A stretch of 32,000 bases of DNA from contig JAGBIO010000012.1 of assembly GCA_017934955.1 (NCBI GenBank), forward strand, positions 12,691-44,690, given 5' to 3'. The notes under the pieces were generated by a model that saw nothing but the letters and a program-made list of their open reading frames with translations, was not told where the DNA came from and made no database searches. A program made the translations under genes and the position numbers. Positions within the stretch are counted from its first letter, which is position 1. Every line of letters begins with the position of its first letter. Source of the DNA: Clostridia bacterium. Its GTDB lineage: Bacteria; Bacillota; Clostridia; TANB77; RGIG9151. Positions 1 to 32,000 of the stretch are shown here, piece by piece.

Positions 1-183
1 CTGTTCCGAAATTTATCGAACAGAGTTGCAGAGCTCATTAAGGAAGATATTGAATTGATGGGTCCTGTTAGAGTAAGAGATGTTGAAAAAGCGCAGGATG
101 ATATTGTTCTTAAGATCAGAGACTTAGAGAAAACAGGTGAAATTGTAATTAACAGAGGCGGAGAGGATGAGGTCTTTGTCTAA
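1..183 (+). CDS. fliG: Flagellar motor switch protein FliG, C-terminal fragment (gene starts upstream of the window)
   Basis: Frame +1 is open from the window edge to TAA at 181-183. The translation ...ELMGPVRVRDVEKAQDDIVLKIRDLEKTGEIVINRGGEDEVFV matches the conserved FliG C-terminus. It is followed by fliH-fliI-fliJ. Confidence 0.85.
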   Translation: MFRNLSNRVAELIKEDIELMGPVRVRDVEKAQDDIVLKIRDLEKTGEIVINRGGEDEVFV

Positions 184-934
184 TTTGATAAAATCGGGTA
201 GAGTCGAAATCGGTGTACCGGTAAAGGTTGGCTTGTCTTCTTATAAAATGGGGTCTGTCGGGAAAGTGATTCATCCGAAGCCGGAAGTGTCACAATGCGA
301 TGAGAAAACACTGCAGGATATAGGTCAAGAAGCCCAAACGATAGAATCTTCGCGGGAAGAGATTTTGCAAAAATACTTAAAAGAAGCAGAGGAAAAGGCG
401 GCAAGTTATTATCAAGAGGAAATGGAAAAAGCATATAATGAAGGGCTAAAAAGCGCTGAGATTGAGGCAAATGAACTTTTGGAATCGGCGAAAAAGAAAT
501 ATGATGAGATTTTAGAAGAAGCACTGAAAATAAAAGAAGAAGCCGCGCAGGACTATAAGGAGACTATTAAAAGTGCCGAAAAAGAAGTGATTGAACTTTC
601 TGTTTATATTGCAGAAAAAATCATCAACACAGAAGTAAACAAAGGCGACGATTATATCATTAACATCATTAGAGATGCGATGGAACGAGTCGTTTCGAAG
701 GATGACGTCATTTTGAAACTTTGTCCGGAAGATTATATTACCGTTACGTCGAACAAAAAGTATTGGATGACAAAAATCAAGGGACTTGGGGAGATTACAA
801 TTGAGGAGGATTCCTCTATGGAGCCGGGTGGTTGTATTATCGATACGCCTTATGGAACGATGGATGCCGGAATGAAAGTGAGAATGGAGAAAATACAAAA
901 AGCAATTATGGAATTAATAGAAAAAGAGGCATAG
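167..934 (+). CDS. fliH: Flagellar assembly protein FliH (FliH/SctL family)
   Basis: 255-aa ORF between fliG and fliI. It has a Glu/Lys-rich coiled-coil centre and a C-terminal GGCIIDTPYGTMDAGMKVRMEKI typical of FliH. The start overlaps the fliG stop by 17 nt, and alternative in-frame TTG starts at 176 or 185 are possible. Confidence 0.75.
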   Translation: MRSLSNLIKSGRVEIGVPVKVGLSSYKMGSVGKVIHPKPEVSQCDEKTLQDIGQEAQTIESSREEILQKYLKEAEEKAASYYQEEMEKAYNEGLKSAEIEANELLESAKKKYDEILEEALKIKEEAAQDYKETIKSAEKEVIELSVYIAEKIINTEVNKGDDYIINIIRDAMERVVSKDDVILKLCPEDYITVTSNKKYWMTKIKGLGEITIEEDSSMEPGGCIIDTPYGTMDAGMKVRMEKIQKAIMELIEKEA

Positions 935-1006
935 AAAAGGCGGTCATTCTAAGACCTTATATGGTTGGTTATGACCGCTTTTACCAATTAGGAGGGAGTT
1001 GAGAAA

Positions 1007-2323
1007 ATGGCTATTGATATCACAAAATATAAAGCGGCGATTGATGCGGTGAAGCCGGTTGACTATTTGGGCCATATTTCTCAAATCGTTGGTCTTACAA
1101 TTCAATCGAAAGGTCCGCAGGTAAGTATCGGGGAAATTTGTAAAATTCAGACTCCGGACCGGGAAGTGGAGACGGAAGTGGTGGGTTTTAAGGACTCTCA
1201 CGTTCTATTGATGCCGCTTTCCGATATGCAGGGAATCGGACCGGGACAACTTGTTTATGCTACCGGAGAAATTCTTTCGGTAAAGGTTGGTCCGCAATTG
1301 ATGGGAAGAGCGTTAAACGGGTTGGGAAAACCGATGGATGGAAAACCGGATTTGGAATCCGATGAGCTTTATCCGGTACAAAACGATCCTCCTTCTCCAC
1401 TTTCTCGAAAGCGAATCAGGGAACCGCTTTCGATGGGAGTAAAAGTAATCGATGGTTTGTTAACAATTGGAAAAGGGCAGAGAGTCGGGATCTTTGCGGG
1501 AAGCGGTGTCGGAAAAAGTACGCTTTTAGGAATGATTGCGAGAAATACAAAGGCAGATATCAACGTAATTGCCTTAATCGGAGAACGTGGCAGAGAGGTA
1601 AAGGAATTTATCGAAAAAGATTTAAAAGAAGAAGGATTGGCCCGTTCCGTTGTTATTACAGCGACTTCCGATCAACCGGCATTGGTAAGAGTAAAAGCAG
1701 CATTTTTGGCGACTGCGATTGCGGAATATTTTCGTGACCAAGGAAGAGATGTTATGTTGATGATGGATTCTTTAACGAGATTTTCCATGGCACAAAGAGA
1801 AATCGGATTGGCTACCGGTGAGCCTCCGGTATCGCGAGGATACACTCCGTCGGTGTTTTCCATGATGCCGAAATTATTAGAACGTGCGGGAAATTCCGAT
1901 AAGGGTTCTATTACAGGGCTATATACCGTGTTGGTGGATGGTGACGATTTAACCGAACCGATTACAGATACGGCGAGAGGTATTTTAGATGGACATATTG
2001 TTTTATCTCGAAAGATTGCCAATAAGAATCATTATCCGGCAATTGATGTACTTGCCAGCATCAGTCGTGTTATGGGGGATGTAACGACTATGGAACATCG
2101 CCAAACGGCGGGGCATATTAAAGGGCTACTTGCGACTTATAAAGAGGCAGAGGATTTGATTAATATCGGTGCTTATGTGAAAGGAAGCAATAAAGATATT
2201 GATTTGGCAGTATCGAAGATTGATAAAATTAATCAGTTTTTAAGACAGAGAACGGAAGAAAACATCAGCTTTGAAGATACCATAAAGATGATGGAGGAAA
2301 TCGCCGGAGTAGAGAGTAATTAG
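1007..2323 (+). CDS. fliI: Flagellum-specific ATPase FliI
   Basis: 438 aa with Walker A GSGVGKST and Walker B-like VMLMMDSLTR, showing F1/T3SS ATPase-type similarity throughout. RBS AGGAGGGAG lies upstream. The position after fliH is canonical. Confidence 0.95.
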   Translation: MAIDITKYKAAIDAVKPVDYLGHISQIVGLTIQSKGPQVSIGEICKIQTPDREVETEVVGFKDSHVLLMPLSDMQGIGPGQLVYATGEILSVKVGPQLMGRALNGLGKPMDGKPDLESDELYPVQNDPPSPLSRKRIREPLSMGVKVIDGLLTIGKGQRVGIFAGSGVGKSTLLGMIARNTKADINVIALIGERGREVKEFIEKDLKEEGLARSVVITATSDQPALVRVKAAFLATAIAEYFRDQGRDVMLMMDSLTRFSMAQREIGLATGEPPVSRGYTPSVFSMMPKLLERAGNSDKGSITGLYTVLVDGDDLTEPITDTARGILDGHIVLSRKIANKNHYPAIDVLASISRVMGDVTTMEHRQTAGHIKGLLATYKEAEDLINIGAYVKGSNKDIDLAVSKIDKINQFLRQRTEENISFEDTIKMMEEIAGVESN

Positions 2324-2337
2324 CGGAGGTGTTACAA

Positions 2338-2799
2338 ATGGCATTCCAATTCCGCTTTCAATCGATATTAGATGTAAAAATCAGATTGGAAGATTTAAAA
2401 AAGGCGAAGTTTGGAGAAGCAAATGAAGAATTAAGAATACAAACCGAGAAATTATCAGTGCTGGTAAACGAACAAAACTTTCAATATGAATCGATGAAGG
2501 AAAAGAATAAAAAAGGGGTTACGCCGAAGGACCTTATCGTGTACAATAATTATATGAATCGCTTGAAACAGGCTATAGAAATTCAGAAAAAGGTAATAGA
2601 GAAGGCGAAAGACGCGGTGGAATTTGCCAGAAGAGAGTTGGTAGAAGCCGCAAAAGAGAGAAAGAAATTTGAAACTTTGAAAGAAAAGAAGTTAGAGGAA
2701 TACTGGGAAGAATATTATAAAAAAGAGCAAACAGCGTTGGATGAGATAGTTAGTTATAAGTATAACGGAGGTGTCGCGGATGGAAGCAGCGAAGGATAA
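2338..2799 (+). CDS. fliJ: Flagellar export chaperone FliJ
   Basis: About 150-aa all-helical protein (FRFQSILDVKIRLEDLKKAKF...) immediately after fliI. ATG 2338 sits 8 nt after GGAGG (2325-2329), so it is preferred over the GTG at 2329 in the ORF track. Confidence 0.7.
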   Translation: MAFQFRFQSILDVKIRLEDLKKAKFGEANEELRIQTEKLSVLVNEQNFQYESMKEKNKKGVTPKDLIVYNNYMNRLKQAIEIQKKVIEKAKDAVEFARRELVEAAKERKKFETLKEKKLEEYWEEYYKKEQTALDEIVSYKYNGGVADGSSEG

Positions 2800-3412
2800 T
2801 GAAGAAAAGAAGAGTTCAAAAGGAATTATTATTGTTGCTGTTTTACTTGCGCTTGCTATTGCGGTTGGGACGTGGATTTATTTGATAAAGAGTAATCGAT
2901 TTTTCGGATTAGGGGAACTGATGAGACCACATTTGAAGGATACTCCGATTCTATGTATGTTACTTCCGGAAGTGAAAGATGAGAGTGATCCGACTTTATT
3001 TGACAGAGAAACCTTAAATCAGAAATATACAGAACTTTTAAATGAGAATATTGATTTGCATAAACGAGTAACCGAATTGGAACAGAACGCAGCGGATTAT
3101 ACAGAGTTGGAAAAAAAGTATAAAATTGTGGTAAATGAAGTGGAAAATTTGACAAAAGAATTGGCTAAAAAACAAGAAGCAGAAAAAGTAACAGAGGATA
3201 CGTCAGAGGAAGAAAAATTAAAAAATCTTGTAAAAGTGTATGAAAGTATGGAAGCAGCAGACGCAGCTAAAATTTTAGAGGGAATGGGAGAATTAAATAT
3301 TTCTTTGGTGGTAGATATCTGTAAAGCAATGAAAACAGCGAAATTTTCAGAATTAATGGCGGAATTTGATACCGATTTTGCAGCGATACTAAGCGAACGA
3401 ATGGTGCAATAA
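2780..3412 (+). CDS. MotE/YlxF-like flagellar operon protein (N-terminal TM helix, coiled coil, MgtE_N-like C-terminal region)
   Basis: Has a TM segment IIIVAVLLALAIAVGTWIYLI, a coiled coil, and a C-terminal ...VYESMEAADAAKILEGMGELNISLVVDICKAMKTAKFSELMAEF resembling the MgtE intracellular N domain of YlxF/MotE proteins. It occupies the position after fliJ, as ylxF does in Bacillus. ATG 2780 is preceded by the GGAGGTG RBS and overlaps the fliJ end. Confidence 0.55.
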   Translation: MEAAKDNEEKKSSKGIIIVAVLLALAIAVGTWIYLIKSNRFFGLGELMRPHLKDTPILCMLLPEVKDESDPTLFDRETLNQKYTELLNENIDLHKRVTELEQNAADYTELEKKYKIVVNEVENLTKELAKKQEAEKVTEDTSEEEKLKNLVKVYESMEAADAAKILEGMGELNISLVVDICKAMKTAKFSELMAEFDTDFAAILSERMVQ

Positions 3413-3416
3413 TATC

Positions 3417-3593
3417 GTAGGGACACAATTTATTGTGTCCTAATTTTAATGTCTGATTATTTTCCGGAAACAAAAATGGCACAATCATTGTAGGGACAGC
3501 ATTCATGCTGTCCACAGAAAAGGCAGGACAGCATAAATGCTGTCCCTACAAAGGTCGTGTAGTAATATCGTAGGGACACAATTTATCGTGTCC
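3417..3593. repeat. REP-like cluster A: CA-variant hairpin, REPIN-like inverted doublet, CA-variant hairpin
   Basis: - GTAGGGACACAATTTATTGTGTCC at 3417-3440.
- GTAGGGACAGCATTCATGCTGTCC-ACAGAAAAGGCA-GGACAGCATAAATGCTGTCCCTAC at 3490-3549.
- GTAGGGACACAATTTATCGTGTCC at 3570-3593.
- The 23-bp direct repeat AATATCGTAGGGACACAATTTAT occurs at 3411 and 3564. Confidence 0.9.
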
Positions 3594-3606
3594 ACAGAAT
3601 ATTTTC

Positions 3607-3843
3607 TTATCCCATGTCTTTACAATAGTCAAAAATTAAAGCACCGATACAAATTTCAGCAATTGCAATAAAAACAGAACTTGCTAACTCTCTGCCTAAA
3701 AACAGATTATAGTTGTTGGTTGAAGTATATAATAAGATATTCGCAACAACCAATAAAATAAGGCAAACAGATAATCCGTATTTTAAAATGTACTTTGAGA
3801 TTTTACTCATGTTTGATATCTTTTTTTGCATTTTTTCTTTCAT
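3607..3843 (-). CDS. Small hypothetical membrane protein (about 78 aa, two predicted TM helices)
   Basis: The internal ATG at 3843 is preceded by a GGGGATGG RBS. It has hydrophobic segments YGLSVCLILLVVANILLY and SSVFIAIAEICIGALIF. No family was recognised, and the longer 115-aa version in the track lacks an RBS. Confidence 0.4.
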   Translation of the reverse strand: MKEKMQKKISNMSKISKYILKYGLSVCLILLVVANILLYTSTNNYNLFLGRELASSVFIAIAEICIGALIFDYCKDMG

Positions 3844-4026
3844 TTGACCATCCCCGTTTTTGTAATAATTTTGAAGAAGAAAAAGATGGTAAAGAATCTT
3901 CGAAACTCTTACCTTCTTGGTAATATTGTACCATAGGGGGCCCCGTTCCCGCAAATGTAATTATAGCCTATAAAACCATAAAATGGTTCAGTCTTTGGTA
4001 TAAAGGGCAAAAAAAAATAGCCTAAG

Positions 4027-4260
4027 CTATTTTTGTTTTTTGATTGCATTTTTTAACATATCCAAAGCCTGCATTTGAACTTCTGCCGCTCTTTGGTTTT
4101 CCTCCATCATTTCGATATACACTTCCTTACGGAATACTTTAACATCCTTTGGAGCGTTAATACCAACCCTTACTTGATCTCCCTGAATGTCAATAACCGT
4201 TATCTCTATATTATCATTCACAACAATAGATTGGTTTCTCTTTCTGGTTAAAACAAGCAT
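4027..4260 (-). CDS. csrA: Carbon storage regulator CsrA (translational regulator)
   Basis: MLVLTRKRNQSIVVNDNIEITVIDIQGDQVRVGINAPKDVKVFRKEVY is a near-canonical CsrA sequence. It lies directly downstream of fliW, as in Firmicutes. Confidence 0.95.
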   Translation of the reverse strand: MLVLTRKRNQSIVVNDNIEITVIDIQGDQVRVGINAPKDVKVFRKEVYIEMMEENQRAAEVQMQALDMLKNAIKKQK

Positions 4261-4272
4261 TTTCCCATCCTC

Positions 4273-4716
4273 CTATGCTTTTACAAATTCCTCTGTGATA
4301 ATATGTTTGAATTTATATTTATCACTCTCTTGTACTACCTGACAGCCTCTGTTTTCCTTTGCGTTAATAATCACCGGTGCTTTTAAATTGATTGATATTT
4401 TTTGAATATCCTGAGGTACTGTTACGATACAGTAGATAAGAGCATCGTTTGGATCTGTTATCTTTAGCATATTTGCTGTAAATGTATCAATTTCAGCTTC
4501 ATAGTCCGGAACTAAATCGCGAGGGTCCATAATTACAAATGCTAAATTTGGATTTTGAACGGATTGAAGCCAGAAAAACGGATCATCTTCCGCATCGGTT
4601 TTGCCTAAAATAACAAACTTCGTCATATTTTCAAAACCGGGTACTCCATACTCAAAAAATATAATGTCATCATCCTTGATTTCTACCTCTCCAAAGTTTT
4701 TTGTATTCAGTAACAT
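4273..4716 (-). CDS. fliW: Flagellar assembly factor FliW (CsrA antagonist)
   Basis: 147 aa with ...IIFFEYGVPGFENMTKFVIL...DPFFWLQSVQNPNLAFVIMDP, typical of FliW. RBS GGGAGGAAAG. Paired with csrA. Confidence 0.9.
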   Translation of the reverse strand: MLLNTKNFGEVEIKDDDIIFFEYGVPGFENMTKFVILGKTDAEDDPFFWLQSVQNPNLAFVIMDPRDLVPDYEAEIDTFTANMLKITDPNDALIYCIVTVPQDIQKISINLKAPVIINAKENRGCQVVQESDKYKFKHIITEEFVKA

Positions 4717-4813
4717 ACTTCTTTCCTCCCTAATAAACGTAGTTCCTTTTAGTATTGGCAGAAACTTATATTTTTAATCTATAATAATAATTTATAAATG
4801 TCAACTATTTTTC

Positions 4814-4842
4814 TTGCATTTATTTTCATTATGTGGTAGAAT
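4814..4842 (+). promoter_or_regulatory. SigmaA-type promoter of rpsT
   Basis: TTGCAT (4814-4819), a 17-nt spacer, then TAGAAT (4837-4842). It lies about 58 nt upstream of the TTG start. Confidence 0.65.
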
Positions 4843-4899
4843 ATAGGCTGTTAGAAAGTGTAATAAACGCACTGTTCGTTTTAATAGGGGGTGAACAAT

Positions 4900-5166
4900 T
4901 TGCCAAACATTAAATCAGCGAAAAAAAGAGTAGAGGTAGCAAAAGTAAATGCTGCAAGAAATGCTGCTGTGAAAACTTCTGTAAAGACTTCTTTAAAGAA
5001 ATTTGATGAATCATTGAATTCTAACGATAAAGATACAATGAAAGCTGCATACTCCGCTGCCGTAAGTAGTGTTGATCAGGCAGTTTCAAAGGGTGTTATG
5101 AAGAAAAATACAGCAAACAATAAAAAAGCATCGCTTGGTAAGAAATATACAGAAGCTACCAAGTAA
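4900..5166 (+). CDS. rpsT: 30S ribosomal protein S20
   Basis: A TTG start at 4900 gives MPNIKSAKKRVEVAKVNAARNAA..., the canonical S20 N-terminus. RBS AGGGGGTG lies 8 nt upstream. The track start (GTG 4891) adds 3 residues. Confidence 0.9.
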   Translation: MPNIKSAKKRVEVAKVNAARNAAVKTSVKTSLKKFDESLNSNDKDTMKAAYSAAVSSVDQAVSKGVMKKNTANNKKASLGKKYTEATK

Positions 5167-5174
5167 GAAAAAAC

Positions 5175-5200
5175 AGAGTCGAAGACGGCTCTTTTTTTTT
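5175..5200 (+). terminator. Intrinsic terminator of rpsT
   Basis: AGAGTCG / CGGCTCT stem (one G-U pair), loop AAGA, then a run of 9 T. Confidence 0.8.
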
Positions 5201-5202
5201 AC

Positions 5203-5464
5203 GTTACAGGTCAGACTCAATAATTTTGTATCTTTCAAAAAATATCGTCAAAATGCGGTTTGTACGGACACAATTTATTGTGTCCTGATTCTAATATCAG
5301 GCTATTTCGTGGACACAATAAATTGTGTCCCTACGGTATCAGTGGAAAGTCATTTGTACGGACAGCATTCATGCTGTCCTGCTTTCTGCCTATTCTGTGG
5401 ACAGCATAAATGCTGTCCCTACAGTGTTCGTAATATTTTTATAATTTTAAGTCTGCCCGATAAG
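5203..5464. mobile_element. Composite MITE-like element B carrying two REPIN-like doublets (one CA-variant, one GC-type)
   Basis: The left end is GTTACAGGTCAGAC (5203-5216). Hairpins lie at 5262-5285, 5311-5334 (CA variant), 5356-5379 and 5399-5422. The right end AAGTCTGCCCGATAAG (5449-5464) is degenerate relative to GTCTGACCTGTAAC. Confidence 0.7.
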
Positions 5465-5492
5465 TTTTACTGTTTTTCAATTGACAGAACCG

Positions 5493-5522
5493 TTGACAAA
5501 TTACTTAAAATTTTAGTACAAT
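5493..5522 (+). promoter_or_regulatory. SigmaA-type promoter of glgB
   Basis: TTGACA (5493-5498), an 18-nt spacer, then TACAAT (5517-5522). A second TTGACA lies at 5481-5486. Confidence 0.55.
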
Positions 5523-5574
5523 TTAAACATTGGAAAAACAACGCAGACAAAAGAAAAATTGGAGGAATTTACGA

Positions 5575-7782
5575 ATGAGAACGAATGGAAAAATAGAAGA
5601 AATTTATAAGGTGATGAAAGGAGAACATAAAGATCCGTTTTCGGTTTTGGGAATGCACGTGGAAACTTCCGGAAAAAAGAAATGTGTGACGGTTCGTGCT
5701 TACTTACCTTTTGCGAAGCAGTGCTATCTAATTGATTTAGAGGCAAATGAAAAGAGAGAAATGGAATTAATCGATGAAGCCGGTTTCTTTGAACTCATTA
5801 TGCCGGATAAAAAAGACATGTTTTCTTATAAACTGATGACCTTGGATAATTACGGTGTTTCCTACACCTTTTACGATCCGTATTCTTTTTGGCCGGTTAT
5901 TACGGATTATGATTTATATTTATTTAACGAAGGAAAGAATGAAAGGATTTTTGATAAATTAGGGGCTCATATTATGACGGTAAATGGCGTTACCGGTGTT
6001 CTTTTTGCGGTTTGGGCGCCTTCTGCAAAACGTGTTAGCGTTGTCGGAAACTTTAACGGTTGGGATGGCAGACGTTATCAGATGAGAATGAGAGGTTCTT
6101 CCGGTGTTTGGGAAATCTTTATTCCGGAATTGGGAGAATGGGAATATTATAAATATGAAATTAAAGCACAAAATAACGATGTTTTCTTAAAAGCAGATCC
6201 GTATGGCTATTATGCGGAATTAAAGCCGAAAACGGCTTCGATTGTGTTTAATCTTGACAAATACCAATGGCATGATGAGGAGTGGTTGAAAAATCGTGCG
6301 ATGGGAGACAATACGAAAAAGCCGATGTCGATTTATGAATTGCATTTCGGTTCCTGGATGAAGCCGGTACATAATGATGAGGAATCTTACTTCAATTATC
6401 GGGAGTTGGCGGAAAGAATCATCCCGTATGTGAAGGAAATGAATTACACTCATATTGAAGTAATGCCGGTAGCGGAGCATCCGTTTGACGGTTCTTGGGG
6501 GTATCAGGTTGGCGGTTATTATGCGGCGACAAGCCGTTACGGGACGCCGGAAGATTTTATGTACTTTGTGGATAAATGTCATGAGGCAGGAATCGGTCTT
6601 ATCGTGGACTGGGTTCCGGCACATTTTCCGAAGGATGCACATGGGCTGGCTAAGTTTGACGGTACGGCGTTGTATGAACATGCCGATCCGAGACAGGGAG
6701 AACATCCGGATTGGGGAACGTTGATTTTCAATTTCGGAAGAAATGAAGTAAAGAACTTCTTAATTGCAAATGCTTTGTTCTGGTTTGAAAAGTATCACAT
6801 CGACGGATTGAGAGTGGATGCGGTTGCGTCGATGCTGTATTTGGATTACGGTAAAAAAGACGGAGAATGGATTCCGAATAAGTGGGGCGGCAGAGAGAAT
6901 ATCGAAGCAGTAGAGTTTTTGAAAGAGTTAAATAAAGAAGTATATGGAAAATTTCCGGGGGCTTTGATGGTTGCGGAAGAATCGACTTCTTGGGCACTTG
7001 TAACGAAACCGACGTATATCGGTGGTTTGGGATTCGGATTTAAGTGGAATATGGGCTGGATGAATGATTTCTTAAGGTATATGAGTATGGATCCGATTTA
7101 CCGGAAGTATCATCATACCAATATTACGTTCTCAATGTGGTATGCGTATTCCGAAAACTTTATTTTGGTATTGTCGCATGATGAAGTTGTGCATGGAAAG
7201 TGTTCAATGCTTAGTAAAATGCCGGGAGATTATTGGCAGAAGTTCGCAAACTTACGTACTGCTTACGGCTTTATGTACGGACATCCGGGGAAAAAATTGA
7301 TGTTTATGGGAGATGAATTCGGTCAATTTATCGAATGGAATTATCATCAAGGCTTGGATTGGCATTTATTGGAATATGATATGCACAAAAAGATGCAGAC
7401 CTATGTAAAAGATTTGAATACATTATATAAAGAAAATAAAGCACTTTGGGAATTGGATTGCAGTGAGCGTGGCTTTGAGTGGATTGATTGTCATGATGCC
7501 GAGAGAAGTGTGGTTTCTTTCTTGAGAAGAGATGAGGAAGGCAATGAATTGATTTTTGTTTGTAACTTTACGCCGGTGAAATACGAAGGATACCGTGTTG
7601 GTGTTCCAAGCAGAGGTTTCTTTAGAGAAATCTTTAACAGCGATTCCGAGAAATACGGCGGAAGTAATGCCGGAAACGGAGAAGGACTGTGGGCTGATGA
7701 TACCGCATGGCACGGTCGTTTGAATTCAATTGTGATGACGGTACCGCCATTGGCGACGGTTGTGTTTAAGAAAGATAAGTAA
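5575..7782 (+). CDS. glgB: 1,4-alpha-glucan branching enzyme GlgB (GH13)
   Basis: Full-length similarity to GlgB, including FAVWAPSAKRVSVVGNFNGWDG, GIGLIVDWVPAHFPKD, DGLRVDAVASMLY, MVAEESTSW and VLSHDEVVHGK. ATG 5575 follows GGAGGA, and the upstream in-frame extension in the track runs into the promoter. Confidence 0.95.
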   Translation: MRTNGKIEEIYKVMKGEHKDPFSVLGMHVETSGKKKCVTVRAYLPFAKQCYLIDLEANEKREMELIDEAGFFELIMPDKKDMFSYKLMTLDNYGVSYTFYDPYSFWPVITDYDLYLFNEGKNERIFDKLGAHIMTVNGVTGVLFAVWAPSAKRVSVVGNFNGWDGRRYQMRMRGSSGVWEIFIPELGEWEYYKYEIKAQNNDVFLKADPYGYYAELKPKTASIVFNLDKYQWHDEEWLKNRAMGDNTKKPMSIYELHFGSWMKPVHNDEESYFNYRELAERIIPYVKEMNYTHIEVMPVAEHPFDGSWGYQVGGYYAATSRYGTPEDFMYFVDKCHEAGIGLIVDWVPAHFPKDAHGLAKFDGTALYEHADPRQGEHPDWGTLIFNFGRNEVKNFLIANALFWFEKYHIDGLRVDAVASMLYLDYGKKDGEWIPNKWGGRENIEAVEFLKELNKEVYGKFPGALMVAEESTSWALVTKPTYIGGLGFGFKWNMGWMNDFLRYMSMDPIYRKYHHTNITFSMWYAYSENFILVLSHDEVVHGKCSMLSKMPGDYWQKFANLRTAYGFMYGHPGKKLMFMGDEFGQFIEWNYHQGLDWHLLEYDMHKKMQTYVKDLNTLYKENKALWELDCSERGFEWIDCHDAERSVVSFLRRDEEGNELIFVCNFTPVKYEGYRVGVPSRGFFREIFNSDSEKYGGSNAGNGEGLWADDTAWHGRLNSIVMTVPPLATVVFKKDK

Positions 7783-7788
7783 AAAGGA

Positions 7789-7917
7789 GGACAGCATGAA
7801 TGCTGTCCGTACAGAGAAATTGTAAACAATTTAACATTTTAAGATAATTATAAAATTGTGAACGATTTAACATTTTGAGATAATTATAAAATTGTAGGGA
7901 CAGCATTTATGCTGTCC
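7789..7917. repeat. REP-like pair C flanking a 2 x 36-bp tandem repeat
   Basis: - GGACAGCATGAATGCTGTCCGTAC at 7789-7812.
- 36-bp units at 7819-7854 and 7855-7890 (ATTGTAAACAATTTAACATTTTAAGATAATTATAAA and a copy with 3 mismatches).
- GTAGGGACAGCATTTATGCTGTCC at 7894-7917. Confidence 0.9.
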
Positions 7918-7923
7918 TTTGGT

Positions 7924-8487
7924 TTACTGCTTTTCAATTTGAATCTTAAGCTCATTGTTTTCAACTTTTGCGGAAATACGGACCGAACGGTCTAAGGAGT
8001 TTTTTATTTTTAAATCTTCTGCACCGTAAGATACGGTTGCATCTTTTCCTTCTTCAATATAAGGGACGTCTCGACTATGTTCGTGTCGTTCGATAATTTC
8101 TAAGTTTGCGGCGAGTGCTGCGTTATACAAAGTAGAGCTGATTTGGCAGATTCCGCCGCCGAGTCCTTTTTCTTTATTGCCATGTCCGTCGAAAATAATG
8201 GCTTTCTCATAACCTTTTTCACTGGTACGGCGCCCGATTCGGTCGTTAAAGGAAAACGTTTCGCCCGGCTTAATAATGGCGCCGTTTAGGCTGGATACTC
8301 CTAATTCGATATTGTTGAAGCGTTCCGGAGTTTTGTCGGTAATTTTTGTGGAAAAAGTGCCGATAACGGTTGCTTTTGAAAAGTCGGTATCATTTATCGT
8401 GTAGTTAATGTTTTGCGGTTGGTTTTGATTGTTTTGACATGCCGTTAGGCATAGTGTTAAAAACAATAAAGTTAAAATTTTTCTCAT
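7924..8487 (-). CDS. VanW-domain lipoprotein
   Basis: The signal peptide has lipobox LTAC (MRKILTLLFLTLCLTAC). The VanW-like core reads GETFSFNDRIGRRTSEKGYEKA...GGGICQISSTLYNAALAANLEIIERHEHS. RBS AGGAGG. Confidence 0.8.
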   Translation of the reverse strand: MRKILTLLFLTLCLTACQNNQNQPQNINYTINDTDFSKATVIGTFSTKITDKTPERFNNIELGVSSLNGAIIKPGETFSFNDRIGRRTSEKGYEKAIIFDGHGNKEKGLGGGICQISSTLYNAALAANLEIIERHEHSRDVPYIEEGKDATVSYGAEDLKIKNSLDRSVRISAKVENNELKIQIEKQ

Positions 8488-8514
8488 AAAATCCTCCTAA
8501 AATGCGGTTGAACA

Positions 8515-8704
8515 GTTACAGGTCAAACTCAAATTTATAGAGAAGGCACAAACACTGTAGGGACAGCATTTATGCTGTCCAAAGAAAAGGCAAAAAGCAG
8601 GACACAATAAATTGTGTCCCTACAATGATTGTGCCATTCTTGTAGGGGACGGCGTCCTCGACGTCCCGATATATTTGTAAAGAAATTTAAGTCCGAACTG
8701 TAAT
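8515..8704. mobile_element. MITE-like element D with a chimeric doublet (GC-type plus CA-variant) and a nested GC-rich hairpin
   Basis: - Left end GTTACAGGTCAAAC at 8515.
- Hairpins at 8557-8580 (GC type) and 8600-8623 (CA variant).
- GTAGGGGACGGCGTCCTCGACGTCCC at 8642-8667.
- Degenerate right end AAGTCCGAACTGTAAT ending about 8704. Confidence 0.75.
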
Positions 8705-8854
8705 GTTGATAATGTTTACTTAAAATTTAAGCTTGCATTTTTTTTATTTTTATAATAAAATCGAGCGGTATTTAGTCATATTTTTTGAATAAAGTGAATA
8801 AAACATACATAGAAAGAAATGGAGAGACAGTTAAGAAAAAAACGGAGAAAAAAT

Positions 8855-9673
8855 ATGGAACAAACAGTTTCGCGGTATCGCGTGCAAAGTCCGTATCGGA
8901 CACGTGTTGCTAATAAAGAACAAAAGGAAAGAATTTTAAAATATTGGGAAAAATTTGTTTTCCAAACGATTGTTAGTGCTGCTGTTTTGGCAACAGTGAT
9001 GTGTTGTAAGAATATTGAGATGGTTGTAAATTCTTCGCTTTGGGAGAATGCGGTGAAAATTGCGCAAACGGATTATACGGTAGAAGATATTAAAACACAG
9101 GTGAATAAAGGCTTAGAGTTTGTTGGAATTATGAAGAGTGCAGAGCCGGTTTTGACGGAAGAAATATCGACAGAGCCGGAAGTGAATTTGCAGGCAGCAG
9201 AGGAATCTAAAGTTGAAGAACCGAAGGAAGAAGCAGATCCTACCGAGAATATGACGCAGGAAGAGAAAGATGTTTATATGATTTTAAAATCGACTTCCGT
9301 ATTGCGTCCGGTAAATGGGGAAGTAACTTCGGAATATGGGGAAAGAGTGGATCCTATTACGAAAACGAGTAGCGTACATACCGGAGTGGACTTTTTAGCG
9401 GCGATCGGAACGCAGGTGAAGTCTGCCATTTCCGGAACGGTGGTGGAAGTTCAATATGGAAATAAGTCTTTCGGAAATTTTGTAAGAGTGAAAAATGCGG
9501 ATATTGTGACAACTTATGCGCATTGTTCACAGTTAAAGGTAAAAGAGGGGGATACGGTAAAGCAAGGGGATATTATTGCTTTATCCGGAAACACCGGAAA
9601 GTCCAGCGGACCTCATTTACACTTTGAAGTCACAAAAGCAGGAAGATTAGTGGATCCGATGAAATTGGTTTAA
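8855..9673 (+). CDS. M23 (LytM-type) metallopeptidase with N-terminal TM anchor; SpoIVFA-like genomic position
   Basis: Intact M23 motifs HTGVDF, SGNTGKSSGPHLHFEV and a TM helix. ATG 8855 follows GGAG by 7 nt, whereas the track start at 8819 has a poor RBS. It lies directly upstream of an M50 protease gene, as in spoIVFA-spoIVFB. Confidence 0.8.
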   Translation: MEQTVSRYRVQSPYRTRVANKEQKERILKYWEKFVFQTIVSAAVLATVMCCKNIEMVVNSSLWENAVKIAQTDYTVEDIKTQVNKGLEFVGIMKSAEPVLTEEISTEPEVNLQAAEESKVEEPKEEADPTENMTQEEKDVYMILKSTSVLRPVNGEVTSEYGERVDPITKTSSVHTGVDFLAAIGTQVKSAISGTVVEVQYGNKSFGNFVRVKNADIVTTYAHCSQLKVKEGDTVKQGDIIALSGNTGKSSGPHLHFEVTKAGRLVDPMKLV

Positions 9674-9689
9674 ATTTCGGAAGGGGACA

Positions 9690-10118
9690 ATGAAAATGAT
9701 TTTTCGAGTAAAGCATATCTATGTTACGGTAAGTCCCTTGTTTTTTGCAGTAGCGATCTGGGCGCTTTTGGCGGATAAAGCGGTTCCGTTTGGTCTATGT
9801 TTGATGGCGCTGTCTTTACATGAAATGGGACATATCGTAATGATATATTTGTTGCAGGAAAAAATTGCGATTTTTCGAATTATTCCGTTTGGCTTTTCCT
9901 GTCGATTGAAAAATCAGAGTAAGATTGTTCCTGAAAAGATGATAAAAATATTGTTTGCAGGTCCTGTCGTTAATTTTTTAACGGCGGGCCTGTTTTTTTT
10001 AGGGACAAAAGAGTTTGCGATGATGAATCTTTTATTGGGAATGTTTAATCTTTTGCCAATTGGCGAGTTGGATGGCGGGCGAATCTTTCAGATTGTTGAA
10101 ACGAAACGAGGAAAGTGA
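9690..10118 (+). CDS. Short M50 family site-2 protease-like membrane metalloprotease (SpoIVFB-like core, no C-terminal domain)
   Basis: HEMGH (HExxH) sits in a TM helix and NLLPIGELDGGR (NxxPxxxLDG) near the C-terminus. The protein is only 142 aa. The stop at 10116-10118 lies 7 intervening nt before a MITE-like element. Confidence 0.7.
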   Translation: MKMIFRVKHIYVTVSPLFFAVAIWALLADKAVPFGLCLMALSLHEMGHIVMIYLLQEKIAIFRIIPFGFSCRLKNQSKIVPEKMIKILFAGPVVNFLTAGLFFLGTKEFAMMNLLLGMFNLLPIGELDGGRIFQIVETKRGK

Positions 10119-10125
10119 CGAGAAC

Positions 10126-10280
10126 GTTACAGGTCAGACCATATTTCTCTACAATGATGGTACAATCATCGTAGGGACAGCATTCATGCTGTCCTGCTTT
10201 CTGCCTTTCCTGTGGACAGCATAAATGCTGTCCCTACACTAGATTGTGGCATTTTTATAAATTTAAGTCTGACCTGTAAC
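10126..10280. mobile_element. MITE-like element E (155 bp), best-preserved copy, inverted relative to D, G and H
   Basis: Perfect 14-bp terminal inverted repeats GTTACAGGTCAGAC (10126-10139) and GTCTGACCTGTAAC (10267-10280). The internal doublet is at 10171-10194 and 10214-10237. Confidence 0.8.
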
Positions 10281-10355
10281 AATAACAATATTTTCCTTGG
10301 AAAATATCTGGTCAAGTGTGAAAAATTATGCTAAAATAGCTTATGGTGATATAGA

Positions 10356-11357
10356 ATGAAAGAGATTGTTTGTCTTGCGATTGAGAGTAGTTGCGATGAG
10401 ACAGCTGCGGCGGTTGTGAGAGATGGAAGAATTGTAGAATCGAATGTGATTGTTTCGCAGATTGATATTCATAAAAAATACGGTGGCGTTGTCCCGGAAA
10501 TTGCATCGAGACAACATACCGAAAGCATTAATTTAGTAGTGGAAGAGGCATTAAAACAGGCAAACCGGACTTTTGACGATATCGATATCATCGGTGTAAC
10601 TGCCGGTCCGGGATTAATCGGTGCTTTACTGGTAGGTGTGTCAGCTGCGAAGGGACTTGCTTATGCACTAAAGAAGCCGTTGGTACCGGTGCATCATATT
10701 AAAGGGCATATTTTTGCAAATTTTATTGAGGATAAGAGCTTGGAACCGCCGTTTCTTTGCATGGTGGTATCCGGCGGACATACGCATTTAATTAAAGTAA
10801 AAAGCTATTCTGAGTTTGAAATTTTGGGAAAGACAATGGATGATGCGATTGGAGAGGCTTTTGACAAGGTGGCAAGAACGGTTGGCTTAGGTTATCCCGG
10901 AGGTCCGTTGGTAGATCAAGCAGCGCAGGAGGGACAAGATGTTTGCCATTTTCCTCGACCGGTATTTGAAAATTTAAATTTCAGCTTTAGCGGAATTAAA
11001 ACAGCGGTCATTAATTATGTCCATAAAACTCCGGAATTTAATATTAACGATGTTTGCAGAAGCTTTGAGGAAGCAGTAACGGATGTTGTAATCACCAATA
11101 TAAAAAGAGGAATGAAACAAGCCGGTATGAATAAGATTGCATTAGCGGGAGGAGTAGCGGCAAACCGGATGTTAAGAGAAAAATTGAAGAATTTTTGTGA
11201 AAAAAACGGATATCAATTTTACTATCCGGCGCCGGTTTTGTGTACCGATAATGCAGCGATGATTGGCTGCGCGGCATATTACGATTATTTGGATGGAAAA
11301 ACAGCGGATTTATCGCTAAATGCAACAGCGAATTTGAGCATTGAGAAGGATTTATAA
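10356..11357 (+). CDS. tsaD: tRNA N6-adenosine threonylcarbamoyltransferase TsaD
   Basis: LAIESSCDETAAAV, GGVVPEIASRQH, GPGLIGALLVG, VPVHHIKGH and SGGHT form a canonical Kae1/TsaD signature set over 333 aa. Confidence 0.95.
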   Translation: MKEIVCLAIESSCDETAAAVVRDGRIVESNVIVSQIDIHKKYGGVVPEIASRQHTESINLVVEEALKQANRTFDDIDIIGVTAGPGLIGALLVGVSAAKGLAYALKKPLVPVHHIKGHIFANFIEDKSLEPPFLCMVVSGGHTHLIKVKSYSEFEILGKTMDDAIGEAFDKVARTVGLGYPGGPLVDQAAQEGQDVCHFPRPVFENLNFSFSGIKTAVINYVHKTPEFNINDVCRSFEEAVTDVVITNIKRGMKQAGMNKIALAGGVAANRMLREKLKNFCEKNGYQFYYPAPVLCTDNAAMIGCAAYYDYLDGKTADLSLNATANLSIEKDL

Positions 11358-11372
11358 GGGTTTGTGTAAAAT

Positions 11373-11492
11373 GGACAGCATGAATGCTGTCCGTACAAAG
11401 GAAAGAGATACGATCAACATAGGGACAGCATGAATGCTGTCCGTACAGAGGGAAGCGGTACGATCAATGTAGGGACAGCATTTATGCTGTCC
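11373..11492. repeat. Tandem REP array F (3 hairpins, 50-bp period)
   Basis: Hairpins lie at 11373-11396, 11419-11446 and 11469-11492. The inter-hairpin segments AAAGGAAAGAGATACGATCAACA and AGAGGGAAGCGGTACGATCAATG are related to each other. Confidence 0.9.
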
Positions 11493-11553
11493 GGTGATAG
11501 GCAGAATGTAAATCGAGATGGCTGGTAAAAACACCTGTTTTGGAGGAATGAAT

Positions 11554-13692
11554 ATGGCAAAATGGGATTTTGAAAAGAGTGAAAAGAGAATGAATAAAGA
11601 TATGAAAAAGCGAAATAAAGCGGCGACGAAGAGACAAAAGCCGATGGGATGTGCGATTGTTTGGTCATTCTTATTAATCGGATTGTTTGCCGGATTGGGA
11701 GTGGCAGTGGCGATTATTGTGGGAATTTTGACTGATTCCCCGACAATTAATATTGAAGATTATCAGATTAAAAATATTTCTACCGTTTTCTATGACAGAG
11801 ACGGAAAAGAAACAGATACGGCGCATGGGGGCGAAAACAGAACAATTGAGTATTTGGATAAGATTCCGAAATATTTGCAGGATGCGTTTATCTCGATTGA
11901 AGACGAACGGTTTTATGAGCATAACGGTGTCGATCTTCAGAGAACGGCAGGTGCGATTTGGGGCTTTATTCGAACCTTTGGAAAGGGAACCTACGGTGGC
12001 AGTACCATTACCCAACAGCTTGTAAAGAACATGACGCAGGATAAGGCTGATGAAGGATTGGAAGGCGTTCTTCGAAAAGTGCGTGAGTGGTGGCGTGCTA
12101 CGATGATTGAACGAGAACTTTCAAAGGATCAGATTTTGGAATTATATCTAAATACGGTTTATTTCGGTAATTCGACTTATGGTGTCAAGGAAGCAGCAAA
12201 TCTGTATTTTTCGAAGGAAACGTCGGATTTGACTTTAGCAGAGTCAGCGTTACTTGCCGGGGTACCGAATCGACCGGTAAAATACGATCCGTTTACGAAT
12301 TTAGAGAATGCGAAGGCAAGACAGAAAGTTATTTTAGGGAAGATGAAGGAGCTTGGAAAGATTACGGAAGCGGAATACCAAGCCGCTTTGGAAGAAGAAA
12401 TTGTGATTAAGCGAGGGTTAAACTCTACCGGTTCCTCTCATTCATGGTTTATTGATGCGGTGATTGAAGACGTAATCAAGGATTTGCAAGAGAAAAAAGG
12501 AATGACGAAAGTAAGTGCGTCGAATTTAATTTATGGTGGCGGTTTGAAAATTTATACCACCATGGATTCTAAGGTGCAGGCTGCAATGGATCAGGTGTTT
12601 GTTACAGAGGATGCGACGATGTTTAAGGCGTTTGCGAATAAAGAAGAACAACCGCAAGCGGCAATGGTGGTAGAAGATTATAAGACCGGTCATATTTTAG
12701 GAATTGTAGGCGGTCGAGGCGAAAAAACATCTAAACGTGAGTTTAACAGAACGACGCAAGCCTATCGTCAGCCGGGTTCGACGATAAAGCCGTTAGCAAT
12801 TTACGGACCGGCGATAGAGGATAAAATAATTACGGCGGCGACGATTATATCGGATACCCCGCTTACGATTGAGATCCCGGGAAGTAAACCGTGGTCTCCG
12901 ACCAATTGGTATGGTAGTTATTATGGAAATGTTACGGTTCGATATGCGATTGAGCAGTCGATGAATGTTCCTGCTGCTCGCGTGTTGCAGATGATAGGAT
13001 TAAATAGAGCTTATCAAGCATTAGAGGAGGAAGGAATTACGACTCTTCAGAAAGAAGATTTAAATTATGCGCCGCTTTCTTTGGGTGGCTTAAATAAGGG
13101 CGTTACCGTTCGTGAATGGACCGGAGCCTATGGAATGATTGCAAACGGTGGTATTTATAATCAGCCGATTACTTACACAAAAGTTGAAGATGCGAACGGA
13201 ACGATTATTTTACAGAATAAGAGGAAGGAAAAAAGAGTATTTAGTTCCGGAACGGCATATGTGTTAACGGATATCATGAAGGGTGTTATAACAAAAGGGA
13301 CAGCACGTTCGGCGCGATTAGAAAACAGTGTAGCTGCCGGAAAGACCGGCTCGACAACCGGTACCAAGGATAAATGGTTTGTAGGGTATACCCCGTATTA
13401 TGTAGCGGCAGTGTGGTTTGGATATGATGAACCGAAAGTAATGGATGTTGGTGGAGAAGTTGGTAAACAGATTTGGAAGAAGGTTATGGATATTCTTCAT
13501 AAAGATTTACCGAGTATTGATTTTTCGATTCCGGAGGATGTGCAGCAAATCGGTATTTGCAGTGTTTCCGGTAAGAGAACGACTTCTTATTGCAGCGGTT
13601 ACGGGAAGAATGAATGGTTTGTGAAGGGAAGCGAGCCGACCGGTTATTGTACCTACCATTCGGCGCCGTCCTATTATCCGGAAGGAATATAG
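11554..13692 (+). CDS. Class A penicillin-binding protein (bifunctional glycosyltransferase GT51 / transpeptidase, PBP1A-type)
   Basis: TM anchor plus GT51 motifs (AFISIEDERFYEHNGVD, GGSTITQQLVKN, RKVREW), transpeptidase STIKP, and KTGST. ATG 11554 lies 7 nt after GGAGGA. Confidence 0.9.
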   Translation: MAKWDFEKSEKRMNKDMKKRNKAATKRQKPMGCAIVWSFLLIGLFAGLGVAVAIIVGILTDSPTINIEDYQIKNISTVFYDRDGKETDTAHGGENRTIEYLDKIPKYLQDAFISIEDERFYEHNGVDLQRTAGAIWGFIRTFGKGTYGGSTITQQLVKNMTQDKADEGLEGVLRKVREWWRATMIERELSKDQILELYLNTVYFGNSTYGVKEAANLYFSKETSDLTLAESALLAGVPNRPVKYDPFTNLENAKARQKVILGKMKELGKITEAEYQAALEEEIVIKRGLNSTGSSHSWFIDAVIEDVIKDLQEKKGMTKVSASNLIYGGGLKIYTTMDSKVQAAMDQVFVTEDATMFKAFANKEEQPQAAMVVEDYKTGHILGIVGGRGEKTSKREFNRTTQAYRQPGSTIKPLAIYGPAIEDKIITAATIISDTPLTIEIPGSKPWSPTNWYGSYYGNVTVRYAIEQSMNVPAARVLQMIGLNRAYQALEEEGITTLQKEDLNYAPLSLGGLNKGVTVREWTGAYGMIANGGIYNQPITYTKVEDANGTIILQNKRKEKRVFSSGTAYVLTDIMKGVITKGTARSARLENSVAAGKTGSTTGTKDKWFVGYTPYYVAAVWFGYDEPKVMDVGGEVGKQIWKKVMDILHKDLPSIDFSIPEDVQQIGICSVSGKRTTSYCSGYGKNEWFVKGSEPTGYCTYHSAPSYYPEGI

Positions 13693-13702
13693 GAGGTAAG
13701 CG

Positions 13703-13870
13703 ATGGAACACGAAGTTGGTCAGCTTATAAAATTAAAAAAACAGCATCCTTGCGGTTCTTTTGAGTGGGAGATTTTAAGAGTCGGCGTAGATTATCGGAT
13801 TCAATGTAAAAAATGTGGGCATATTTTATTGATTCCTCGGATTAAAATTTTAAAAATGATAAAAGGGTAA
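13703..13870 (+). CDS. DUF951 family small protein (55 aa)
   Basis: Not in the ORF track because it is under 60 aa. The translation is MEHEVGQLIKLKKQHPCGSFEWEILRVGVDYRIQCKKCGHILLIPRIKILKMIKG. It has the HPCGS..W.I.R.G.D.R..C..CGH motif I recognise as DUF951. RBS AGGAGG overlaps the PBP stop, and a terminator follows. Confidence 0.75.
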   Translation: MEHEVGQLIKLKKQHPCGSFEWEILRVGVDYRIQCKKCGHILLIPRIKILKMIKG

Positions 13871-13873
13871 AAA

Positions 13874-13917
13874 GGAAAACAGTCTGTCAGAACTTCAACA
13901 GACTGTTTTCCTTTTTT
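13874..13917. terminator. Bidirectional intrinsic terminator between the DUF951 gene and the convergent Cys-rich peptide gene
   Basis: Perfect 14-bp stem GGAAAACAGTCTGT / ACAGACTGTTTTCC, with an A-run upstream and T6 downstream. Confidence 0.85.
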
Positions 13918-13924
13918 GGCTCAC

Positions 13925-14044
13925 TTAGCATCCGCAACCATTATCATTGCATCCGCCGAATCCGTTACCACAGCAACAGCAAATGATGATAAGGATAAGT
14001 ATAATCCAAAGACAGCCGTTGTTTCCACATCCGCAGTTATTCAT
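13925..14044 (-). CDS. Tiny Cys/Gly/Asn-rich membrane peptide (39 aa), possibly a YjcZ-like sporulation peptide
   Basis: Not in the ORF track. The translation is MNNCGCGNNGCLWIILILIIICCCCGNGFGGCNDNGCGC. A strong RBS GGGGGTGAG lies 6 nt upstream, and it ends at the bidirectional terminator 13874-13917. The hydrophobic core flanked by CGCG-type ends resembles tiny Firmicute sporulation peptides. Confidence 0.55.
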   Translation of the reverse strand: MNNCGCGNNGCLWIILILIIICCCCGNGFGGCNDNGCGC

Positions 14045-14165
14045 TAAGTCTCACCCCCTGTGTCGTTCGATAGTATATAGTATGATAGTTTGAAAAGATG
14101 TGTTACAAAATTTACAAGGAAAAATAAAAAGGACAGCATTACGGAAGCATGATGACACAAAAAGA

Positions 14166-14194
14166 TTGATTTCATTGACATAATATGGTATAAT
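14166..14194 (+). promoter_or_regulatory. SigmaA-type promoter with extended -10 for the riboswitch leader and giant-protein operon
   Basis: TTGATT (14166-14171), a 17-nt spacer, then TGgTATAAT (14186-14194). This is the only strong + strand promoter I can see upstream of 14632. Confidence 0.6.
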
Positions 14195-14236
14195 GATTTT
14201 ATAGAAATAATACGTTTTTGACGTAAGAAAAATTTT

Positions 14237-14390
14237 GTTACAATTCAGACTCAAATTTGTAGAGAAAGCACAAACCCTGTAGGGACAGCATTTATGCTGT
14301 CCACAGAAAAGGCAGAAAGCAAGACAGCATAAATGCTGTCCCTACAATGGTCGCACCATCGTTGTAGGACGATACAGTCTGACCTGTAAC
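14237..14390. mobile_element. MITE-like element G (154 bp) inside the riboswitch leader
   Basis: The ends are GTTACAATTCAGAC (14237-14250) and GTCTGACCTGTAAC (14377-14390). Hairpins lie at 14279-14302 and 14322-14345, the second with one G-to-A change. AAAATTTT flanks both ends. Confidence 0.8.
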
Positions 14391-14411
14391 AAAATTTTTA
14401 ATTAATAAAAA

Positions 14412-14530
14412 TAAGGAAAAAGGCAAATTTTACGAAAGTAAGAGACGCAAAGTCACGAGACTAAGGTATGTCGGTGGGTACAATATTCAAACGCCGGATA
14501 CTATGTTGGTCGGACCGCCGTAAAAAGGGA
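14412..14530 (+). promoter_or_regulatory. Candidate c-di-GMP-I (GEMM) riboswitch aptamer
   Basis: Elements seen in order:
- GGCAAA at 14422-14427.
- Helix UUUAC/GUAAG capped by a GAAA tetraloop at 14429-14442.
- GACGCAAAG at 14444-14452.
- Second helix GUC/GAC (14452-14454 with 14513-14515) and GAC/GUC (14459-14461 with 14509-14511).
- These enclose a UAAG (14462-14465) / UAUG (14502-14505) tetraloop-receptor-like loop.
- Distal GUAU/AUAC pairing.
- A 3' CGGACCGCC that can close on GGC.
The match is to my recalled consensus, not a covariance-model score. Confidence 0.6.
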
Positions 14531-14533
14531 AGT

Positions 14534-14577
14534 CAGAGTGTTCATCGGCGATTCGATTTACACTCTGTTTTATTTTT
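14534..14577 (+). terminator. Intrinsic terminator (putative riboswitch expression platform)
   Basis: CAGAGTGT (14534-14541) pairs with ACACTCTG (14560-14567), with extra ATCG/CGAT pairing in the loop. It is followed by TTTTATTTTT and lies 55 nt upstream of the operon start codon. Confidence 0.75.
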
Positions 14578-14631
14578 AAATAAGAAATAACCGATAAAAA
14601 GACCGATGGAGTTTATTAGGAGAGGGTGGCT

Positions 14632-16578
14632 ATGAGAAACTATAAGTTTTGTTTAGGGATTTTAATAGTAATGATAACGATTGTTGGATTTCGAGTTTTT
14701 TTCATTTCAGAATGTAAATCAGAGGATATTCGAGATGCTGGAGAACTTATGTACCCTTCAAAACCAAAGCCAAAGCCGGTATATAATAAAAAGCCTGTGC
14801 ACTACCATAACAACAGTCAACATTGCAGTGCAACCCACTGTAATCATTCATGGTGCAGTTGCGGATCGGGAGCAAGTCATAGCTGCGGCGGCGGTTGCAC
14901 ATGGGGTTCATGGCAATTGTATAACGGAACACAACATGCGCAGTTATGCACAAGAGGGTGTGGCAGAACGAATGGTTTGCATAATGCTGCATGGAAATCT
15001 TGGTCAAGTAATCATACCATCGAATGTAACAAATGTACTCTTGTCGGAAGTCATACAGCAAACTGGGCGACAAACTATAGTATCAATAGTTCTACAGGAA
15101 ATCATGAACAAAAATGTACTAATAAATATATTACAACGTTAGCCGGTAAATCCGTTAATATTAATTCGCAAAAAAGTTGTACAGCGACGCGAGATGTACA
15201 TTCCCCGGAATTTACGGCGCCATATTATAAAATGAATGCTGCCGGAGAAAGTAACGGAAGTGCCCAGCATAGACGTGACTGTCAACATAGTGGGTGTAAC
15301 CTATCTGAGACGCATAATCCGACGTGGGGAGAATGGACAAGTATCAGCGACGATCAGCATAGACGAAGCTGTATATACGGATCGGGATGCGATTTAACAC
15401 AGACATTGCAACACAATAAGGTTTATACACCGATTGAAGGAGATATTCACAATCATATTGTTACTTGCGATAGCGGAGATACGGATCATCCATGTCCGTA
15501 TTATGCAATAAAAGAACATGTGGATAGCAATCCTCGAGATGGAAAATGTGATTTATGTAAAGATGGTAATGATAACTTTAAATTGTATCAAATAGAATAT
15601 GACCCGGAACCTACCGAATTAACCAATAAAGACGTTACGGTAACGGTTACGATGTACGATGTAGGAAATAAGACGGATATAACAAAAAGTCATATTTATA
15701 CGAAAAACAATTTAAATGAACTGGAAGAAGAACGTTATGAATTCGTTTTTGACGGAATTGATACGAGTAGAGATCAAATTAGACCAATTGTAGATCATAT
15801 CAATAAAAGTGTCAGCGGAAGAATTAAATATGAACCGAATAAGCCGACTTCAGAACCGGTAACGATTACATTTTTACCGGATTACGAAGAAGAAACTTAC
15901 GGAGATTACCAAAGGGCGGAATATGGAAACAGAAGTAAGCAAATTTACGGAAGAATTTTAATTGACGGAGAGCCGATTCCGGATTGGCAACTGGCGGAAA
16001 CTGCTTCACGAGTTCCGACAATCACGCATACATTTACAGAAAACGGAAGTTGTGAAATTGAGTTATATGATACGGTAGGAAACGGAAACCGTGATAGTGA
16101 GGAAGGAAAACAAAGTGTAAAAATACCGGTTATGGTAGATTGGATTGTTTCGGGTCAAGCAACGGTAGCGACAACCAGTAACGTATTGGAAAACGGAACT
16201 GTCTTTACCGATCTCTTGATTAATGCAGATAAAGAATGGAATATAACGGATGCACAACAGCAAATTGCAGTAAAAATCTATCAAATTACGGCAGAAGGAA
16301 ATATTGTAGCAACAGAAAAGAGTGCAAGAATCAGCAAATTGGAAGTAAAAGATTATACAGAAAACAGAATCACCGAGACGCCGATTGGAAGAGGATTATA
16401 CTATATCAAAGTCGGAATCGGCGGTCCGGGTATCTTTACAAGTGATCCGGAACAAGAAAGTACACGTTATATCGTGGAAATCAGTACGATAACTCCAAAT
16501 CAAGGAGAGCCGGGTTTAACGATTTTAGGAAAGAACCGAATAGAAGTGACGGTTAATAAATTAAATGATTTAACATAG
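14632..16578 (+). CDS. Secreted or membrane-anchored Cys/His-repeat protein (648 aa): N-terminal hydrophobic anchor, PKPKP linker, about 6 Cys2His2-like modules, then beta-rich Ig-like C-terminal half
   Basis: ATG 14632 follows the AGGAGAGGGTG RBS. The N-terminus carries the TM/signal segment CLGILIVMITIVGFRVFFI. The region around 14800-15576 encodes repeated W-x2-W...H-x3-C-x(2-5)-C...H units. The stop lies 12 nt before the next gene. No family name was recognised. Confidence 0.85.
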   Translation: MRNYKFCLGILIVMITIVGFRVFFISECKSEDIRDAGELMYPSKPKPKPVYNKKPVHYHNNSQHCSATHCNHSWCSCGSGASHSCGGGCTWGSWQLYNGTQHAQLCTRGCGRTNGLHNAAWKSWSSNHTIECNKCTLVGSHTANWATNYSINSSTGNHEQKCTNKYITTLAGKSVNINSQKSCTATRDVHSPEFTAPYYKMNAAGESNGSAQHRRDCQHSGCNLSETHNPTWGEWTSISDDQHRRSCIYGSGCDLTQTLQHNKVYTPIEGDIHNHIVTCDSGDTDHPCPYYAIKEHVDSNPRDGKCDLCKDGNDNFKLYQIEYDPEPTELTNKDVTVTVTMYDVGNKTDITKSHIYTKNNLNELEEERYEFVFDGIDTSRDQIRPIVDHINKSVSGRIKYEPNKPTSEPVTITFLPDYEEETYGDYQRAEYGNRSKQIYGRILIDGEPIPDWQLAETASRVPTITHTFTENGSCEIELYDTVGNGNRDSEEGKQSVKIPVMVDWIVSGQATVATTSNVLENGTVFTDLLINADKEWNITDAQQQIAVKIYQITAEGNIVATEKSARISKLEVKDYTENRITETPIGRGLYYIKVGIGGPGIFTSDPEQESTRYIVEISTITPNQGEPGLTILGKNRIEVTVNKLNDLT

Positions 16579-16590
16579 TTGGAGGGTAAG

Positions 16591-19500
16591 ATGAAAAAGA
16601 ATATTTCGATCGTATTATTATTTTTCATAATTCTATTTGGTTTGCGAACCTTTTCTTTGGGGACGGCATTTACGTGTTGCGACAATCCGGATCAACAATA
16701 CGGACACGATAATTGCACCAATTGGGTTTGCTTAAATTGTGGTGCCCATTGGCCGAACGCATGTCAAGATGTTCCTGTGATTACGAAGGCAGAAGTTACG
16801 AAATATACAACCGGAACCATCAGTGTTACAGTAGCCGGACAAAATGCGCATTCTGTTAGGGCAGCTGTTTGGTCGGAAGAAGGCGGACAAGATGATATTG
16901 CTTGGTATGAAATAAAGAATGATACGGATATCGGAATTTTTGAAAAAACGGTAAGTATTGATTTAACGCCACATATGGCGAACGGAGAACAATCTTTTTA
17001 TGCAAAGATTTATTTTTCAAAGACGAGTTATGCTTCTACGAGAGAAGTCTTTTCGGAACATACGATTTTATGGAAAACAGATACTACTCCGCCCACGTCT
17101 CCTACTTTGATTGGAGGCGCATCTCGTTATTATAAGTTTTCCGATCTTGAAATTGAAACGGGTTCTAACAAAAGCTATTTTTTAGTAACGGCAAATCCGG
17201 GAACCGATGATGTTGATGGAAGGGCGCAAGCGTATTTATGGGTTTCTACCGACGGAGGAAGCAATTGGAATTACTTGGACTATCAGCAGGTAAAGATGAC
17301 ATGGAATGCGGATGATAATTATTATGAGTATCCTGTGTATATCGATAATTCAGAAACAACCTATACCTGCCTGGTTCGTAGTATTGATACCATGGGAAAT
17401 TGGGATGTGTCTGCAACAGGAGAGTATAAGGTACAGGATGTTATCATAGATAATACGATTCCGACGATTGAAGCGCCGACAGAAAGTCAGATTTTTTATA
17501 CGCCGGAAGCCAATTATACGGTAAGTGTGGACGCGGAGGATAAAGGCGGAGCCGGTATAGAAAGCGTAAAGTGGCGTGTTTATGATCCAAACGGAAACGA
17601 TGTAGAATTAGCGGATTCTACCGGTGTATCGGGAGATACCTATTCTTTAACCTATGAATTCAAAAGTGAGGGAGCTTATACCCTTGAACCGCGTGTTATT
17701 GACAGAGCCAATAATATCAGTTATTTGAGCAGCAGCGGAATTAGCATTCAGGTAGTATATGATGTTACAGCACCTTATGGTTCTGCAGATACAGATGCCT
17801 ATACAACGAACGGAGTGTTTACAATCGATGCGAAAGCCGGAGATGGAACATCCGGAATAAAAGAAATAAAATATGTAATAGCGGAGGAAGACGGGAGTAA
17901 TCCGGAAGAAGGATTAATTGTGCAAAATGCTACTTCCGGTACGGTAAATGTAGATTTAAGAAGCCGTGGAGAAGGAATTTACAAGGTAGAAGTGTATGCT
18001 TACGATAATGCCGGAAATTCTGCGGTAACCGCGGAAAATAAAGTGGTTTATTTATCGGATATTGCGGCAACCTTTGAATGGGAGGCATTGGGCGGAGAAG
18101 AAGTGTTCTTTGATGCGTTATTTAATTCGGATAATGTGGTAAGTTGGGGTGACGGAACGATAACACAGTGTATCGCCGGTCAGAATAAAGTCACTCATAC
18201 ATATAGTGTGTCCGATACTTATACGGTACAAATATTTAAGAAAGGTATTGTGACGTTAAATTTAGCCAATAAAGGGATTACTTCTTTAGAGGTGAGCGGC
18301 GCAACTGCTTTAGAGAAATTATACTGTTACGATAACGATATAAAAACATTAGACGTAAGTAAAAATACCGCGTTAAAGGAGCTTTTAGCATACGGTAACG
18401 AAAATATTGGTAACATCAACTTAGGAAACGTAGCTATTGAAAAATTATTTGTGCATCCGAATCAATCGGTAAGCAATCAAAATTCCGCTACGAAAAAGAA
18501 TTATATTGAAGTGCTGGAAAGTAAGGGAAATAAATATGGAAGAATTATTTATTCCAACAATGTATTTAAAATAACACCAAACGAAGATGGCATTTTAGAG
18601 AGAATTTTGGTAAATGGGGTTAGTATCGGAACCGATCATACGGACTATATCTTTAATAACAGTGATAATGAGGTTTGGCTAAAGGCGGAATTCAGCCATT
18701 CCGATACGCTTCGCTCTTTTACGGCGAATGCACCGGTATTGGCAGAGGGAATAATGAAACCGGTAAAATTTGTGAATAATGTTTGGAAAGAAACAACTGA
18801 AGATGATGTAGAATGGTATAATTATGAGAACGGTAAATGGGCAAATATGATGTTAGAGGATGGAAGTCTGTTTGTTTGGATTCCTCGTTATACCTATAAG
18901 GTTGATTATGATAATAATACGATTGATATTAAGTGGAGCCAGGGAAAAACAGATGATACATCCGGCGGATATATGCGTCATCCTGCCTTTTACATGGGAG
19001 AATATTTGGGTGGAAATCCGAATGCCAATTCTTCTTTTGCGGGAAGAACCGGAAATTTAAATGAATTAAACGGTTTCTGGATGGCAAAGTATATGGCGAG
19101 TGAAAGTTCCGGAACGATACAATCCAAGCCGGATAAAACTCCGTTAGTAACGGATATCAATGAAGCCTTTGAAAAATCAATCGCCTTAAAGGAAAAAAGG
19201 ATTAATCAAACGGGTGTATTTACTCATTTAACCAAAAACAGCGAATGGGGTGCGGTTGCGTATTTGTCAATGGCAAAAGGTTTTACATCACGTGAGAATA
19301 CTACCGAAAAAACAGGAAATGACAAATCGGTTCTTCAAAGCAGTACAAAGAATATATACGGAGTATTTGATTTAAATGGACCGATAGGGGAATATGTTGC
19401 GGGATTTATTCCGAATGCCGTTTCACAAAACAATGCACCAAGTTTAAATATTTCCTATTATAAAGAGTATGTAGATCGATTCTCAAATTCGAAACAATAT

Positions 19501-22380
19501 TACGGTCTTTCCTTAACAGAATTAGCAGATGTTACAGGAAATAATCTTCTTCCAAATGAAAATAAACCGTTTTTTGTAAGAGGTAGCGGGGATATCGGGG
19601 TATATGGCTATAAAAATGCGACCGGGATGGAAGATGAATTCGGTTTTAGACCGACGATAGCGGTGGATAATGCTTATATGGCAGGAGAACTTGCTTTATT
19701 TGAGACAGAAGCTTCCGTAATTGCCGGAGATTATTTAATTATTACGGTCGATTTTTCCGTAAAGAAGCCATGGAAGTTTGACTTGGCAGAAGGTGAATCG
19801 CTGAAAGAAAAAATATTTGACTTTATCGACTTAAAATTTGTTCAAACCGGTAACTCCGAATTAGGAAGCAGTGTCGAACTTTACCAGACGACCTTAAATC
19901 CGGAACTTTTGGAGATGTCGGGGAGCGAGACCGGAATTATTGATTTGGAGAATGGTTTTAACAATACTTTTAATGCCGACGAAAAGTATTTCTTAAAGAT
20001 TAGAGTGGGCGGTTACGCAGATGATGATAAAGAGTATCCTATCTTTATTAATATTAAGAATATGACATCGAAGATTATTGTCGAAGAAATGAGACTGATC
20101 AATAGAGAAAATGGAAATGCTTTAAAATTAGAGGGCTATCCGTATGATAAAATACGTTTATCTGTCGTAAATAGAAAAGGCGAATACAGTGGCTTGGAGT
20201 CGGTTGGACTAATTTCAACACCGGTAAAAACAGAATATGATTTAGGGGAACCGATTGATGTTACCGGCGGTGTTTTACAGCTAAACTATAATGGCGGATT
20301 GAGTAGCGGTACGGTTGATTTAACAGCATCCAATATTGTAGATTACGATACGCTAACCGAAACTTCCGGATATAAAGAACAAATTCCGATGATTTATGAC
20401 GGAAAAGAAGTTTTACAGGGAGACGGGTATAAAACCTTTAATATTACAGTAAGCGATAAACGCAAATATAAAGTAGAAATACAGAAAAGTGTGACACCGG
20501 ATAAAGGAAAGCCTTTCGGTACGGTAGATGGTGCCGGCAGTTACGCATCCGGAGATGCCGTGACGGTAAGGGCTTTTGGAATGAATGGATATAAATTTAA
20601 GAATTGGACGTCCGGAGATATGAATATAACAGATGGTGAACAGAATGAGTTAAAGTTTAATCAACCGGAATCTAATGTGAATGTTACGGCAAATTTTGTG
20701 GGTGTTCTTCGTTTAGAGGAAGCAATACCGCCAACAAAAGAATTTGAGAAGAACGATCGGTTTACTTTAGGACCGATGCGGTTGGTTGCTGTATATGCAG
20801 ATGGAACGACAGAATATGTTACAGTGACAACGTCGGGACTTACGACGAATATCGGAATCGGGGAAATCTTGGACCTCGATGAAAGTACAGATGTTATCAT
20901 TGAGTATGGCGGAGCAGAATTTGAATATACAATTGATATTGTAAAACGGAAGTATCCGATAACTCTGGCGATTAACAATGCAAATGCAGGTGTGATTCGA
21001 GATGCGGAAAACACGATAAAGGTACCGTATAACGGCAGAAGCAGTATAGAGGAGTACATTTCTTATGATACCATTCTTTCCTATGTTGCCGAACCAAAAC
21101 CGGGATATGAATTTGCAGGTTGGGATATTTCTATGGACGGAATTCTTTCGGAAGCTGATAAGACCTCTTCTGCAATCAGCTTTACGATGCCGGAGAGTAA
21201 TATAACGCTAACTGCTAATTTTGCTTTATTGGAGTATACGTTAAAGTATATTTCTACCGAAGGCGGTGTTATTTTAGGAGAAACCGAACAAGTTTTGAAA
21301 AAAGGTTATGATGGCTCGGTAGTAGAAGCGGTTGCAAATGACGGGTATTATTTCTATGGTTGGGACGATGGTTATACTCAGCCGGTTAGACAAGATACGA
21401 ATGTGGAAGAAGATAAAACGTATACGGCAATATTCTACGAAGGGTATGAAGTTTCTTTCTATGGATATGATGATATCAAGATCGGAGAGACCCAAAGAGT
21501 AAATGCCGGGGAAAGTGCAATTCCGCCGGATGCGTCGCAAGTACCGGTAAAGGAAGGATATCAATTTAACGGCACATGGAGTGAAGATTATACAAATGTA
21601 CAAAGAAATTTAACAATTTATGCAAACTATGATATAGAGGGCTATGAAGTGACTGTGACGTATGACAGCGATGCCGGCGAAGCAACGGGCGCAGGAATTT
21701 ATACGTTAGATACACTTGTGGAACTTTCGGTTACAAAAATAAATACGAATTACACATTCCAAGGCTGGAAGTTGCTAAAGGACGATGGAACCGATGTGAC
21801 AACAGAACTATTCCCGAAGAGTAATTCCGAGCCAACAATTTACTTTACTATGCCTGCCTATAACGTAAGAGCGGAAGCTGTTTTCGTTCCAACGGTAGTG
21901 GTAGGAATACAAGTAAACGGGGTTATTGTGTATAGTAACTTTGTTGTAGGAAGCGAATTAAATATTAAAGCAGAAAGCAACGAGAAATATGACTTTAATA
22001 AATGGTTGGAGGATAGCGGATTATTTACGGAGTCCCAAAGCATCATGCGAGAAATTAGCGTTCAAGTTCCGTCTTCGATGACAATTATAAATGCGGATTA
22101 TACTGCAACTACGCCAATGTATTATAAAGTTATGATACAAGCGGAAGGAAACGGTACTGTGACAACGCAAATCGGAGAGAATACCATGACCGGTTCCGGG
22201 ATGCAGGAAGCTTTGATGGGTTCTGAAATGGAGGTATCCATTACTCCGGACGAAGGATATCAAGTGACCGAATTAAAACTAAACGGTTATGCTTTTGAGA
22301 ATCCGGAAACGATTCCTTCCATATTTGTAAATTATGTGAATATGGATATTCTTATCGAAGCAACTTTCTCAGCAATTTAA
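16591..22380 (+). CDS. Giant mosaic surface protein/adhesin (1929 aa)
   Basis: Signal peptide MKKNISIVLLFFIILFGLRTFSLG. A 6-Cys segment follows. Recognised domains in order:
- A GBS Bsp-like repeat motif (AAVWSEEGGQDDIAWYE).
- Several Ig-like modules (DNTIPT..., SGIKEIKYV).
- A PKD-like segment (WGDGT...HTYSVSDTYTVQI).
- Leucine-rich repeats (ITSLEVSGATALEKLYCYDNDIKTLDVSKNTALKELLAYGN).
- An FGE-sulfatase/C-type-lectin-like region (FVWIPRY, HPAF, GFWMAKY, NSEWGAVAYL, YGVFDLNGPIGEYVAG, FGFRP).
- Big_3-like modules.
- At least 6 Listeria-Bacteroides (InlB B-type) repeats (GYKFKNW, GYEFAGW, GYYFYGW, GYQFNG, YTFQGW).
There is no LPXTG, SLH or choline-binding anchor. Confidence 0.9.
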   Translation: MKKNISIVLLFFIILFGLRTFSLGTAFTCCDNPDQQYGHDNCTNWVCLNCGAHWPNACQDVPVITKAEVTKYTTGTISVTVAGQNAHSVRAAVWSEEGGQDDIAWYEIKNDTDIGIFEKTVSIDLTPHMANGEQSFYAKIYFSKTSYASTREVFSEHTILWKTDTTPPTSPTLIGGASRYYKFSDLEIETGSNKSYFLVTANPGTDDVDGRAQAYLWVSTDGGSNWNYLDYQQVKMTWNADDNYYEYPVYIDNSETTYTCLVRSIDTMGNWDVSATGEYKVQDVIIDNTIPTIEAPTESQIFYTPEANYTVSVDAEDKGGAGIESVKWRVYDPNGNDVELADSTGVSGDTYSLTYEFKSEGAYTLEPRVIDRANNISYLSSSGISIQVVYDVTAPYGSADTDAYTTNGVFTIDAKAGDGTSGIKEIKYVIAEEDGSNPEEGLIVQNATSGTVNVDLRSRGEGIYKVEVYAYDNAGNSAVTAENKVVYLSDIAATFEWEALGGEEVFFDALFNSDNVVSWGDGTITQCIAGQNKVTHTYSVSDTYTVQIFKKGIVTLNLANKGITSLEVSGATALEKLYCYDNDIKTLDVSKNTALKELLAYGNENIGNINLGNVAIEKLFVHPNQSVSNQNSATKKNYIEVLESKGNKYGRIIYSNNVFKITPNEDGILERILVNGVSIGTDHTDYIFNNSDNEVWLKAEFSHSDTLRSFTANAPVLAEGIMKPVKFVNNVWKETTEDDVEWYNYENGKWANMMLEDGSLFVWIPRYTYKVDYDNNTIDIKWSQGKTDDTSGGYMRHPAFYMGEYLGGNPNANSSFAGRTGNLNELNGFWMAKYMASESSGTIQSKPDKTPLVTDINEAFEKSIALKEKRINQTGVFTHLTKNSEWGAVAYLSMAKGFTSRENTTEKTGNDKSVLQSSTKNIYGVFDLNGPIGEYVAGFIPNAVSQNNAPSLNISYYKEYVDRFSNSKQYYGLSLTELADVTGNNLLPNENKPFFVRGSGDIGVYGYKNATGMEDEFGFRPTIAVDNAYMAGELALFETEASVIAGDYLIITVDFSVKKPWKFDLAEGESLKEKIFDFIDLKFVQTGNSELGSSVELYQTTLNPELLEMSGSETGIIDLENGFNNTFNADEKYFLKIRVGGYADDDKEYPIFINIKNMTSKIIVEEMRLINRENGNALKLEGYPYDKIRLSVVNRKGEYSGLESVGLISTPVKTEYDLGEPIDVTGGVLQLNYNGGLSSGTVDLTASNIVDYDTLTETSGYKEQIPMIYDGKEVLQGDGYKTFNITVSDKRKYKVEIQKSVTPDKGKPFGTVDGAGSYASGDAVTVRAFGMNGYKFKNWTSGDMNITDGEQNELKFNQPESNVNVTANFVGVLRLEEAIPPTKEFEKNDRFTLGPMRLVAVYADGTTEYVTVTTSGLTTNIGIGEILDLDESTDVIIEYGGAEFEYTIDIVKRKYPITLAINNANAGVIRDAENTIKVPYNGRSSIEEYISYDTILSYVAEPKPGYEFAGWDISMDGILSEADKTSSAISFTMPESNITLTANFALLEYTLKYISTEGGVILGETEQVLKKGYDGSVVEAVANDGYYFYGWDDGYTQPVRQDTNVEEDKTYTAIFYEGYEVSFYGYDDIKIGETQRVNAGESAIPPDASQVPVKEGYQFNGTWSEDYTNVQRNLTIYANYDIEGYEVTVTYDSDAGEATGAGIYTLDTLVELSVTKINTNYTFQGWKLLKDDGTDVTTELFPKSNSEPTIYFTMPAYNVRAEAVFVPTVVVGIQVNGVIVYSNFVVGSELNIKAESNEKYDFNKWLEDSGLFTESQSIMREISVQVPSSMTIINADYTATTPMYYKVMIQAEGNGTVTTQIGENTMTGSGMQEALMGSEMEVSITPDEGYQVTELKLNGYAFENPETIPSIFVNYVNMDILIEATFSAI

Positions 22381-22398
22381 GCACAAAAAATGAGGGAT

Positions 22399-22436
22399 AA
22401 AAAATGAGACTGCTTTTTCAGTAGCCTCATTTTTTA
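22399..22436. terminator. Bidirectional intrinsic terminator between the giant adhesin gene and convergent glgP
   Basis: AATGAGACTGCT / AGTAGCCTCATT stem (12 positions: one mismatch, one G-U pair), flanked by an A-run and a T-run. Confidence 0.75.
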
Positions 22437-22454
22437 TTCCTCATCTTTTGTGTT

Positions 22455-25019
22455 CTATAAAACCCATTTAATGAGTCCCATATCTTGCTTATTAATTAAC
22501 ATCGGATTCTTCGGTAAAATACGATAGGTAAATCCGTAATTTCCGCCGTTTTTCATCGGAATTTCAGCTTTATATTCGTACATATCACCGTTTTTCTGAA
22601 CTAAGTTCATCGGGCAGGAAGCCGATTCATATAAAGTCCCTTCTTCGGAAATTTTTCCGTAGTAAACTTCTACCGAAATATCTTTCGGGTCGATATTTCC
22701 CAAGTAAGCAAGGCAAGCCGGATTAATTGTCTGATTTACACAAATCGGATTGTGTTCGTATGCCGTTAAATTAATCGGATTGATATGAATGCTATCCCAA
22801 TTTTGTTTGATATAATCTTTCCATTTCGATAAATCGTAAATTTTACTGTAATTGCTTTGTGTAATATCTAAATAACGATCCATCTGAGGAACGTATAAAT
22901 CATTTGTGTAATCTTTTAACATTCTCTCGGTACTGAATTCCGGCGCAACCACCTTGATAGAAGCTTTCATCTTTTCTACCCAATCGTTCGGAACTCCGCT
23001 GGTATCGGTCGAATAATAAAGCGGCATAATGCTTTTCTCTAATGTGGTGTAAATGCTGTCGCTATCAACATTGTCCTGATGATTTAAGCTGGAATAATAT
23101 TCGTTTTTGCCGATTGACCAACCGCTGTTGTTTTTATATCCTTCAATCCACCAACCGTCTAAGATACTAAAGTTAATCGCACCGTTAATCGCAGCTTTCT
23201 GACCGCTGGTACCGCTGGCTTCAAGCGGACGACGAGGATTATTCATCCAAATATCCACGCCATGAAGCATATATCTTGCCACATTCATATTGTAGTTTTC
23301 CAACAAGATAACTTTGCCTTTAAAACCTTCCATCTTGCTGACATCATAAATATTCTTGATAATTTCCTGTCCCGGTCTGTCTGCAGGATGTGCTTTTCCG
23401 GCAAAGATAATTTGCAAAGGCATATCCGGATTCCCTAAGATTCGTTTAATTCTTTCGATATCTCTGAAAATCAAGTTGGCACGTTTATAAGTCGCAAATC
23501 TTCTTGCAAACCCGATTGTAAGTACATTCGGATCTAACATATTATCCACTTGCATAATATCGTAAGCACTTTCGCCGTTGCGTTCCATTTGTGCTTTTAA
23601 GTTGGTACGAACAATTTCAAATAACTTCTTTTTATTTTCCAAATGAATATCCCAAAGTTTTTTGTTTGGAATTTTATCGATTTTCTTCCATACTTTCGGA
23701 TCTGAAATATTGTTTTCCCAGTTATCTCCTAAGTATTCATCATAAAGTGCTTTTAACTTTGAATCCAACCAAGTTAACGTATGCACACCGTTTGTAACAT
23801 GTGTAATCGGCACTTCTTCCTTCGGGACAAGCGGCCAAACATCGCCGAAAATATCACGGGAAACTTCGCCATGAAGCTTGCTGACGCCGTTTTTCTTACC
23901 GGCAATTTTAAGAGCAAGAACACCCATATTAAAGTTTTGACCGGAATCATTGCTGCAAGACATCCCCATTTCCATAAATTCATGACGGCTGATACCCATC
24001 TGATTCCAGTAATTTCCGAAATATTTATCAATTAAAGAAATCGGGAAAATATCAATTCCTGCAGGAACCGGAGTATGCGTCGTAAAGATGGTACAGGAAG
24101 AAATAATCTCTTTTGCGTCTACAAACGGAATTTGTTTTTCTACAATTAAGTTTTTAATCAACTCAATACAAACGAAGGAAGAATGTCCTTCATTCATATG
24201 ATAAATGGTAGGTTCAATTCCTAATGCTTTTAACGTTTTTAAACCACCGATACCAAGGAAAATTTCCTGCTGAATTCGCATTTCTTGATCTCCGCCGTAT
24301 AAGCGAGCGGTAATATCACGATCGTATTGAGAATTGGATTCTACGTCGGTATCCAACATATACAACTTAATACGTCCGATATTGACTTGCCAAACCTTTG
24401 CGAAAACCGTTCTTCCCGGGAAGTCTATATTAATTACCAATTCTTCTCCCGAAGAAGTAATAACCGGCTTAATCGGAAGTTCGTTAATGTTTAGTTCGGT
24501 ATAAGTGGTTTCCTGCCAACCCTCGCGATTAATTCTCTGATTAAAATAACCTTGACGATATAAAAGTCCGATTGCAACAAAAGGAATTCCTAAGTCGCTT
24601 GCGGATTTACAATGATCTCCCGATAAAATTCCGAGACCGCCGGAATAAACAGGGAAAGATTCGTCTAAGCCATATTCTGCTGAAAAATAAGAAACGATAT
24701 TATTTGTTTTGTTGGGATAAGTTTTTGAAAACCAAGTATTTTTTTCATTCATATAAGAATCGAATTTCGATAGAATCAAATCATATTGCGATAAAAAAGC
24801 TTCGTTATGTGCTGCCTCTTCTAATTTAGATTGTTCAACATTGTTAATAAATTTCACCGGATTTTTTTGACATTGTTCCCAAAGATCAATATCAATTTGC
24901 TTGAATAATTTCAAGGACTCTGTATTCCATGACCACCATAAATTATAGGCCAATTCTTCTAATCTGTTAATCCTCTCCGGAACTTGAGGAATAACCGTAA
25001 CTCTACCAAATAAATACAT
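22455..25019 (-). CDS. glgP: Alpha-glucan (glycogen/maltodextrin) phosphorylase, GT35 alpha-glucan family
   Basis: 854 aa from ATG 25019 (RBS AGGAGG). It has LAYNLWWSWN, YFSAEYGL, SGGLGILSGDH and EASGTSGQKAAINGA (PLP-lysine region), typical of the short bacterial alpha-glucan phosphorylase family. The track ORF extends 21 codons upstream without an RBS. Confidence 0.9.
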   Translation of the reverse strand: MYLFGRVTVIPQVPERINRLEELAYNLWWSWNTESLKLFKQIDIDLWEQCQKNPVKFINNVEQSKLEEAAHNEAFLSQYDLILSKFDSYMNEKNTWFSKTYPNKTNNIVSYFSAEYGLDESFPVYSGGLGILSGDHCKSASDLGIPFVAIGLLYRQGYFNQRINREGWQETTYTELNINELPIKPVITSSGEELVINIDFPGRTVFAKVWQVNIGRIKLYMLDTDVESNSQYDRDITARLYGGDQEMRIQQEIFLGIGGLKTLKALGIEPTIYHMNEGHSSFVCIELIKNLIVEKQIPFVDAKEIISSCTIFTTHTPVPAGIDIFPISLIDKYFGNYWNQMGISRHEFMEMGMSCSNDSGQNFNMGVLALKIAGKKNGVSKLHGEVSRDIFGDVWPLVPKEEVPITHVTNGVHTLTWLDSKLKALYDEYLGDNWENNISDPKVWKKIDKIPNKKLWDIHLENKKKLFEIVRTNLKAQMERNGESAYDIMQVDNMLDPNVLTIGFARRFATYKRANLIFRDIERIKRILGNPDMPLQIIFAGKAHPADRPGQEIIKNIYDVSKMEGFKGKVILLENYNMNVARYMLHGVDIWMNNPRRPLEASGTSGQKAAINGAINFSILDGWWIEGYKNNSGWSIGKNEYYSSLNHQDNVDSDSIYTTLEKSIMPLYYSTDTSGVPNDWVEKMKASIKVVAPEFSTERMLKDYTNDLYVPQMDRYLDITQSNYSKIYDLSKWKDYIKQNWDSIHINPINLTAYEHNPICVNQTINPACLAYLGNIDPKDISVEVYYGKISEEGTLYESASCPMNLVQKNGDMYEYKAEIPMKNGGNYGFTYRILPKNPMLINKQDMGLIKWVL

Positions 25020-25053
25020 ATTTGTTCCTCCTATGTGAAAATATCTCATAATG

Positions 25054-25082
25054 ATTCTATGATAATAAATTGGAAAAATCAA
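25054..25082 (-). promoter_or_regulatory. SigmaA-type promoter of glgP
   Basis: On the minus strand: TTGATT (25082-25077), a 17-nt spacer, then TAGAAT (25059-25054). It lies about 35 nt upstream of ATG 25019. Confidence 0.55.
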
Positions 25083-25158
25083 GAGAAAATCACTTTATTT
25101 TTTGTAAAAATTAAGATATGATAGTAACGGTTTGAGTAAAAAAAACGGAGGTTAAAAA

Positions 25159-25824
25159 ATGCCGATTATCATTCTTTTTGGTATCATTATAGGATATTTA
25201 TTAAATAATTATACATTAACGGTTACCGAAGAAACGGAAGGAAATCCGATTCGGCCGGTTTTCGATAAAAAAGTGACACCGATTATTTTATTATGGAATA
25301 TCTTAATTCCGATATTGTTGTATATTGGTTACGGCGGCGTTTTTTCCGCAGGATTTTTTCGGGATTTTATATTATCCGCTTTGTTCTCTGCCATCCTTTT
25401 TATTGATGCGAAGCATTATATTATTCCGAATATTCTGAATTTAATCGGATTTGTAGCGGGAGTTGTTATTCTTTTTATCGATTCATCCGATATAGGAAAT
25501 TATCTGTTCGGTGCCGGAATCGGATTGGGATTTTTTCTGGTCATTATTCTTCTCTCTAAGTTAATTTTGAAGAAAGAAGGAATGGGGCTTGGAGATGCAA
25601 AATTAATGTGTGTGGTAGGAATTCTCTTCGGAACGGTTTATACGATTCTAACCACAATCCTATCCTTTATTTTAGCATCCGTCGGCGTTACAATATCGCT
25701 TATTTTCAAAAAGAAACAGATGGGACAGGAAATTGCCTTCGGACCCTACATCGTAGCCGCAGGCATGATAGCAATGTTTTTCGGACAAGATATCATTAAT
25801 TTGTATTTAGGACTATTGCAATAA
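25159..25824 (+). CDS. A24 family prepilin (type IV leader) peptidase, peptidase domain only
   Basis: Polytopic membrane protein with the two catalytic Asp contexts FIDAKHYIIPN and GMGLGDAKLM. It lacks the N-terminal Cys-rich/methyltransferase region. Confidence 0.85.
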   Translation: MPIIILFGIIIGYLLNNYTLTVTEETEGNPIRPVFDKKVTPIILLWNILIPILLYIGYGGVFSAGFFRDFILSALFSAILFIDAKHYIIPNILNLIGFVAGVVILFIDSSDIGNYLFGAGIGLGFFLVIILLSKLILKKEGMGLGDAKLMCVVGILFGTVYTILTTILSFILASVGVTISLIFKKKQMGQEIAFGPYIVAAGMIAMFFGQDIINLYLGLLQ

Positions 25825-25854
25825 TTGCAAACTCAATAAAAAACATCAAAACGT

Positions 25855-26005
25855 GTTACTGTTCAGGCTTAAATTTATAAAAACGGCACAGACACTGTAG
25901 GGACAGCATTTATGCTGTCCACAGAAAAGGCAGAAAGCAGGACAGCATGAATGCTGTCCCTACAATGGCTGTACCATTATTGTAGGAGATATAGTCTGAA
26001 GTAAC
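25855..26005. mobile_element. MITE-like element H (degenerate ends)
   Basis: The ends are GTTACTGTTCAGGC (25855) and AGTCTGAAGTAAC (25993-26005). Hairpins lie at 25897-25920 and 25940-25963. It is collinear with element G over its length. Confidence 0.75.
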
Positions 26006-26011
26006 CAAAAC

Positions 26012-26034
26012 GTAGGGGACGGGTCTCCCGTCCC
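26012..26034. repeat. GC-rich GTAG-headed hairpin (second REP family)
   Basis: GTAG + GGGACGGG TCT CCCGTCCC (perfect 8-bp stem), followed by GCGATATA. It is related to the copies at 8642-8667 and 26985-27010. Confidence 0.8.
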
Positions 26035-26063
26035 GCGATATACGATAGAAATGAGGTAACCAT

Positions 26064-26909
26064 ATGATAAAATTCGGACCGGGAGGAAACTCGGTATCTT
26101 TTTATGAAACAGGACATAAAAGCTCTTTAGAAGCGCCAAAATGGCTTTCTGAGATAGGGCTGAACGCGTATGAATACGAATGTGGAAACGGTGTCAGAAT
26201 TACATCGGAAACCGCAAAGAAATTTGGAGAAGAAGCGGCAAAATACGGAATTGAAGTTAGCGTACATGCGCCATACTTTATTTCTTTATCTTCTGAAGAG
26301 GAAGAAAAGCGGGAAAAGTCTGTCGGATATATCTTGCAAACCTTAAAAGCAGCGAAAGCCATGGGTGCTGCACGAATTGTGGTACACCCGGGAAGTTGCT
26401 CGAAACGTGATCGAAAAGAAGCCTTCTTACTGGCATGCGAAACGATGAAGAAAGCGGTTGCAGCTGCAAAAGCCGAAGGATACGGAGATATTTATATATG
26501 TCCCGAAACGATGGGGAAAATCAATCAAATCGGGACAGTAGAAGAGATTGCCGAAATGTGCAAAATCGATGAAATGTTAATGCCAACCATTGATTTCGGT
26601 CATATTAACGCAAGAGAAACGGGAAGTCTAAAGACAGAAGAAGATTTTGAAAAAATTGTAACGCATATGATAAAGGAATTAGGAGAAGAACGCGGAAGAA
26701 AGTTTCACGTGCATTTCAGTAAAATCGAATACACGAAAGGCGGAGAAAAATGTCACCTTACCTTTGCAGACAATGTCTATGGTCCTGAATTTGAACCGTT
26801 GGCAAAAGTATTAAAGAAGTATAAGGTTCAAGCTACCATTATCTGCGAATCCGCCGGGACCATGACGGAAGATGCTTTAGAGATGAAACGAATCTATGAG
26901 TCGATGTAG
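26064..26909 (+). CDS. Xylose-isomerase-like TIM-barrel protein (AP endonuclease family 2 / endonuclease IV-like)
   Basis: 281 aa with GIEVSVHAPYFISL, IVVHPGS and IDFGHINA metal-ligand-like contexts typical of this fold. The exact function cannot be assigned. Confidence 0.65.
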   Translation: MIKFGPGGNSVSFYETGHKSSLEAPKWLSEIGLNAYEYECGNGVRITSETAKKFGEEAAKYGIEVSVHAPYFISLSSEEEEKREKSVGYILQTLKAAKAMGAARIVVHPGSCSKRDRKEAFLLACETMKKAVAAAKAEGYGDIYICPETMGKINQIGTVEEIAEMCKIDEMLMPTIDFGHINARETGSLKTEEDFEKIVTHMIKELGEERGRKFHVHFSKIEYTKGGEKCHLTFADNVYGPEFEPLAKVLKKYKVQATIICESAGTMTEDALEMKRIYESM

Positions 26910-27010
26910 GGACGTCCTGATTCTACCGTCTGCCTATTCTGTGGACAGCATGAATGCTGTCCCTACAATGATTGTATCATCCTTGTAGGGGACGGCGTCC
27001 TCGACGTCCC
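26906..27010. repeat. REP cluster I: deleted half-doublet, intact hairpin, and a GC-rich hairpin
   Basis: - GTAGGGACGTCC at 26906-26917. This aligns with a full hairpin lacking its central 12 nt.
- GGACAGCATGAATGCTGTCCCTAC at 26943-26966.
- GTAGGGGACGGCGTCCTCGACGTCCC at 26985-27010, identical to 8642-8667. Confidence 0.8.
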
Positions 27011-27057
27011 GATATATATTCTGAATAGGGACCACAAACTTAAATAAGGAGAAAACC

Positions 27058-28074
27058 ATGAGAATACAAAAAATCAGAGAAGCCTTGCAAAAAGAACAAA
27101 CCGAGGCGATTGTTTTATCGAATATGAAAAATGTCCGATATGCTTCCGGATTTACCGGAGACACCGGAATGGCGGTTATTACGGAAAAATCCGCTTACTT
27201 AATTGTAGACGGAAGATTTACAGAACAAGCAGAAAAAGAGAGTAAAATAGAAGTTGTAGATTATAATAAGAATTTTATAAAAACGATAGAAAGTTTGTTA
27301 AAAAACGAAAACATAAAAAAATGTGCGTTTGAAGGAAATACAATGACCTACAGCGAAGCCGACTATATGATGAAAAATATCAGCGGAATTGCATGGACAC
27401 CAACCAAAGACTTGGTTGAAACCATTCGGATGGTAAAAGACAAATCCGAGTTAAAAACCATTCAAAAAGCGTTAAAAATAGCGTTAGATACTTTTGAATC
27501 AGTAAAAAAAGAAATTGTCGCCGGTGTGCAGGAAATTGAGATTGCAAACGAGATTGAATATCGAATGAAAAAAATGGGCGCAAGCGGAGCTTCGTTTGAA
27601 ACGATTGTTGCTTCAGGAAAACGTTCTTCTTTACCTCATGGGACCGCATCCGAAAAAATCATTCAAAACGGAGACGCAGTTGTCATCGATATGGGAGCGG
27701 TATATAACGGTTATTGTTCCGATATTACCAGAACGGTTTTTGTCGGAGAGCCGACAAAAGAACAGCAACGCGTTTATGATTTGGTAGAGAAAGCACAGAA
27801 AAAGGCAATCGACGCTATTAACGTCGGCGTCAGCTGTAAAGATGTCAACGAAGTTGCTGTCAGCGAATTCCGTAAAAATGCCATGGAACAGTATTTTGTG
27901 CATTCTCTCGGGCACGGTGTCGGCTTAGACGTTCATGAACGTCCTTTTGTAGCCGGTAGAAGCAGCGATGTTTTTGAACCCGGCATGGTAGTCACCGTCG
28001 AGCCCGGACTGTATTTACCGGATCAATTCGGTGTCCGCATCGAAGACATGGTATTGGTGATGAACGAAGAGTGA
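27058..28074 (+). CDS. M24 family Xaa-Pro aminopeptidase/dipeptidase
   Basis: Creatinase-like N-domain plus a pita-bread domain with metal ligands in VVIDMGAVYNGYCSDITRT, HSLGHGVGLDVHE, VTVEPG and RIEDMV. Confidence 0.85.
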   Translation: MRIQKIREALQKEQTEAIVLSNMKNVRYASGFTGDTGMAVITEKSAYLIVDGRFTEQAEKESKIEVVDYNKNFIKTIESLLKNENIKKCAFEGNTMTYSEADYMMKNISGIAWTPTKDLVETIRMVKDKSELKTIQKALKIALDTFESVKKEIVAGVQEIEIANEIEYRMKKMGASGASFETIVASGKRSSLPHGTASEKIIQNGDAVVIDMGAVYNGYCSDITRTVFVGEPTKEQQRVYDLVEKAQKKAIDAINVGVSCKDVNEVAVSEFRKNAMEQYFVHSLGHGVGLDVHERPFVAGRSSDVFEPGMVVTVEPGLYLPDQFGVRIEDMVLVMNEE

Positions 28075-28083
28075 ATATATAAT

Positions 28084-28204
28084 TACGGACAGCATGAATG
28101 CTGTCCGTACGGAAAAGAGCAGAGAGTAGGTGTAGGGACAGCATGAATGCTGTCCGTACGGAAAAGAGCAGGGAGTAGGTGTAGGGACAGCATTTATGCT
28201 ATCC
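28084..28204. repeat. Tandem REP array J (3 hairpins, 49-bp period)
   Basis: Hairpins lie at 28084-28110, 28132-28159 and 28181-28204. The spacers GGAAAAGAGCAGAGAGTAGGT and GGAAAAGAGCAGGGAGTAGGT differ at one position. Confidence 0.9.
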
Positions 28205-28235
28205 TCGGAATAGGTAGATAGTTGGAGGAATGATT

Positions 28236-29546
28236 ATGGTAAAAATAGCATTAATTTCGTTAGGATGTAATAAGAACTTAGTAGACTCCGAAATGATTTT
28301 GGGACTCTTGGCAAAACAAGGATATCAGATTACAGATGATGAAACAGAGGCGGATGTGATTATTGTAAATACCTGTGCCTTTATTCACGATGCAAAGCAG
28401 GAGTCGATTAATAAGATTATTGAAGTCGGAACATTAAAAGAAGAAAATTGTAAAGCTATAATTGTAACCGGCTGTTTGGCGAAACGTTATGAAAAGGAAA
28501 TTAAGGAAGCGCTTCCGGAAGTAGATCGTATTGTAATGATAAACGATACCGATGCTATTATTGATTTTATTGATAAAAAGATTCCGAATGATTGCGATAA
28601 AGAGATTCGTTCGATTCCTTACGGCGAAAGAATCCGTGCGACAGCACCGCATACGGCGTATGTAAAGATTGCCGACGGTTGTAACAATCATTGTACATAT
28701 TGCGTCATTCCTTCGATTCGTGGAGAATATATAAGCAGGACGATGGAAGATATTGAGGAGGAAGTACGCACTTTGGTTGACCAAGGGGTTACCGAAATTA
28801 TTTTAACAGCGCAAGATACGACGTATTATGGCTTAGATATTTACGGAAAACGCTCCTTGGCGGAATTAATAAAAAGATTGCGTAAAATCGAAGGAATTCA
28901 TTGGTTACGATTTCAATACGCTTATCCGGAGGGAATTACGGAAGAATTATTGGAGGTTGTCAAAGAGACTCCAATTGCGGTAAAATATTTTGACATTCCG
29001 ATTCAACATTGCAATAATGAAATTTTAAAGCAGATGGGAAGAAAAACGAGTAAAGAAGCGATTTTAACGTTAATTCAAAAAATTAGAGCTAATATTCCAA
29101 GTGCCGTTTTAAGAACGTCACTGATTGTTGGTTTCCCGGGGGAATCCAAAGAACAATTTGATGAGCTTTGCGAATTTGTGAAAGAGGTAAGGTTTGACAA
29201 ATTAGGCGTTTTCGCTTATTCGAAAGAAGAAGGAACTGCCGCGGCAAGAATGAAAGGACAGATTTTAAAATCCGTAAAAATTAGGAGACGCAATCAAGTG
29301 ATGGCATTGCAACAACAAATTTCGTATGAGAAAAATCAAGAGAAAGTGGGCCGAAAAATTGAAGTTTTGGTAGAAGGAAAACTTCCGGATGGCACTTATT
29401 TCGGAAGAACCTATCAAGATTCTCCTGAAATCGACGGTTTAGCCTTTATCGAAACCGAGTGCGATTTAGAATTGGGCGAGTATTATCAAACGAAAATTAC
29501 AGAGGCAAAAGAATATGATGTGATTGTGGAATTATCGGAAGAATAG
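28236..29546 (+). CDS. rimO: Ribosomal protein S12 methylthiotransferase RimO (radical SAM MTTase)
   Basis: N-terminal MTTase Cys triad context (ISLGCNKNLVDSE, VNTCAF, VTGCL), radical-SAM CNNHCTYC, and a C-terminal TRAM domain. ATG 28236 lies 7 nt after GGAGG. Confidence 0.9.
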   Translation: MVKIALISLGCNKNLVDSEMILGLLAKQGYQITDDETEADVIIVNTCAFIHDAKQESINKIIEVGTLKEENCKAIIVTGCLAKRYEKEIKEALPEVDRIVMINDTDAIIDFIDKKIPNDCDKEIRSIPYGERIRATAPHTAYVKIADGCNNHCTYCVIPSIRGEYISRTMEDIEEEVRTLVDQGVTEIILTAQDTTYYGLDIYGKRSLAELIKRLRKIEGIHWLRFQYAYPEGITEELLEVVKETPIAVKYFDIPIQHCNNEILKQMGRKTSKEAILTLIQKIRANIPSAVLRTSLIVGFPGESKEQFDELCEFVKEVRFDKLGVFAYSKEEGTAAARMKGQILKSVKIRRRNQVMALQQQISYEKNQEKVGRKIEVLVEGKLPDGTYFGRTYQDSPEIDGLAFIETECDLELGEYYQTKITEAKEYDVIVELSEE

Positions 29547-29597
29547 GTGTCATACTTTCGAAAAACGTCAATAATCATAGAATAGGAAGGTGATTCT

Positions 29598-30368
29598 TTG
29601 GAAATATTGATAGAGAATATCCAAGTGAATTATATAGACGAAGGAAAAGGAACTCCGGTGATATTTTTACAAGGATGGGGAACCAATATTGATTTATATT
29701 ATCGTGTTTTTGATAAAATAAAACAGAAAAACCGCATTATTGCATTGGATTTCCCGGGATTCGGGAAAACGCCGGAACCGGAAACGGCATGGGCTGTGGA
29801 TAACTATGTGGATTTTTTAGAGAAGTTTATTGAAAAACTAAAGCTAAAAAAAGTTGTACTAATGGGACATTCCTTCGGTGGAAGAGTGATTATTAAATTG
29901 ATGAGTCGAAAAGATAAGAACTTTGAAGTAGAGAAGATCGTATTGTTGGATAGCGCGGGAATCAAACCGAAAACGACGGTAAAGAAGCAACTTCGCCAAA
30001 AATGGTATAAAATTTGCAAGAAAGTTGTTTCTTCAAAACCCGGAGAAAAGCTATTCCCGGGCATGGTACAAAAATTGCAAAACAAATACGGCTCAGCAGA
30101 CTATCGAAAAGCCTCGCCGTTAATGAAACAAGTTTTGGTGAAAACCGTAAACGAGGATTTAACCGATTTATTACCGAATATAAATCGTCCGACACTTTTA
30201 ATATGGGGAGACTTAGATACTGCCACTCCGTTAAGTGACGCGAAATTGATGGAAGAAAAAATTCCTGATGCCGGATTAGTGGTTTTGAAAAATACCGGAC
30301 ACTATTCTTTCTTAGAAGATTTTTATACCTTCAGTAAAGTAATTGACGTATTTTTAAACAGTAAGTAG
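29598..30368 (+). CDS. Alpha/beta-fold hydrolase
   Basis: 256 aa with nucleophile elbow GHSFGG, late DLDT and GHYSF (Asp/His) contexts. TTG start follows the GGAAGGTG RBS. Confidence 0.75.
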   Translation: MEILIENIQVNYIDEGKGTPVIFLQGWGTNIDLYYRVFDKIKQKNRIIALDFPGFGKTPEPETAWAVDNYVDFLEKFIEKLKLKKVVLMGHSFGGRVIIKLMSRKDKNFEVEKIVLLDSAGIKPKTTVKKQLRQKWYKICKKVVSSKPGEKLFPGMVQKLQNKYGSADYRKASPLMKQVLVKTVNEDLTDLLPNINRPTLLIWGDLDTATPLSDAKLMEEKIPDAGLVVLKNTGHYSFLEDFYTFSKVIDVFLNSK

Positions 30369-30374
30369 AAAATT

Positions 30375-30436
30375 GGACAGCATAAATGCTGTCCGTACAG
30401 AAAAGAGTAGGCGTAGGGACAGCATTCATGCTGTCC
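30375..30436. repeat. REP pair K (heads facing inward)
   Basis: GGACAGCATAAATGCTGTCCGTAC (30375-30398), then AGAAAAGAGTAGGC, then GTAGGGACAGCATTCATGCTGTCC (30413-30436). Confidence 0.9.
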
Positions 30437-30481
30437 ATCAACTTGCCCCAAATGTAATTAGATTGCAATGGAGGATAACTT

Positions 30482-32000
30482 ATGGAACAGATTTTACTCA
30501 ATGCTTTTATTCTGTTACTTCTTTTTGGTAACATCAATTTATCGATGTTGTTTTATTTGCATATGTTTCAGTTAAATTCTTATCAATTTTTATCGCATCT
30601 GCATTGGATAAAAAGCAAATGGTTAAAAGATATCGTATTCCGAAATATTTGGTTGGTTATTCCGGTTGTTATCAGTTTTTCGCAGAATGCGGTTTTATTA
30701 ATTACCGGTATTTTGATAAGTTGTTTGATTATGGTTCGGGTAAATCGCAAGCGTGAATATAAAAAGCCGTTAAAATATACGAAACGGTTGACACGACTCC
30801 TTATTACAACGGGAATTTTGAATCTTCTTTTTGCGCTGATAACGATTCGCTTTTTCGCTTTTATGCAAGCGGTGATTGCTTTAAGCATTTGGACATTTCT
30901 GCTTCCGTTTATCATTTATTTGGCAAACCTAATCAATCAGCCGATGGAATTGGCGATTAATCAATCCTATATCAATCGTGCAAAACGCAAATTAGCAGAA
31001 ATGAAAAATTTAAAAATTATCGGAATTACCGGCAGTTATGGAAAAACAAGCACGAAGTATTTTTTAAATAAGTTGCTTTCGGTAAAATATAATGTGGTAA
31101 TGACTCCGGGAAACTTTAATACGACCTTGGGAGTTGTGAAAACGGTATTGGAACATATCAACGCAACCCATGAAATCTTTTTATGTGAAATGGGAGCACG
31201 ACACGTAAAAGATATTAAGAAAATTTGTGATGTGGTACATCCGCAATATGGAATTATTTCTTCTATCGGACCGCAACATTTAGAAACCTTTTTTAATATG
31301 GAGAATATTATTAATACGAAATTTGAATTAGCCGATGCACTGCCGGAAGAGGGAAAAATCTTCTTAAATTACGATAATCAATACATTCAAAATCATGCGA
31401 CAAAGAAGAAAAAAATAAAGTATGGTTGTCAGGCGAAAGAGTTGGACTATAAAGCGGAGAATATTAGAGTGACCGCAAAGGGCTCTGCTTTTACGATTCG
31501 ATTAAAAAACGGAGAAACGCAGGAATTCCGAACAAAGCTAATCGGAAAGCACAATGTGGAAAACATTGCCGGCGCGATTGCGGTTGCGCATGAATTCGGA
31601 ATTTCGTTAGAGGAATTAGTTTATCCGGTAAAAACCTTAGAAGCAGTACCCCATCGTTTACAGCTGATAAAAGGAAATACTGCAACAATTATCGACGATG
31701 CGTATAATTCCAATCCGATTGGCGCAAGGGCTGCACTGGAAACGTTAGGAAGTTTTGAAGGCACAAAGATTTTAATTACGCCGGGAATGGTGGAATTGGG
31801 CGCGAAGGAGAATGAATTAAATTACGAATTTGGCTGTGAAGCTGCGAGAGTTTGTGACTATATTGTCTTGGTAGGTTCAACACAAACGCAATATATAAAG
31901 AAAGGGATTCAAAGCGAAAATTTTGCGGAAACGAATTTGATTGTTGTAGAAAGTTTTCAGGAAGGAATGCAAAGAATTGCAGAACTACAAACGAAACAGG
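30482..32000 (+). CDS. MurF-like Mur ligase with an N-terminal polytopic membrane domain of about 165 aa (3' end beyond the window)
   Basis: Not in the ORF track because there is no stop before the window end. ATG 30482 lies 6 nt after GGAGGA. The first 165 aa or so form 4-5 hydrophobic helices. These are followed by GITGSYGKTSTK (P-loop), GNFNTTLGV, CEMGARH, SSIGPQHLE, GKHNVENIAGAIAVA and IDDAYNSNP, the motif set of UDP-MurNAc-tripeptide--D-Ala-D-Ala ligase. Confidence 0.75.
   Translation, partial: MEQILLNAFILLLLFGNINLSMLFYLHMFQLNSYQFLSHLHWIKSKWLKDIVFRNIWLVIPVVISFSQNAVLLITGILISCLIMVRVNRKREYKKPLKYTKRLTRLLITTGILNLLFALITIRFFAFMQAVIALSIWTFLLPFIIYLANLINQPMELAINQSYINRAKRKLAEMKNLKIIGITGSYGKTSTKYFLNKLLSVKYNVVMTPGNFNTTLGVVKTVLEHINATHEIFLCEMGARHVKDIKKICDVVHPQYGIISSIGPQHLETFFNMENIINTKFELADALPEEGKIFLNYDNQYIQNHATKKKKIKYGCQAKELDYKAENIRVTAKGSAFTIRLKNGETQEFRTKLIGKHNVENIAGAIAVAHEFGISLEELVYPVKTLEAVPHRLQLIKGNTATIIDDAYNSNPIGARAALETLGSFEGTKILITPGMVELGAKENELNYEFGCEAARVCDYIVLVGSTQTQYIKKGIQSENFAETNLIVVESFQEGMQRIAELQTKQ

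Follow-up and report, generated by a model that had tools for sequence, protein, structure and literature searches.

The 32,000-nt stretch of DNA analysed here (the window), which belongs to an uncultured, low-GC Clostridia genome from the ruminant gut, carries a dense family of hairpins. These are REPs of the GTAG superfamily, many of them organized as REPIN-like doublets, and they are probably multiplied in trans by a RAYT encoded elsewhere in the genome. REP/REPIN repeats are a known type of selfish DNA, of which this family is a new member with an unusual host and an unusual density. The repeats have multiplied in this lineage, and its closest relatives have few of them or none.

Census and anatomy of the hairpins

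The first-pass annotation had counted at least 27 copies in 11 intergenic clusters, none of them inside a gene, and we recovered 27 copies in 11 such clusters, where the number of hairpins expected by chance is 0. A search with GGACAGCATNNATGCTGTCC at up to 2 mismatches gave 22 matches in the window and none in 100 dinucleotide shuffles, and raising the tolerance to 4 substitutions added 5 further copies, each of them built on the doubly compensated stem GGACACAAT..ATTGTGTCC. The consensus written in the annotation fits the 22 copies with stem GGACAGCAT but not the 5 with the sister stem GGACACAAT. A head-first search (GTA[G/C] plus stem) returned 30 distinct hairpins, three of which are of a third type, GTAG-GGGACGG.... 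The string GTAGGGAC was found 21 times, where 0.27 occurrences would be expected. The clusters overlap no Pfam-supported or called gene.

Each copy consists of a 5' GTA(G/C) tag set directly on a 9-bp perfect stem (GGAC-NNN-AT) with a 2-nt loop, in practice 8 bp and a 4-nt loop. Heads are GTAG in the majority and GTAC otherwise, and the loop reads TT or TC on the head strand (AA or GA on the opposite one) without exception, as had been claimed. The three arrangements described earlier (heads outward, heads inward and head-to-tail) were all located (Table 1), the tandem arrays being made of 'double-foot' copies. The pair given earlier as an example of a doublet, at 3490-3549, does face outward, but alignment of doublets and outer repeats shows that the real unit is larger: many doublets sit in a REPIN-like unit of ~155 bp bounded by outer inverted repeats GTTACAGGTCAGACT. 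These never occur without REPs and are absent from relatives. The unit of cluster 5 is predicted to form a single long hairpin when single-stranded, with -42.5 kcal/mol and z = -9.6. The flanks of the doublets are only 84-93% alike (7-16% diverged), in contrast to the perfect stems. The species-specific doublet pattern had no match in JGI metagenomes.

Table 1. Hairpin clusters and recurrent arrangements in the window (strand in brackets)
Feature	Position	Setting	Contents	Site in relatives
Cluster 1	3417..3593	between 213-aa gene after fliJ and minus-strand small gene	four hairpins: 3417-3440 (+, ACA stem); 3490-3513 (+); 3526-3549 (-); 3570-3593 (+, ACA stem, 1 mismatch)	
Cluster 2	5203..5460	between rpsT (S20) and glgB	outer repeat GTTACAGGTCAGACT at 5203, right one degenerate; heads-outward doublets 5262-5334 (ACA stems), 5356-5422 (AGC stems)	
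Cluster 3	7789..7917	between convergent glgB and VanW gene	heads inward: 7789-7812 (-, GTAC head), 7894-7917 (+), separated by 36-bp tandem repeat, 7817-7896	
Cluster 4	8515..8704	between divergent VanW and M23 peptidase genes	composite of 190 bp with outer inverted repeats on both sides; doublet 8557-8623 (AGC + ACA stems); third-type GTAG-GGGACGGCG... at 8642-8667	
Cluster 5	10126..10280	between M50-like gene and tsaD	REPIN-like unit of 155 bp, the cleanest of all; outer inverted repeats 10126-10140 and 10266-10280; heads-outward doublet 10171-10237	
Cluster 6	11373..11492	between tsaD and PBP1A gene	tandem array, period 50 bp, three hairpins: 11373-11396 (-); 11423-11446 (-, 'double foot' ATAG...GTAC); 11469-11492 (+)	
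Cluster 7	14237..14390	22 bp upstream of c-di-GMP-I riboswitch	154-bp REPIN-like unit; outer inverted repeats 14237, 14376; doublet 14279-14345	
Cluster 8	25855..26034	between A24 prepilin-peptidase-family and AP-endonuclease-family genes	composite; degenerate outer repeat; doublet 25897-25963; third-type hairpin 26012-26034	L178: orthologous gap 15 bp
Cluster 9	26906..27010	truncated GTAGGGACG head at 26906 provides stop codon of upstream gene	26943-26966 (-); 26985-27010 (+, third type)	L178: orthologous gap 12 bp
Cluster 10	28087..28204	between pepP and rimO	tandem array, period 49 bp, three hairpins: 28087-28110 (-); 28132-28159 (double foot GTAG...GTAC); 28181-28204 (+, 1 mismatch)	L178: empty; L191: one decayed and one intact copy
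Cluster 11	30375..30436	between alpha/beta-hydrolase gene and murF	heads-inward pair: 30375-30398 (-, GTAC head); 30413-30436 (+)	L178: both genes abut
Heads-outward doublets	3490-3549, 5356-5422, 8557-8623, 10171-10237, 14279-14345, 25897-25963			
Heads-inward pair	30375-30436			
Tandem arrays	11373-11493, 28087-28204		period 49-50 bp	
ACA-stem copies	3421, 3574, 5266, 5311, 8600		stem GGACACAAT..ATTGTGTCC	
Third type	8642, 26012, 26985		GTAG-GGGACGG..., n=3	

Stems in the window have AGC/GCT or ACA/TGT at their middle, and those of one relative, L191, read GGTCAGCAT/ATGCTGACC. In other taxa, at 225 GTAGGGAC sites chosen on the head and 4 nt alone, a 9+2+9 hairpin with at least 8 of 9 pairs follows at 175; compensation is seen for at least 14 distinct triplets at the middle of such stems, and positions 8-9 are mostly AT. 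Judged by these compensatory variants, the stem is under structural constraint.

Over 55.8 kb of the contig that includes the window we counted 43 copies of GGAC/GGGAC type, a density of ~0.75 copies per kb that comes from this one 56-kb contig, so that any genome-wide copy number is an extrapolation. The proteins of the window are GenBank MBP3284519-545 ('MAG: ... [Clostridia bacterium]'), in agreement with the low-GC, Clostridia-like host proposed from the DNA. We rejected an assembly artefact because independent assemblies from several samples gave this sequence at 99.98-100% identity.

RAYT genes and known REP systems

The annotation expected a cognate RAYT in this genome; RAYT genes flanked by an identical REP were found in two other MAGs. 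In a Muribaculum MAG (L083), GTAGGGACAGCATnnATGCTGTCC lies on either side of an ORF of 172 aa that bears the motifs NHFH / WQ / YIRNNV, and in a Clostridia MAG (L086) a RAYT N-terminus (MPNHIHG) lies 170 bp away from the same REP. The matches of the Muribaculum ORF to NCBIfam REP_Tyr_transpos (E = 2.5e-7) and to Pfam Y1_Tnp (E = 0.029) stay under the curated cut-offs; its homologues carry the JGI name RayT, and a profile of its family has a sole PDB match, 4ER8, the E. coli TnpA-REP (E = 3.9e-7). Of 80 metagenome loci at which this family is encoded, 75 have GT[AG]G-headed perfect hairpins inside the gene or at most 600 bp from it; stricter criteria left 70 of 80, against 0 of 80 when shuffled. 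The modal build at these loci is a 9-bp stem with a 2-nt loop, as in the window, and a foot RGAC/GGGC, and in-frame REP peptides were observed within genes of the family. The linked RAYTs are HUH/Y1 enzymes that fall in subclass 2.4 of Quentin, or Group 4 of Bertels; the link of the exact stem to a RAYT rests on the two loci in other taxa and on the family-level association. We found no RAYT gene within 56 kb of the contig of the window organism, and a protein search seeded with the peptides expected from an in-gene REP gave no match. As 56 kb is ~2% of a typical genome, absence from it means little.

Subclass 2.4 is scattered over many phyla, most descriptions being from Cyanobacteria, Bacteroidetes, Chlorobia and Caldilineae; it has long canonical and 'double foot' REPs, and the gene itself carries in-frame REP insertions (PMC6006769), a description with which the metagenome loci agree. 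It corresponds to RAYT Group 4 (PMC5581495) and shares with the window a long perfect hairpin that has a G/C-rich foot and, immediately at that foot, the GT[AG]G tag, with the double foot GTAG...GTAC appearing in the window arrays; its motifs NH[IFV]H / WQ / YIxNN occur in the proteins flanked by the REP identical to that of the window. Unlike subclass 2.4 as described, the host here is a low-GC Clostridia genome, and to call the system unusual in Clostridia was fair, if tempered by the many phyla from which the subclass is already known (PMC6006769). Repeat abundance in Group 4 is modest, with flanking 16-mers occurring ~14 times per replicon (PMC5581495), in contrast to the density of the window family.

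The REPINs of Pseudomonas fluorescens SBW25 (PMC3116915) are likewise two inverted REPs with a short spacer forming one conserved, extragenic unit that can fold into a long single-stranded hairpin and whose occupancy varies between relatives. They differ in stem sequence, host phylum and RAYT group (Group 3 / subclass 2.5), and the window unit has in addition its outer inverted repeats, which lie 40 bp outside the GTAG heads. The E. coli REP/BIME elements (PMC3479197, PMC8266576) also place a GTAG guide on the 5' side of the hairpin and form clusters of alternating orientation after stop codons in operons, but their RAYT belongs to subclass 2.2, not 2.4, and they are imperfect palindromes with a bulge, whereas the window copies have perfect 9-bp stems; perfect-stem REPs have been discussed as a second recognition group (PMC8266576). 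With its GTAG tag, perfect short hairpin, HH/TT/HT dimers and extragenic location, the family is of the REP/REPIN type first proposed for it. The definition of GTAG-REPs by Di Nocera et al. (2013; PMC3733652) applies in full (short stem-loop, unpaired GTAG, TY loops), and their repeats also come as HH/TT/HT dimers and in groups, in most cases where the neighbouring genes are co-directional or convergent. Their survey places GTAG repeats in Proteobacteria, Cyanobacteria, Chloroflexi and the PVC group and names no Firmicutes; our likening of the window family to its 24 families is by description, not by consensus sequence.

Occupancy in relatives and competing explanations

At orthologous sites, related genomes were found to differ in occupancy, as those with mobile DNA would be expected to. 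The relative L178 is syntenic with the window at 78-83% nucleotide identity and, at three of four sites with REP clusters of 110-230 bp in the window, has gaps of 12-15 bp, the genes abutting at the fourth; it also carries one identical REP where the window site is empty. In L191, two of the shared sites hold single or decayed copies, and two further sites hold no copy. These two filled sites are common to the window and L191 either by descent or by site preference. REPs in both relatives are bare, without outer repeats, and genomes L179-L182, with GlgB at least 90% identical to that of the window, have no REP copies in 56 kb. Because syntenic relatives have empty sites, the REP family must be mobile and have expanded in the lineage of the window. 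This mobility is shown between species; no insertion polymorphism was seen within the species, every available assembly being of the same strain.

Multiplication in trans would proceed through a RAYT (TnpA-REP, an HUH/Y1 single-stranded DNA enzyme of subclass 2.4 / Group 4), encoded once elsewhere, that would recognise the folded hairpin and GTAG tag on single-stranded DNA and then cut and rejoin adjacent to the hairpin. The ancestor of the clade would have had a low copy number, with expansion in the lineage of the window and landing mostly just 3' of stop codons, between the cistrons of core operons. Putative effects on the host, namely protection of RNA 3' ends, partial attenuation or an influence on translation near stop codons, would be secondary. 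The role in 3' end formation or mRNA stability suggested in the annotation may exist, but only a minority of copies have a T-rich tail.

It seems unlikely that these are true REPs whose RAYT was lost from, or never present in, this genome, and which persist by tandem duplication, recombination or host selection rather than by active transposition. The lack of a RAYT in the 56 kb and in directed searches would agree with this, little as it means over such a span, and local tandem duplication does account for part of the increase, the units of the two arrays being 88-94% identical; many copies are also not very young, since the doublet flanks have diverged. On the other hand, all 22 main stems have at most 1 mismatch, whereas the L191 copies are visibly decayed, a contrast that points to continuing renewal or selection in the lineage of the window, and window sites are newly occupied relative to L178 and L191 alike. 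We give still less credence to MITEs, that is, ~155-bp composites moved by a DDE transposase through the outer repeats with the GTAG hairpins as internal cargo. Conserved outer inverted repeats do always bracket the doublets, but none of five composites inspected shows a target-site duplication, single copies, heads-inward pairs and tandem arrays lack the outer repeats, as do the REPs of L178 and L191, and RAYT genes are tied to the head-plus-hairpin build.

Least probable of all, and hardly credible, are vertically inherited host structures that are not mobile DNA (terminators, RNA stabilisers or protein-binding sites). Such structures could explain the location after stop codons and between cistrons and the T-rich tails of a few copies, but most copies lack the T-run and several of the tails lie on the strand opposite the flanking genes. 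The same repeat sequence is found whether the neighbouring genes are convergent, divergent or co-directional, and other phyla have the same head and stem adjoining RAYT genes. The sites empty in close relatives, together with the one filled only in a relative, already contradict such an origin. Multiplication by a RAYT remains the reading we favour.

A minor observation concerns cluster 9, where the AP-endonuclease-family gene ends in a TAG stop (26907-26909) that belongs to the truncated GTAG head.

The hairpin family and its doublets

We searched the window with GGACAGCATNNATGCTGTCC and found 22 matches with up to two mismatches, against none expected in 100 dinucleotide shuffles. A relaxed search added five copies with the stem GGACACAAT..ATTGTGTCC, in which two adjacent changes in one arm are compensated by two matching changes in the other, giving the 27 copies counted in the first-pass annotation. 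When the census started from the head (GTA[G/C] and then a stem), 30 distinct hairpins with a 9-bp stem and a 2-nt loop were obtained, three of them of a third type, GTAG-GGGACGG... The main hairpin of this organism can be written GTAG-GGACAGCAT; its foot reads GGAC, that of the third type GGGAC, and a hairpin follows 20 of the 21 GTAGGGAC sites in the window. Most heads are GTAG and the remainder GTAC, and the loop reads TT or TC on the head strand in every copy. This loop restriction had been noted before, as had the three arrangements of the copies, all of which we found: heads-outward doublets, heads-inward pairs and head-to-tail arrays. The units of two tandem arrays (period 49-50 bp) are 'double foot' copies, which carry GTAG at one end and GTAC at the opposite one. 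The coordinates of individual features are collected in the table.

The 11 clusters all lie between called or Pfam-supported genes, as claimed previously, with the nuance that a truncated GTAG head provides the TAG with which an AP-endonuclease-family gene (APendo) stops. Orthologues of this gene end in TAA (relative L178) or TAG (relative L191), and the REP head is absent there; the stop codon of a RAYT gene from a Muribaculum genome (locus L083) is likewise the TAG of a GTAG head. In the gap downstream of glgB, the stretch between two heads-inward REPs is taken up by an AT-rich tandem repeat with a unit of 36 bp (2.2 copies, 90% matches). Over positions 300-56056 of the window's own 57-kb contig we counted 43 copies in 55.8 kb, all extragenic, or ~0.75 per kb. 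The sequence is not an assembly artefact, since several samples yielded it independently with 99.98-100% agreement. Logan short-read contigs of this organism (L002, L092, L096 and L097) begin or end exactly at REP hairpins, so the repeats fragment its assemblies, with the practical consequence that short-read assemblies of this organism are broken at REPs.

Positions of repeat copies and neighbouring features
Feature	Sequence	Position	Remark
Double-foot copy	window	11419-11446	
Double-foot copy	window	28132-28159	
Doublet unit	window	10126-10280	155 bp
Sigma-70-like match	window	26942-26969 (+)	
Sigma-70-like match	window	3514-3487 (-)	
Sigma-70-like match	window	5398-5425 (+)	
Sigma-70-like match	window	10213-10240 (+)	
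AT-rich tandem repeat	window	7817-7896	
Truncated GTAG head	window	26906-26909	APendo stop 26907-26909
c-di-GMP-I riboswitch	window	14412-14522 (+)	Rfam RF01051, 69.7 bits
REPIN-like unit with extra spacer sequence	contig	6954-7242	L183 6655-6943
ATPase and nucleotidyltransferase/HEPN genes	L185	17630-19932	downstream of the window
GTAG head at RAYT gene stop	L083	2599-2602	
REP sites	L191	1697-1777, 13380-13437, 15368-15469	reverse-complement coordinates; decayed copies beside intact ones, two window-shared sites

Alignment of seven heads-outward doublets revealed conservation reaching well past the hairpins, with the spacer ACAGAAAAGGCAGAAAGCA and the flanks shared. The consensus unit runs from an outer repeat, GTTACAGGTCAGACT, through ~27 AT-rich bases and GGCACAAACACT to GTAG with its hairpin and the spacer ACAGAAAAGGCAGAAAGCA, and then through the second hairpin and CTAC to AATGGTTGTACC, a short palindrome and the inverted outer repeat. 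Eight copies of this repeat lie in the window, where 0.27 are expected. It has REP doublets alongside wherever it occurs on the contig, and was not found in the related genomes. As single-stranded DNA, one 155-bp unit folds into one long hairpin (-42.5 kcal/mol, z = -9.6). The doublets thus match the REPIN of Bertels and Rainey, which consists of inverted REPs with a short spacer and can form a long hairpin as a unit. The stems are perfect while the flanks of the doublets are only 84-93% identical, which suggests that the hairpin is under selection, whether because the enzyme has to recognise it or on the part of the host. In one REPIN-like unit that lies on the contig but beyond the window, the central spacer between the two REPs carries 135 bp of additional, GC-richer sequence, which may be a nested insertion.

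The outer inverted repeats would also suit a MITE dependent on a DDE transposase, but none of the five composites inspected is flanked by the direct repeats of a target-site duplication, and the outer repeats are missing from many copies. Readings of the family as tRNA-, CRISPR- or integron-like were set aside on irregular spacing, the palindromic nature of the copies and their spread over 11 gaps. At the gathering threshold, Rfam matched a c-di-GMP-I riboswitch in the window and nothing else, and a permissive scan of 25800-28300 returned only sub-threshold look-alikes of miRNA precursors for the long hairpin; none of the described RNA families fits the REP hairpins. The REP together with its CTACAAT or CTACAGT flank forms a sigma-70-like match, TGGACA-N16-TACAAT (9-10 of 12 positions), directed outward through the head, at the four sites tabulated among others; the total of promoter-like sites does not exceed that in shuffles, so these matches remain a lead only.

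Hairpins and RAYT genes in other genomes

We looked for the bare stem in a collection with a single genome for each species. Among the matches listed were Chloroflexota (Anaerolineae), Muribaculum and other Bacteroidota, and several Clostridia MAGs from the rumen, the latter with a GC content of 0.43 to 0.65, and nearly all of these matches share the GTAG head. Taken as evidence of recent horizontal transfer, the identity of the full stem across phyla would be over-read, since the scan itself had selected that stem. The genomes concerned carry several variants of GTAG-GGAC-NNN-AT-nn-AT-NNN-GTCC, of which the window stem is one, and the two RAYTs adjoining such repeats are only ~31% identical; both observations likewise count against reading the identity in this way. 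Matches in viral contigs were limited to two irrelevant ones, and the plasmid collection gave none. Of 225 sites in other taxa chosen on GTAGGGAC alone, 175 lead into a 9+2+9 hairpin in which 8 or all 9 of the pairs are formed; the opposite arm compensates the middle triplet in no fewer than 14 different versions, and positions 8-9 are mostly AT. The compensated triplets and the frequency of the hairpin indicate that it is under structural constraint, with the tag, the foot and the top as its fixed parts.

The Muribaculum locus L083, which carries a window-identical REP, was found by tblastn with sequences of E. coli YafM and IS608 TnpA, used as discovery probes only. It encodes a 172-aa ORF with the motifs NHFH, WQ and YIRNNV, and REPs stand on both sides of it, GTAGGGACAGCATnnATGCTGTCC being paired with the GGACGCCAT type. 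With E = 0.029 for Pfam Y1_Tnp and E = 2.5e-7 for NCBIfam REP_Tyr_transpos, the protein falls under the curated cut-offs of both. Its assignment to the family has support from elsewhere: PF01797 is present in some homologues, to which JGI gives the name RayT, and a profile of 28 homologues matched a single solved structure, that of E. coli TnpA-REP (4ER8, E = 3.9e-7). A second locus, L086 from a Clostridia MAG, has the N-terminus of a RAYT (MPNHIHG) 170 bp from a window-identical REP, together with an in-frame REP insertion; a search with this N-terminus returned 13 proteins, all truncated. The motifs of the L083 family are those of Quentin subclass 2.4 (PMC6006769), which corresponds to Group 4 of Bertels. 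Long perfect REPs, 'double foot' REPs and REPs in frame within the transposase gene have been described for this subclass (PMC6006769). The window REPs are of its type, with GT[AG]G directly adjoining the foot of a long perfect hairpin, a G/C-rich foot and double-foot copies. Its protein motifs (NH[IFV]H, WQ, YIxNNP) stand beside a window-identical REP in two other genomes, L083 and L086.

We also surveyed 80 metagenome loci of the family. A GT[AG]G-headed perfect hairpin lies inside the gene or within 600 bp of it in 75, and under stricter criteria in 70, compared with 0 of 80 after shuffling. The modal hairpin at these loci combines a stem of 9 bp and a 2-nt loop with RGAC or GGGC as its foot, and the window repeat is of exactly that build. 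In-frame REP insertions were observed in the family proteins as recurrent D-x-x-x-x-VPT or VGT...SLQ peptides. Such peptides were noted in P0002-P0120, L130, L134, L148, L165 and L175, sometimes as several tandem copies (L165, P0155). Read in the VGT frame, the window REP would give VGTAFMLSLQ, and only TT and TC loops avoid a stop codon. A protein query combining HUH motifs with peptides of the in-frame window REP (VGTAFMLSLQ, DSMNAVPT and others) matched the backbone only, and the species-specific doublet pattern had no match in JGI metagenomes. In a REPIN system the cognate RAYT gene of the genome is as a rule present once, with REPs on its flanks (Bertels & Rainey 2011). The first-pass annotation had proposed a REP/REPIN system with its own RAYT: the identity of the repeats and their mobility (see below) were borne out, but an HMM of 120 homologues detected no resident RAYT in 56 kb of the organism's DNA.

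Occupancy of orthologous gaps in relatives

We compared filled and empty sites with contigs of related organisms. L178 is a syntenic metagenome contig (GC 0.34) with 78-83% nucleotide identity to the window. Its gaps between the prepilin-peptidase-family gene (A24) and APendo, between APendo and pepP, and between pepP and rimO measure 12-15 bp and hold little beyond a ribosome-binding site, compared with REP clusters of 110-230 bp in the window; at a fourth site, likewise filled in the window, the hydrolase gene and murF of L178 abut. The reverse case also occurs, as one identical REP lies in the L178 gap between rimO and the hydrolase gene, which is REP-free in the window. The collinear relative L191 (Logan SRR22923254, GC 0.33) carries four intact and two decayed REPs in 19.6 kb, among them the compensated stem variant GGTCAGCAT/ATGCTGACC. 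Its gaps pepP-rimO and A24-APendo are filled, as in the window, and its gaps APendo-pepP and hydrolase-murF are REP-free, which puts L191 in an intermediate position. In four further contigs with GlgB at least 90% identical (L179-L182), the GTAG hairpin is absent over 56 kb.

The differing occupancy of orthologous sites is evidence of movement, seen here between related species; the four independent assemblies of the window's own species represent one strain (99.98-100% identity) and so offered no within-species polymorphism. The simplest reading is that the ancestor of the clade had few copies of the REP family, which decayed or stayed rare in some lineages and expanded in that of the window through a mixture of new insertions and local tandem duplication. 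The GC content of the window region is 0.388, against 0.33-0.36 in L178-L182 and L191, a difference of which the GC-richer REP clusters can explain only a part.

Place among known systems and genomic setting

GTAG-tagged REPs, their dimers, REPINs and RAYTs are already established (PMC3733652, PMC3116915, PMC2817692, PMC3479197, PMC8266576). The window hairpins conform to the GTAG superfamily of Di Nocera 2013, defined by a stem-loop of 20-40 bp with an unpaired GTAG-type tetranucleotide at one end, and like its members they form HH, TT and HT dimers and larger groups. Members of the superfamily are also numerous in their genomes and lie mostly outside genes. The GTAG hosts of that survey were Proteobacteria, Cyanobacteria, Chloroflexi and the PVC group, with no Firmicutes (PMC3733652). 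Cyanobacteria, Chlorobia and Caldilineae commonly carry Group 4 RAYTs, whose associated repeats are only modestly abundant (Bertels et al., PMC5581495). Our literature search found no work on this sequence in a relevant context, nor on REPINs or RAYTs in Firmicutes. The case is unusual in its host, in its copy density and in a clear series of sites that runs from empty through single to expanded.

We tentatively propose, as a reading that falls somewhat short of even likelihood, a lineage-specific explosion of a Group 4/subclass 2.4 RAYT-REPIN system in an uncultured low-GC Clostridia species of the ruminant gut, whose core-operon gaps were invaded by elements wedged between stop codon and ribosome-binding site. 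Were 0.75 copies per kb to hold genome-wide, the total would be roughly 2,000 copies, at a density several times that in E. coli. The sister lineages with none, one or a few decayed copies would then constitute a natural before, during and after series. The empty, single and expanded sites offer material on the invasion by such elements and on its cost or benefit to the host. At this density nearly every larger intergenic gap is reshaped, from 12-15 bp to 110-230 bp. The same reading would make the cross-phylum pattern the recognition code of the enzyme, a simple and testable model for the least-studied RAYT group, with GTAG, the GGAC foot and the AT top fixed and the covarying middle triplet free. 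Work on REP/REPIN-RAYT systems has been confined almost entirely to Proteobacteria. The case extends them to gut or rumen Clostridia.

T-rich tails were found on a minority of the copies, several of these on the strand opposite to the flanking genes, so canonical termination is not a general role of the REPs. In E. coli, REPs shield upstream mRNA from 3' exonucleases, and those within ~15 nt of a stop codon can reportedly lower the expression of the upstream gene by ribosome stalling, as Liang, Rudd and Deutscher are said to have found in 2015. Several window copies begin 5-16 nt past a stop, which makes E. coli-like effects on expression plausible, by analogy, in the window organism.

Contigs matching the window come from ruminant gastrointestinal metagenomes; SAMN15830104, SAMN15830109 and SAMN15830134 are the samples behind related assemblies. 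GC varies between 34 and 42% along the window, whose proteins (GenBank MBP3284519-MBP3284545, named 'MAG: ... [Clostridia bacterium]') include the flagellar export components FliH, FliI and FliJ, FliW, CsrA, ribosomal protein S20, GlgB, GlgP, TsaD, a PBP1A, RimO and MurF. Farther along the contig, downstream of the window, REP doublets flank a gene for an AAA_14/DUF4143 ATPase and, next to it, a nucleotidyltransferase/HEPN pair that resembles a toxin-antitoxin module. The c-di-GMP-I riboswitch begins 22 bp downstream of a REPIN-like unit and precedes genes for two very large surface proteins; a 650-aa protein with no Pfam match and a 1933-aa surface protein with GBS_Bsp-like and Flg_new domains are encoded downstream of it.

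Follow-up and report, generated by a model that had tools for sequence, protein, structure and literature searches.

In the window, a 32,000-nucleotide stretch of DNA from a Clostridia bacterium (GCA_017934955.1 JAGBIO010000012.1:12691-44690), a c-di-GMP-I riboswitch precedes two abutting genes for secreted proteins, here called A and B. The main features, counted from the first letter of the window, are as follows; the repeat units of gene A are given further below.

14412..14522, + strand: aptamer of a c-di-GMP-I riboswitch, in the gene A leader (Rfam RF01051, score 69.7 bits, gathering threshold 35)
14534..14577, + strand: terminator-like hairpin and U-tract, a putative expression platform from RNA folding (stem 14534-14541 / 14560-14567, U-tract 14568-14577)
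14626..16578, + strand: gene A, Cys/His-repeat secreted protein from the ORF list, 650 aa (GTG) or 648 aa (ATG at 14632)
14632..14709, + strand: N-terminal hydrophobic signal or anchor segment (MRNYKFCLGILIVMITIVGFRVFFIS), from sequence reading
14752..14799, + strand: Pro/Lys-rich linker YPSKPKPKPVYNKKPV, from sequence reading
14800..14898, + strand: N-terminal Cys/His module, aa 59-91, C67-x3-H71-C72-x4-C77-x-C79-G...H85-x-C87-GGG-C91
15571..16575, + strand: C-terminal beta-rich domain of ~335 aa with the end ...GKNRIEVTVNKLNDLT, conserved in 10 family members
16579..22380, + strand: gene B, 1933-aa secreted surface protein, beginning directly after the gene A stop (16578/16579)
16669..16770, + strand: N-terminal 6-Cys/2-His segment of gene B FTCCDNPDQQYGHDNCTNWVCLNCGAHWPNACQD, found in the L001 and L005 orthologues and absent from the L003 homologue

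The arrangement of this locus is conserved. Aptamers of 66-70 bits lie 5' of the gene A homologue in 5 of 5 other loci, a gene B homologue lies directly 3' of every gene A homologue examined, and the riboswitch and the A-B pair are kept in all six loci, one of them in a different genomic neighbourhood. Genes A and B presumably form one operon. The hairpin at 14534-14577 was missed by a consensus terminator scan because its loop exceeds 8 nt. Pfam models matching gene B are Flg_new_2 (3.6e-44), Flg_new, GBS_Bsp-like and Big_3_2, with LRR_4 below threshold (E 0.006). A preliminary description of this DNA had regarded the N-terminal Cys/His segment of gene B as related to the modules of gene A; the segment does exist, and an orthologue conserves all six of its Cys and both of its His, but the kinship is unproven, as the segment scores -4 bits against an HMM of the gene A N-terminal module and is unmatched by the model of the repeat unit.

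Clostridioides difficile, another member of the Clostridia, likewise carries c-di-GMP riboswitches in the leaders of genes for secreted or surface proteins, including CD2797, CD2831, CD3246 and PPEP-1 (PMC11477304). The class I precedent is CD2797, a 'calcium-binding adhesion protein', and class I c-di-GMP switches in this species are OFF switches (PMC11477304). The C. difficile proteins are unrelated to those of genes A and B, which have no sortase signal. ORF reading and Pfam found no cell-wall anchor (LPXTG, SLH, choline-binding) in either protein. CxxCH haem motifs are likewise absent from both, which rules out gene A as a multihaem cytochrome c.

The Cys and His residues of gene A are concentrated in one region. 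The product, identical to an NCBI entry named 'MAG: hypothetical protein J6M02_03445 [Clostridia bacterium]', has 23 Cys and 24 His, of which 22 and 21, respectively, fall within aa 59-313; there an N-terminal Cys/His module is followed by six repeat units and then by a CxxC cap. Cys and His make up 7.5% and 7.9% of the repeat region, against 0.3% and 0.9% of the C-terminal half. Both the PKPKP linker and the N-terminal stretch HCSATHCNHSWCSCGSGASHSCGGGC agree with the earlier description, and cleavable AxA-type signal peptides are apparent in three orthologues (P0002, P0003 and P0005; N-termini judged by eye only). The N-terminal module represents a second module type, present in 1-3 copies per family member (18 copies in nine members, by regular expression); C67, H71, C72, C77 and C87 are invariant in the family alignment, and the C91 position is Cys in five members and His in five. 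A profile of the C-terminal domain found no significant match in Pfam or PDB, the best, both sub-threshold and adhesin-like, being the BspA V domain (E 0.1) and R28 (E 0.23). Beta-strands at pLDDT 50-70 are predicted for this domain in a full-length AlphaFold2 model, which was built from a 4-sequence alignment, has an overall pLDDT of 39 and was left out of the fold search. With regard to the features of fibrillar adhesins, gene A has a signal segment and a repeat array, and a C-terminal domain without a recognisable relative.

Positions 14800-15576 of the window encode aa 59-317 of gene A, and the units and cap within them were delimited as follows.

14899..14982, + strand: unit 1, aa 92-119, TWGSW...H104-x3-C108-x3-C112...H119 (unit HMM aa 92-115, 16.8 bits; ligand residues conserved)
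14983..15054, + strand: unit 2, aa 120-143, AWKSW...H130-x3-C134-x2-C137...H143 (unit HMM aa 125-138; invariant putative ligands)
15055..15201, + strand: unit 3, aa 144-192, NWATNY...H160-x3-C164-x20-C185...H192 (unit HMM aa 150-165; C164, C185 and H192 invariant)
15202..15315, + strand: unit 4, aa 193-230, FTAPYY...H215-x3-C219-x4-C224...H230 (unit HMM aa 209-230; invariant putative ligands)
15316..15414, + strand: unit 5, aa 231-263, TWGEW...H245-x3-C249-x5-C255...H263, the most canonical (unit HMM aa 233-263)
15415..15519, + strand: unit 6, aa 264-298, YTPIEG...H277-x3-C281-x8-C290...H298, divergent (regular expression; invariant putative ligands)
15520..15564, + strand: cap closing the array, aa 299-313, VDSNPRDGK-C308-DL-C311-KD, with a CxxC knuckle and no His (both Cys invariant in 11 family members)

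All six units of the preliminary description were found at these residues, and the ORF translates exactly as quoted there. Each has two Cys and two His, as first reported. Numbered on the consensus of the repeat, H14, C18, C21, the boundary His and an upstream aromatic pair are present in six of six units; the Cys-Cys spacing originally given, x(2-5), holds for four units only, since 20 and 8 residues separate the two Cys of units 3 and 6, the knuckle loop of unit 3 carrying a 20-residue insertion. In aa 59-317, four matches to the strict pattern H-x3-C-x(2-5)-C-x(5-9)-H were counted against 0.14 expected, and none of 20,000 composition-preserving shuffles has as many. An alignment of 11 family members (identity 26-64% over the C-terminal domain) shows H104, C108, C112 and H119, H130, C134, C137 and H143, H160, C164, C185 and H192, H215, C219, C224 and H230, H245, C249, C255 and H263, H277, C281, C290 and H298, and C308 and C311 to be invariant or nearly so; the non-motif His of gene A (59, 66, 74, 221, 275 and 288) vary across the family. 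We also applied a unit HMM built from 101 units of array proteins outside the gene A family, and this model of unrelated arrays re-finds gene A in units 1 to 5 over the residues listed above, reaching 27.2 bits in unit 5 (E 1.6e-10 at Z=1, a single-sequence search space); unit 6 is not significant with it. The repeat in gene A is confirmed as real, repeated and conserved.

An unnamed repeat family, common among the extracellular proteins of uncultured Clostridia, includes the units of gene A. The wider repeat, 29 aa long and with the consensus HTYGDWTSNDDTTHKRTCTVCGYTETAAH, is arrayed in as many as about 27 copies and occurs in >100 metagenomic surface proteins, the few with a source name being called Clostridia. 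With the gene A region as query, exhaustive HMMER searching returned 30 representatives at E<=1e-3, among which are unrelated proteins with regular arrays. One array used as query retrieved 80 further proteins: no source is named for 73, four are annotated as hypothetical proteins of Clostridia MAGs, and a Candidatus Limnocylindria MAG contributes one fibronectin type III domain protein. Of 239 units, all have C18, 238 have C21 and 231 have H14; Arg occupies position 14 in a few internal ones. Caps resembling that of gene A close the arrays of P0025, P0027, P0007, P0028 and P0030. Domains found alongside the repeat are of extracellular type (Cohesin, LRR_5, Flg_new, LysM, GDSL, fn3, Dockerin and YkuD) and, with the N-terminal hydrophobic signal segment read in gene A, agree with the earlier proposal that the repeat is displayed on a secreted protein.

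No named family covers the repeat. Neither Pfam-A and NCBIfam, scanned with gene A and seven array proteins, nor PDB sequences, searched with the whole of gene A, gave anything relevant to the repeat, in agreement with the preliminary description, which could place the units in no described domain family. No relatives turned up in scans of GTDB genomes, whether the query was the N-terminal region or the full-length alignment. A word-index homologue search with a two-unit alignment gave 13 candidates and no match, the word index being ill-suited to short repeats. No account of this repeat emerged from literature searches on extracellular HxxxCxxC repeats and on surface repeats of Firmicutes that bind zinc or are of zinc-ribbon type.

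Partial likenesses to known metal-binding domains are evident. As in rubredoxins and zinc ribbons, a C-x2-C-G turn is placed at the tip of a beta-hairpin; those domains have two knuckles (four Cys), whereas the repeat unit has one, and two strand-end His are proposed to complete the site. The best PDB profile match of the unit is rubredoxin at E 0.11, limited to the knuckle. Hardly any cluster members bear a name; one, for P0010, is 'transpeptidase ErfK/SrfK/rubredoxin', and the Pfam Rubredoxin matches in P0010 are sub-threshold and confined to the knuckle. Arrays of C2H2 zinc fingers (PF00096) also consist of tandem ~30-residue units with two Cys and two His each, but C2H2 fingers read C-x2-4-C-x12-H-x3-5-H, fold as beta-beta-alpha and are intracellular nucleic-acid binders with self-contained sites, whereas the extracellular repeat units read H...H-x3-C-x2-5-C, with ligands in the order H, C, C, H, are predicted to be all-beta and have no Pfam match to PF00096 at E<=1. 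The ZAS anti-sigma motif (zf-HC2, PF13490) has an H-x3-C-x2-C spacing that we take to be identical to that of canonical repeat units. ZAS domains are helical and cytoplasmic; the corresponding repeat segment is predicted to be a beta-strand and knuckle and has no Pfam match to PF13490.

We modelled units 4 and 5 together using AlphaFold2 and an alignment of 55 rows, which are overlapping two-unit windows from about 20 proteins and hence non-independent. The model has a mean pLDDT of 80, peaking at 87-92 across the junction, and predicts three short beta-strands per unit, those of unit 5 being aa 238-241, 244-249 and 258-262 (pLDDT block means 81-92 across the unit). Its sole tight Foldseek match was human XPA, over 33 columns at an rmsd of 1.1 A and a probability of 0.97 (E 0.8-0.9, which is non-significant database-wide and usual for a 30-residue domain). 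Judged from sequence comparison, the match is presumably to XPA 241-273, the C-terminal mini beta-sheet and the last 33 residues of the matched chain, whose comparison with the unit consensus gives a BLOSUM62 local score of 63, reached by none of 2000 shuffles. The classical XPA zinc finger was rejected as the target, its sequence comparison being no better than shuffles. The unit profile found no XPA chain among PDB sequences at E<=10, so homology with XPA is unproven and the likeness may be convergent.

The C-terminal segment of XPA that binds TFIIH (p8) comprises about 30 residues in an antiparallel beta-sheet (PMC11445577), with four putative Zn ligands, two upstream His and a CxxC knuckle, at which Zn binding was undetected experimentally (PMC10089173). 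It shares with the unit the pattern H-x-Y-G...D...(R/K)-T-C-T-x-C-G...T, and its putative ligands are arranged like those proposed for the first units of arrays (HxH plus knuckle). Unlike the bacterial units, the XPA module is eukaryotic, nuclear and single-copy, serves protein-protein interaction and has Tyr at the H14 position.

How the conserved residues combine into sites can be considered at the level of the unit or of the junction. The preliminary description proposed a self-contained Cys2His2 knuckle, in which H14, C18, C21 and H29 of one unit would bind one metal and the units would follow one another as beads on a string. The four are the very residues that are invariant, and a span of about 16-20 residues holds them all, but the grouping is probably wrong. 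H245 and C249, the H14 and C18 of unit 5, lie four residues apart on one predicted beta-strand; residues so spaced on a strand are ~13 A apart, which would be too far to share one Zn. Array ends point in the same direction. Among 69 non-redundant proteins, terminal units keep the knuckle and have H14 in 11 of 37 cases against 118 of 146 internal units (Fisher 7e-9) and H29 in 12 of 37 against 119 of 146 (Fisher 2e-8), in tests that take units as independent though many share proteins. Most of the 11 terminal units with H14 are false ends, and in about 25 of about 26 true ends both His are missing and the CxxC is kept, which would leave two-ligand sites if each unit bound its own metal. The self-contained arrangement would also orphan the invariant C308 and C311 and the boundary His or HxH before first units, and in the XPA analogue the putative His ligands are upstream of the knuckle, with none downstream. 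Array starts often have HxH, HxC or CxxH, and about half of the true starts have a single boundary ligand.

Doubled boundaries (HxH or CxH) occur at 34 of 252 junctions after a unit without H14 against 2 of 157 after a unit with it (p 7e-6). This covariation fits both groupings, as loss of H14 offset by an extra His at the C-terminal boundary of the unit suits the self-contained site equally well. Only the array-end data, the strand geometry and the ligand bookkeeping of gene A discriminate between them: the C308-x2-C311 pair is explained only if sites span unit junctions, a grouping that leaves zero orphan ligands in gene A. On the array-end statistics and strand geometry, each putative site probably crosses a junction, combining two His of unit n with the Cys knuckle of unit n+1, and we consider a site contained within one unit unlikely.

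Metal binding is favoured over disulfides on indirect grounds. In an alternative and quite improbable reading, the modules would be metal-free and stabilised by a C18-C21 disulfide loop, the conserved His serving in packing, pH sensing or ligand contacts; Cys paired at a short spacing of 2-5 residues in extracellular proteins, where disulfides are frequent in many organisms, would suit it. Against it, Cys and His exchange both at the boundary (C91/H, 5:5) and at position 14 in companion units, where Cys can replace H14 or the boundary His and the Cys are odd in number (3 Cys + 1 His). The His are also invariant, and the CxxCG signature is that of metal knuckles: all sub-threshold PDB profile matches of the unit were to such knuckles (rubredoxin, Nop10 and L37Ae), rubredoxin being the best. 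The hosts, which we take to be gut or rumen anaerobes in a reducing medium, count against disulfides as well.

A metal could instead be the business of the protein, with the array capturing or storing extracellular zinc or nickel or forming a redox or iron site. The ligands are very dense, with ~40 Cys/His within 255 residues of gene A, and the rubredoxin-knuckle matches would fit; this is nevertheless very unlikely, given the lack of CxxCH and of Rieske-type or mitoNEET-type spacing, the linker-like placement of arrays among cohesin, dockerin, LRR, LysM, SLH-like and transpeptidase domains, the confidently predicted fold with its fixed ligand positions and an operon without a transporter or metal regulator. 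Finally, an accident of Cys/His-rich, low-complexity composition without any domain repeat, to which the loose fit of units 3 and 6 might point, was rejected as scarcely credible in view of the shuffles, the ligands invariant in 11 homologues, the independent HMM matches and the confident fold.

We propose, at slightly better than even odds (about 0.55), that aa 59-313 are a chain of mini-domains metal-stapled at their junctions, a stalk in a c-di-GMP-controlled surface system. Each unit would be a three-stranded antiparallel meander, with W-x2-W in strand 1, H-x-R-x-C in strand 2, a CxxC(G) knuckle loop and a strand 3 ending at the boundary His. One metal ion, probably Zn(II), would sit at each inter-unit junction, held by the 'top' ligands of unit n (the His opening strand 2 and the boundary His closing strand 3) and the 'bottom' ligands of unit n+1 (the knuckle Cys). 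The seven predicted junction sites of gene A are C87/C91+C108/C112, H104/H119+C134/C137, H130/H143+C164/C185, H160/H192+C219/C224, H215/H230+C249/C255, H245/H263+C281/C290 and H277/H298+C308/C311, and one additional site may lie inside the N-terminal module. By stapling successive units, the metal would yield a semi-rigid rod, stalk or spacer presenting the C-terminal ~335-aa beta domain. Gene A would be co-transcribed with the giant surface protein B under the c-di-GMP-I riboswitch, which most likely makes the pair a second-messenger-controlled surface or adhesion system; for the stalk and adhesion roles we infer from architecture and regulation.

Stalk repeats of fibrillar adhesins and periscope proteins (Rib, SHIRT, G5-E and Big; PMC9210967) are similarly small tandem domains in long Gram-positive surface proteins. 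Like the gene A array, they sit between or before functional domains, with projection of a distal domain as the proposed role. The stalk domains known so far are Ig-like folds of 70-100 residues that lack Cys, whereas the repeat units have about 29 residues and depend on Cys and His. In the G5-E repeats of Aap/SasG, Zn serves inter-molecular association and is not known to act in folding each repeat.

A bolder extension is possible but doubtful: that the arrays represent a new class in which extracellular zinc is shared between units, up to about 27 of them being zipped into rods whose stiffness or length answers to zinc or redox, with the TFIIH-binding element of XPA as the single-copy module. 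If this were true, XPA would possess a second zinc site that has escaped detection, and the disease allele H244R would strike it. Through its likeness to the XPA C terminus, the repeat offers a bacterial model system for a putative zinc site relevant to human DNA-repair disease.

Small metal-knuckle domains are well known intracellularly, and tandem arrays of them on the outside of Gram-positives are undescribed in the libraries and literature searched. In uncultured Clostridia of gut and rumen, the repeat fills hundreds of residues in many large surface proteins, among them cellulosome-type proteins with cohesin or dockerin, and these regions are unannotated. Naming and modelling it would close this annotation gap and add a new type of stalk or spacer for the prediction of fibrillar adhesins and, if the sites truly span junctions, metal-stapled protein rods would gain a simple design taken from nature. 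The riboswitch, gene A and gene B together represent a conserved, probably c-di-GMP-controlled surface module in uncultured Clostridia.

The Cys/His repeats of gene A are genuine. Gene A encodes a secreted protein with an N-terminal Cys/His module, six units (aa 92-298) and a CxxC cap, and lies directly upstream of gene B, which encodes a giant surface protein.

Features of the operon and of the gene A protein
14412-14522, + strand: c-di-GMP-I riboswitch (RF01051, 69.7 bits, gathering score 35)
14534-14577: terminator-like hairpin and U-tract, after the riboswitch
14626-16578, + strand: gene A, 650 aa from GTG, or 648 aa from ATG at 14632
gene A N terminus: hydrophobic signal segment, read from sequence
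gene A aa 43-58: Pro/Lys linker
gene A aa 59-313: Cys/His-rich region, with 22 of the 23 Cys and 21 of the 24 His of the protein
gene A C-terminal part: ~335 aa, beta-rich, nearly devoid of Cys and His
16579-22380: gene B, 1933 aa, starting directly after the gene A stop codon

The translation quoted in the preliminary description, which reported repeated Cys/His units, matches ours exactly (aa 59-317 correspond to 14800-15576), and the 648-aa form is identical to the NCBI entry 'MAG: hypothetical protein J6M02_03445 [Clostridia bacterium]'. Four matches to the strict pattern H-x3-C-x(2-5)-C-x(5-9)-H were counted where chance predicts 0.14, and none of 20,000 shuffles reached four; the six units originally proposed on x(2-5) Cys-Cys spacing are recovered only if longer spacings are allowed in unit 3 (20 residues) and unit 6 (8 residues). 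Only three close homologues (~55% identity) were found in a collection of 5.8 billion proteins, to which an exhaustive profile search added the distant members P0005-7, P0011, P0013, P0022 and P0029. In an 11-member alignment all motif residues are invariant or nearly so, while six non-motif His vary freely; shuffle statistics and homologue conservation thus confirm the observation. Gene A has one copy (14800-14898, aa 59-91) of a second module type, C-x3-HC-x4-5-C-x1-2-C(G)-...-H-x-C-GG-x-[CH]; two to three copies occur in P0007, P0011, P0013, P0022 and P0029, which also carry additional C/H-rich N-terminal extensions.

The repeat is a genuine mini-domain, widespread but without a name. The exhaustive search with gene A also found large, otherwise unrelated proteins with regular arrays in which a 29-residue unit (consensus HTYGDWTSNDDTTHKRTCTVCGYTETAAH) is repeated head to tail; consecutive units overlap, the final His of one being the opening His of the next. 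An HMM built from 101 array units, with the gene A family left out, matched five of the six gene A units (unit 5 at 27.2 bits and unit 1 at 16.8 bits being the best), and across 239 units the positions H14, C18 and C21 of the repeat were occupied in 231, 239 and 238, respectively. One array used as query returned 80 further proteins, 73 of them without a source name, four named as hypothetical proteins from Clostridia MAGs and one, from a Candidatus Limnocylindria MAG, as a fibronectin type III domain protein. The domains that accompany the arrays are extracellular (Cohesin, Dockerin, BspA-type LRR, Flg_new, LysM, GDSL, fn3 and YkuD). As the preliminary description held, the unit belongs to no named family that we could find: Pfam-A and NCBIfam have no model over the arrays, the PDB sequence collection gave no significant match and a literature search found no description of it. 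No relative of gene A turned up in two scans of GTDB species genomes. In P0010, P0017, P0031, P0018, P0037 and other array proteins, the canonical unit alternates with a companion 'type B' unit, H-x-W-x-x-G...P-T-[C/E]-x3-G-x5-C-x2-CG...H, for which there is no Pfam model; where it lacks the position-14 Cys, the next boundary reads HxH.

Indirect sequence evidence favours a metal, most simply Zn, over disulfides. Disulfide stabilisation is a live rival, against which stand the exchange of Cys and His at ligand positions, the three Cys and one His of type B units, the conserved Gly after the second Cys and the absence of CxxCH haem motifs. PDB profile matches, all sub-threshold, were only to the CxxCG metal knuckles of rubredoxin, Nop10 and ribosomal zinc ribbons. 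Extracellular disulfides would also be unlikely in gut or rumen anaerobes. The repeat fits best as a variation on the metal knuckle, deployed in tandem outside the cell; of the earlier proposal of a metal-binding or disulfide-stabilised extracellular knuckle, the repeated mini-domain stands and the grouping of ligands within one unit probably does not.

Structure prediction bears on this grouping. AlphaFold2 gave a pLDDT of 39 for full-length gene A with a 4-sequence alignment; for units 4 and 5 (aa 192-266), aligned with 55 two-unit segments taken from arrays, mean pLDDT was 80 and pTM 0.58, peaking at 87-92 at the junction of both units. Each unit has three short predicted strands, those of unit 5 spanning aa 238-241, 244-249 (QHRRSC) and 258-262, with H263 directly after. 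In such a three-stranded meander, H14, which opens strand 2, and the boundary His H29, which closes strand 3, would sit together at one edge of the sheet, with the C18/C21 knuckle and the N-terminal boundary His at the opposite end, so that head-to-tail stacking would bring H14 and H29 of unit n beside C18 and C21 of unit n+1.

A metal site spanning this junction is the best-supported mechanism, to which we assign a probability of roughly 0.55. The alternative, put forward in the preliminary description, is that H14, C18, C21 and H29 of one unit form one site. H245 and C249, however, share one predicted strand at a spacing of four residues, which by ordinary strand geometry would place them ~13 Å apart, too far for a common metal. 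Array ends also argue against it: in 69 non-redundant proteins, end units (no knuckle within 45 residues downstream) keep CxxC, whereas H14 is present in 11 of 37 against 118 of 146 internal units (Fisher 7e-9) and H29 in 12 of 37 against 119 of 146 (Fisher 2e-8), and the 11 end units with H14 proved on inspection to be mostly false ends with an unusually spaced next knuckle. Grouping within units would leave end units with two ligands; sites spanning junctions would be complete. Doubled boundaries (HxH or CxH) occur at 34 of 252 junctions whose preceding unit lacks H14 against 2 of 157 where it is present, and the homologous proteins P0017 ('...PTC...' at position 14, then a single boundary His) and P0031 ('...PTE...', then HTH) give a direct view of the ligand swap. 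This compensation alone agrees with both groupings, but several arrays start with HxH, HxC or CxxH, and extra ligands ahead of first units agree only with junction-spanning sites.

Read from sequence, such sites would pair all conserved ligands of gene A: C87/C91 with C108/C112, H104/H119 with C134/C137, H130/H143 with C164/C185, H160/H192 with C219/C224, H215/H230 with C249/C255, H245/H263 with C281/C290, and H277/H298 with C308/C311. They would account for the otherwise orphan, invariant terminal C308-x2-C311 cap, and the arrays of P0025, P0027, P0007, P0028 and P0030 end in similar caps. Position 91, Cys and His in five members each of the 11-member alignment, would alternate because it is a boundary position.

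The closest structural analogue of the repeat, judged from the predicted model and sequence comparison, is the putative zinc module at the C terminus of human XPA. The two-unit model had no database-significant Foldseek match in the PDB; XPA chains gave one tight local match (33 columns, rmsd 1.1 Å, probability 0.97, 24% identity), whose aligned region was assigned by sequence comparison. XPA 241-273, the final 33 residues of chain 8ebt_K, align without gaps to the unit consensus (BLOSUM62 local score 63, reached in 0 of 2000 shuffles); the classical XPA zinc finger did not score above shuffles. This segment is a C-terminal antiparallel beta-sheet contacting TFIIH p8 (PMC11445577), and its H242-Q-H244 resembles the HxH starts of several bacterial arrays.

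Repeats and small ORF in the window
3490/3526, 5356/5399, 7789, 7894, 8557, 10171/10214, 11373-11492, 14279/14322, 25897/25940, 26943, 28087-28204, 30375/30413: examples of REP-like sites
~13897-14047, - strand: small ORF, MNNCGCGNNGCLWIILILIIICCCCGNGFGGCNDNGCGC, 39 aa, read by eye
14228-14251 and 14376-14399: outer inverted-repeat arms, 92% complementary
14278-14301 and 14323-14346: inner arms, 100% complementary

The REP-like 24-nt palindrome GTAGGGACAGCATTTATGCTGTCC has 24 copies in 32 kb, allowing up to 3 mismatches, where 0 are expected; judged by coordinates against the ORF list, all appear intergenic, mostly as inverted pairs ~40 nt apart. Nested inverted repeats at 14228-14399, downstream of a promoter-like site (14166-14194) and ahead of the riboswitch, fold at -74.7 kcal/mol (z-score -11) and may be a REP-type insertion in the operon leader. 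The small ORF encodes a Cys/Gly-rich product with a hydrophobic core and no NCBIfam match, and a strong terminator-like hairpin (13916-13869, - strand) overlaps its 3' end. Upstream of the operon is a set of cell-wall genes (7924-13871: VanW, M23 peptidase, M50-like, TsaD, class A PBP and a DUF951 small ORF), and downstream of it are glycogen phosphorylase and A24 prepilin peptidase. The order of these neighbours is syntenic with L001 (805-6197).

Gene B matches Flg_new_2, Flg_new, GBS_Bsp-like and Big_3_2 in Pfam, with LRR_4 below threshold (E 0.006). For its segment FTCCDNPDQQYGHDNCTNWVCLNCGAHWPNACQD (16669-16770), previously thought related to the gene A repeat, such a relation finds no support: the pattern C-x4-C-x2-CG-x-H-x4-C is only a loose match to the gene A N-terminal module, whose model scores it at -4 bits, and the unit HMM has no match in gene B. 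The segment is kept in orthologues at L001 and L005, two of five other loci with gene A homologues, and absent from the distant L003 homologue, which shares 38% identity over 995 aa (aa 25-981). Conserved even there is a central region (~18690-19600, aa ~705-1000, starting ...WYNYENGKWANMMLEDGSLFVWIPRYTYK...) that no Pfam family covers.

The five other loci examined share one order: a class I c-di-GMP aptamer (66-70 bits), a gene A homologue and, 13 nt further downstream, a gene B homologue.

c-di-GMP-I aptamers upstream of gene A homologues
L001: 6675-6785
L002: 4691-4801
L003: 7782-7879
L004: 3018-3115
L005: 94-203

Among these loci is that of P0007, a gene A homologue only ~30% identical and in a different genomic neighbourhood, located after MurF/Ddl instead. 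This recurrence marks aptamer, gene A and gene B as a conserved functional module. Flagella, pili and surface adhesins of Clostridioides difficile are under the control of c-di-GMP riboswitches, those of class I working as OFF switches in that species (PMC11477304). No cell-wall anchor was found in either protein, and profile searches of Pfam and the PDB found no recognisable relative of the gene A C-terminal domain. This domain (15571-16575, aa 316-650) closes, at the extreme C terminus, on a strongly conserved GKNR[IL]xVxVxxLNDLT in 10 of 10 family members, which could be an assembly or sorting signal. By analogy with the stalk repeats of fibrillar adhesins (PMC9210967), the array would most likely serve as a stiff spacer presenting this C-terminal domain.
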